Origin: an uncultured archaeon
Lineage (GTDB): Archaea > Iainarchaeota > Iainarchaeia > Iainarchaeales > GCA-2688035
NCBI GenBank assembly: GCA_964354805.1
Contig: CAYHBD010000008.1
Location: 1-64,000 of the forward strand
Length of the DNA stretch: 64,000 nt
Reading direction: 5' to 3'
Part shown: positions 1 to 64,000 of the stretch, one piece after another
How the letters are laid out: every line of letters begins with the position of its first letter
How positions within the stretch are numbered: the first letter of the stretch is position 1
The notes under the pieces: model-generated
The model's database searches: none
The model's input: the letters and a program-made list of their open reading frames with translations, nothing else
What the model was told of the DNA's origin: nothing
Made by a program: the position numbers and the translations under genes

Positions 1-445
1 TCTCAGGCATCCTTGAAACAAACAAAACAATGTTCAAATTAATTGGGTGCAGTGCAAAAACCGCTGCAGCAATAAAAGAGAAAAAACCGTTTTCATCCTT
101 CAACAACTTCCTTGCAAGAAAAAAAACAAGAACACTATTCAGGGCGTGCAGAGCAAAATTGAATGCATGGAATGCAGTGAAATTCAATCCGGTGAACAGA
201 AAAATTATCCACCAAACAAGCGAAGAGAAAGGCCTATAGAAAAGGGTATAAATAACAGGGCCATCCGGCATAGTGAAAATTCTAAAAATCTCCCCTACGT
301 CAGTTCTGCTATGGAAAAGAAGTTTAGCAACAGCATCGAACTCCATTAATTGCATGCCGAAAAAGCTGCGAAAAGAAAACAATGCGATTAATGCAACAGC
401 AAAAGCAAGCAACAAAGCCCTGATTCTTAAATTAGGCCAAGCCAA
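1..445 (-). CDS. GT-C fold (TMTC/PMT-like) membrane glycosyltransferase, 5' part; runs off window start
   Basis: Manual translation from TTG at 445 (not in ORF track) gives ...FYRPFSSLVWW...FHAFNFALHALNSVLVFFLARKLL...AAAVFALHP..., the YRP / H-N-LH-N / FALHP pattern of TMTC/PMT_2-like proteins. Confidence 0.7.
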   Translation of the reverse strand, partial: MAWPNLRIRALLLAFAVALIALFSFRSFFGMQLMEFDAVAKLLFHSRTDVGEIFRIFTMPDGPVIYTLFYRPFSSLVWWIIFLFTGLNFTAFHAFNFALHALNSVLVFFLARKLLKDENGFFSFIAAAVFALHPINLNIVLFVSRMPE

Positions 446-464
446 AGCAAATGCGCCTCTTCAC

Positions 465-1100
465 TCATTTTTTCCCTTTCAAATAAGGCAGCACCCCGCC
501 TTTTCTTTCTGCTTCTTTAATCAGTTTTTTTGCAAAAAAAATTCTTTGAACCAACCCAATAAACGAGATGGATGCAACAATTAAAAGAGTCAATTGAATA
601 ACGCTGAAGCTGAAGAGGGTTGGGGAAAATGCTGCAATCAAAACCCCTGCCAAAAGCACTGCCAGTTTGTCACCTCTTTCGCCAATGCCTGGCCAGTCCC
701 TGTTATCGGTAACTATTACTAATGCAACCCTTGGCTTTGCATAAGAGGTGAGAAAACTACAGCCGAGCGCAAGCACTGTCTCAACCGGGAAAAGAAAAAC
801 AAAACAGCCGATTAAAATAAAGTCAACCATTTTATCAATTACTCCCTCAATGTAGTTGCCGAAAAATGATGCGCTGCCATTCTTTCTTGCAACAGCACCG
901 TCAATTGCATCCATTAGCACTGCAAGCAAGCCAAAAGGAAATGCAAGCAAAAAGTTTCCCTGTACTGCAAAGAAGGCGAACACGAAAGCAAAAGGCAGCG
1001 CAAGCAATGAAACAACTATGGCTGGAATCCTGCAAAAAACAAAGGGGGCTGCAAGCAGCGAAGCGATTTTGAGGGAACGCTTTCTAATCCTTGAAATCAA
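465..1100 (-). CDS. CDP-alcohol phosphatidyltransferase
   Basis: DAIDGAVAR...G...EGVID motif (DxxDGxxAR...GxxxDxxxD with one D to E change); hydrophobic; likely start TTG at 1100 rather than 1277, which overlaps the upstream gene. Confidence 0.85.
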   Translation of the reverse strand: MISRIRKRSLKIASLLAAPFVFCRIPAIVVSLLALPFAFVFAFFAVQGNFLLAFPFGLLAVLMDAIDGAVARKNGSASFFGNYIEGVIDKMVDFILIGCFVFLFPVETVLALGCSFLTSYAKPRVALVIVTDNRDWPGIGERGDKLAVLLAGVLIAAFSPTLFSFSVIQLTLLIVASISFIGLVQRIFFAKKLIKEAERKGGVLPYLKGKK

Positions 1101-1161
1101 AGTGAAAACACTTACGGAAAAAGAGGGGCAAAAAATAAAAAATGGTTGGATTAAACGAAAC

Positions 1162-2646
1162 TCATTTGCTCTTCTTTTTATACAGTGCAAACAGCCCTTT
1201 TTCAAAAATTTTTTCAAATCCTTTATCCAATTCCAGTTGGTATCCCGCTCTGTCGCCGTATGCCAGAACATAATCAAAATTTTTGGCGTGGCTTTCGTTA
1301 CTGTAGCGCCATGTTTGCCATGCAGGTGGAGCTATTTTGAAGGATTCATCTTTATAGTCAATTGGCCACATTTTTGTTAAACCAATGTAAGGCGCAACAC
1401 CGCCTTTTTCAATGAGATAATAACAGTAAGAGTGAAGCCATGAGGGGAAAAAACTGGCATCCCAATCAGATAGGGGCAGCAGCCTGCTGTCCATTTCAAC
1501 AAGATTGGTTGCAGAAACATGGTCGGCTATTCCCTGCTGTTGCTGCGAAAAAAACAAAAAAGCGCTGGCAACAGCGCAAACAGCTGCAAGCCCAACCAGT
1601 GGAATAAAAATTGTTTTAACCAACTTTTTTTGGGGCTCGCCAACTATTGCAATTGAAATAAAAAGCAAAAAAAGCGCCAGCCTGCTGGTTATAAAACCGT
1701 AAGAGCCCATCCAGGAAGGCAGCAGCAAAGACAATAAAAGCCCGAAAACAACAGAAGCAAAAAACCCAGCCTTAATGTGCCCCCTGAAATGAATTCTTTT
1801 ACTTTTTTTGACCAAAAACAATTCGCATGCAGCAGCACCCAAAGCAAGAAAAGCAAAAACCATTGATGCCCTGCCTAAATCATTCCCGATTGGCGCTAAT
1901 AAAAACCAAAAATCATCCCACTTATGCCAAAGATTTGACCAAGTAATTGGCAGAAAACTTGAATCATTGCTGGCTGTTGCAAAAAAGAAAAGCGCTGCTG
2001 CAGCAAAAGCCAAGGCAAAATGCGAGATTGAGGCAACAATCGCTTTTGGTTTATTGAAATAAAAAAAAGCCGCAACAGCTGTTATGAAAAAGAGGAAAAA
2101 AAACACCATCAAATGCGACAAAAACACAAGCAGCCCCAATGCAGAAAGAATTGCCATTTCCCGCAGACACTTTTTCCCAAGGCTTTTTTGCGAAGCAAAA
2201 AAGGCTTTCTCAATGTTTCTTGCCCAATAGCCGAGCGCAAAAAATGAAATTGACACAGCAAGCAAAAAATTTATGAAACCAGCAACAAAAGGGACAGTGA
2301 AAAGAAATACAACGGCAAAAAAAGGCAGCCAATTGTTCCGCTTGTTCAATGAACCAAAAAAGTATCGTGTGCCAAAAGCAAACAATGCAATCAGCACGCT
2401 CAGAAAAACCTTTCCAGCAACAAAAATCGGCATAAAAAAATTCAATGCAGCAATCAAAAAGTGCCCCAGAGAATTCGGCACAGCCAAAAGATTCAACTCA
2501 AAAAAACCCTCAAAACCCCTGCCCCCATTCTTAATTACATGGGCAATAAGCAAATGCCGCGGGTAATCGGTAAGAGGCACAAACTCAAAAACCCACACTG
2601 GGGCAATGCACAGCAAAACAAACAAAGCAAACAATTTGGGGCTCAT
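1162..2646 (-). CDS. Multi-pass membrane protein, probable GT-C superfamily glycosyltransferase
   Basis: PLTDYPRH motif after first TM helix, ~11 hydrophobic segments, soluble C-terminal domain; contains in-frame hairpin repeat at 2171-2208. Confidence 0.55.
   Translation of the reverse strand: MSPKLFALFVLLCIAPVWVFEFVPLTDYPRHLLIAHVIKNGGRGFEGFFELNLLAVPNSLGHFLIAALNFFMPIFVAGKVFLSVLIALFAFGTRYFFGSLNKRNNWLPFFAVVFLFTVPFVAGFINFLLAVSISFFALGYWARNIEKAFFASQKSLGKKCLREMAILSALGLLVFLSHLMVFFFLFFITAVAAFFYFNKPKAIVASISHFALAFAAAALFFFATASNDSSFLPITWSNLWHKWDDFWFLLAPIGNDLGRASMVFAFLALGAAACELFLVKKSKRIHFRGHIKAGFFASVVFGLLLSLLLPSWMGSYGFITSRLALFLLFISIAIVGEPQKKLVKTIFIPLVGLAAVCAVASAFLFFSQQQQGIADHVSATNLVEMDSRLLPLSDWDASFFPSWLHSYCYYLIEKGGVAPYIGLTKMWPIDYKDESFKIAPPAWQTWRYSNESHAKNFDYVLAYGDRAGYQLELDKGFEKIFEKGLFALYKKKSK
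2171..2208. repeat. REP-like hairpin unit, in-frame in CDS
   Basis: TTTTTCCC AAGGCTTTTTTGC GAA GCAAAAAAGGCTT; encodes KAFFASQKSLGKK. Confidence 0.85.
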
Positions 2647-2696
2647 TAAAAAAAACTACCATAAAAAAGAATAAAAAAGCAACAATTGCCCCGCAT

Positions 2697-3242
2697 CTAA
2701 TAGGGGCAATCGCTTGGGCAGGTGTAATTGTTCTCGGTGCCAGTGCAATAGCCATCGCCGCAGTAGGCGCCTGCCCCCTGTTTGGTTCCGCTAACTGTCA
2801 CCTTTCTTGCCATATTTGCGTAGTCCGTGTAATTAATATCAATTCTTCCAGTGCCACTGCCAACGTATTTGATTTCAGTGAACCGCAGTTCGCCGCCTGC
2901 AATGACATTAATTGCCGGAGAAATGTCCGCACCAGAAGTAAATGTTGTGCCATTCAATTTGCATCCGTAAAAAACAGCGTTGTCCAAAGTGACTTTGGTT
3001 ACAGAGATCCTGCCGCCGGTGATGTTCTGCAAAATGACTTCAACGAAGCCTTTTGCGGCATCATACGAGCTTCCCTTAACCGGCATTTTGGTTGGCTCAC
3101 TGCTGGTGAAAGAAATTTGCCCACTCGGCGTTCCAATAAGGATCACAAAAACCCCGATTATGGTGGCAATTAATACCAACGCCCAGCCATAGGTCATTAA
3201 ATACTCCAAGCCGGCCTGGGCTTTCTTTTTTGCCTTCTTCAT
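2697..3242 (-). CDS. Type IV pilin (class III signal peptide) with C-terminal Cys-rich motif
   Basis: MKKAKKKA|QAGLEYLMTYGWAL (Q+1, E+5) then hydrophobic helix; ends CGDGYCTGTENNYTCPSDC. Confidence 0.9.
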   Translation of the reverse strand: MKKAKKKAQAGLEYLMTYGWALVLIATIIGVFVILIGTPSGQISFTSSEPTKMPVKGSSYDAAKGFVEVILQNITGGRISVTKVTLDNAVFYGCKLNGTTFTSGADISPAINVIAGGELRFTEIKYVGSGTGRIDINYTDYANMARKVTVSGTKQGAGAYCGDGYCTGTENNYTCPSDCPY

Positions 3243-3362
3243 AGCAAATAATTAATAACGCAAGTTGTATTTAAATTTGTTTTTCTCAGCAATCCGGCAA
3301 AAAAAGTTCAAAAAAAAAATCAAAATGAACAAAAAAAAATTCTGCTGTGCCAAAGCCAAGGG

Positions 3363-4010
3363 CTATCGCGCGCCCTTTTTGCCGGTAATTGTAAGCGTTC
3401 TCGAAAACGCTGTTTCGTCTTTGTAGGTCACTGTAATTGTTCCAACGCCGCCGGGGGTGTATTTAATGTTTGAAAACCTCATTTCATCGCCTGGCCCCAC
3501 ATCAAGAGAGCTCGTTGTAAAGGTGCTACAGACTTTGTCGTTTAATTTTGATTGTGTGCTACATTGACCACCTGCGGGATCACTAAAACTAGGATTTAAA
3601 GAAAAACCAGTAACAGTGATTGTGCCGCCGCTGGCATTCTTTAAGGCAACGCTTACATTGTTTGCTGCATCAATGTTGCCGCCTCCTACAAGTGGGAACT
3701 CTGTTGGCTGGGAGGAATTGAAAACAGGGGTTTCAATCGGGCCGCCAAAAAGAAGCACAACTACACCAACTATGGTGGCAACCAGCACAAGCGCCCAGCT
3801 GTAAGTGAGCAGATATTCCAGGCTGATTTGGGCTCTGCAATCGCTTTGCGATTGCACTTTTTCCCATCCTGCAAAAGCTTCGCTTTTGCGGGACCTCGCA
3901 AAACCTTCGGTTTTGCAAGGAGGCTTTTTTGCAACAGCAAAAAAGGCTTTGCCGTTAGGCTCTTTTTCCCAAGGCTTTATTGCAACAGCAAAAAAGGCTT
4001 TTTTCATCAT
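3363..4010 (-). CDS. Type IV pilin paralog, signal peptide extended by repeat insertions
   Basis: ...CRA|QISLEYLLTYSWAL; mature part homologous to neighbours (FNSSQPT, LKNASGGTITVT, RTLTITG). Confidence 0.85.
   Translation of the reverse strand: MMKKAFFAVAIKPWEKEPNGKAFFAVAKKPPCKTEGFARSRKSEAFAGWEKVQSQSDCRAQISLEYLLTYSWALVLVATIVGVVVLLFGGPIETPVFNSSQPTEFPLVGGGNIDAANNVSVALKNASGGTITVTGFSLNPSFSDPAGGQCSTQSKLNDKVCSTFTTSSLDVGPGDEMRFSNIKYTPGGVGTITVTYKDETAFSRTLTITGKKGAR
3836..4004. repeat. Composite REP-like hairpin cluster inside pilin signal peptide
   Basis: Six consecutive hairpins including two AGGCTTT..GCAACAGC..AAAGGC units. Confidence 0.85.
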
Positions 4011-4082
4011 AGCAAATATAATAGAGAGTGCTTGTATTTAAATTTTTTCAATGCAGGAATCCGCGCCCCTGAACAAAAATAC

Positions 4083-4679
4083 TTACCCTTTTCCTTTTCT
4101 TCCGGTAATTGTAAGTGTTCTACTAAAGTTGTGGACGTCTGTGTAATCCATTGTGATTGTCCCACTGCCAGTACCGCCATAGGTGATGCTTTCAAATTTT
4201 AGGTCGCCACCTGAAATCACCTGAATTGCGGGAGAAATAGTGGCCGCAGAAGTGAATAGGCTCCCATTAAATTTACATGCAGAAGCAGGAGCTGGTCCGC
4301 ATCCAGAGAAAGTTCCTGAAACAGTGATTTTTGTAACAGTGATTTTGCCCCCGGTCACATTTTTTACTATAACGCTGGCTTTGTTTGAGCCATCGATTGT
4401 GCCGCCCATTACAGGGAACTTTGTTGATTGACTGCTGTTAAATACAGGGGCATCAGCCGGTGTTCCAACAATCATCACAAACACTCCAACTATGGTGGCA
4501 ACCAATACAAGCGCCCAGCCGTAAGTGAGCAGATACTCCAAACCAGCCTGAGCTCTCGCCGTAAGGCGTTTTTTCCCAATGGTTTTTTGCAACAGTAAAA
4601 AAGGCTTTGCCGAAGGCACTTTTTCCCAAGGCTTTTTTCCCAAAGGAAAAAAGGCTTTTGGATTCATTTGGAAAACCAA
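4083..4679 (-). CDS. Type IV pilin paralog, signal peptide extended by repeat insertions
   Basis: ...ARA|QAGLEYLLTYGWAL; start TTG 4679 or ATG 4667. Confidence 0.85.
   Translation of the reverse strand: MVFQMNPKAFFPLGKKPWEKVPSAKPFLLLQKTIGKKRLTARAQAGLEYLLTYGWALVLVATIVGVFVMIVGTPADAPVFNSSQSTKFPVMGGTIDGSNKASVIVKNVTGGKITVTKITVSGTFSGCGPAPASACKFNGSLFTSAATISPAIQVISGGDLKFESITYGGTGSGTITMDYTDVHNFSRTLTITGRKGKG
4557..4659. repeat. REP-like hairpin cluster (two units) inside pilin signal peptide
   Basis: TTTTTCCCAATGGTTTTTTGCAACAGTAAAAAAGGC, TGCCGAAGGCA spacer hairpin, TTTTTCCCAAGGCTTTTTTCCCAAAGGAAAAAAGGC. Confidence 0.85.
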
Positions 4680-4788
4680 TTAGATATAGTACGACGCGGT
4701 ATTTAATTCTTTTTTTTACTCAAAAATGGGAATTTGTTCTGGGGCAAAGAATAAAAACCCTGAAAGCGTTTATTGCTTTGGTTTTGTG

Positions 4789-5763
4789 ATGGCTTTTGAT
4801 GTTGTTTGCGTTGGAAATGCCACGATTGATGTGTTCATTCAGTTAAAGGGCGAGGTTCAGGGCTGTAATTTGCTTTTGCCTGTTGGGGCAAAGAAGGAGA
4901 TTGACAGCATTTTTTACAGCACCGGCGGCGGCGCGACAAACACCGCTGTTGGATTCAAGAGGCTTGGGCTGAATACTGCCGTTCTTGCGGCTGTTGGAAA
5001 AGATTTTGAGGGAAAAATCGTTTTGAACGAGTTGAGGAAAGAGAAAATCAACACAAAGCTTATTGCAAGGCTGCCTGGCTTCAATACTTCTTACAGCGCG
5101 ATTTTAACAGGCTTTGGCGCCGACAGAATCATTCTCACTTACGGCGGCGCAACAACCCATTTGGGTGAGGAAAGGCAGGTCAGGTGGGGCATGCTGTCTC
5201 AGGCAAAGTGGCTGCATATAACCTCCTTTCACTCAAAGCCGCACTTGCTGGAAAAGGTTTTGGCGTTCTCAGAGCAAAAGCAGGTGCCTGTTTCATTCAA
5301 TCCGGGAATGAGCGAAATAAAGCTTGGCCTGCAAAAGTTGCTGCCATTGCTGCAACGTGTTGATGTTCTGCTGTTGAACAGGGCTGAGGCAGCTTTTTTG
5401 ACAAGGGAAACAAAAATTGAAAAAATTCTGCGAAAGCTGCAGGCGATTGTTCCGCTTGTTGTTGTAACAGAGGGTAGGCAGGGAGCGCATGCAACGAACG
5501 GCGCTTATTATTATTTCAAGCCGACCTATAAAGTGAAAATCGCTGACACAACAGGCGCCGGCGATGCTTTCCACTGCGGTTTTGTAGCAGCAATAATCAA
5601 GGGATTGCCTGTTGAGAAAGCAATGTCGTGGGGGAATGCGAACGCGCAGAGCGTGATAATGTATTTGGGCGCAAAAAACAAGCTGTTGTCATTGCATGAA
5701 ATTGAGGCGTTCATAAGAGAGCATGAAACCAACAAAACGGCGACAGTGAAGAGAGAAATTTGA
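4789..5763 (+). CDS. PfkB/ribokinase-family carbohydrate kinase
   Basis: GGGATNTA and DTTGAGDAF signature motifs; start at ATG 4789 (MAFDVVCVG). Confidence 0.92.
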   Translation: MAFDVVCVGNATIDVFIQLKGEVQGCNLLLPVGAKKEIDSIFYSTGGGATNTAVGFKRLGLNTAVLAAVGKDFEGKIVLNELRKEKINTKLIARLPGFNTSYSAILTGFGADRIILTYGGATTHLGEERQVRWGMLSQAKWLHITSFHSKPHLLEKVLAFSEQKQVPVSFNPGMSEIKLGLQKLLPLLQRVDVLLLNRAEAAFLTRETKIEKILRKLQAIVPLVVVTEGRQGAHATNGAYYYFKPTYKVKIADTTGAGDAFHCGFVAAIIKGLPVEKAMSWGNANAQSVIMYLGAKNKLLSLHEIEAFIREHETNKTATVKREI

Positions 5764-5826
5764 AATCATTAAATTGCGCAAAACTAAAAAAAATTGCGGC
5801 AGTGAAGAAGGAGATTTGAAATTAAA

Positions 5827-6252
5827 TTAATTTAGGCTGTTTTGCTGCAGAAATTGCTTTGCTTTCAGCAGGACGCTCCTGCTGTTTTTGAACGTTATTT
5901 TTTTTGCTGCCTGCTCGAAGGGCAGCCACTGGAATCCCTTGTGCTCGCTGCTCAATTTTATTTTTTCCTCTCTTGTTTCAAGCAAATAAAAAACCACTTC
6001 CTTGAAAATCGTCTGCCCTTCTCTCCTGAAAAAATAGCTCGTCTGCTGCTTGAAGCCAGCCACGAGTTCAACACTTGTTATGCCTGTCTCTTCCTGCACT
6101 TCCCTCAGCAGGGTTTGCTGCTCTGTTTCATTCTGCTCCATGTGCCCTTTGGGAAAATCCCAGTGGCCTGCATCATAGTGCAGCAACAAAAACAATTGCT
6201 CGTTGCCCTGCTGCCTGAAAACAACTGCCCCAACGCTTTTCTCTTTCGGCAT
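5827..6252 (-). CDS. Nudix hydrolase, Ap4A hydrolase-like
   Basis: HWDFPKGH...ETEQQTLLREVQEETG Nudix box; LSSEH motif. Confidence 0.9.
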   Translation of the reverse strand: MPKEKSVGAVVFRQQGNEQLFLLLHYDAGHWDFPKGHMEQNETEQQTLLREVQEETGITSVELVAGFKQQTSYFFRREGQTIFKEVVFYLLETREEKIKLSSEHKGFQWLPFEQAAKKITFKNSRSVLLKAKQFLQQNSLN

Positions 6253-6366
6253 CCTGGGAAAAATAGGTGAAAATAATTTATATTACAATGCGTGCAGGCT
6301 GATGCGAGCATTAGCGAGCATGTTCAATTGCGGAGCAATTGAACGACGATGCCATATGTCAATTGG

Positions 6367-7026
6367 CTACATGAACTGCTCGTAGGTTGAGTGGTTGAAT
6401 TTGTACAGGAAGCGCTTGATTTTTGCTTTTTTGAATGAGTATTTTTGCAGCGCCTCTTCTTTTGTTCCGGAAAAATCATGGAAGCCATGCTGCTGGCTTG
6501 GGTCCAGGATGAAGAATTTTTCGTTGAATTCTGTTGCAACGAAAGCGTGGGTGCGCAGGTTGTTTAATTCCGCTATTACAACCGCTGCCTTTTCATCGCC
6601 CAGCCCAAGCAGCAGGGAGCACAAGAAAACAGCCAGGTCTTCATCGTCTCCGATTTTCAGGCTGAAAACCTCTTTTGCCGTCAGCCAGTAATTCAGGTTC
6701 ATTTCAGGGTCAACGTAGTCGATTTCCCTTGCAACAAGCTGGAAAACCTGCTCTGCAACCTGCAGGTAATTCGCCTGGAAATCAAACCCTTCCTTTTTGA
6801 AATCAGCCAAAATCGACTGGATTGTCAGGTCATCGGCATTTACCAGGCCCTTTATTTCACCGATTGTCCTTGTCTCATGCTCGTTGATTAAATCAGCATA
6901 TTTTTCCAGCAGCAGCCTGTATAATTTGAATTGCAAATCCTTTTTCGGCTTCAGCTGCTTTTCCTGCTCTGCCGGCTGACCAAGCCCTGCCAGCCCCTCT
7001 TCTTTTTCATTCTGCATATAAGCCAT
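6367..7026 (-). CDS. Transglutaminase-like fold protein, catalytic Cys apparently replaced
   Basis: IDY...YW...E...GDDEDLAVFLCSLL...HAF...ILDP resembles GDCED...H...D triad family. Confidence 0.6.
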   Translation of the reverse strand: MAYMQNEKEEGLAGLGQPAEQEKQLKPKKDLQFKLYRLLLEKYADLINEHETRTIGEIKGLVNADDLTIQSILADFKKEGFDFQANYLQVAEQVFQLVAREIDYVDPEMNLNYWLTAKEVFSLKIGDDEDLAVFLCSLLLGLGDEKAAVVIAELNNLRTHAFVATEFNEKFFILDPSQQHGFHDFSGTKEEALQKYSFKKAKIKRFLYKFNHSTYEQFM

Positions 7027-7033
7027 TTTAAAG

Positions 7034-7130
7034 TTTTTCCCAAGGCTTTTTCACCGCGTGAAAAAGGCTTTGCAATTGCGAAGCAATTGCCCTTTTCCCA
7101 AGGCTTTTTCACTGGGTGAAAAAGGCTTTT
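7034..7130. repeat. REP-like hairpin cluster (two units), intergenic
   Basis: Two TTTTCCCAAGGCTTTTTCAC-N3-GTGAAAAAGGCTT units separated by GCAATTGCGAAGCAATTGC hairpin. Confidence 0.9.
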
Positions 7131-7253
7131 TTTAATAAATAGGGGCTGAAAATTGATTTAAAGGCAATTGTTGGACGCAATTAAGCGGTTTTTAGGCAAC
7201 TGATTTCTACATAATTTTATTTATTTTGTTGGAATAACAAGCAGCATTTGGCT

Positions 7254-7319
7254 TGTGAAAAACTTAAATACACCAAATTTCCGGTCGGCGCTCAAATGTG
7301 AAAAACTTAAATACACCAA
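7254..7319 (+). promoter_or_regulatory. Duplicated BRE/TATA promoter of pilin cassette A
   Basis: Perfect 23-bp direct repeat TGTGAAAAACTTAAATACACCAA at 7254-7276 and 7297-7319; ATG 25 nt after second TATA-like box. Confidence 0.65.
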
Positions 7320-7338
7320 TCTTCATTATATTGACAAT

Positions 7339-7896
7339 ATGTTAGTGGAAAGAGCGCAGGTTGCAACAGAGTACCTGATTATAACAATTTTTCTTTTAGC
7401 CATAATAACAATCACCTTTGCTTACTCTTTCATCAACTACGACCAGAACATTAAAATAACGCAGGCAAACAATGCAATTGACTCATTGATAAACAAAGCA
7501 GACTATGTCTACTCGCTCGGCCCGGAAAACAGCCAGTTCACCTGGATAACGCTGCCGATTGGAACAAAATCAATCAGCATAACACATGTATGCACTACCG
7601 CCGGCCAAAAGCTGCCATGGGAAGCTTGCCCTCTTAATGACCCAATTAAGTTCAGCGCAATTAATTTAACAGTCAGCCTGATTGGCGGCGATGCAACAAT
7701 CAGCTGGCCTTCAAAGGCGCCGCTTGAACTTGTTAGTGATGCCCTGCCAGCCAAACCATTTCCTTGCACTAGTGACCCAACTTTCTGCGATGGAACATAC
7801 AAAATCAGGGTGTGCTGGAACAGGGACCTTTCAGTTGGCGGCAGCGATTTGTGCAGCGGTTGCTCTAATGACAAAATTTGCTTGAAGAAGGTTTGA
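7339..7896 (+). CDS. Minor pilin A1 (class III signal peptide)
   Basis: MLVERA|QVATEYL + hydrophobic helix; paralog of 13994-14650. Confidence 0.85.
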   Translation: MLVERAQVATEYLIITIFLLAIITITFAYSFINYDQNIKITQANNAIDSLINKADYVYSLGPENSQFTWITLPIGTKSISITHVCTTAGQKLPWEACPLNDPIKFSAINLTVSLIGGDATISWPSKAPLELVSDALPAKPFPCTSDPTFCDGTYKIRVCWNRDLSVGGSDLCSGCSNDKICLKKV

Positions 7897-7966
7897 GGCA
7901 AGCAAGCGCAGAATTTTTTGGGCAAAAATGTATTTATGGGAAATTTTTTTAAAGAAGGTTTAGGCA

Positions 7967-8365
7967 ATGTTATCTCAGAAGGGGCAAAGTGTTGAGGAAG
8001 TTATTGGAATTGTGGTAGTCATTCTAGTTTTTTTTGTGCTTGTTCTTGTGGTTGTTTTGCAGAGGAACAGCGAAACCGAGATGATTGCAAAAATTGCTGA
8101 GAACACTATTCAGTGCAATGCAGTCAGTGAAACAATTGTGGATTTATTCAACAACAGGGCAAAAAGCGAACAGGTTTTGTTCATTAAAAAACCAATCGCA
8201 ATAAAACCAAATGTGATTTTTGTCGACGACAACAGCATCAGCTGCACATACAATGGAATTGCCAAAGACAGCGCTGGCTTGCATGAATTCAGTTTAAGCG
8301 CACAGCAGCAATACAGGTTCTGGAAAGGAAACGGGGAAGTGATTGTCTGTGCCATGCCGTGCTGA
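7967..8365 (+). CDS. Minor pilin A2
   Basis: MLSQKG|QSVEE + hydrophobic helix; paralog of 14616-15182. Confidence 0.8.
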   Translation: MLSQKGQSVEEVIGIVVVILVFFVLVLVVVLQRNSETEMIAKIAENTIQCNAVSETIVDLFNNRAKSEQVLFIKKPIAIKPNVIFVDDNSISCTYNGIAKDSAGLHEFSLSAQQQYRFWKGNGEVIVCAMPC

Positions 8366-8380
8366 CAGGGGGCAATTGCA

Positions 8381-8938
8381 ATGAATTTTGCAGAAGCATT
8401 GTATGCAAAGCAGGCAAACGCCAAGGGCCAGGGCATGGCGATTGATTTTCTTTTTGCTGTGCTGATTTTTCTTCTCTTGCTTAACACTGTTCTTTCGCTT
8501 TGGTCAGGCAACAGCAAATCCTTTGAAAAAGAAGCTTTGTTAAGCGACTTGGGTTCAAGGGCAAGCCAGGCAATTGATTTGCTTGTAAGGGACAGCGGCA
8601 CTCCAAATGATTGGGAAACAAGAACAATTGATGATGTAAACGTAATCGGTTTGGCTAAAACAGACAGGGTTTTGGATGGCGAAAAGGTTGCGAAATTCAC
8701 TGCTTGGGCGCAAAATTTTTGGTCGGATGACTACAATAAGGTCAGGCAGAAAATGCTGCTGGCAAGCGATTTCTATTTCAGGTTAAGTGATGAAGACGGC
8801 TTGGTGCTTGCCCAAACAGCTTTGCCTCCAACAGAACTGCAAGACAAGTGGTGGGTTATTAATGTTAAAAGAATAGTAAAGTATGGAGGTGACGCTGCAA
8901 TTGCCGAGATATCATTGTATCACCCAAAATACCCGTAA
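8381..8938 (+). CDS. Minor pilin A3
   Basis: KG|QGMAIDFLFAV; GTPNDWE...IGLA...VLD motif; paralog of 15259-16605. Confidence 0.8.
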   Translation: MNFAEALYAKQANAKGQGMAIDFLFAVLIFLLLLNTVLSLWSGNSKSFEKEALLSDLGSRASQAIDLLVRDSGTPNDWETRTIDDVNVIGLAKTDRVLDGEKVAKFTAWAQNFWSDDYNKVRQKMLLASDFYFRLSDEDGLVLAQTALPPTELQDKWWVINVKRIVKYGGDAAIAEISLYHPKYP

Positions 8939-28357: not shown

Positions 28358-29365
28358 ATGGAAATTTACCACAGGATGGCATCAATAATTCCGAGCGGCC
28401 TGATCAGGGCATTCAAAAAGCAATTGACTTACGTTGGAATACAGGTTGACGAAAACCGCTTTGTCGGATTCGTTATGCTATTTGGCATTGGAATCTCTGT
28501 CGCTGTGGCAATAAACCTGCAGCTGTTCTTCAACATACCATGGTATCTGACACTGGCAGCAGTTTTCGCCATGTTTGCAGGCGGAATCTACTTCTGGCTG
28601 AGCCAAACAGCAGAATCAGAGGGCAGCAGGGTTGAAAGAGTCCTGCCTGATGCGCTTGAATTGGTTGCATCAAACATCAAAGCAGGCCTTCCAACGGAAA
28701 GAAGCCTGTTCATTTCAGCGAGGCCTGAATTCGGCATACTGTCGGATGAACTGCGGAACGCAAGCAAAAAAGTTTTGGCAGGGCAAAGGCTGGAGGAATC
28801 CCTGATGGATCTGCCTCTAAGAATTAAAAGCGAAGTACTGGAGAGAACAATCTGGCTCATTGTCCAGGGAACAAAAAGCGGGGGCCAAATAGCAGACCTG
28901 CTGCTGCAGCTTGGAGCAGATTTGAGGGAAGAAAACGCAATGAAAGACGAAATTCGCTCCAACATCAGCATGTACATAATGCTCATCTTTTTTGCGGCGG
29001 CATTCGGCGCTCCACTGCTGTTCGGAATCACCTCGGTAATAGTAAAAGTAATGATACAGCAAACAGGCAGCATCACCATGACGCAGGCACAGGTAACGGA
29101 ATTCAGCCAAAGGAGCTCGGTCGGCAGATTCTTCGGGGTGCCAACTGTTTCAATAACAGAGGAATTCGTTGTATTCTACTCAATAATAGTATTAACCGTA
29201 ACCGCGCTCTTCGCGGCATTCGTCATGGGAGTAATAAACCACGGAAAAGAAGCAAAAGGCGTAAAATTCATCCCAATAATACTGGTAATTTCACTGATTC
29301 TGTTCTTCGGAATCAGAACATTCCTAAGCGCCGCGCTCGGCGGACTGATGAAAGGCGGGCTGTGA
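28358..29365 (+). CDS. TadB/TadC (T2SS F family) pilus membrane platform protein
   Basis: LPDALELVASNIKAG...ARPEFGILSDE...KSGG motif, TM helices. Confidence 0.9.
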   Translation: MEIYHRMASIIPSGLIRAFKKQLTYVGIQVDENRFVGFVMLFGIGISVAVAINLQLFFNIPWYLTLAAVFAMFAGGIYFWLSQTAESEGSRVERVLPDALELVASNIKAGLPTERSLFISARPEFGILSDELRNASKKVLAGQRLEESLMDLPLRIKSEVLERTIWLIVQGTKSGGQIADLLLQLGADLREENAMKDEIRSNISMYIMLIFFAAAFGAPLLFGITSVIVKVMIQQTGSITMTQAQVTEFSQRSSVGRFFGVPTVSITEEFVVFYSIIVLTVTALFAAFVMGVINHGKEAKGVKFIPIILVISLILFFGIRTFLSAALGGLMKGGL

Positions 29366-29416
29366 AAACTATTTCTTACCACTTCCAATCGCGGAATAAT
29401 GAAAGACCGCTGCGAA

Positions 29417-30646
29417 CTAGTGATAAATAAAACGCCAAACAGCGATTGATGAAATAACACTTCCGATGATAAACGCAATTAGTGTTGCAATTGCCGCTCC
29501 TTCCAAAGAAAGAATTGGCACTAAAAAGGCATTCAAAATAAACGCAATTACAAGAACCGCAAGAGAAATGAACATTGCCTGCTTTTGTTTTTCAATTGCA
29601 ATCAAGGCAATGCAGAGTATATAAAAAAGGCAAACAAAAATTGACGCAATGCCCAAAATAGAAAGCACTTGAGCACTTGAAACAAATTCAGCCCCAAAAA
29701 GCATTTCAACAATGGGCTTGCTGAAAAGAGAAACAAGCAATGCGCAAGGAACAGCAAATATTGCAAAATACTTCAGGGTTTTCTTGAAATGGTACCTGAA
29801 TTCAGTTTTGTTTTTCTCAGAAAAGGAACTTGAAGCAAGCGGAAAAAACGCTGCGCCAAGCGAAACAGAAAAATAATATGGCAGCCTGCTTATCTGCAAT
29901 GCTGCATTGTAATAGCCCGCAAGGTCATTGCCCCCAAGAAGAGATTTCACCGCCAGCAAGCCAAGGGACAGCGAAAACTCCAAAGCGAAAGCAAAAAAAG
30001 TTATGGGAACAGCTAAATAAAGCAGACGCTTGCAGCTGAAGTGCTCGCTTGCTTTATTAAAGCTGGAAAAAAACAAGCCAAATAGAAGAGCCGCTATTGA
30101 AGCCAAGGCAAAGCCTCCAATTGCGCCAAAAACCGAGAATCCTATCAAAACAAAGGATATTATGAGAAAAAATTTTGCCAGAGAGTAAACGATTGTAATA
30201 AGCGATTGCATTTTGTATTTCTTTAAGCCATTGAAATAGCCCAAAAAAACAGGGTAAAGAAAATAACCAGGAATAATTATTGAACTGAATCTTATAAAAG
30301 GCGTGAGAGAAGAATCATTCAACAAGGAAGCAATCAAGTCTGCGGCAAAAAAGTATGCAAAAAAAGCAATTGCAGCTATAACGCTATTCAACTTTAAGGC
30401 AGCTCTTTTGATTGATTCCGCCTTTTCTTTGTGCTGCGAAACAAATTTGCTTACAGCACTATGCGTGCCGCTTATCAGTACAAGCGAAAGCAGCGTGATT
30501 AAAGAAATTACTATGGAATACAGGCCATAGTCGGCAGGCCCAAATGCCCTTGCCAAAAAAATGTTGATGCCATAGCCAGAAAGCAAAAAAACGAGCTGGG
30601 CAAAAAACAAAGAAAAAGCACCAAACAAAAGAGGCCTCTTCATCAC
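29417..30646 (-). CDS. Oligosaccharide flippase (Wzx/MATE-like polysaccharide biosynthesis protein)
   Basis: LARAFGPADYGLY; AGYYNAA; ~12 TM segments; GAAIAT. Confidence 0.9.
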   Translation of the reverse strand: MMKRPLLFGAFSLFFAQLVFLLSGYGINIFLARAFGPADYGLYSIVISLITLLSLVLISGTHSAVSKFVSQHKEKAESIKRAALKLNSVIAAIAFFAYFFAADLIASLLNDSSLTPFIRFSSIIIPGYFLYPVFLGYFNGLKKYKMQSLITIVYSLAKFFLIISFVLIGFSVFGAIGGFALASIAALLFGLFFSSFNKASEHFSCKRLLYLAVPITFFAFALEFSLSLGLLAVKSLLGGNDLAGYYNAALQISRLPYYFSVSLGAAFFPLASSSFSEKNKTEFRYHFKKTLKYFAIFAVPCALLVSLFSKPIVEMLFGAEFVSSAQVLSILGIASIFVCLFYILCIALIAIEKQKQAMFISLAVLVIAFILNAFLVPILSLEGAAIATLIAFIIGSVISSIAVWRFIYH

Positions 30647-30692
30647 TATTATGAAAATAGAAAAGAAATAAAAGAAAGACGTGGCGCCTCAT

Positions 30693-31349
30693 TTAATAAG
30701 GAACAGAAACTTGATTTTTATCCTTTGGTTTATACACATTATATTTTATTATTGATTTCAAAGTATAGAATTCTTTAAAATGAAACCAGAGCCTATCATC
30801 TGTTCCGTTTTTTTGAAACATTATAAAATTTTTGATTGGAGTTTTGATTGAATGATAGTTAGACTTGTTTTTTCTTATCCAAGAAGCCACTAACTGAGTC
30901 GAACGCATCCACGCATCATCAAACAAAACATACCCCTTTTGATTGAGTAATAAATCAATATAATAAAAATCAATGAAGATGTCATCAAATTTATGCCCTC
31001 CATCTATAAATGCAAAATCGAACTTGACTCTTTTGCAAAGGAGTTTTGGCAATGCATTATGGGAAAAATCTTTTTCAAGTATTAGGCACTTGTCTAAATT
31101 CAGTTTTTTAATATTTTTCAGACCCAAATTGTTGAATTTATCCTCAAAAGGGTCTATAGAATAGTGTATTGAGCGCGTGGCTGAAATAATGTATGCCGCT
31201 GAGCAGCCATATGCGAAACCGACCTCAAGCGTTTTCTTGATTTTCTTTTCTCTCAAAAAAAAGTATATAAATTCAGCTGCTTTTTTAGCGAGCGGTATCT
31301 GCACAGTCTCTTTTGGGACTGCCAAGCGGTCGTAGAGGTCGGGTGCCAT
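30693..31349 (-). CDS. Class I SAM-dependent methyltransferase (Methyltransf_24-like)
   Basis: TLEVGFAYGCS, FDFAFIDGGH, GYVLFDD. Confidence 0.88.
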   Translation of the reverse strand: MAPDLYDRLAVPKETVQIPLAKKAAEFIYFFLREKKIKKTLEVGFAYGCSAAYIISATRSIHYSIDPFEDKFNNLGLKNIKKLNLDKCLILEKDFSHNALPKLLCKRVKFDFAFIDGGHKFDDIFIDFYYIDLLLNQKGYVLFDDAWMRSTQLVASWIRKNKSNYHSIKTPIKNFIMFQKNGTDDRLWFHFKEFYTLKSIIKYNVYKPKDKNQVSVPY

Positions 31350-31480
31350 TTAATTACCTTAATGTACAAATATTATTTAAAAACTCTGCAAAATCAACCA
31401 TTTGATCGTCTTTGGAGAAAAAACGTGGTTAAAAATTTATAAAAAACTTTTTAGTTCAAGTTATAGTAAGGAGATTACAA

Positions 31481-32266
31481 ATGATGAAAAGGGCACAGGA
31501 TTTAATTGGAGTTGTCCAGCTTTACCGAAATTGGCCCGTCAGGATAATGGAATTCTTCAAATTGTACCCAAATAAAAATATAAAATACAATTTGCGGAAT
31601 GGCCTTGTTTTCAATATAAGGGCTAACACTAGCGACACTCTTACTATAATCGAATGTTTTAGAAAAAAGGTTTATGATAGATACTTAAAAATAGGTTTAA
31701 GTGACAGTATAGTAGATATCGGTGGGAACATAGGTGCATTTTCAATCTATGCTGCAAGTATAGCAGAAAAGGGAACGGTTTATGCTTTCGAGCCTGTGGA
31801 AGAAAACTTCAATTTGCTTGAAAAGAATATTAAGGAGAATAATTTGCATAACATTAAAGTATTCAAAAATGGTGTTGCTGGAAAAAATGGGGAAGGAAAA
31901 CTATTCTTATCTAATAACAAAGGGGGCCACAGTATATATCCCCCAAAAAACGCGACAGGCAAAAGTGTCATTGTAAAATTTGTTTCTTTACAACAGATAT
32001 TTAAAGAAAACAAAATTAAGTGCTGCGATTTCCTCAAAATCGATTGCGAAGGGGCTGAATATGACATCTTATTTAATTGCCAACAACATATTCTAAAAAA
32101 GGTCCGAAAAATTGCAATGGAATTCCATGATATTGACCGAAATTATAACCGCTTTCGATTAAAGCAACATCTAAAGAAAAGTGGGTTTAGTATAATTGCA
32201 TTGGAGGAGCGCCCCCAATGCGAAACAGGGATGCTTTATGCTATTAGGGAAAAAAAGAAGGATTGA
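31481..32266 (+). CDS. FkbM-family methyltransferase
   Basis: VDIGGNIG, VYAFEP, LKIDCEGAE. Confidence 0.92.
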   Translation: MMKRAQDLIGVVQLYRNWPVRIMEFFKLYPNKNIKYNLRNGLVFNIRANTSDTLTIIECFRKKVYDRYLKIGLSDSIVDIGGNIGAFSIYAASIAEKGTVYAFEPVEENFNLLEKNIKENNLHNIKVFKNGVAGKNGEGKLFLSNNKGGHSIYPPKNATGKSVIVKFVSLQQIFKENKIKCCDFLKIDCEGAEYDILFNCQQHILKKVRKIAMEFHDIDRNYNRFRLKQHLKKSGFSIIALEERPQCETGMLYAIREKKKD

Positions 32267-33113
32267 TTTTAGTATAGTTACGCCAGCAAAAAATGCCGAA
32301 AAAACAATTGGCAAATGCATGGAGAATTTGCTAAACCAAAACTACCCAAAGCAAAAATACGAAATAATAGTTGTTGACAACAACTCAACAGACAAAACCA
32401 CTGATGCGATAAAACAGTATCCTGTAAAATATTTACTGGAAAAAAAACCAGGCGCAGCAGCCACAAGAAACTTGGGAATCAAAAATGCTAATGGAAAAAT
32501 AATTGCTTTTATTGACAGCGACAGATATGCTGATAAAAACTGGTTGGCAAAAGCAAAGGAGGAGTTTGATAAAAAAAGAATAAACCTGCTCGCTGGTGAA
32601 GTAAAACCTGAAAAAGGAGCCTCAAGGGTAGAAAAAATTCTTGTTGATTGGGGCATGGACCAACAATGCAGCGTTGAGTCTGGTTATGCAGCAACATGCA
32701 ACCTATTTGCAGAAAGAAGAACATTTAAAAAAGTCGGCCTTTTTGATGAAAAGGATTTATGGCTGGATGCTGAGGATGTGGAATTTTGCCTTAGGGCTAA
32801 AGACCATGGTTTTAAGCTTGAATTCTCGCCTGAAGTTATTGTATACTACAAGCCAAGAACTCTGGGGGGTGCAATTAAAAGAGAATTTAGACGTGGAAGA
32901 GCCGCAGCCCATGTTAGGCGATTGGCAAAAAATAGGGCGTATCTAGCAAATATAACAAAGAAAAGAAAACCGTTTAAGCATCTGAAACGGGTTCTAAGAA
33001 AAAAGAACAGAGACTTCCTTGACTTGCCAATTGTAATTTTTGTTTATTTTGCATTCCTATTTTCAAGCTTAGCAGGCGAGACCTACGAAAAATTGCATTC
33101 GCGATTGAAATAA
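32238..33113 (+). CDS. Glycosyltransferase family 2
   Basis: SIVTPAKN, IIVVDNNSTD, RNLG, FIDSD, AEDVEF. Confidence 0.92.
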   Translation: MLLGKKRRIDFSIVTPAKNAEKTIGKCMENLLNQNYPKQKYEIIVVDNNSTDKTTDAIKQYPVKYLLEKKPGAAATRNLGIKNANGKIIAFIDSDRYADKNWLAKAKEEFDKKRINLLAGEVKPEKGASRVEKILVDWGMDQQCSVESGYAATCNLFAERRTFKKVGLFDEKDLWLDAEDVEFCLRAKDHGFKLEFSPEVIVYYKPRTLGGAIKREFRRGRAAAHVRRLAKNRAYLANITKKRKPFKHLKRVLRKKNRDFLDLPIVIFVYFAFLFSSLAGETYEKLHSRLK

Positions 33114-33120
33114 AGATTAG

Positions 33121-34335
33121 TTATTGGGGTTCATTAAGTAAACTGCGATAAATTTTTCTGTATTTTGAAATTATGACTTTTGCACTACAGGTTCGCTTAG
33201 CAAAGACCCGCCCTTTTTTGCCCATTTTTTTCTGCAAGGAAATATCATTCAAAATAGTGGAAATTCTATCAGCTAAGGCAAGCGGGTCGTTTGGTTTAAC
33301 AAGAAAGCCATTCACACCATCTTCTACTAACTCGGGGATAGCACCAACTTGCGTTCCTATAACTGGCTTTTGGAGCGCCATTGCTTCAGCTAGAGTCCTA
33401 CCAAAAGATTCCATAGTCAAAGAGGGAAGGACAACCACATCAGAATTCTTGTAAACCTCTTTCATTTCGAAGTGATTTATAGGCCCAAGAAAAAGCACAT
33501 TGTTAGAAACACCGAAATTTACAGCCATTTTTTTATAGAAACTGTTTGGTGAGCCAGCAAGCAAAAGCTTGCATTTTCTTTCTGCCAATACTAAGGAAAA
33601 TGCCTTTAGCAGTTGGGCTATGCCTTTCCATTCAACTAATCTGCCTGCAAAAAGAATATTTCCCGTCCCATACGGGATCTTCTTATCCAAAAGCCATTGA
33701 TCATCAACAGGATTGTAAATTGTTTGACTGTGCTTGCCTGTGTGTTTTTCCAACAAGTCCGCCAAAAAATTGCTTACACAAACAGTTTTTCTAAGCCTGT
33801 TGAATTGGGCTAATCCAAAATTTGCATTTTTTAAGTAAAAATAAGAATGGATAGGCCTGAGAAAATGGTTTGCTCTATTAACCATAAGACACCTAGACAG
33901 GTTTTTGGGCGTGCAACCAGTGCAAATGCTATAATCTTTGAGCAAAAATTTGTAGCCTTGTCCGCAAAAAGGCCAAAAATTACTTATAGTTGCAACACTT
34001 TTTTTCAGCAGGCTTCCCTCCAAAGTAAGCGGAAGAGTTGTTCTGCAATCCTGACTGTGGAATATATCAAAATCTTGAGCTTTTTTCTTCAAAGAACTTG
34101 CTACGTGCAATGCGAAATATTTTTCATTCAGACCATAAAAGTGGGGTTCAACACGCAATTCGTTTAAATTTTTTATCTCAAACCCTTCAACATAATTTTT
34201 AGGTTTTTTCGTCGTTGTAAAGACTGTTACTTCGTCACCATGCTTTGCTAGCTCTTTAGCAAAGTAGTATGTGTTGATTTCAATGCCGCCAATACATTCA
34301 GGGATAAAAAATTCACTTAGCAAGGCGACGTGCAT
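33121..34335 (-). CDS. Glycosyltransferase family 4
   Basis: GGIE, FAGRLVEWKG, ESFGRTLAEAMA. Confidence 0.92.
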   Translation of the reverse strand: MHVALLSEFFIPECIGGIEINTYYFAKELAKHGDEVTVFTTTKKPKNYVEGFEIKNLNELRVEPHFYGLNEKYFALHVASSLKKKAQDFDIFHSQDCRTTLPLTLEGSLLKKSVATISNFWPFCGQGYKFLLKDYSICTGCTPKNLSRCLMVNRANHFLRPIHSYFYLKNANFGLAQFNRLRKTVCVSNFLADLLEKHTGKHSQTIYNPVDDQWLLDKKIPYGTGNILFAGRLVEWKGIAQLLKAFSLVLAERKCKLLLAGSPNSFYKKMAVNFGVSNNVLFLGPINHFEMKEVYKNSDVVVLPSLTMESFGRTLAEAMALQKPVIGTQVGAIPELVEDGVNGFLVKPNDPLALADRISTILNDISLQKKMGKKGRVFAKRTCSAKVIISKYRKIYRSLLNEPQ

Positions 34336-35242
34336 AAGGAAATACCTTCATACTAATTGATTCCCACATATAACCTGCTTGCTGCAGAAGAAAGCTTGCT
34401 GAAAGCAGGACTAAGACAAGTGGAAAGTGTTTCTTGCGAATATTTTCTCTAAGGATATTTTTTGAAGACCAAAGCCTTAGCGAAATGAACTTGCTTACGG
34501 ATCCAACCTTTTTCCTAAAATGGTAGTTTGCCCTGCCCCTCTTAAACTGCCATCTAATAAAAGTAAGCAAGCTTGCTCTGGGCGTATGTAAAACAGTTGC
34601 ATCAGGGCAGTATTTTATTTTAACGCCAGCCCTTGTCAATCTGACAGACAATTCAGCATCCTCCGCACCATGCTTAAGAGATTCATCAAATAACCCAACT
34701 TCATCAAATACTCTTCTTTTTATTACAACATTGCCAGTGGCAAGGTGGTCTGTAAAACCGTTGCTTGAAACGTGCCACATTTTGTCAAAGCCAACAGAAC
34801 CACCGCCAGGAAAACCCAAAGCGGAAATGGAGGTTCCGATAAAATTTGAATCAGGAACCATTGTGCCACCTGTGGCAACATGAACATCATCGCCGATTGA
34901 ATCCAACAGGTTTTCAAGCCAATCCTCTTTAGGCACGCAGTCTGAGTCAATAAAAGTAATGAACTTGCCTCTCGCGTTTTTTACACCCATATTTCTGTTA
35001 AAAGCAACGCCCTTGCCAGATGGAATCTTCACAATCCTGCAACCATCGAACAAAACAAGGTCTTCTGCTGGTACAGGCACTTCGCTTACAACAATTGTTT
35101 CATAGTTTTTGCTGGTTTTCTGAACCCTAAGTTTTTCCAGCAACTCTATAAGGCTGCCATCAATCTGGTTGGTTACCACAACTACTGAAACGGCAGGGCA
35201 GTAGTTTTTTACACCGATAACACTGTTGCTATTTGCTTTCAT
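34313..35242 (-). CDS. Glycosyltransferase family 2
   Basis: RNMG, FIDSDC, FDESL...AEDAEL. Confidence 0.9.
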   Translation of the reverse strand: MKANSNSVIGVKNYCPAVSVVVVTNQIDGSLIELLEKLRVQKTSKNYETIVVSEVPVPAEDLVLFDGCRIVKIPSGKGVAFNRNMGVKNARGKFITFIDSDCVPKEDWLENLLDSIGDDVHVATGGTMVPDSNFIGTSISALGFPGGGSVGFDKMWHVSSNGFTDHLATGNVVIKRRVFDEVGLFDESLKHGAEDAELSVRLTRAGVKIKYCPDATVLHTPRASLLTFIRWQFKRGRANYHFRKKVGSVSKFISLRLWSSKNILRENIRKKHFPLVLVLLSASFLLQQAGYMWESISMKVFPYARRLAK

Positions 35243-35330
35243 GAAACCCCCAAACCAATGCTTTTGCAACATACCCCATTTATAAAATAAACCAAAGTAA
35301 GCTTCATAAATAAAATGGTTCTATGAGTTA

Positions 35331-36821
35331 ATGACTATTATGGGGGCATTATTTAAAACTGGCTTTTATTTGAAGCTGTTTTTGATTGTAGCGATAGCAA
35401 TTTTCTTCATTATGCAATTTAACAGATTGAGCAGTCCTTATGTTATTTCAGATGAAGCGTATTATGCCTTAAAAAGCTGGCTCATTTTCAAGGACCCTGC
35501 ATCAATACTTTCAGAGGAAACATACGTAATATACCGCCCTGTAACCTATCCAATCTACCCCCCGTTACTGCCTGCACTTTTCGCCCCATTAAATTTGCTC
35601 TTTGAACCGATGGCAGCATTTCGGTTGGGAGTCTTGCTGTTTTCACTAATTGCAATCTTTTTAACTTACTTAATCGGCAAAAAATTGTTCAACCCAGAAG
35701 TAGGCACAATAAGCGCGGTTTTGCTTGCATTTTCAGCGACATTCTTTTACTTTAGCACAAGAGCATTTTTGGACATACCATTGCTTGCAATGGTTTTAAT
35801 TGCTTTTCTTTTGGTGCTTGATTTAAACAGAAAAAAGATAGTGTTGCTTGCATTGGTTTTTGCAGGAATATTCTTTTTGAAGACTGAGGGATTAATTACC
35901 ATGCCTGCAATTGCTTTGGTAGCAGCTGTTAAATACAAGGAAAAAATAAATGTAAAAAAAATATTTCTCATCATCTGTGCATTATTGCTTCTTTTTATTC
36001 TTTTTATGCAAGTGGTTCCTGGTGGTCCTGGCGCCCCCAACCTTACATGGCTGCGGTATATCCAAAGCAACCCACTGATTTATTTCTGGCTCTTCGGGCA
36101 GCAGCTGATTGTTTATACTCTTGGATACGCGCTAATCCCGTTCCTGATACTTGGGTTCTATTGCCTTCACAAAGAGGGAAAGGAAAAATTGGTCATACCG
36201 CTTGTTTTGATTTACGCCACAATCGCCCCCTTCTTCTTGTTTGACATAATTAACAGCAGGTATTTTATTCCCGCAATCCCGGCGTTCTGTTTTGTTGCAG
36301 CATATGGAATCACTAAAATAAACCTGCCAAAATTAAAAAGCAACTATCTTTTGCATTTTGCCATAACTGCGATTATTTGTACTTTACTAATACAATTTTC
36401 AACATACTTGCGCTATGACAAATTTGATTGCAATGATTACACTGAATTACGCCAATGGCTTGAGCAGAATATATCAAGTGAGGACAACATTGTTTTGTTT
36501 TCAAATTCTTATGACATACGGGGAATTGGCTTGCAGTCCTATCTTGTTTTAGATAAGTTTAATAAAGTGCCAATAAGGAATCCAGGAAAGCAAGAATTTG
36601 AATCACTGCTGCAAAATTGCAGGGGGAGCATATTTGCCATTTATGATGAATTTACCACACAAATTGGCTTACCGCCACATGCTGTTTGGGTATTCCTTGA
36701 AGAAGGCGGTGCAGAGGCTTACCTAAATAAAAAAGGCTTTCAAAAAGTGATTGAAATGAGACAAAAAGCAGCGCCGTGGGCTTGGAAGGGGCACTTTTAT
36801 ATCTTCAGAAAGAAGTGTTAG
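35331..36821 (+). CDS. GT-C fold membrane glycosyltransferase (PMT_2/ArnT/GT39-like)
   Basis: SDEAYY after TM1, YPPL, multiple TMs, RYFIP motif. Confidence 0.85.
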   Translation: MTIMGALFKTGFYLKLFLIVAIAIFFIMQFNRLSSPYVISDEAYYALKSWLIFKDPASILSEETYVIYRPVTYPIYPPLLPALFAPLNLLFEPMAAFRLGVLLFSLIAIFLTYLIGKKLFNPEVGTISAVLLAFSATFFYFSTRAFLDIPLLAMVLIAFLLVLDLNRKKIVLLALVFAGIFFLKTEGLITMPAIALVAAVKYKEKINVKKIFLIICALLLLFILFMQVVPGGPGAPNLTWLRYIQSNPLIYFWLFGQQLIVYTLGYALIPFLILGFYCLHKEGKEKLVIPLVLIYATIAPFFLFDIINSRYFIPAIPAFCFVAAYGITKINLPKLKSNYLLHFAITAIICTLLIQFSTYLRYDKFDCNDYTELRQWLEQNISSEDNIVLFSNSYDIRGIGLQSYLVLDKFNKVPIRNPGKQEFESLLQNCRGSIFAIYDEFTTQIGLPPHAVWVFLEEGGAEAYLNKKGFQKVIEMRQKAAPWAWKGHFYIFRKKC

Positions 36822-36898
36822 AAACTATGCTAGAGCAGCTGCTCATAGAATAAAATAACAAAAAAGAGAAAAGAAAAAAAGGGTGCAAAAACTTAATT

Positions 36899-37366
36899 TT
36901 AAACCACTGTTCCTTGGCACGTAACTACAACTGATTTACCCGTGTAGCCAAAGGCATCAGTGTATGTTATTGTTGCAGTTCCATTGTAAGCGTACCCTTT
37001 TGCGCAAGTTGATGCAGTGCCTCCAGATCCACAACCGACTGTTAGCTGTATCGCGTTCCCGCTTGTTACAGTTCCAGATGTTGCCGGGTTAATTGTTGCC
37101 TTTGTCATACTGCCAGTCCTAGCTGTGGCTGTAATTATAATTGTTCCACCAGTAATATTCTGTAAATTAACTGTATTTGGTGATGCACCTGCCCCAACAT
37201 TGTATGATTTCATCAACATCTTTGTTGGATCAGAGCTATTGCACGCCACTCCAGCTGTCGGGCTGCTTACAATGAACACAAGTACTCCGACCACGATTGC
37301 TATGACTATCAGTGCCCATCCGTATGTCATTAGGTATTCCAATGCTGCTTGTCCTCTATTATTCAT
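36899..37366 (-). CDS. Type IV pilin, probable major pilin
   Basis: MNNRG|QAALEYLMTYGWAL; GGAGG Shine-Dalgarno upstream; shortest, uninterrupted signal peptide. Confidence 0.9.
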   Translation of the reverse strand: MNNRGQAALEYLMTYGWALIVIAIVVGVLVFIVSSPTAGVACNSSDPTKMLMKSYNVGAGASPNTVNLQNITGGTIIITATARTGSMTKATINPATSGTVTSGNAIQLTVGCGSGGTASTCAKGYAYNGTATITYTDAFGYTGKSVVVTCQGTVV

Positions 37367-37789
37367 GCTTTCCCTCCTTTTCAAGTTTTTTTATTTTTTC
37401 CCAAAAATAAACATAAAACTATTTTGTTGGGAATTTTTGTTTGTATATAAGAAGCGTTTCTCCTTTAAAAAGCTTTGCCTGCCCTGCGGGAATATAAAAA
37501 CCCCTGCAATTTGGGGGCAATTTTGCGCTTTTCGGCTGGTTTTCAAAAGAAACTGCCTTGCAAAAAAAGCTGGTTAGCAAAATAAGCGGCCTTTTTTGTT
37601 TTATTCAAAAACGAATGCGACCCTTTTCGTTCTTATAAAACGAAGGTTAAAACCAAGTTTTCATTTACAGGCACGCTTTTGCAGTATTTGGGCAGGGCTT
37701 AATCGTTATATTACTCATTTAGTGTTATTATCAGCCTGTTTTATTATCAGCCTGTTTTAAATTTTTTTGAGTAATAATAGCACCGCCAG

Positions 37790-38278
37790 CTATTTTTTCC
37801 CAAATTTCCTGCACAGGGCTTTTTTCACCGGCTTTGCAACCATGCACTCTATTGAACCGCCCATTGAGGCGATTTCCTTTACAGCAGTGCTGTTCAGGTA
37901 AAAGTATTTCGGGTTTGTTACAACGAAGACTGTTTCAATGCTCGGGGCAAGCTTTCTGTTAATGATTGCCTGCTGGAACTCTGTTTCAAAATCAGAAAGC
38001 TCCCTCAGGCCCCTCAAAATCACTTTTGCTTTCTTTTTACGCAAAAAATCAACCAGCAGGCCGCTAAAGCCCTCAATGCTGATGCGCTGCATTCCCTTGG
38101 TGCACTCTTTTACAAGGGCAATCCTTTCCTTTAAGGAAAAAAGCGGCTTTTTCTTTGGGTTTGTTGTAATTGCAATAATCACGTGGTCAAACAGCTGCAG
38201 GGCTCTTTCAATCACATCCAGGTGCCCCAAAGTAACAGGGTCAAAGGTTCCGGCGTAAACAGCGATTCTTTCACTCAT
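37790..38278 (-). CDS. coaD: Phosphopantetheine adenylyltransferase (bacterial type)
   Basis: AVYAGTFDPVTLGHLDVIERA, ILRGLR..SDFE.E, SSxxVKE-like NSTAVKEIA. Confidence 0.95.
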   Translation of the reverse strand: MSERIAVYAGTFDPVTLGHLDVIERALQLFDHVIIAITTNPKKKPLFSLKERIALVKECTKGMQRISIEGFSGLLVDFLRKKKAKVILRGLRELSDFETEFQQAIINRKLAPSIETVFVVTNPKYFYLNSTAVKEIASMGGSIECMVAKPVKKALCRKFGKK

Positions 38279-38375
38279 CGGGAGACACCCAATCCCCTGC
38301 GTAAACAGCGGTTCTTTCACTCATAAAAAAGCCATGGTGGCATTAAATTTTAATTGAATTGGGGCTTTGGCGGGT

Positions 38376-38777
38376 TTAATGTCTTTTGAGCATTTCCGCT
38401 AACTCCCGCGGAAGGCTCTTTAAAGCACTTAATATATCCAACTGGACACTTATGCCCTTTTGCATTTGCACAACCATCAGCGCCTGGCTTGACCTCATTA
38501 AATCAGGAATTTCCAAGGCAGGGTTTTCCTGGAAAGCAGTGAATGAAATTGCCGGGTTGCCAAATTGTGCGACAAGCGCTTTTTCCAAATCCAGCACAAA
38601 TGCCTTTATTTGCTTTTCATCCCCCTCCAATTGGACTTGGACTGTTTTTCCGTCAACATTAAAAACAGCGCCCTTGCCAAAAGGCGAATTAAGCAGGCGC
38701 TCCATTATAAACGCCCTGACTCCTTTCTCAGTAACAACTTCTTCCGCTTTAGCCTTAATTAAAAAGCTCCCTTTCAT
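38376..38777 (-). CDS. Acylphosphatase-like fold protein with helical tail (degenerate)
   Basis: KGVRAF...GAVFNVDGKTVQVQLEGDEKQIKAF resembles acylphosphatase GVGFR...N..DG.V....EG. Confidence 0.5.
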   Translation of the reverse strand: MKGSFLIKAKAEEVVTEKGVRAFIMERLLNSPFGKGAVFNVDGKTVQVQLEGDEKQIKAFVLDLEKALVAQFGNPAISFTAFQENPALEIPDLMRSSQALMVVQMQKGISVQLDILSALKSLPRELAEMLKRH

Positions 38778-38882
38778 TCTCACACCAGCCAATATAATTA
38801 TACCCAACCATAGTATAAAAGCCTTTCCAGGCAAGGGTTGAAATTAACCAGTTGTTTGAAGCAAAAAAAAAAACACTTGGAA

Positions 38883-39497
38883 CTAATTAGGCATTATGCC
38901 CTTGATTAATTGCCTTGCTTGCTTTCTTGTTGCGTGCAGGCTGCCGCTGTTATCAATTACGTAATGAGCTCTTTTAATCTTTTTCCCAAGGGTTTTTTTG
39001 CGGAAGCAAAAAAAGGCTTTTTTAATCTTTTTCCTATGGGGGATTTGGGCAGCATAGCGCAACAAAAATTCCTTTTTGCTTACGCCTTTTTTTAGCGCCC
39101 TTTGCATGCACTGGCGCTTGCCTGCTTTAACAACAATTACTGCGTCAAAGCGGTTCTGCCATCCTGCTTCAAACAAGAGGGGCACGTCAACAATAACAAA
39201 ATTTTCCTTTTTTTTCTTGAGTTTTTTAATGCCCTTTTCAATCTCTTTCCATACGAGCGGGTGCAGAATCCGTTCCAGCTTTTTTCTTTTTCTGGGGGAA
39301 GGGAAAACAATTGCGGAAATTTTGCTTTTATTGAATGTGCCGAATCCCTCCAACAATTTTTTCCGGACAGCTTTGCGCTTATGCAATTCGCTGACTATTG
39401 CATCGCACCCAATTCCCGCAATGCCCTGCTGCCTGAAGAGGCGCAGAACAGTGCTTTTGCCGCTGCAGATTGAGCCTGTTAAAGCAATCAAGCGCAT
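38883..39497 (-). CDS. coaE: Dephospho-CoA kinase (bacterial type) with 16-aa repeat-derived insertion
   Basis: IALTGSICSGKST, LERILHP, VDVPLLFEAG, VIDNSG. Confidence 0.93.
   Translation of the reverse strand: MRLIALTGSICSGKSTVLRLFRQQGIAGIGCDAIVSELHKRKAVRKKLLEGFGTFNKSKISAIVFPSPRKRKKLERILHPLVWKEIEKGIKKLKKKKENFVIVDVPLLFEAGWQNRFDAVIVVKAGKRQCMQRALKKGVSKKEFLLRYAAQIPHRKKIKKAFFCFRKKTLGKKIKRAHYVIDNSGSLHATRKQARQLIKGIMPN
38980..39020. repeat. REP-like hairpin unit, in-frame in coaE
   Basis: TTTTTCCCAAGGGTTTTTTTGCGGAAGCAAAAAAAGGCTTT flanked by 19-bp near-direct repeats. Confidence 0.85.
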
Positions 39498-39514
39498 GGT
39501 AATGGAAATGCATG

Positions 39515-39598
39515 GAAAGGAATTTAAGGAAAAAGGGAAACATCGGACAGCGAAAAGCAGGAAAAATTGGCTGAAAGGAATTTAAGGAAAAAGGGAAA
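39515..39598 (-). promoter_or_regulatory. Duplicated putative coaE promoter
   Basis: Perfect 26-bp repeat GAAAGGAATTTAAGGAAAAAGGGAAA at 39515-39540 and 39573-39598; minus-strand CTTAAAT ~24 nt before coaE ATG. Confidence 0.5.
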
Positions 39599-39736
39599 GC
39601 AGGAAGAGCGAAATAATTTTTGGAAAGCATTGCTGATTTGCTCTCAGCCGAGCGCAGAGAGCTGCAGCCAAAGGGATTTAAACTTAATTAAGTATTATAT
39701 CTACTGAAAACGCTCTGATGGCAAGGGACGATTTGA

Positions 39737-40933
39737 TTGAGAATTGTTTTTGTAACTAGCTGGGCTCCGAGGCACTGCGGCATCGCAACTTATACTGCCG
39801 AGCTTGCCAGGGCTTTGAGGGAGCATGGGCACGAAGTCCATATTGTCACTTTTTCTGACGGCGGCAAAAAAGGCGAGAAATTCGTCCACCCGGTTTTAAA
39901 GGTCAACAAGCGGACCAGGCAACTGATTGACCCTTGCTGGGACGAAAAATTATACAATGCAATTAACAAAATCAAGCCTGATGTAGTGCACTTGCAGCAC
40001 GAGTATGGCTTGTATAGATCAGATGACGATTTCAGTTCCGGCTTGTTCAGGCCGTTCTTCAGGTGGAGGGTTGAAGCTGCTTTCCCTGTTGTTGCAACAT
40101 TCCACAGCGTTTACACTGCTTTGGACAGGATGGAAAGCTGTTACATGGATGTTGCATTAAAGCTGATTGACGCAGGAGTTGTTCACGAGGAATACCAGAA
40201 GATTTATTTGCCTGAAAACATTGGAAGAGTTGCACCGAATGTTTACGTTATACCGCACGGGGCAAAAGACATAAAGCCGTACAAGAACGCAAAAGAAGAG
40301 CTTGGGTTAATGGGAAAAAAGGTTGTTGGATTGATCGGATGGTGGGAGCCGAACAAGGGCTTTGAAAGGGTTGTAAAAATCTGGCCTCAAATCAAGAAGC
40401 AGCTTGGAAAAAGGGCAGTTCTGGTTATAGCTGGGGATGCAAGGCCAGGAAGCAAAAGCGGGCAAATGTACAAGCCAAAATTAGTGCAGGCAATCAAGAG
40501 AAGCAGCGCGGCAAGCAGCATCAAATTGATTGTTGGCGCTTTCCCGCCACAGGAATATGACAAAATTCTTTCATCATTTGATTTAATGGTTTTGCCTTAC
40601 AGCAGGGCATCGCAAAGCGGAAACCTTGCGCATTCGTTTGCATTGGGCGTTCCATGCATTGCAACGGCAATGGAAGGGCTTAAAGCAGAGATTGAGAACA
40701 GCAAGGGCGGGGTAACAGTGCCGCCTGATGATGACGTGGAATTAATGCACGCAATAGCCCACGTAATGAAACATGACGAGCTAAGGAAAAGGTATGCGGA
40801 AAATGCCGCAAAGCATGTAACAAAAGAGATAAAGTGGAGCATTGTTGCAAGAAAACACACGGCATTGTATGAGAAATTGATTGCGGATTTGGCTGAGGAA
40901 TGCAAGCCAAAAAAGAAAGAGTATTTGCTGTGA
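39737..40933 (+). CDS. Glycosyltransferase family 4
   Basis: PRHCGIATYT, HLQHEYG, VIPHG, LPY...QSG. Confidence 0.9.
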   Translation: MRIVFVTSWAPRHCGIATYTAELARALREHGHEVHIVTFSDGGKKGEKFVHPVLKVNKRTRQLIDPCWDEKLYNAINKIKPDVVHLQHEYGLYRSDDDFSSGLFRPFFRWRVEAAFPVVATFHSVYTALDRMESCYMDVALKLIDAGVVHEEYQKIYLPENIGRVAPNVYVIPHGAKDIKPYKNAKEELGLMGKKVVGLIGWWEPNKGFERVVKIWPQIKKQLGKRAVLVIAGDARPGSKSGQMYKPKLVQAIKRSSAASSIKLIVGAFPPQEYDKILSSFDLMVLPYSRASQSGNLAHSFALGVPCIATAMEGLKAEIENSKGGVTVPPDDDVELMHAIAHVMKHDELRKRYAENAAKHVTKEIKWSIVARKHTALYEKLIADLAEECKPKKKEYLL

Positions 40934-41113
40934 GAATTATAAATTATTTTTATAATGTGGGTTGGAGAAATTACGGCAATGCATTTGCTGCAAAAAAAAG
41001 CACATTAATTCAAATGTGCGGGAAAACGAGCATTTGCTGTAAAAGCGGGGTTTGCAACCGCATAGTATTCGTGGTTTGCAATTTAAGGGGATTTGCTAAA
41101 AGAGGGGCATTTT

Positions 41114-42328
41114 ATGCGAAAAAATGATTGGGTTCATTTTCTGGGTTCCTTTCCGCCGAGGGAGTGCGGGATTGCAACATTTACAAAAGACCTTGTCACG
41201 GCAATTGACCAATGCAAAAACCCTGGTGTTGAATGCAGGATTGCTGCAATGAACGACAACCTTTACTCAACATACAATTACCCAAAGCAGGTAAACATCC
41301 AGATCCACGAAGACGACCAGGAATCCTATTTAAGGGCGGCTGACAAGCTGAACAAAAGCAGGAAAACGCAGCTTGTATGCATCCAGCACGAATTCGGCCT
41401 GTTCGGCGGCAGCTTCGGCGAATACCTGATTCCGTTCCTTGAGGAATTGCAGAAACCAATTGTTACAACTTTCCACAGCGTTCTGCCGGGCGTGCCGAAA
41501 ATTGAAAGGCACAGGAAATATGTCGTGAAAAAAATCTGCCAGAACAGCGAAAAGGTTGTTGTAATAAGCGGTTTCGGAAAAGACATCCTGATGCAAAAAT
41601 ACGGCATACCGGAAGAAAAAATTGCGGTCATTCCGCACGGCGTTCCCTCTATTCCATTCAGGCAGGAGGAGAAAGCGAAAAAGGAGCTTGGCTTTGAGGG
41701 AAGAAAAATTTTAAGCACTTTTGGCTTGATGAGCAAAAGAAAAGGAATCCACTATGTTATCAAGGCATTGCCAAAAATAATAGAACAAAACCCGGCGGCA
41801 TTGTATCTGGTTATTGGGGAAACACACCCGCAGGTTAGAAAGCACGAGGGGGAAAAATACAGGAACTACTTAAAAAAAATTGTTGGAAAGCTGAACCTGA
41901 AAAACCACGTAATGTTTGAAAACAGATACTTAACGCTGCAGGAAATATGCAAATACATCCAAGCAACAGACGTATACATAACTCCGTATTATGACCCTTA
42001 CCAGATAAGCAGCGGAACACTGGCTTACGCTGTTGCTTCCGGGACTGCGTGCGTTTCCACTCCGTATTTGTATGCGAAGGATGTTTTGAGGCATGGGAGG
42101 GGCATTCTTGTCCCATTCCAGAGCAGCAGGGCAATTGTCAATTCTGTAAACAGGGTTTTGAGCGACAGGCAATTCAGGCTGTCGATTGAAAGGAAGGCGT
42201 TCAATTACACGCAGGGCTGGCAGTGGCCCAACATTGCTGAAAGCTATCTGCAATTGTTTGAGGAAATATTGGGAGGCAATAAATTAAGGGCAGCACAAGC
42301 GCAAAAAAACTCGGTTGCAATTGCATAG
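41114..42328 (+). CDS. Glycosyltransferase family 4 (paralog of upstream gene)
   Basis: PPRECGIATFT, IQHEFGLFGG, VIPHG, TPY...QISSGTLAYA. Confidence 0.92.
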   Translation: MRKNDWVHFLGSFPPRECGIATFTKDLVTAIDQCKNPGVECRIAAMNDNLYSTYNYPKQVNIQIHEDDQESYLRAADKLNKSRKTQLVCIQHEFGLFGGSFGEYLIPFLEELQKPIVTTFHSVLPGVPKIERHRKYVVKKICQNSEKVVVISGFGKDILMQKYGIPEEKIAVIPHGVPSIPFRQEEKAKKELGFEGRKILSTFGLMSKRKGIHYVIKALPKIIEQNPAALYLVIGETHPQVRKHEGEKYRNYLKKIVGKLNLKNHVMFENRYLTLQEICKYIQATDVYITPYYDPYQISSGTLAYAVASGTACVSTPYLYAKDVLRHGRGILVPFQSSRAIVNSVNRVLSDRQFRLSIERKAFNYTQGWQWPNIAESYLQLFEEILGGNKLRAAQAQKNSVAIA

Positions 42329-42399
42329 CAATTGCCCATTTTCCCACGCAATGCCAAGCTAAAGAATATTTGTTTTTTGTTTCATTGCTTGGCATTGCG

Positions 42400-42435
42400 C
42401 CAAGGCTTTTTATGCTGAAAGCATAAAAAGGCTTT
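42400..42435. repeat. REP-like hairpin unit, intergenic
   Basis: CCAAGGCTTTTTATGC TGAAA GCATAAAAAGGCTTT. Confidence 0.8.
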
Positions 42436-42537
42436 GCGGCTGTTTGAAGAAATTCCGGAAAAGGGCGGCTAATTGCCCTAATTAGTTCTTGTTTGAAGAG
42501 ATTTGTGGTATTTTTGCGGCTACTGCTCTGCGGGTTA

Positions 42538-42590
42538 GTTTTGCAGAAGCAAAACCCTTTTCACAAGGCTTTTGCGAAGCAAAAAGGCTT
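42538..42590. repeat. REP-like spacer hairpin + unit, intergenic
   Basis: GTTTTGCAGAAGCAAAAC then TTTTCACAAGGCTTTTGCGAAGCAAAAAGGCTT. Confidence 0.8.
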
Positions 42591-42634
42591 AGTTTTTTAA
42601 ACAAGTTAACTGTTTATATTTTGAGGTTTGCTGA

Positions 42635-43333
42635 ATGCCGGATCCAGAGAGAACAAAAACAGGGGTGCCTGGCCTTGACGATATTTTGTATGGGGGCATT
42701 CCGCGGAACAACCTGGTTGTAATAAGCGGGGATCCCGGCAGCGGGAAAACCTGCCTGTGCCTGGAGTTTCTATACTACGGTGCAGTGAAATACGGCGAAT
42801 CTGGCGTGTATGTTTCATTGGAGGAAAGCGAGGAGGAAATAATTGGCTTTGCTGAATTGTTCGGCTGGGATGTCAAAGGCTTGATTGAGCAAAAGCTGTT
42901 GAGCATTGTTACAGTTGAATTGTACGATTTCGACAAATTGAAGAACACTGTTGAAGACGAAATTGCAAGGCTTCAGGCAAAGCGCTTGGTGATTGACCCA
43001 GGCGTTGTTTTTAGATTATATTTTGACAGGGAGCTTGATGCAAGGAAAAGGATTCTTTCGCTCGGGAGAATGCTTAAGAGGATTGGCTGCACTGCGGTAA
43101 TCACAAATGAAATAAGCCTGGAGAAAGCTAGTTCCTTGTTTGGATTGGAGGAATACGTTGCCGATGGGGTAATATTGCTTTACCACACGAAACTTGAGGA
43201 CAGGTTTATCAGGTCGATTGGAATCCTGAAAATGAGGGGCACTAAAATAAGCGAAAGGCTGCACCCGATCAGGATAACCAAGGACGGGATAAAGATTCTG
43301 TCCAAACAGGAACTGTTTGAAGAAGTGAAATAA
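42635..43333 (+). CDS. KaiC/RAD55-like RecA-superfamily ATPase (single domain)
   Basis: TGVPGLD, GDPGSGKT Walker A, YVSLEE, EYVADGVI, KMRGT. Confidence 0.92.
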   Translation: MPDPERTKTGVPGLDDILYGGIPRNNLVVISGDPGSGKTCLCLEFLYYGAVKYGESGVYVSLEESEEEIIGFAELFGWDVKGLIEQKLLSIVTVELYDFDKLKNTVEDEIARLQAKRLVIDPGVVFRLYFDRELDARKRILSLGRMLKRIGCTAVITNEISLEKASSLFGLEEYVADGVILLYHTKLEDRFIRSIGILKMRGTKISERLHPIRITKDGIKILSKQELFEEVK

Positions 43334-43471
43334 CTGGGAAGGAAAAAATGGACTGTAAAAAACAGGGGTCGTTTGAAGAAGTGAAGTGAAAGCATGGCGA
43401 AATTGGAGTGTTTTAAAAAACGGGGATTTTTGAGGAAGTAAAGTAATTGCATTACAAGCGGCTGATGGATA

Positions 43472-44164
43472 ATGGCTGAAATGAAAAAAGATTGGGGGCA
43501 GCGGAAAAGCCCTGCAGCGGAAATAGGGGGAATGAAAAAAGCAGGGCAAGAGAGCAGCAAAAGCAAGTCTGATGAAATAGATGAATTAATGCGCTTCCTG
43601 CAGCCCGGCAGGGAGGTTGGCTTGGCGATTCTCAGGGCTTTGGAGGAATTTCCTGAAAAATACGTTGTTTTAATGGTCGCAAACAGAAAAAAGTATCCCG
43701 TGCTCGCGGAGCAGTTAATCAAATACTTTGTCGGAAAAAAAGCTGAAGGCATTTTCATTACAACAAACAAGCCCGCAGTTGACCTTGTTGAAGGGCTGAG
43801 AAAAGAAAAAGTTGATTTGGGCAAGGTGAACTTAATTGACACAGTCAGCAAAAGAAGCGGAGAAGGGGAAGTTGACGCCCACAACATAATTTACATTGAT
43901 TCTCCGGAAAACCTAACCGAACTGGATTCTGCAATCAACGACTGCATTGAAAAAGTGCAGGGCAAAAACAGGTTTTTTGTCTTGGACAGCATGTCAACAT
44001 TGCTTGTATACAACACCGAAAGGACAGTGGAAAAATTCATGCACAGCCTGAGCGGAAAAGCAAGGGCAAAGCAATTCAAAACAGTTTTCACGCTTGCAAG
44101 CGAAACAAGGCAGGAAACCCTGAACATCCTCTCGCAATTCTGCGACAAGGTAATAGAAATTTAA
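43472..44164 (+). CDS. Degenerate KaiC-like/RecA-fold protein (no Walker A)
   Basis: IFITTNKP, LIDTVS, SPENLTEL, FVLDSMSTLLVYN, QFCDKVIEI. Confidence 0.7.
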   Translation: MAEMKKDWGQRKSPAAEIGGMKKAGQESSKSKSDEIDELMRFLQPGREVGLAILRALEEFPEKYVVLMVANRKKYPVLAEQLIKYFVGKKAEGIFITTNKPAVDLVEGLRKEKVDLGKVNLIDTVSKRSGEGEVDAHNIIYIDSPENLTELDSAINDCIEKVQGKNRFFVLDSMSTLLVYNTERTVEKFMHSLSGKARAKQFKTVFTLASETRQETLNILSQFCDKVIEI

Positions 44165-44219
44165 CAGCCGGCGCCAATGCCAACAACAGGCAACTTATTG
44201 AAATCCCGCAGCAAGTACC

Positions 44220-45509
44220 TCAAATTGACAAAAGAACTTTTTTTCCTGTTGCATCAGCAAGAACAGCCTGCAGTCGCTGCTGCAATGCAATCTGCTGCTG
44301 CTGCATATTTTTCAGCTGAGCCTTTTTCTCATGCAACTGCCCTTGCATTTGCTCTGCATCTTTCTTTGATTGGTTCAATTCATTCAGCATGTTTCTCTCT
44401 TTCTGCTCCGCAGGCAGCTGCTGCAATTTTTTTTCAATAGCAGCAAGCTGGGCATCCAGCTGGTTAAAGCGCCAAAAAACCCTGTCAAAAAAATTGAATG
44501 CAATCAGCTCGTGCAATGCAGCCAGGCGCTTTTCCCTTTCTTTATCCTTCAACTCAATCGTGCCCTGCTCAATTGCCTTTTCAGCCTCCGCCAGCAACTG
44601 CTTTAATTTAATCGCCTTGGGGTCGGCCCTCAATGCATCAAAAGGGTTTGTCAAAATCTCGCGCAGAAAAACAGACAACTCTCTCTCAAGCGAAAGCTTC
44701 CCTGCACTAACTGCCTTCTGCATCCTGTGCAACGGCCTTTCAACCTTGCTGAACAAATCAATTGTTTCGGTTTTCGCGCCCTGCTTTGAACGCAGCAATT
44801 CAGCTTTTTCGCCGTTCAAAGCATTAATCTGCGCGAATTCATCACTCTGCTGCAGGCGCTGCAATGCCTGCTGCTGCCCAGCAATTTCCTGCTCCAGCCC
44901 GGCAATGCTGTTCTGCAATTCCTCAATCTCCTTCCGTGTTTTCTCAATGGCATCGGCTTTAGCCACCAAATCCTTTACAGCGGTGCTTACACTCTGCTGC
45001 AGAAAAACAGAGTTTGCACCTGAAAAATCGGTTTGCAGGCCGGAAAAGCACTCGCTTAGCTGCCTGAAAGTGTCGCCAAGGTTTTTTACCTGCTGCTTAA
45101 AAGAAATCGAGGTATAAGCAATGTTTTTTCCAAACAGGCCTATTTCCCTCTGCAACAATGCACTTGCATCAATGCAGTACTGCCTTACAACAGCAGGCTC
45201 GCTTGCTGCAGGAGGCTGCAGTTTCTCAACCAAAGCCGCAAGCTGCCTCTCCGCATTGCTCTTTGCAGTGCTCACAATCTGCTGCAAGCGCTTGTTATCG
45301 CTCTGGGCATCGGCTTTGCGCAGTTCTCCAAGCAATGACTGCAATTGCCTGAGCAGATGCTTTATTTCAGCCAGCTTGCCTGCAACAGCCAAATCCAATT
45401 GCCTGCTCTGCCCTGCAACGCTGTCCGAAAAAAATTGCTGAACCAGGTCCAAACGCAGCTCAATTGGCTTCTCTTCCTTCTTTCCAAAAATTTTATCAAA
45501 AACGCCCAT
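44220..45509 (-). CDS. Coiled-coil hypothetical protein
   Basis: Start MGVFDKIFGKK at 45509; Q/E/L-rich heptads. Confidence 0.75.
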   Translation of the reverse strand: MGVFDKIFGKKEEKPIELRLDLVQQFFSDSVAGQSRQLDLAVAGKLAEIKHLLRQLQSLLGELRKADAQSDNKRLQQIVSTAKSNAERQLAALVEKLQPPAASEPAVVRQYCIDASALLQREIGLFGKNIAYTSISFKQQVKNLGDTFRQLSECFSGLQTDFSGANSVFLQQSVSTAVKDLVAKADAIEKTRKEIEELQNSIAGLEQEIAGQQQALQRLQQSDEFAQINALNGEKAELLRSKQGAKTETIDLFSKVERPLHRMQKAVSAGKLSLERELSVFLREILTNPFDALRADPKAIKLKQLLAEAEKAIEQGTIELKDKEREKRLAALHELIAFNFFDRVFWRFNQLDAQLAAIEKKLQQLPAEQKERNMLNELNQSKKDAEQMQGQLHEKKAQLKNMQQQQIALQQRLQAVLADATGKKVLLSI

Positions 45510-45584
45510 GGCAAATAAATTACTCAAAAAAAGGGAATTTAAAGGAATAGCAATCTTGCCGGAAAAACAAAAAAGCGAAAGTGA

Positions 45585-45640
45585 AAAAAAGCCTCCTTGC
45601 AAAACCAAAGGTTTTGCGAGGCATCGTAAAGCTTCGCTTT
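45585..45640. repeat. Hairpin pair, reverse-complement copy of 3870-3930
   Basis: AAAAAAGCCTCCTTGCAAAACCAAAGGTTTTGCGAGG vs reverse complement of 3894-3930 (1 mismatch); AAAGCTTCGCTTT. Confidence 0.8.
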
Positions 45641-45715
45641 ACAATGTTGGAAAAAACCAGCGGAACCCCGCTCTATGGAAAGCTGTTTAAATAATGCAGG
45701 ACAAATCTAATTAAC

Positions 45716-46384
45716 ATGGCAGAATTGTTTGACTTCAACGAAATGGTGACAAGGCACATTGAAAGGGAAAACAGGCCGAAGAGCATTGGAAAATATTATC
45801 CGAGCGAAATAGGCGGCTGCATGCGAAAGGTGTGGTACAGCTACAAGTATCCGCAGCAGGTGCAGCCTGAGCTGCTGAAAATTTTTGAAGTGGGCAACAT
45901 GCTGCACGGCTTTGTTGTTGAAGTGCTGCAAAGCGAAAAAAACCCGGAAGTGCAGCTGTTGCAAAGCGAGTTCCCGCTGAAAATAACCCAGCCTGAATTC
46001 ACCATAAGCGGCAGGGTTGATGACCTGCTGCTGGTAAAGGCAAGCGGAAAAACAATTGTGGTGGAAGTGAAGTCAACAAAAAGCATTGAATTCGTAAAGG
46101 AAGCAAACGAAAGCCACGTAATGCAGCTGCAGCTATACATGCACGCAACAGGAACACACAACGGCATAATACTGTACATTGACAAGGGAAACCTGCAAAG
46201 CAAACAATTTGAAATAGATTACAGCCGGGAAGAGATTGAAAAAATACTGCAGCGCTTCGGGCAGCTGCACCACCTGCTCAAATCAAGCCTGCTGCCGCTG
46301 GCTGAAGCAAAAAAAAGCGAAGACAAGCAATGGATGTGCAGATACTGCGAATACACTGAAAAATGCGAAAGGAACGAGGAATAA
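45716..46384 (+). CDS. Solo Cas4-like PD-(D/E)xK nuclease with four Fe-S Cys
   Basis: GCMRK, G..H, SGRVD, VEVKS, QLQLY, CRYCEYTEKC; no CRISPR array or other cas genes in window. Confidence 0.88.
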   Translation: MAELFDFNEMVTRHIERENRPKSIGKYYPSEIGGCMRKVWYSYKYPQQVQPELLKIFEVGNMLHGFVVEVLQSEKNPEVQLLQSEFPLKITQPEFTISGRVDDLLLVKASGKTIVVEVKSTKSIEFVKEANESHVMQLQLYMHATGTHNGIILYIDKGNLQSKQFEIDYSREEIEKILQRFGQLHHLLKSSLLPLAEAKKSEDKQWMCRYCEYTEKCERNEE

Positions 46385-46460
46385 AATCAGTTTTGTATAA
46401 GTCTTACTTTCTTATTTTCAGAAAAGTTTATAATATGTTTGAAGCAGTATTTATATTGAG

Positions 46461-46748
46461 GTGATTATTTTGGCTGAAGTGGAATTAACAAAAATGAGTT
46501 CAAGGGGCCAGATAGTTATCCCCTTAGAGATACGGGAAGAGATGCACTTGAGAGAAGGGACTGCTTTTGCTGTTACTGGAAAGGGAGATACCTTGCTGCT
46601 AAAAATGGTAAAAACACCTTCAAAAGAAGAGATACTGGCGGGATGGGAAAGGATTACTGCAAAAGCAAGAGAGCAGGCGAAAAAACACGGGATAAAACAA
46701 AGCGATGTTGAGAAAATAATCCACGGGGCAAGGGGCATCAAAGGATGA
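46461..46748 (+). CDS. AbrB/MazE-family antitoxin
   Basis: TKMSSRGQIVIPLEIRE..HL.EG. Confidence 0.9.
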   Translation: MIILAEVELTKMSSRGQIVIPLEIREEMHLREGTAFAVTGKGDTLLLKMVKTPSKEEILAGWERITAKAREQAKKHGIKQSDVEKIIHGARGIKG

Positions 46749-47167
46749 TAAAAATCGTTCTCGACACCAATGTACTGATATCAGCAACGTTCTGGAGAGG
46801 CCCCTCCAATGAAATAACGTTATTGGCTTCAAAGCAAAAGATAAGCTGCTTTACCTCAATTGAAATAATAGAAGAGTACGCGAGAATACTGAAAAGAGAC
46901 TTCAAACAGGAAGACAATGAAATAGAAGAAAAAGTAAACGCAATTCTCTTGTTCTCACAAATCGTGAAGCCAATTATAAGAATAAATGCCGTCAAAGATG
47001 ACCCCGCAGACAACAAGATATTGGAGGCAGCATTGGCTGCCAACGCAGACTACATTGTGAGCGGTGACAGGCATTTAATCAAACTTGAAGAATTTAAAGA
47101 AACAAAAATACTGAAGGCAAAACAGTTCCTAGAACAACTGGGAAAAAGAGGGAGAAACGAAGCATAA
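46745..47167 (+). CDS. PIN-domain (VapC-like) toxin
   Basis: IVLDTNVLIS, DPADNKILEAA, IVSGDRHL; overlaps antitoxin (ATGA). Confidence 0.92.
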   Translation: MIKIVLDTNVLISATFWRGPSNEITLLASKQKISCFTSIEIIEEYARILKRDFKQEDNEIEEKVNAILLFSQIVKPIIRINAVKDDPADNKILEAALAANADYIVSGDRHLIKLEEFKETKILKAKQFLEQLGKRGRNEA

Positions 47168-47318
47168 AGCCGGCCAACGCAGGAAAAAGAGTTTGTCCTA
47201 AGGAAAAAATCTTTGAAAAGACGAGTTGCGCAGTTTATTTGGCTTTGCCCTTGGCTGCCGGAAAGGATTCCAAAAAAGGGTTTTGTATTTTATTAAGTTT
47301 GCTGGTTAGTTGATTGCT

Positions 47319-47918
47319 ATGGAGTTTGAATTCGGGCGCAACAAAATTGTTTTTGAAAAAGAGTTTTCAAGCCTTGACAAATTAGTGCTGCGTTTTGTAA
47401 AAATTCTTGACGCGCTTGAAGTGGATTATGTAATAATTTCCGGCTACATTGCGATTTTGTTCGGCAGGAGCAGGAACACGGAGGATGTTGACCTGTTCAT
47501 TGAAGAAATGGCGTTTGAAAAATTTCTGCGCTTTTGGAATGAACTGGAAAAACAAGGGTTCGAATGCCTGAACACTTCAAGCGCAAAAGAGGCGTTTGAA
47601 GATTATTTGAACGAGAAGCTGGCGGTCAGGTTTGCTGAGAAGGGAATGGTTCAGCCAAACTTTGAGGTAAAATTCCCGAAAACAGATTTGAACCAATATT
47701 CCCTCAAAAACAAAATAATTGTCGAAATAGGCAAGGAAAAGCTCAACACCTCAAAAATGGAATTGCAGATAGCATTCAAGCTGTATTTGGGCTCCGGCAA
47801 GGACATTGAGGATGCGATTCACTTGTGGGAAATGTTTAAAGGCAGGTTGAACATGGAATTATTCAATGGCTTTGTGAAACGGCTCGGAGTTGAAAGAAAG
47901 GTTAAATTACTGGAGTGA
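47319..47918 (+). CDS. Nucleotidyltransferase-fold protein (AbiEii/MNT-like)
   Basis: YVIISG...GRSRNTEDVD; K...G..KD..D C-terminal motif. Confidence 0.7.
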   Translation: MEFEFGRNKIVFEKEFSSLDKLVLRFVKILDALEVDYVIISGYIAILFGRSRNTEDVDLFIEEMAFEKFLRFWNELEKQGFECLNTSSAKEAFEDYLNEKLAVRFAEKGMVQPNFEVKFPKTDLNQYSLKNKIIVEIGKEKLNTSKMELQIAFKLYLGSGKDIEDAIHLWEMFKGRLNMELFNGFVKRLGVERKVKLLE

Positions 47919-47922
47919 AATT

Positions 47923-48078
47923 ATGGAAAAGCTTCCAAAAATCGATTTGAAAGAATTGAAAAAAGAAATGGAGCTCAACAAGCAGCAGAGGCTCGAATTT
48001 GTAAGGCAATATGCTGAATGGCTGAAAAAAACCCCGAACAAAGTGTGGAGCAAACAGCAGGCAAAATACTTAAAATAA
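47923..48078 (+). CDS. Small basic helical protein, probable partner of upstream NTase
   Basis: 51 aa from ATG 47923 after GGAGTGA Shine-Dalgarno-like site. Confidence 0.6.
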   Translation: MEKLPKIDLKELKKEMELNKQQRLEFVRQYAEWLKKTPNKVWSKQQAKYLK

Positions 48079-48150
48079 AAGCAGTGCAACACCCCTAAGC
48101 CCTGTGAAAAACCAATATTCTTATATATCTTTTTGTTATATATTTGATAG

Positions 48151-48426
48151 GTGATGTTTTTGAGTGAAACTTTGGTTAGGCTGGAGGGCGCGCCGGAAAT
48201 TGTTTTGGAAAAACTGACCAGGCTTGGCTTGTTTAAAACAAAGACAGAGGCAATTAGGGCCGCTATTATGGATTTGGGAAAGGACTACAAGGTGTTCAAC
48301 AGCATGCGGGATTTGGAGGACGAGCTTGTTGTTCGCAAAGTTGCCAGGATTCATAAAGAGATTAAGAGCGGCAAGTGCAAGGTCTTCACCGAAGAAGAGG
48401 TTAAGAAAAAATACGGCTTTAAGTGA
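48151..48426 (+). CDS. Ribbon-helix-helix antitoxin
   Basis: LEKLTRLGLFKTKTEAIRAAI; overlaps downstream toxin (GTGA). Confidence 0.75.
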   Translation: MMFLSETLVRLEGAPEIVLEKLTRLGLFKTKTEAIRAAIMDLGKDYKVFNSMRDLEDELVVRKVARIHKEIKSGKCKVFTEEEVKKKYGFK

Positions 48427-48695
48427 TTTCCTTGTTTCGCTTGGATTATGGCAAAGGCTGGGATAAATTCTTCACCAAAATGGACAAGTCAGAGCAGGCA
48501 AGAATCTGGAAGAAAATCCAGCAACTTAAAACCATTGCAAAAGCAAGGCATTTAGGGAGAGGCTTGCCGTACTTTGTTGTGGAATCAGGCCAGCACAGAA
48601 TCTGCTTCATCGAAGAAGGGCAAACCCGCACAATTGTTTTTGCTGGAAACCACAAGCAATACCAGAAATGGTACACGGCTTTGGAAAACTTGTGA
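48423..48695 (+). CDS. RelE/ParE-like toxin
   Basis: 90 aa basic protein, RIWKKIQQL...HRICF...IVFAGNH. Confidence 0.7.
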   Translation: MISLFRLDYGKGWDKFFTKMDKSEQARIWKKIQQLKTIAKARHLGRGLPYFVVESGQHRICFIEEGQTRTIVFAGNHKQYQKWYTALENL

Positions 48696-48885
48696 TGCCC
48701 TGCAACTTCCTTTAATTCTTTATATGACCCATAATTATTGCCGATGCTGAACTGACAATGACGCAGAGCGCAAGCCGTGAAGAAACATGGGCGGACTGCG
48801 GCTATAAAGGACTTAAAATTAATAAAATATTAATATTTAGTCATTTATAGATGGATTTTTAAAGCTTTCAGGCTTTAATTTAAGT

Positions 48886-50220
48886 ATGGTTTCAAGATTA
48901 GATGTTTTTTTGATTGTTGGTCTTTATCCCGGGCTTTCTTGTGCTGATATTGTTAAAAAGATAGGCAAGGCCCAAACCTCTTACAATTCAGCATACAATC
49001 TTCTTCAGGAACTAAAAACCGAAGGGTTAGTTATTGAGGAGAAAGGGGGCTTTAGCGCTTCAAAAACAAAAAAGGTGCACATGCTTCTTAGCTTGGTTTA
49101 CTTTTGCTTCAAAAACGGGATTGATTACAACAAAGTTATTTCAGAAAAAACCGCTGAGTTCGTTAAAATGGGCTTGGAAAAAGGCCAAATCGATGGATTG
49201 CCGTTTGACGCAAAAACAGTCAGGAAAATTATTGTCCAGCTTTCGAAAAGCGGGTTTGCTATTGTTGAGTCAAGAAAGCCTTTTTCGTGCAAAATTGTGC
49301 CCTCGCAATTCACTCAATTGCTTGCAGAATACTTTTTTGGAGAAACTAGGGTTAAATGCCCTTTGCTATTGGATTGCCTGAATGAAGAGTTTGTTAACAG
49401 CAGCCTTGAAAAGCAGTTTTCCTCATACAAAAGCCTTGAAAAAGAAAAATTCGCCTTTGATGAAATAGGGTTCATTTACATAAGCCTTTCCCTTGAAGGC
49501 AACACCCTTACATTGTCAGAAACTGAAAAGATAATCAAACAAAACATTGCCCCTGCGTCCAAATCCTTCAAAGATGTGCAACAGGTGCTGGATTATAAAA
49601 AAGCGCTTGACGGGTTTATTTTATCCAACAATGCAATCACACTCGAGTCAATACTTGAATTTCACAGGGTGGCAATGAATTCCTTAGTTGCGGGGGCAGG
49701 CAGCTTTAGAACGCAAAATGTCAGGATAAAAGGCAACCCCAACTTTAAAACAGCTGACTGGAAAGAGGTGCCTGAGCTATTAAGGGATTTTTTCAAAAAC
49801 GCGAACATCCAAGAAACTTTTGGAAAAAGTTTCATCAAAAAGCCTTTTGCTGTTGCAAAAGCCTTGGGAAAAATAGCTTTGCAAAAAAAAGTGGCAATAA
49901 ATAAACGTTATATGCCACAAGAAAAGAAAAAATTTTCTGCTGCTGAAATAGTTGAACGAGCCGCCTTTTTGCATAACGAATTCCAGCGCATCCACCCATT
50001 CATTGACGGAAACAGCAGGACATCAAGGGCAATATTCCTAAAAGCACTAACCCAAAACAATTTTCCTTTGATAAAAATACCTGTGGGCTTTTCCGACCAA
50101 TACATGAAACTTACAAAACTAAGCGAAAAAAGAGACGACCAAAAATTTGCCCTCCTGATGAAACAGATAGCCTTGGAAAACCTAAAACACCTAATAAAAA
50201 AACTCGAATACGAATTCTGA
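48886..50220 (+). CDS. Fic-domain protein with N-terminal HTH-like region
   Basis: SLSLEGNTLT, GSFR..NV.I, HPFIDGNSRTSR. Confidence 0.9.
   Translation: MVSRLDVFLIVGLYPGLSCADIVKKIGKAQTSYNSAYNLLQELKTEGLVIEEKGGFSASKTKKVHMLLSLVYFCFKNGIDYNKVISEKTAEFVKMGLEKGQIDGLPFDAKTVRKIIVQLSKSGFAIVESRKPFSCKIVPSQFTQLLAEYFFGETRVKCPLLLDCLNEEFVNSSLEKQFSSYKSLEKEKFAFDEIGFIYISLSLEGNTLTLSETEKIIKQNIAPASKSFKDVQQVLDYKKALDGFILSNNAITLESILEFHRVAMNSLVAGAGSFRTQNVRIKGNPNFKTADWKEVPELLRDFFKNANIQETFGKSFIKKPFAVAKALGKIALQKKVAINKRYMPQEKKKFSAAEIVERAAFLHNEFQRIHPFIDGNSRTSRAIFLKALTQNNFPLIKIPVGFSDQYMKLTKLSEKRDDQKFALLMKQIALENLKHLIKKLEYEF
49813..49873. repeat. REP-like unit (reverse) in-frame in Fic gene
   Basis: GAAACTTTTGGAAAAAGTTTC hairpin + AAAGCCTTTTGCTGTTGCAAAAGCCTTGGGAAAAA. 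Confidence 0.82.
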
Positions 50221-50402
50221 AGACGGTCATAATAGAGGACTAATTGACCGATATGATAATATTTACGAGAAATAACCACAGCAAACAAAAACCGAACTGT
50301 AAGAAAAAACGAGAAAGCTGAAGGTGGAAAACAAGCGGTAATGCGAAAAGTATTTATATACATGGCATATATATTAGGTATATTAAAAGTGCAGGTGGTA
50401 TC

Positions 50403-50642
50403 ATGGTGCAAGCTATGGTGGAAATTCCAAAAGAAGCCAACCAGATCTTGAATATTGTGAAAGCAAAGCATAATTTGAAGACAAAGAGTGATGCGATTTC
50501 TCTTGTCGTTATAGAGTATGGTTCAAGGCTACTTGAACCTAAACTAAGACCGGAATACTTGGAAAAGCTATCCAAACTAAACAAAGAAAAGGGAATCCAT
50601 TTCAAGAACCTCGGTGGACTCAGAAAACTGATTGAGGCATAA
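50403..50642 (+). CDS. Antitoxin (DUF2683-like)
   Basis: MVQAMV...NQILNIVKAKHNLKTKSDAI...LRPEY. Confidence 0.7.
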   Translation: MVQAMVEIPKEANQILNIVKAKHNLKTKSDAISLVVIEYGSRLLEPKLRPEYLEKLSKLNKEKGIHFKNLGGLRKLIEA

Positions 50643-50644
50643 AG

Positions 50645-50911
50645 ATGCGCTCTTACGAAATACTTCCCTCGCTGATAAAGTCACTACGCAAATTGTCCAA
50701 AAGAAACAAAGCACTTTACGAACAAGTTATGAAAAAGATTGGCGAAGTGACCTGCACACCCGACGTGGAACACTACAAAAATTTGAGGTACGACATGAAA
50801 GATTCAAAACGCGTTCATATCGGGCACTTCGTACTCGTTTTCGAATACCGAAAAGCAGAAGACAAAATTATTTTCAAGGACTTCGACCACCACGACAACA
50901 TTTACGGATAA
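50645..50911 (+). CDS. RelE/YafQ-family mRNA interferase toxin
   Basis: HYKNLRYDMK..KRVHIGHFVLVF...FDHHDNIY. Confidence 0.85.
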   Translation: MRSYEILPSLIKSLRKLSKRNKALYEQVMKKIGEVTCTPDVEHYKNLRYDMKDSKRVHIGHFVLVFEYRKAEDKIIFKDFDHHDNIYG

Positions 50912-51002
50912 AAAAAGCCTTTTTGCTTCCACAAAAAAGCCTTGGGAAAAAAAAAGCAATTGCTTCACAACAGCCTCTTTTGCTGTTGCAAAAGCCCTTT
51001 TT
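50912..51002. repeat. REP-like cluster (reverse) between convergent genes
   Basis: AAAAAGCCTTTTTGCTTCCACAAAAAAGCCTTGGGAAAA and CTTTTGCTGTTGCAAAAG; could also terminate transcription. Confidence 0.8.
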
Positions 51003-51019
51003 GCATTGCCAATTTTGGA

Positions 51020-54000
51020 TTATTTTTCTTCCAGCAACTTGTTTGTTTTGGCAAGCTTGGCTTCAATCTTGCCCTTTATCTCAAGGAACTGCTTCTGCTT
51101 CATAACACCTTTTTGGTGCATTTTTTCAAACTGCTTCAATGTGCTTCCGAGCTCCTTCTTTTCCGTTTCAAGCTCCTGCTTTGTTTTGATGAACTTTTCA
51201 AGCTCAAGGAGATTTTTATTGAGTTCCTTTTCAAATTCGCTGAAAATCTCTTCGGTTGCCAGCCCGTTTTCCTTCACTTTTTTCATTGCAGCAAGGCTTT
51301 CCAGCAGCTCTGCTTTCTCTTTCAGCGCCTGCTCCCTTGTCTTGGGGATGGTTCTCTTAAGCCCTTCAATTTCCTTTTTCTGCTCCTCAATCTTTCTTTC
51401 AAGCGCGTCAACTTTGAGTTCAAGGGCGGTTTCCTTTTTTTCCACTATTGTTCCAAGGATTGTTTTAGGCATTGGCTGCGGCTTTTCAATTTGCCTTGAC
51501 AAAATTGCGGTTTCTATTTTTTTCTTCCACTTGTCTGTCTTGGCAAGCTCCTTGAGTTCGAAAATGAAGGTTTCCTCTTCATCTTTGTCCATTGGCTTTA
51601 CAGAAATGCTAAATGTGCTGTCTGCAATATCTATGTTTTTGATTTCAAACAGCCCTGCCTGCCTTTTATTCTGCTGCGTGGCCTTCAACGAGGAAAGAAT
51701 TTTTCGCAGCTCCCTTGCAAACACTATCATAACTAAAATTAAGGCAATAAATGCCGCGGCAATTATGCCAAAGGTAATAAAATCTGGTGAAACAGCCAGT
51801 GGTGCGGCAATTCCGGTTTCCTTCGGCATTTCATACACAATAGTCAATAATTCGAACAGCATCTTGCTCTCGTTCAGCCCGGCAAAGTTGATTTTGTCAT
51901 TGTTGTAAATCGCAAGCACAAGGCTCTGAACACCCTTCCTGTACGATGCATTAACATTGAATGTAATCCTTTTCTGTTCGCCGGCCTTGATTAAAAAATC
52001 GTGCTTTTCTTTTTCTATCTGCCAGTCTAAAGGCACGATGAGAGAAACGCCTATGTTCATGTCCTGTTTGCCCCTGTTGAGCAGCAAAACATCAACAGAG
52101 CCTGCGCCTTCCATGAAAATCTTTGAAGTGCGGATATCCAACACGACAATTTCGCTTTGAAGCTCCCCTAATACCCTAAAGATTAATTTTGCTTCTTTGG
52201 AATCCTCTTTGCTTGAAATCCTTACCGTTACTATGTGATCCCCAAATTCGACGGTTGATGGCACACTTACCTTTAAAACAAAGGATGACTCCTCGTTCGG
52301 GTTCAGCTCTGTTTTTTCCTGTTCCAAACCGTAAATGAACGGCCCGTCAAGCGAGAGCGCAAGGCCTGTAAGCTTGCCATTGCCTATGTTCTTTATCCTG
52401 ATTTCAATGAATCCAATACTGCCTCTCATGATGGCCTTTTCGCTCGGCATCTCTATAATTGAAATTATTCCCTTCCCGCCACCAGGCAGGACCGCGAATC
52501 CCCCTCCACCGCCACCTGCTGCTCCCCCGCCGCCGGGCGGCTGGGGTGTCTCTGGGCCCTCTTCTGTTGCAGTGAACTGCTTTGAGGCTGCGCTTGTTTC
52601 ACTGCCATAATAAACTTTTACCTTGAACCAGTAGGTTTCCAGGTTATTTGCGTTAAGCGTCAAATCGGGATTCCAGCTCTGGTCTGCAAGAATTGATTTT
52701 GCGCCGGATGCGTAGTCAATATCATCTCCTCCGCCGCACTGGTTTGTCTGCTCTGAAACAATGCAGTATTCGTACTGGTATTCCTGGCTGGTTGTTCCCT
52801 CGTTTGTTATTGTAACGTTCGCGGTGATTGTCGGAACAGTTGTGTCTGTGATTGCATTTATTTTGACTTCAGGCGGGTTTCCGGTTAGCTCCCACCAGTC
52901 GCTTGGCTTTACAGTTGAGCCATTGACGGTAACAGAAGCAATAGTTTCCCACATTCCCGCGGTCTGCCCGCTTGTTGAACTGAAACTGTATGTGTATATC
53001 CCTGTTTCCGAAAAATTCATGTCAACATTTTCCACAATTTTGTTCCTTGACGGGTCATAACTTGTTATTTTCGGGGTTGAATCCGCATTCTTCGGGCTTC
53101 CGTTGAAATCAAACACCCACAACTTTGCATAATAGATTGCGCCTGGCTCGATTTTTTGAAAATCGCTCAGTATTGCAGTGAACTTTTGTATCTGGCTTGT
53201 GTGAATATTGTGCACTGTATCATTTACATCGTTTAGAATTGCCTGCATTGTTGAAAGTGCAGAAACAATAGTTTGCTGGCTTGTGTTTATGTCTGTCACA
53301 ACGCCCTTTATTGTGGTGATGTCTGTTTGAATGCTTGAAACTGTTGTGTTTATGTCGCTTGTTGCCCTGTTTATGTCTGTGACAGCGGTGTTGATATCTG
53401 TCACTATTATTTTTGTGCTCTGCACAATTGCATTTATGTCAACTATCCTTGAATTCACGTCTGAAATCATCGACTGCGTGGCTGCAGCGCTTTGCTTCAA
53501 AGAATCTGTGTCAGAAAGAATTATTTGGGTTGCCTGGTTTAAGTCCAGAACGCGTGAACTAATTGCCGTAGAGGTGCTGTTTATGTCCAAAACAGTTGAA
53601 GAAACAGTGTTTACTGTGGAGTTTATGTCTGAAACGCCGGATTCAAGCGAATCAGTATAGCCTTGGATGGTTATAAGCCTGTTGCACACATCATTTCCTC
53701 CAGGAGAAGTGCAGTTTAGCTCGTTTAAGATAAGTAAAAGGTTTTCGTCTATTGCAGTATGGGCTGTTTCAAGCGTGTCAACATAGCCGATTATTTGCAG
53801 CAAAGAAAGCGCGGTTTGGGAATTGAAATCGTTCAATGCTGCGTTTATGTCTGAAAGCCTTTGGCAAACGCTTTCTGCGGGAAAACTTGAACAATCCAGC
53901 ATGCTTTCTACATCGTTCAAGCCTGTTCTAACCAGTTGAATGTTCTCGTCAACAAGGATTATTTTCTCCTTTATAAAATTGCTCGTGGTGTTTATGTCTG

Positions 54001-57000
54001 TTACTGTCAGCAGGATGCTGTTTGACGTTGAATTTATTGTGCTGACTGTTGCGCTGATTGAATTTGCGGTTGAATTTATGTCATTGGTTGTTGCGCGGAT
54101 TCCCATGACTGCGGAATTCAAATCCAGGAGCCTTAATGAAAGCGCGTCAAGCTTTCCACAGATACTGAGTGATGGCACAAAAGAGCAAGCGTTCAGGGTG
54201 TTGTTTATGTCAACCACTGTCGAATTTACGGTATTAATCCCTGAGTTGACATCAGATATGGATGAGCTAAGCTGGCTCAGCAGGCTGTTTGAACCCGCAA
54301 CAGCATTGTTGATATCTATTGAATAACCGAGCACCTGCAAAAGTGTTGAATTGAGGTCTGTTATTGAAGCTGTGGTTATCAGGTTTGTTTTTATGAAATA
54401 AACATTTGCATCAATTCCCTGCAAGAGGGTGTTCATGTCAGTAAGGCTTGCTTGAACAGTGTCAATTTTTGAGTTGATTGCGTTAACAGTTGAATTGATG
54501 TCTCTTACAATTGAGTCAATAGAACTCGTAGTCGCATTAATGTCCTGCACGAGGAAGAATATCTGGTAAAGCGTGTAATTCTGGTCTGCTGTCAAGCCAC
54601 CGCTTACGGTTCCACCAGAAGCTGTTGCCGAAGACTGGTTGACATCAAAGGATGCTGCGCACTGGAACCGGTTTGTTCCAATGTTCTGGTCTATAATGAG
54701 ATTGTAGCCTCCGCCTGTTGAAGGCGCGATGAAGAAATTGTAATACCAGCCGGATTCGAACTCATTCAGGGTGTAGGATGACAGCAGGCTGAAAGCCGGA
54801 TTGTAAAGCTTTACCTGCGGCGACAATCCGCTTAGCGGCGCTGCCGAAGGCCCGAGCATTAGTGCCGCGATTGAGACATTTGAATCAAGCATCCAGGAAC
54901 CCGGAACAAACAATCTGCAGCTTGACTGGTTTGTGGAATAGCTTCTCAAAGCGGCAAGATCATCAAGCAAAAGCTCGTATGTCTCGTTCGTGTTGAGGTA
55001 AACCGCCCTGAAATCAGGAACCTTATGCAAAGTTTCAGTCTGGGCATAATATCCGTTTATGTCCAAAATCCTCTGCCGGGCATTCGCGCATATTGTCTGC
55101 GCCGCTGGGGTGAGCAGGACACTGCAGTAGTTTTCCACTTCCGCCGAATAATAATTCGCATAATTGTAATCATGTTCTATGTCGGTGAAATATTTGTTTC
55201 CCGAAATAATTGTTGCGGTTTTGGTTTCGTTCTGCAAAAAATCCTGACTAAGATAGATTACTGGGTTGCCATAGGCATCAAATGAGAGGCGGTAACTTTC
55301 ATTGTTCAGGTCCGCAACCACAAAGATCTGCACAAGCGGAGTTTCCCCAATGGTTACGGACCGTATCTGGTCCGGGTCAACCGCCTCAGATAGCTGGTAA
55401 TAAAGGATGTAATCTGAAATCGCATTTGGAACAAGGTTTTGCAATGTCGCGATTTGCGTGACAGCCTGCCTGTTTGCATCTGAAAACTGGAAATTATTTG
55501 TTATCAGCACGTCTGCGAGCACGGCACTTACCGCGAACGAGCTTGTTGTATACCCTGTGTTGGATGATGTTGCCGCGGTTATTGTGGCAACATATATTCC
55601 ATTGGCAGCATTCAAATCCAAAATTGTGGAATACGTGTATGTTCCGCTGCCGGCATTTGTCATTGAAACATTGCTGACAAGCGTGTTTCCTGTCGGGGAA
55701 ACTATTGAAATAGTGAGGTCTGCATCCGTGATTGCCAAGCCTGTTATGACATCGGATACAGCCGCTGAAAACACAATCAAATCCCCTGCCTTGTAGGCAG
55801 TCTGGTTCAATGTAACAATTATTGAAATAGGGGAAACCTTGAATGAAACCGTGCCATTTATGTCGTCGTTGTTGTAGTTTGCCTTGAAGAAGTATAACCC
55901 TGCTTCAGCAGTGTTTGGAACAGTGTATGAATATGAAAAATCGCCGTTTCCATCGGTTGTTGTCTGGTAGGTCAGAAGCGGAACCGTGGGCTCGCTGTTT
56001 TTGAAAAGCTGCACTATTATCGGCGCGTTTGCAAGCCGCGCGCTGTTCTTCATCATGAAACCATTAAGGTCAATTGTTTCAAGGCGCAGGTATTCCCTTG
56101 AGTCCCTTGAAAGAATCATGAATGCAGTGTTCTTCCAGTCCCTGAGCAAAAACTGGGTCTGGTAACGCGCATTCGTCAGGTCTGGAAAAACCACGCGGAA
56201 AAGCGTGTTGTAATCATCAGGGTTGTTGCTTGTGTACAACATATCAACGGTTATTTCAGTTGCTGAAAGCATTGGATTAACGACTTGTTCAGTCACAAAA
56301 TCATAAGTCGGATTGGCTACCACTGTTGTGTCAAACCAGCGGTTATATATGTAATCCCTAATAACTGAATATTCCCTGTCAGACTGGTAATATGGCGACC
56401 ATGGCCTGGTTACGCCCAAAACACCAGGGCTGTAAGTGTAAATCAGGGTGGTTGTTGTTGCAGGAACAAGGCAAAAACTTTTCGATTCGGCTCTTGAAAA
56501 ATCGCAGTGCCATGGCTGTGAATTCGGATGCTTTACTCCCTCATTTAGTTCGGTAAATGAGTCAACAACCTGGGTGTAATCGCTATAGTGGCTGTAATCC
56601 CAGAGCGAATTATGCCTTGAATAAAGCGCAGCATCAATCCCAAGGTCGGTAATAGCTGTTGTTTTGTTTGGCCTGCCATCCATCACATGCTCGGCCCAGC
56701 TTGCTGTAATCGCGGCAGTCGGGTAAAGGGATGCCCTTGCAGGCCTGAAAGACGCGTATTTTTCGATATTGTCAAGCGTGCTTGGGCAGAATACGCCCTC
56801 TGTTGCCGGGGCAAAGTTGTTTATCCAGCCAGGGCCCAAATCAAAGTCGCCGTACTGGTTTGCTGCAAAGTTCCAGTTGCACGGGCTTTGATAATAAGTC
56901 ATGTTTTGGTCTGCCTTGCTCCAAAAGCCTGATTCATCATATGCTTTTTTGTTGAATGCAAAGCTTGGAGCCCATGCATAGCGGGTCTGCCCGGCAAGCT

Positions 57001-60000
57001 GCTCTGCGCCTGTTGTGGTGTATGCGTGAATCACAAAAGGAAAAGAGCTTGAAGTGAAAAACCATTTTCCCCAAAAGTATGTTGATTTTTGGGTAAACGT
57101 ATAATCCAAAGAGCCATTGACTGACAATGAGCCGGAGGCAGCGTAGAGGTTGGAGGGATAGACAGGGTCAGGCCTTGCGTTTTCACCGACAATCACATTT
57201 ACATCCCGCTGGAAAAGGAAAAAGGTTCCAAGCGAGCCAACGTTGGTAGTGAATTTTATCACAGAAGTGGCGCAAGAGATATTGTTTCTGTTGGAAGTCA
57301 CCAAGTGCGTTGAAGAGCTTGAAATAAGATTGCTTAAATCGCTTAGGAAATCGTCAAAACCCTTGTAGCCATATTCTTCGGAAGGGCAGACATCCAAAAT
57401 GTAAGAACTGAGTTTTGCTGATGTTCCGTACTGTGCGTTCAGGGCAAGAGGCGGAAGCCACCTGTTTTCCCTGTTGTCCGGAATGAAAAGGTTTGGCTTC
57501 AAATAAAACTTTGCAATCAGGTTCGGGTCAACATACTTGTTCAAGCCGGTTCCGTAAATGCTTTCCTTCGGGAACGCGTTCACGTAACCATTGTTCCCAA
57601 CCGAGGGAATTGATGTGTTCAGGTCGGAATCGCAGGAAATGAAATCAGTTGTGTACGCGCTTGTAAAGGTTGTTGCGCCGGTTGCATCTGTAGGGCCAAC
57701 CGGCCGCCATGAAAAATACGGCCAGACCTTGTGCACTGTGCAGCCTTTGCCTGGCTTTGCGTTTGAGGAACTCACGTTAACAAAATGCTCTCCGTTGTAA
57801 TCAATAGTGAACATCAATGGCAATGGGGTCGGTGTCAATACCGCGGTTTTTTTGTCAGCAGAAATTGTTGCGGGAACATATGCGTCCATTAGTTCTTTCC
57901 TGCCGCTCCAGTTGAACCAGTCGTTGTTGTATGTTCCCTGCGGAACCAAAGAATAGGTTCCCCAAAAATAATATGGGTGATAATTTTGGCTTATTCCAGT
58001 AGTCATTACAACAAGCGGAGCGTCAAGCTTTGTTTTTACCCTCACTCTCCCATTGTTGTTGAAAAAATACCAGGTGGACATTATTTTTCTCGTCTGGGCA
58101 GAGCCCAGATGCGGTGTCGCAGTAATGTTGGCTGTGTTCATGTCCATTCTTGCGAAAATTTTTTGGTTGGCGCTTCTCTGATAGCATCTTGAGGCAAAGA
58201 CATTCACTGCTGTTCCACAAGTGCTTCCGCTTGCACAAAGCCCTTCAGCGGTTGTTCCAGCGCCTGTCCCTGTAGTCTGGGCATTCATGTAACCCAAATT
58301 CAGGGTGTAGTGAGTTGTTGAAGCAAACCAGCTTTGATCGTTGCCGTCAAGCTTGAACCTCACTGTTTCTGTTGCACCGCCTTCTCCAATATTAGCCCAG
58401 CTGAACCAGCTCTGGCTGTTTACATCAATAGAGTCTGTTCCGGCAGCGCAACTGCCTGAAACATTATAAACAGCCAAGTCTGAATAGCCTGGAGCAATCA
58501 TGCTGACTGCCGGCGCGTTATAATAAAGTCTGTACTGCTTTGTTTGGTCTTTTGCAAAATTGTCCTGTATGAAAAGAGCATAGTTTGTGTCCACAAAGCA
58601 GGTGTTTGTGTTTGCGTCAACCTGCCACAGGCCGGCAGGGCTGCTTGAGGCAGGCAAGCCAATTATGTTGTTTGATTCATCTGTTACAATCAAGTCAGTG
58701 CAATCAGGCCTTATGCCCCCGGTCAAATTAACGTCAAACCAGAACACTTCCGCGTTCCTGTCAAACAAGCCAGGCTCTGTTGCATTAAAGTCAACCCTGT
58801 TGGAATAGGCGTTTCCGTCAATTGTATCTCCCGCCACATTTTCTGACACGCTTATAATCATCGGGTTTGCGATTGCGTTTGTGTCCTGCTCAACATACTG
58901 CCAGTGCCTGTTTCCGTCAACCCCGGAGCCCTTTGGCTTGAACAAAAAATATGACTCGTGCCACTGCCGTAATGCCGGATTAACATTGTTGAAGTCAAGG
59001 GTTGCATCAACATGGTCGTAAATGTAAGAGGTCGCGGCAGCAGTGTTGCTGAAAAAAGTTGTCCGTCCCCAGTGGTTGCTCCATACTTCGTTTTGGTCTG
59101 CGCCAAATCGCGTGGCAAAGCCAAGCACCTGGTTGTAACCGCTGTTGTGGTCTGAAAGCCATGCCCAGTTGTCTGTTCCGAATGTTTTTGTTATCGGAAA
59201 ATTGTCCCATTTTTTTGGCGTTACCAGTGCATAAGTGGTTGTTCCTGACAGATACACTCCATTTTGAGTATGCCCTAAAGTAGCATGGTTTAAGTCAAGG
59301 TTTTCATAAAGGCAATACCTGTTTAGAATATGCCAGCCGAATAAGTTATTCGTGTAAAGAGTTGAAGGGCAGTGACCTGGTGCTAGGCTGCCGTCAATTG
59401 TGTCAATGGCCCCGTACATAAACCTCAAATAATTGTATGGCGTTGGGTTTGGCTGGGCTGTTACTGTTGTGACGTAGGCAGTCATTATTCTCGGGTCCAT
59501 GAATTGCGAGCTTGCGGTTTCTGTTGCCGTGAACTCGCTGAAGGCATTTATTGTGCTGAATCTAAGATAGCTGGTGTTAAATCGGTTGTCATCGGTGTTA
59601 ATGACCATTCCATTTCTGTCAACCGCCTTGAAATTAAAACTTGCATATTCATTGCTGTAAAAAACGTTTTTTGTCGGGTTCATTACAAAAGAATAAAGGT
59701 TTGTGTTGCCCCTAACCCAAAGGTTAGCGTCAGGAAAAGATTGAACGTCTACATCGTTTTTTGAAATCTTCTGGATTCTGCCGTTTGAATAAACGGGGTA
59801 AATGAATCCATTGACATCATTATCAATCCAGAGAGTTTGCGGGCTTCCATGCGTCGCTCCAGTTCCATAAGCAGCAGTGCTTGCAGGAGCCCAGGAGCGC
59901 CAGTTAACCCAGCCGATTGTTCCATCGGATTTTCTTATCTGGATTATTGGTGCGCCCGCAATTCCTGTACCTGTGCCAAGAACCGGCGCCTGCACTACTG

Positions 60001-64000: not shown

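Follow-up and report, generated by a model that had tools for sequence, protein, structure and literature searches.

A mobile, dispersed hairpin repeat with a co-varying mirror tract lies in genes and tRNA introns of DPANN archaea

Short hairpins recur along a stretch of 64,000 nt (the window) from an Iainarchaeota (DPANN) genome, and they raise the question of whether these hairpins form a mobile element and of which kind. An earlier note listed 14 loci in the window and regarded them as a REP-like mobile repeat. The hairpin or its modules were found at every one of these positions and in both orientations. The covariation examples given at 14764-14795 and 24866-24892 are exact. Tandem periods of 50, 51, and 58 nt were observed where the note had 48-58 bp.

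The repeat family consists of about 106 units in 92 clusters in the 1.38-Mb genome. The same search returned two units in a Markov-4 control and four units in the reversed genome. Perfect hairpins with one G.G mismatch (C.C on the other strand) occur 88 times genome-wide and five times in a Markov-3 control. The copy number ranges from 0 to 90 within one family of genomes. The repeat is a short, multi-copy, imperfect palindrome that stands single or in arrays, which is the shape of REP and BIME sequences. The Rfam scan of the window gave no match at the gathering score, and literature searches returned no description of this repeat family. Records labelled Chloroflexota or Methanosarcinales that carry the repeat were not taken as evidence of hosts outside DPANN. 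The Chloroflexota-labelled records are probably mis-binned because they contain archaeal-type tRNA genes.

The units are 36-60 nt long, and pairing was not demanded in the unit search from which covariation was counted. Of 78 units, 72 have a T-run and an A-run of equal length (mean of the shuffles 18), and 75 have a Watson-Crick first inner pair (39 C-G and 35 G-C). At the three outermost positions, 92, 93, and 87 of 93 units have a Watson-Crick pair, and up to four pair types are used. The covariation is strong, as the claim of paired stems with compensatory changes had it, and its p-values, like the others in this work, overstate the support because the copies share descent. The G.G mismatch was described as fixed; it is present in 74 of 93 units, and the other 19 are Watson-Crick at that place. 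It is the junction of a 6-nt linker and the stem. The linker geometry is constant at 6 nt across phyla, and extra hairpins inside the linker are tolerated. The GAA loops hold for the spacer hairpins (GCGAAGC is the commonest, 27/93), and the main hairpin has such a loop in only 10 of 200 units.

The TTTTCCC motif at the 5' side is also present (TCCC in 72 of 106 units), but it is more than a short guide since it is the mirror of the arm and co-varies with it. The lengths of the second T-run in the arm and in the mirrored tail are correlated (rho 0.69, n=61; 0.70 in this genome alone). An internal C lies at the same place in the arm and the mirrored tail in 57 of 69 units and is missing from both in 122 of 131 units. 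The tail as a direct repeat of the arm was rejected because the correlation is then -0.15. The unit thus carries a pyrimidine, a purine, and a mirror tract that follow one another on one strand and are joined by short loops, as in BoxC/TM triplex repeats. ViennaRNA folding of the unit gives the hairpin alone. We infer from the sequence that the mirror covariation of tail and arm is the signature of an intrastrand triplex like that of Escherichia coli BoxC. The pyrimidine tract, its Watson-Crick purine partner, and the mirror third tract of a single strand would fold into a triple-helix-capped hairpin that is class IV on the G.G strand and class II on the other strand. The covariation is three-way, and triplex function is therefore testable with short oligonucleotides.

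The copies in the window are shown in Table 1. The earlier note mentions neither the variant copy at 12704-12746 nor that several copies are in frame, and it does not recognise the tail as a mirror tract.

Table 1. Copies of the repeat in the window, their gene context, and the state of the same sites in relatives (L, relative; X, sequencing run).
Position	Feature	Context	Relatives
2171-2207	Single unit; third strand 2171-2176, linker 2177-2182, hairpin 2179-2207 (+ strand)	In frame, 494-aa membrane-protein gene 1162-2646 (-); translation open	Empty in L258; net +33 nt here
3835-4003	Two units and spacer hairpins; double-hairpin module 3867-3920 within linker of one unit	In frame, leader of pilin-like gene 3363-4010 (-)	L154: one unit only, 114 nt shorter; paralog 2697-3242: none
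4556-4657	Two-unit 102-nt insertion without target duplication	Leader of pilin-like gene 4083-4679 (-)	Empty in L154 and in contigs of X3 and X4 (two studies), junction exactly 4657
7034-7128	Two tandem units, GCGAAGC-type spacer, period 58	Intergenic	Common to L154
12704-12746	Variant unit, ACC-tail subfamily	Directly after gene 8883-12698	L154: different variant, same site
14024-14109	Two units	Leader of pilin-like ORF 13949-14650 (+)	Absent in L154; +48 nt, in frame, vs L186
14665-14795	Cluster	Leader of pilin-like ORF 14616-15182 (+); native Lys-Gly-Gln codons of the gene form the last arm	X1 and X2 contigs skip 14661-14785, arm kept; L154: filled, other loops
20521-20607	Nested pair; young unit 20534-about 20580 in loop of older unit		L152: older unit alone, intact
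24847-24892	Spacer hairpin and CAG/CTG unit	In frame, 958-aa gene 22717-25593 (+)	Common to L152, whose counterpart gene has a second, private 51-nt copy
38972-39034	Unit between 15-nt direct repeats (38972-38986, 39020-39034)	Dephospho-CoA kinase (CoaE) gene 38883-39497 (-); +16 residues	
42315-42434	Unit with 14-bp inverted-repeat module in linker, and spacer hairpin		Absent in L145, rearranged in L147
42538-42590	Spacer hairpin and GTG-tail unit	Upstream of KaiC-like gene	L145, L147: same site, other loop
45585-45655	Degenerate unit with double-hairpin linker module	Intergenic	Absent in L145
49813-49885	Hairpin and unit	In frame, Fic domain of gene 48886-50220 (+); ~40 extra residues vs FICD	+120 nt, in frame, vs L114
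50912-51002	Unit and degenerate second hairpin	Between convergent genes	

The repeat is mobile. Filled and empty alleles occur in both directions between relatives that are about 90% identical, which speaks against copies that are fixed at orthologous positions without empty sites. Some of the empty alleles could be precise losses. At the CoaE site, the closest homologs are empty and two more distant homologs are filled. A single clade of filled CoaE alleles is disfavoured (p-AU 0.008), and this one site has undergone three separate gains or losses.

The insertions have one precise end, which is the head (AAGCC), and one variable end that lies after the tail or after a spacer hairpin. Target duplications of at least 10 nt flank 8 of 92 clusters (0.5 expected), and five of these measure 14-28 nt. 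Among 183 foreign units, 10 have such a duplication (0.5 expected). They span 10-28 nt where present. The asymmetric ends and the overall range of 0 to 28 nt differ from the terminal inverted repeats and fixed-length duplications of MITEs. The target exhibits a weak A/T bias alone and no fixed 4-5 nt site. A small hairpin directly before the head was found by a strict test in 5 of 93 cases against a background of 2.3%, and the target bias outside tRNA is weak; stem-loop targeting is therefore not general.

In-frame copies were identified in CoaE, Fic, ELP3, IleRS, and pilin leaders. The length of each coding insertion measured is divisible by 3, and conserved enzymes are predicted to gain 11-40 residues. 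Insertion in frame into unrelated proteins whose homologs are without it is the pattern of the Rickettsia palindromic elements (RPE). MJRE of Methanocaldococcus are likewise palindromic repeats in frame in unrelated conserved proteins. Coding copies as mRNA introns were rejected for now, as all measured insertions keep the frame. The CoaE copy offers a 4-pair helix at most for splicing. The repeat also disturbs gene and tRNA calling in these genomes.

The repeat head lies at intron position +1 to +3 in 15 of 19 tRNA introns and is always sense. At least three of the four central bulge-helix-bulge pairs are present in 18 of the 19 introns, a result that covers the tRNA copies. In other genomes read by hand, the bulge-helix-bulge was found at 15/16, 20/21, 58/59, and 59/60. 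About 12 tRNAs, 23S rRNA, and RNase P RNA also have a repeat head no more than a few bases from their 3' ends. The perfect-stem subfamily has its T tract right after stable-RNA genes, and 32 of 52 copies between co-directional genes share that orientation. The copies are not confined to U-tract terminators after stop codons, as they also occur in coding sequence and tRNA introns. The arrival of archaeal tRNA introns has been stated to be an open question (10.64898/2026.10.13.758758). In this genome, one repeat family caught moving between close relatives starts most of the tRNA introns, which gives a testable route for the origin of tRNA introns and new protein loops.

No mobiliser was found in the genome itself or in its relatives, and the genomes compared for mobiliser loci are incomplete MAGs. 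Among 30 Y1 loci, none is flanked by the repeat on both sides, contrary to the HUH Y1 or RAYT gene that the note had proposed. The Y1 genes that were aligned are IS200-like. In 23 genomes of the family, the presence of Y1 is not associated with that of the repeat (Fisher p 0.37). The Y1 search of the genome itself returned IS200 copies only; these are multi-copy, have their own, different end hairpins, and use a TTAG target. None of the 106 units has a GTAG, GGAG, or CGTC tag at the stem foot. Searches of the same genome, which is 88.5% complete, found no reverse transcriptase, TnpB, or DUF559. The Y2 search was blank and its control was equally blank. The genome has two tyrosine recombinases and one small GIY-YIG gene without flanking repeats (0/30 such loci are flanked in relatives). 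Genes with the repeat on both sides are housekeeping genes. Two Y1 genes next to the repeat were rejected: the copy in L128 is a tRNA-Arg intron, and the copy in L136 is one-sided and beside a broken gene. IMG/VR, phage, and plasmid collections gave no match to the repeat. The earlier mobile-element reading is thus retained for a structure-constrained, non-autonomous, dispersed element of a DPANN archaeon, and its link to REP/RAYT is not.

We lean towards a non-autonomous mobile repeat with a triplex-capped hairpin, one-ended joining, and a trans-acting nicking enzyme. The AAGCC head would be joined to a nick in single-stranded DNA, and the nick would often lie inside a stem-loop or at its base, for example in tRNA gene arms and older copies of the repeat. 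The second end would be finished by template-switching synthesis, which would leave none, direct, or inverted target copies. Selection would then retain copies that are spliced out as tRNA introns with a bulge-helix-bulge, copies that are cut off in pilin leaders or lie in frame, and copies whose target duplication restored the gene. The nicking enzyme may be HUH-type or a host structure-specific nuclease. The spread is placed at the DNA level because antisense copies lie at tRNA 5' boundaries and T-loops, copies are nested, and RNA does not form purine-motif triplexes (PMC4666352), even though the intron copies are transcribed from that strand. The broader proposal of a new minimal mobile DNA, with a triplex recognition signal and a one-ended mechanism that also writes the splicing motif, as a source of tRNA introns and protein loops across DPANN, is tentative.

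The repeat might instead be a true REP/BIME analogue that is moved at both ends by RAYT or IS200 TnpA through peel-and-paste, with the linker as guide and the stem-foot bases as cleavage site. The imperfect hairpin, the conserved mismatch, the direct tandem arrays, and the multi-copy IS200 in the genome agree with this. As guide-target pairing predicts, complementarity between linker and junction bases is retained, and in two private insertions the final junction base seems to come from the target. However, the 30 unflanked Y1 loci, the other hairpins and TTAG target of IS200, the lack of Y1/repeat co-occurrence (p 0.37), and the variable duplications and variable end, unlike IS200/IS605, render it unlikely. 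Spread at the RNA level would have the element joined to, or primed by, processed RNA ends and then copied back into DNA; it could use the tRNA 5' exon after EndA (which is present), the tRNA after RNase Z, and the 3' ends of 23S and RNase P RNA. The sense heads at the start of 15/19 introns and the heads near stable-RNA 3' ends are as it expects. It is rather unlikely given that a reverse transcriptase was not found in the 88.5% complete genome, that copies are antisense at tRNA 5' ends and T-loops, and that both orientations occur in coding and intergenic DNA.

It is quite improbable that copies spread free of any dedicated enzyme, by a triplex that stalls the host polymerase and microhomology-mediated template switching alone. 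Even where homology is slight, the head is joined precisely, and the 6-nt linker is constant across phyla; together these points suggest recognition by a protein. Nevertheless, BoxC-type triplexes block polymerases in vitro and are without a known mobiliser (PMC4666352), and several targets, CoaE and the pilin Lys-Gly-Gln codons among them, are similar to the head, tail, or arm. A role as terminators or RNA-stability hairpins that the host keeps in place at gene ends is highly improbable and largely refuted because empty alleles exist: sites are polymorphic between close relatives, and the same orientation occurs inside tRNA introns, ELP3, IleRS, and CoaE, where termination would harm. The T tracts after stable-RNA genes and the 32/52 copies in T-tract orientation fit such a role, and local co-option as terminators is likely.

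The repeat that we regard as mobile through one-ended joining shares features with several known systems. The IS200/IS605 ends likewise rely on a single-strand hairpin, with one end joined on the 3' side of an A/T-rich target and with possible guide-target pairing; the archaeal repeat differs in having no fixed tetranucleotide target, a variable far end, and occasional duplications, and the resident IS200 ends differ from it. REP/BIME/REPIN with RAYT are also short imperfect hairpins in which a mismatch is conserved; they too have a fixed 5' motif and spaced arrays, and some REPs are likewise in frame within genes (PMC3733652). In contrast, the archaeal repeat is without the GTAG/CGTC tag, its arrays are direct and not inverted, its tail is a co-varying third strand, and a flanked RAYT was not found. 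RPE (PMC10969869) are palindromes in frame in unrelated conserved proteins, whereas the archaeal repeat is far below the 150 bp of RPE, is coding on both strands, and has the triplex design and the tRNA-intron hot spot. The transposed bulge-helix-bulge tRNA introns of Thermoproteales (Fujishima 2010, cited in 10.64898/2026.10.13.758758) similarly have related sequence in many isotypes and several positions with splicing motifs. In contrast, most copies of the archaeal repeat are outside introns, and the repeat gives the intron start and body while the exon-pairing 3' end is site-specific. The BoxC/PIT/TM_ECO triplex repeats of E. coli and other proteobacteria, the origin of which is stated as open (PMC4666352), have the same tract order of pyrimidine, loop, purine, short linker, and mirror purine, and their other strand gives a pyrimidine-motif triplex. 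They are also dispersed, their copy number varies among kin, and no mobiliser lies near them. The G/C-rich TM_ECO consensus has no sequence likeness to the archaeal unit. The archaeal repeat is A/T-rich where BoxC is G/C-rich and has a 6-nt linker where BoxC has a 3-nt linker. Unlike BoxC, it has an extra, mismatched outer stem, forms tandem arrays, and inserts into tRNA introns and reading frames, and its filled and empty sites are direct evidence of mobility.

All of the hairpin loci that the earlier note had listed in the window are real. Genome-wide, 88 single-mismatch G.G/C.C hairpins were identified compared with 5 in the control, and a looser scan identified 106 units (repeat copies) in 92 clusters compared with 2-4 in the controls. 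Units in tandem arrays are in direct orientation without exception. The proposed covariation of the stems was recovered by searches that did not require pairing, where run lengths match, inner pairs swap, and outer pairs co-vary. The G.G mismatch is common (74 of 93 units) but not fixed as had been claimed, and subfamilies with GCG or ATC tails are paired at that position.

The mobility suggested for this family is supported by empty sites. A syntenic contig that is about 90% identical to the window (records L145, L152, L154, and L258) has no copy at 2171, 4556, 14024, 42315, and 45585. It has one unit at 3835 where the window has two, an older unit without the nested unit at 20534, and three private clusters that are missing from the window. 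Public contigs skip 4551-4657 in two studies and 14661-14785 likewise in two studies. The CoaE site is empty in the nearest homologs and filled in two farther homologs. On the CoaE tree, built after the insert was taken out, the filled alleles require three changes, which may be gains or losses, and a single clade is rejected (p-AU 0.008).

The repeat has a sharp junction at its AAGCC end (the head), and its opposite end follows either the tail or a spacer hairpin. Most sites have no target duplication; some have 10-28 nt, and some duplications rebuild a tRNA 5' or 3' end. The CoaE empty site resembles tail plus head, and in pilin genes the hairpin arm consists of the Lys-Gly-Gln codons. The last junction base of two private insertions is apparently target-derived, and the linker has the complementary base. 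The only target bias outside tRNA is A at -1/-2 and a weak T at -5/-6. Insertions in tRNA D-/T-loops with 10-21-nt duplications restoring the gene (G000 C16:22997-23073; L013, L048, L052, L059, L077, L100, L179) resemble miniature att sites. The TAA stop of an upstream gene is completed by the first A bases of the head at G000 C7:13138, C10:34615, C16:64971, C33:22933, and C9:82688.

Every measured coding insertion preserves the frame (see table), which denotes tolerance and not an insertion rule because the survey centred on open frames. ELP3 (L259:269-1939; G000 C16:62968-64638) has two copies, the second adding 15 residues relative to PDB 6iaz. The main coding hot spot is the leaders of pilin-like genes, also on contigs C16, C30, and C47. 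Pilin-like genes that have class III leaders cluster with genes for VWA proteins and T2SS E/F at 2697-4679 and 7255-29365 of the window.

Introns without a unit, linker modules and in-frame insertions
Feature	Gene	Location	Length change
Unit-free intron	tRNA-Arg(TCT)	gene at G000 C7:5355-5449	
Unit-free intron	tRNA-Gln(CTG)	gene at G000 C35:6497-6589	
Unit-free intron	tRNA-Leu(TAA)	gene at G000 C9:80936-81084	
Larger module inside linker		3867-3920	
Larger module inside linker		within 42315-42434	
In-frame insertion	CoaE		+48 nt
In-frame insertion	membrane protein		+33 nt
In-frame insertions	pilins		+102, +114, +48 nt
In-frame insertion	ELP3		+45 nt
In-frame insertion	IleRS		+54 nt
In-frame insertion	DHH		+93 nt
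In-frame insertion	Fic		+120 nt

Among the 19 introns at 37/38, the head lies within 0-2 nt of the intron start in 15, all in sense orientation (chance expectation 0.002), and at least three of the four central helix pairs are kept in 18. A copy also lies directly behind the 3' end of about twelve tRNAs, 23S rRNA, and RNase P RNA. Both placements recur in many other genomes. In those genomes the head additionally opens introns at 15/16, 20/21, 58/59, and 59/60, which have matching splice helices, and orthologous tRNAs vary in intron presence. These additional positions and this variation suggest, and do not prove, that the repeat creates new introns. Four introns of the source genome have no unit, which means either that the repeat can land in older introns as well or that units have been lost. 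A small hairpin core, TTTCCAA, is common to three unit-free introns of 18-23 nt, which represent either worn-down units or a second family of introns. A separate short hairpin family (GAGCCCAAGCGA-type core) lies behind tRNA 3' ends at G000 C16:23050 and in L015, L077, L081, and L100.

The G.G strand consists of an optional small G/C hairpin, Y1 (the tail), a 6-nt linker, Y2, a loop, a purine tract R, and GCTT, where Y1 and Y2 are pyrimidine tracts and reversed Y1 equals Y2. Across units that include foreign loci collected by patterns fixing part of the motif, the linker is CCAAGG in 160 of 200, an internal C at arm position 4, 5, 6, or 7 has its place matched by the mirrored tail in 57 of 69, and arms without it have tails likewise without it in 122 of 131. 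The source genome alone gives mirror agreement in 15 of 19. The T-run beyond the internal C co-varies between arm and tail (rho 0.69, and 0.70 in the source genome alone, compared with -0.15 for the rejected direct-repeat reading), with exact lengths within subclasses in 16/18 and 24/37 (shuffled, 10.5 and 13). Run lengths are weakly correlated in units without an internal C (rho 0.15, p 0.11). Judged from sequence, the tract order is that of a predicted intrastrand triplex, of class IV for one strand and class II for the opposite strand (class definitions in PMC4666352). The linker tolerates larger modules, which fits a turn between two strands. We lean towards the G.G strand as the one that matters because its fold is more stable and most of its loops have A as their last base.

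Named homologs of the window CoaE belong to Candidatus Diapherotrites. Repeat-bearing records are mostly Iainarchaeum MAGs, and some come from Aenigm-, Woese-, Micr-, and Altiarchaeota. Of 22 genomes in the host family, whose copy numbers range from 0 to 90, 16 carry the strict pattern; 10 of 38 from other families of the order also do, and the reversed-pattern control gave zero matches. Four carriers (L048, L052, L077, and L087) are labelled Chloroflexota or Methanosarcinales; the first three also hold archaeal-type tRNA genes and look mis-binned.

The window also has a likely island of about 7.8 kb (29375-37204) that is missing from L152 and part of which scores poorly as coding. A PD-(D/E)XK/Cas4-like gene has a second copy of its 3' part 15.2 kb away (46220-46384 and 61428-61593, about 88% identity), and the two copies bracket the Fic gene along with an ORF of 3377 aa. 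Beyond 48798, the relative L256 diverges.

No mobiliser was found in the source genome (1.38 Mb, 88.5% complete) or at loci in relatives. The window covers positions 1-64000 of contig C8 of that genome. An IS200 is resident there in several copies, but its ends and its target are its own. Its copies (tnpA only, identical ends, TTAG target) are at G000 C13:1208-1804, C35:600-1140, C45:22753, and the ends of C6 and C10; because these copies collapse where contigs end, the element may be active.

No paper describing this family was found in the literature search. The window contributes filled and empty alleles at strain level, a single site with recurrent change, the layout of the junctions, and in-frame coding copies. 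The REP/RAYT reading of the earlier note fails the defining tests of that system, and derivation from IS200 and a MITE were rejected on theirs. The repeat nevertheless behaves like REP in arrays and like RPE inside genes, and its build is like that of BoxC/TM_ECO, although its sequence differs from BoxC.

Follow-up and report, generated by a model that had tools for sequence, protein, structure and literature searches.

A surface protein of 3377 amino acids, encoded at 51020..61153 on the minus strand of a 64,000-nucleotide stretch of DNA (the window) from a tiny DPANN archaeon of the Iainarchaeota, carries the tripeptide Asp-x-Asn (D-x-N) 76 times. Why is so short a motif packed so densely into one protein, and does anything in the cell read it? 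[quoted passage not shown] We propose, with a probability of roughly 55%, that D-x-N is a lineage-specific N-glycosylation sequon that would have no need of a Ser or Thr at +2.

The giant protein consists, in order, of a signal peptide, an ectodomain of Ig, PQQ-propeller and MG2 domains, a coiled-coil stalk, a NEW3-like domain, a transmembrane segment and a cytoplasmic coiled-coil tail. Composition predicts 15.7 D-x-N over its whole length, and none of 2000 shuffles attains 76, which disposes of the possibility that composition explains the count. The non-repetitive ectodomain (residues 36-2140; 54734..61048, minus strand) holds 45 D-x-N where 11 are expected, and the heptad coiled-coil stalk (residues 2141-2740; 52934..54733, minus strand) holds 30 where 4.3 are expected. 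In the stalk, D occupies heptad position c and N position e, in the pattern phi-x-D-phi-N-S/T-T. For residues 1-2140 (45 against 11.0) the z-score is 10.2, and the second-ranked pair motif reaches 3.3. The membrane-proximal ectodomain (residues 2741-3110; 51824..52933, minus strand) has 1 against 0.9 expected. A first-pass annotation, made by eye, had noted that the motif is missing from the cytoplasmic tail; the transmembrane segment and K/E-rich tail (51023..51823, minus strand) do contain none, a zero that carries no information because only 0.2 is expected. Its hand counts were close: about 75 in the giant protein, 47 before the stalk, 16 and 3 in two adhesins of the window (A4 and B4) and 7 in the exported protein A5, for which we compute 76, 45, 17, 3 and 7.

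A motif at the DNA level was also considered and rejected. The pattern GAYNNNAAY occurs 76, 0 and 5 times in frames 0, 1 and 2 of the giant gene and its reverse complement is not enriched; since it is confined to the coding frame, the signal lies at the protein level. The motif codons have a mild preference for GAC (53:23 versus 60:63 elsewhere).

Across the genome, with genes called by a custom ORF and codon-usage script and export status assigned from hydropathy alone, the ratio of observed to expected D-x-N is 2.0-2.1 in exported proteins (n~200) and 0.97 in cytoplasmic proteins (n=892). This is the compartment difference that the first-pass annotation had claimed, and the 519-residue ATPase that it had called poor in the motif has 1 against 1.2 expected. 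The enriched pair is D followed by N at a spacing of one residue only; ExN, DxD, NxD and NxN are not enriched. The excess is bimodal, with about 15 surface proteins at 3-7 times expectation and others with the same folds at or below 1; the motif is absent from many exported proteins. The window holds examples of both kinds. A pilin-like VWA/LVIVD adhesin (A4; 8883..12698, plus strand) has 17 D-x-N against 4.9 and A5 (12797..13843, plus strand) has 7 against 1.7, whereas B4, a pilin-like VWA adhesin (16544..20518, plus strand), has 3 against 5.2. It had been suggested that B4 is a recent, un-ameliorated acquisition. Orthologues of B4 throughout family f1, at 37-44% identity, are just as poor in D-x-N, so B4 was not recently acquired. 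The rich proteins span unrelated folds (LamG, PKD, MG2/propeller, VWA pilin and S-layer-like), and a fold-specific motif was rejected because rich and poor proteins of this genome can have identical Pfam folds. Small pilins, with 4 against 3.5 expected, have too few D and N to be informative. For LamG proteins, 106 distant ones pool at 0.94 and 14 close homologues lie at 2.7-4.5. Six other Iainarchaeia genomes share the D-x-N excess, as do resident proteins of the source genome unrelated to the giant protein. The canonical sequon behaves differently: in exported proteins N-x-S/T stands at 1.08 in the source genome and 1.03-1.18 across five genomes of its order, versus 1.69 in a Woesearchaeota control genome, where D-x-N is at 0.96.

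The family of the giant protein offers a direct comparison of the two motifs. Its six Iainarchaeota-type members have D-x-N at 2.7-4.9 times and N-x-S/T at 0.96-1.2 times expectation, versus about 1 and 1.6-5.2 times in all ten other representatives, the Woesearchaeota-type ones included. The two motifs also share positions. No fewer than 29 of the 45 globular D-x-N sites fall on columns with a sequon Asn in N-x-S/T-type homologues, compared with 11.7% of other i,i+2 pairs, and the cross-correlation of D-x-N with homologue sequons peaks at offsets 0 and -2 only. Matches in register -2, where the motif D aligns with a homologue's sequon Asn, are just as common as those in register 0. Of the motif N positions that homologues retain as N, 62% are sequon Asn, versus 19% for other Asn, and the D and N are retained or lost jointly (odds ratio 8.9 versus 1.6 for other pairs).

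The sequence surroundings of the motif resemble in part those of a known sequon. In D-x-N-rich proteins of the source genome, Pro occurs 3 times at +1 and 8 times at -1, each against 15.7 expected, and six further samples have 1 Pro at each of these positions against about 8.3. Ser or Thr at +2 follows 23% of D-x-N compared with a background of 17%, and most relatives have no excess at all. In the giant protein about one third of the motifs are followed by x-S/T, as had been counted by hand; the fraction is close to background ahead of the stalk and reaches about one half inside it. Glu at -2 is unused, ExN having a ratio of 0.84 in exported proteins and occurring twice in the ectodomain of the giant protein, where 4.5 are expected. 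The oligosaccharyltransferase PglB of Campylobacter reads the extended sequon D/E-X1-N-X2-S/T (PMC7226087, PMC4894442). Like it, D-x-N disfavours Pro at both X positions and is confined to exported proteins. The acidic residue exactly two positions before the Asn agrees in part, being Asp and not Glu. Unlike it, D-x-N does not need +2 Ser/Thr, and the candidate enzyme is an archaeal AglB, whose Ser/Thr pocket has degenerated in one third of the phylum.

The genome has a single AglB, encoded on a different contig from the window. It matches PF02516 (STT3) at 70 bits, above the cut-off. Four residues, D45, E161, D163 and E353, are fully or almost fully conserved among 31 sequences; they comprise the catalytic Asp of external loop 1, the acidic metal motif and the external-loop-5 Glu. 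Its profile aligns to Archaeoglobus fulgidus AglB with GE on E360 and matches 3RCE with an E-value of 1.9e-4. AglB/STT3 enzymes read the canonical archaeal and eukaryotic sequon N-x-S/T through their WWD and DK/MI motifs. The archaeon studied here keeps the same enzyme family with its catalytic Asp and Glu, substrates of the same classes (an S-layer-like protein, adhesins and pilus proteins) and the same sites in homologues, and departs from the canonical system in its exported N-x-S/T (1.0-1.2 versus 1.69 in Woesearchaeota) and in the peptide-binding motifs of AglB. The first-pass annotation had advised looking for changes in these, and they are there: WWNNG stands in place of WWD, and in DMFSTMG a Thr replaces the pocket Lys. 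Other members of the phylum share this state, with WW[N/S/G] in 16 of 48 AglBs and the pocket Lys absent from all 16, versus WWD in 26 of 26 Nanoarchaeia controls. That said, the motif does not depend on decay of the pocket. Both WWD and Lys are retained in two thirds of the phylum's AglBs, and genomes of this kind (G037 and G004) have the same D-x-N motif with no preference for +2 Ser/Thr. Compared between WWD genomes and the WWN source genome, pocket state showed no relation to the use of +2 Ser/Thr. The AglBs of the phylum also have an invariant residue, Lys364, 11 residues past the catalytic Glu353, that is absent from the controls. In PglB the -2 Asp is read by R331, 12 residues past E319 (PMC7226087), so that both enzymes have a basic residue closely following the catalytic Glu in external loop 5. 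Lys364 may be the counterpart of R331 and is a candidate reader of the -2 Asp.

These observations suggest a mechanism. An oligosaccharyltransferase, most simply the single AglB/STT3, would move a lipid-linked glycan onto the Asn of Asp-x-Asn while exported chains come unfolded out of the membrane, and the -2 Asp would assume the recognition role held elsewhere by +2 Ser/Thr. Selection may then pack the motif into surface proteins that gain from a glycan coat, such as the S-layer-like protein, giant adhesins and some pilus-tip proteins, and exclude it from other exported proteins. What the sequences show is the enrichment, its specificity, the restriction to exported proteins, the positional match to N-x-S/T and the decay of the AglB pocket; glycan attachment, AglB as the writer and Lys364 as the reader of Asp are what we infer from them. 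The first-pass annotation had proposed that Asn is modified in a D-x-N context independently of +2 Ser/Thr. The homologues and AglB make this the best-supported reading, at slightly better than even odds. We give even chances to a broader claim, that the phylum switched its N-glycosylation code from the otherwise universal N-x-S/T to D-x-N. Its AglB would read the -2 Asp like bacterial PglB but no longer depend on +2 Ser/Thr, the WWD/Lys pocket would be decaying repeatedly in consequence, and sequons of homologous surface proteins would have been converted in place.

A rather unlikely alternative is that D-x-N serves a structural purpose in beta-rich surface proteins, either as an Asx-type cap where a turn passes into a strand or as a metal (Ca2+) or lattice-contact site that Asp and Asn build on a strand's exposed face, with no covalent modification. 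The S-layer-like family speaks for it. The motif D and N are by far its best-conserved residues (94% versus 49%, at 58% identity), with 22 sites invariant in 9 sequences and about 46 of the roughly 110 invariant columns, and such conservation would fit a structural or binding role better than the turnover typical of sequons. In the giant's family, however, motif residues are conserved no better than other D and N. The motif also has a frequent shared context, the turn-to-strand junction D-phi-N-phi-x-phi. In AF2 models of low confidence (mean pLDDT 53 for part of the giant protein and 54 for the S-layer-like protein), read for secondary structure only, about 20 of the 50 S-layer-like sites lie 1-3 residues ahead of a predicted strand and about 10 of the 21 modelled giant sites are in hairpin turns directly preceding a strand; other giant sites are in strands and one helix. 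An Asx-turn common to both motifs could also give the positional match. The strong S-layer-like conservation, the recurrent context, the many motif-free exported proteins and the lack of Glu at -2 all count against a sequon. After loss of a motif, sites of the S-layer-like family appear to "hop" in 37% of cases versus 12% expected, a figure that alignment slippage could also yield, and the giant's family has no such hopping.

Calcium binding, which the first-pass annotation had offered as the other explanation, has lost ground. Known Ca2+ loops with D-x-N include the EF-hand/dockerin DxNxDG, integrin FG-GAP and cadherin DxNDN. The likeness is in the Asp-x-Asn spacing within extracellular beta-rich proteins, and LDANADGN in A5 does resemble such a loop. 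However, Asp is depleted at +4 from the motif D (15 versus 30.3 expected), where a DxNxD or DxNDN loop needs it, and 30 sites lie in heptad helices, so this loop was rejected as a general cause. More broadly, the motif occurs in strands as well as in the alpha-helical stalk, where residues i and i+2 are on opposite faces, and it is specific to a lineage and not to a fold, the same folds occurring without it in proteins of other lineages as well as in others from this genome. A structural role also fails to account for N-x-S/T on the same columns of homologues and for the mutual exclusion of the two motifs.

We consider it a little more doubtful still that another factor reads D-x-N, either by modifying Asn or Asp in a different way or by binding the motif in unfolded chains, as a chaperone or assembly factor would. 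D-x-N behaves as a linear motif: it is specific, limited to exported proteins, avoids Pro and does not depend on secondary structure. This would suit such a factor, as would the coexistence of D-x-N with AglBs whose Ser/Thr pocket is intact. A candidate enzyme lies in the window itself, a GT-C gene at 35331-36821 (plus strand) with Pfam matches to PMT_2 and GT22. It belongs to a six-gene glycan-assembly cluster of lower G+C (29417..36821, both strands), together with a Wzx/MurJ-like flippase (29417-30646, minus), an FkbM methyltransferase (31481-32266, plus), a GT2 (32196-33113, plus), a GT4 (33121-34335, minus) and a second GT2 (34313-35272, minus). This cluster possibly makes the donor glycan, and we tie it to the motif by inference only. 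The positional match to sequons and the exclusion with N-x-S/T point, however, to the same kind of modification. AglB is present in 77 of 81 phylum genomes and, because N-x-S/T is not enriched in their exported proteins, would be left without an evident sequon. No other candidate enzyme turned out to co-vary with D-x-N.

Finally, it is highly improbable that the excess is artefactual, whether through composition, repeats, a signal in the DNA or the foreign origin of a few genes. The stalk is repetitive and the giant gene is on an island, with homologues in only 3 of the 215 other genomes of the phylum that were searched and in none of the 22 in its own family. Yet shuffles never attain the count, the non-repetitive part alone has a z-score of 10, the DNA pattern is frame-specific, and the excess is seen both in unrelated resident proteins and in the six other Iainarchaeia genomes.

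If D-x-N is indeed a sequon, then the N-glycosylation code is replaceable, and the tolerance of a third of phylum AglBs for the loss of an "invariant" Asp is accounted for. It would provide a natural oligosaccharyltransferase with a short, Ser/Thr-free sequon for glyco-engineering, and sequon-based prediction of glycoproteins in DPANN archaea would need revision. A literature search found no published description of a D-x-N sequon; new here are the family dichotomy, the positional match, the Pro exclusion and the WWN/Lys loss in AglB. The general O-glycosylation motif of Bacteroidota, D-(S/T)-(A/I/L/V/M/T), is likewise short, linear, Asp-containing and enriched over many exported proteins of one phylum. 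It differs in acceptor residue, spacing and enzyme class, and is a parallel and not a relative.

Three GT-C membrane transferases of the window had been put forward as candidate writers, and the gene at 35331-36821 is the only one with GT-C Pfam matches; the ORF at 1162-2646 has no family match and that at 44220-45608 resembles a coiled-coil protein. BLASTP of two polytopic ORFs of the window against AglB gave no match. Two further GT4 glycosyltransferase genes are located at 39737-40933 and 41093-42328, both on the plus strand.

The D-x-N (Asp-x-Asn) excess is real and strong. The giant surface protein of 3377 residues, encoded on the reverse strand (window:51020-61153), opens with a signal peptide. 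Its non-repetitive ectodomain, which has PQQ-type propeller and MG2 matches, is followed by a stalk of 600 residues, a NEW3-like domain, a membrane anchor and, in the cytoplasm, a tail rich in K and E. The protein contains 76 D-x-N tripeptides where its own composition predicts 15.7, and none of 2000 shuffles gets to 76. The non-repetitive residues 1-2140 hold 45 with 11.0 expected (z 10.2; the runner-up motif has z 3.3). The first-pass annotation, counting by eye, had arrived at ~75 in total and ~47 before the stalk, close to these values. When all pairs of residues with spacings of 0-4 are compared, D-x-N is the sole outlier; ExN, DxD, NxD and NxN do not exceed expectation, and D..N does not do so at any other spacing. 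Counts of GAYNNNAAY in the gene, frame by frame, are 76, 0 and 5, therefore the signal is at the protein level. About one third of the sites carry Ser or Thr at +2, as had been estimated; this is the background level before the stalk, and the share is about half within it. The reported lack of D-x-N in the cytoplasmic tail is correct but uninformative, as the expectation there is just 0.2.

The host is a DPANN genome of 1.38 Mb in 49 contigs, the window being contig C8. Genes were called genome-wide with our own ORF and codon-usage script, and exported and cytoplasmic proteins were sorted by hydropathy. The observed/expected ratio (O/E) of D-x-N is 0.97 in 892 cytoplasmic proteins and 2.0-2.1 in ~200 exported proteins, which bears out the proposed tie to export. 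The exported excess is bimodal. Some 15 proteins reach 3-7x expectation, including a second giant on contig C42 (123 vs 24), an S-layer-like protein of 1279 residues on contig C35 (50 vs 8), LamG and PKD proteins, one protein with a weak S_layer_C match, and the adhesin A4 (8883-12698, forward strand) and exported protein A5 (12797-13843, forward strand). A Sec signal, an anchor at the C terminus and a basic tail give the C35 protein the architecture of an S-layer glycoprotein. Other exported proteins of comparable size and identical Pfam folds have D-x-N at or below 1x, among them the adhesin B4 (16544-20518, forward strand), four proteins of 2500-2900 residues with an N-terminal anchor, and two Sec-exported proteins on the reverse strand of contig C9, one PKD (L010:100-2466, 0 vs 3.6) and one VWA (L010:5368-8085, 0 vs 3.4).

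The earlier counts for A4, A5 and B4 hold up (A4 17 vs 4.9 expected, A5 7 vs 1.7, B4 3 vs 5.2). The suggestion that B4 is a recent import does not, since its orthologues with 37-44% identity, found across several genera within the family, are equally poor. As rich and poor exported proteins share folds and the orthologues of B4 are also poor, the motif is placed selectively rather than on everything exported. A 2556-residue exported protein of another genome of the class, G052, also lacks the motif (0 vs 6.1); together with the C9 pair, it may point to active avoidance in some exported proteins.

The best explanation, to which we give a probability of roughly 0.55, is that D-x-N is an N-glycosylation sequon needing no Ser/Thr. 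Our literature search found no paper on such a D-x-N sequon. The giant's own family, a small one (16 proteins from two library searches, plus two public-genome loci), divides sharply. Six Iainarchaeota-type members (58-100% identity) have D-x-N at 2.7-4.9x and the canonical sequon NxS/T at 0.96-1.2, whereas the ten remaining representatives have D-x-N at ~1 and NxS/T at 1.6-5.2. A Woesearchaeota locus likewise shows the reverse pattern (1.04 and 1.84). So does a homologue labelled Candidatus Woesebacteria (LBWB01000040.1; ~1.0 and 1.6). This last protein, at 37% identity, fills a 6.3-kb contig of a CPR bacterial MAG, which is probably a mis-binned archaeal contig, the alternative being cross-domain transfer.

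At aligned positions, the cross-correlation between D-x-N and the sequon Asn of homologues peaks at offsets 0 and -2 only, that is, with the N or the D of the motif over that Asn. Of the motif Asn that remain Asn in a canonical homologue, 62% belong to an NxS/T sequon there; the figure for other conserved Asn is 19%. Counting each site once, 29 of the giant's 45 globular sites coincide with a column where one or more of six canonical homologues have a sequon Asn. The same holds for 11.7% of all remaining i,i+2 pairs and for 21.8% of pairs that contain D or N. Two single-base changes, one turning Asn into Asp and the other Ser/Thr into Asn, suffice for the -2 register, and the side chain stays on the same strand face. 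A second family, that of a LamG protein, repeats the lineage effect: 14 close homologues have D-x-N at 2.7-4.5x, and 106 distant LamG proteins a pooled 0.94 with none individually significant. The motif also behaves as a linear unit. Pro is scarce next to its Asn (3 vs 15.7 at +1, 8 vs 15.7 at -1), and in orthologues D and N are jointly retained or lost (odds ratio 8.9 vs 1.6 for other i,i+2 pairs).

The candidate writer is the oligosaccharyltransferase AglB, present as a single STT3/AglB gene on contig C39. WWD is described as the motif that hydrogen-bonds the hydroxyl of the +2 Ser/Thr, with the DK-motif Lys, which is Ile in PglB, completing the pocket (PMC7226087). Changes in these motifs, for which inspection had been proposed, are present: our enzyme has WWNNG at the WWD position and DMFSTMG, with no Lys, at the D-x-x-x-K stretch that we assigned by position as the DK-type motif. 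Of 48 aligned phylum AglBs, 32 have WWD and 16 WWN, WWS or WWG, and the Lys is absent from all 16 of the latter, whereas most WWD forms have Lys or Arg at that position. WWD is kept in 26 of 26 readable AglBs of the class to which the Woesearchaeota control belongs. As these genomes are related, the counts overstate independence. Even so, the repeated loss of the Ser/Thr pocket as one unit suggests that the pocket is dispensable here. Genomes whose AglB retains WWD and Lys have the same D-x-N motif, without +2 preference; therefore, pocket loss follows the motif, if linked to it at all, and is not its cause.

As a sequon, D-x-N would work in the manner of PglB's acidic -2 rule. However, Glu is not used, the motif does without Ser/Thr and its candidate enzyme is an AglB of archaeal type, which places D-x-N outside the PglB system. 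In PglB, R331 binds the -2 Asp and lies 12 residues past E319; the yeast Stt3 counterpart is D362 (PMC7226087). External loop 5 of phylum AglBs reads (S/T)VGEE(N/S)xGxxxFGxKYN, where Glu353 of our enzyme aligns with E360 of A. fulgidus AglB and Lys364, 11 residues on, is invariant. Control AglBs have SVSENQPP or TVAELN there, without a conserved basic residue. By analogy, Lys364 is a candidate reader of the motif Asp.

Several relatives (e.g. G001:C60, G007:C39, G035:C10 and G077:C29) also carry ORFs of 470-525 residues whose similarity to AglB (25-30% identity) is confined to its N-terminal membrane part; these may be short GT-C paralogues that lack the WWD domain. Of three GT-C candidates named earlier in the window, one stands (35331-36821, PMT_2/GT22 type) and the other two are unsupported. 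It belongs to a glycan-assembly cluster of lower G+C (29.4-36.8 kb) with a flippase, an FkbM methyltransferase, two GT2 and one GT4; two further GT4 genes lie at 39.7-42.3 kb.

The main rival, which we consider unlikely though worth weighing, is a structural or metal-binding motif. In nine S-layer-like sequences (31-100% identity; 48-55 sites each) D-x-N is the best-conserved feature: 22 sites recur in every sequence, ~46 of ~110 invariant columns come from D-x-N pairs, and at 58% identity 94% of motif Asp are retained, versus 49% of Asp elsewhere. The typical context is D-phi-N-phi-x-phi on the exposed face at a strand start, and ~20 of 50 sites directly precede a predicted strand in a low-confidence model. 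A structural or ion-binding role accounts for this conservation and context no less well than a sequon does, but sequons bearing a structural glycan coat can be conserved too, and in the giant's family the motif D and N are conserved no better than other D and N. In an AF2 model of giant residues 1-1200 (usable at ~10-480 and 730-880 only), reading sites against the secondary-structure element list placed ~10 of 21 in a hairpin turn or loop directly before a strand, ~7 within strands, a single site inside a helix and another where a helix begins. Hydrophobics around the motif in the stalk are spaced 4-3-4-3, putting D at heptad c and N at e; read by eye, stalks of NxS/T-type homologues have N-S-T in matching register. 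Helix residues i and i+2 point to opposite sides, and no single structural role therefore covers both helical stalk and strands. Less probable again than this rival is another reader, or another modification, of D-x-N.

That the excess is an artefact is extremely improbable. The identical pipeline gives exported D-x-N 0.96 and NxS/T 1.69 in a Woesearchaeota control genome, so it is not the source of the signal and is able to detect an ordinary sequon excess. Exported NxS/T in our genome and four relatives of its order is merely 1.03-1.18. In samples of 100-200 kb from each of six other genomes of the class, all six have at least one large surface protein with a D-x-N excess, highly significant in five. 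The counts are 60 vs 8.1 (G037), 71 vs 17.3 (G004), 46 vs 10.7 (G052, a different order), 20 vs 8.5 (G024), 15 vs 5.0 (G038) and, more weakly, 12 vs 5.1 (G041). Cytoplasmic D-x-N is depleted in the G037 and G038 samples (loci L046-L055 and L066-L075; O/E 0.72 and 0.64, compared with 0.97 in our genome).

A search of 215 other phylum genomes found homologues of the giant in three only: two belong to family f3 (63-64% identity) and the third to f31, while the 22 genomes of the giant's own family gave none. This patchy distribution suggests that the gene was transferred inside the phylum; it is nonetheless fully D-x-N-rich. Its Asp codons are GAC 53 : GAT 23 inside D-x-N and 60 : 63 elsewhere.

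Elsewhere in the window, a low-complexity ORF of 958 residues (22717-25593, forward strand), rich in A, K, E, P and R (D 1.7%, N 0.6%), has no Pfam family and lies directly upstream of a 519-residue ATPase ORF (25778-27337). Contig C12 (1709 bp) has a G+C of 0.61, against 0.41-0.44 in the other eleven listed contigs, and may be a contaminant. Within the window, AT and GC skew are most pronounced in the region of the 22717-25593 ORF.
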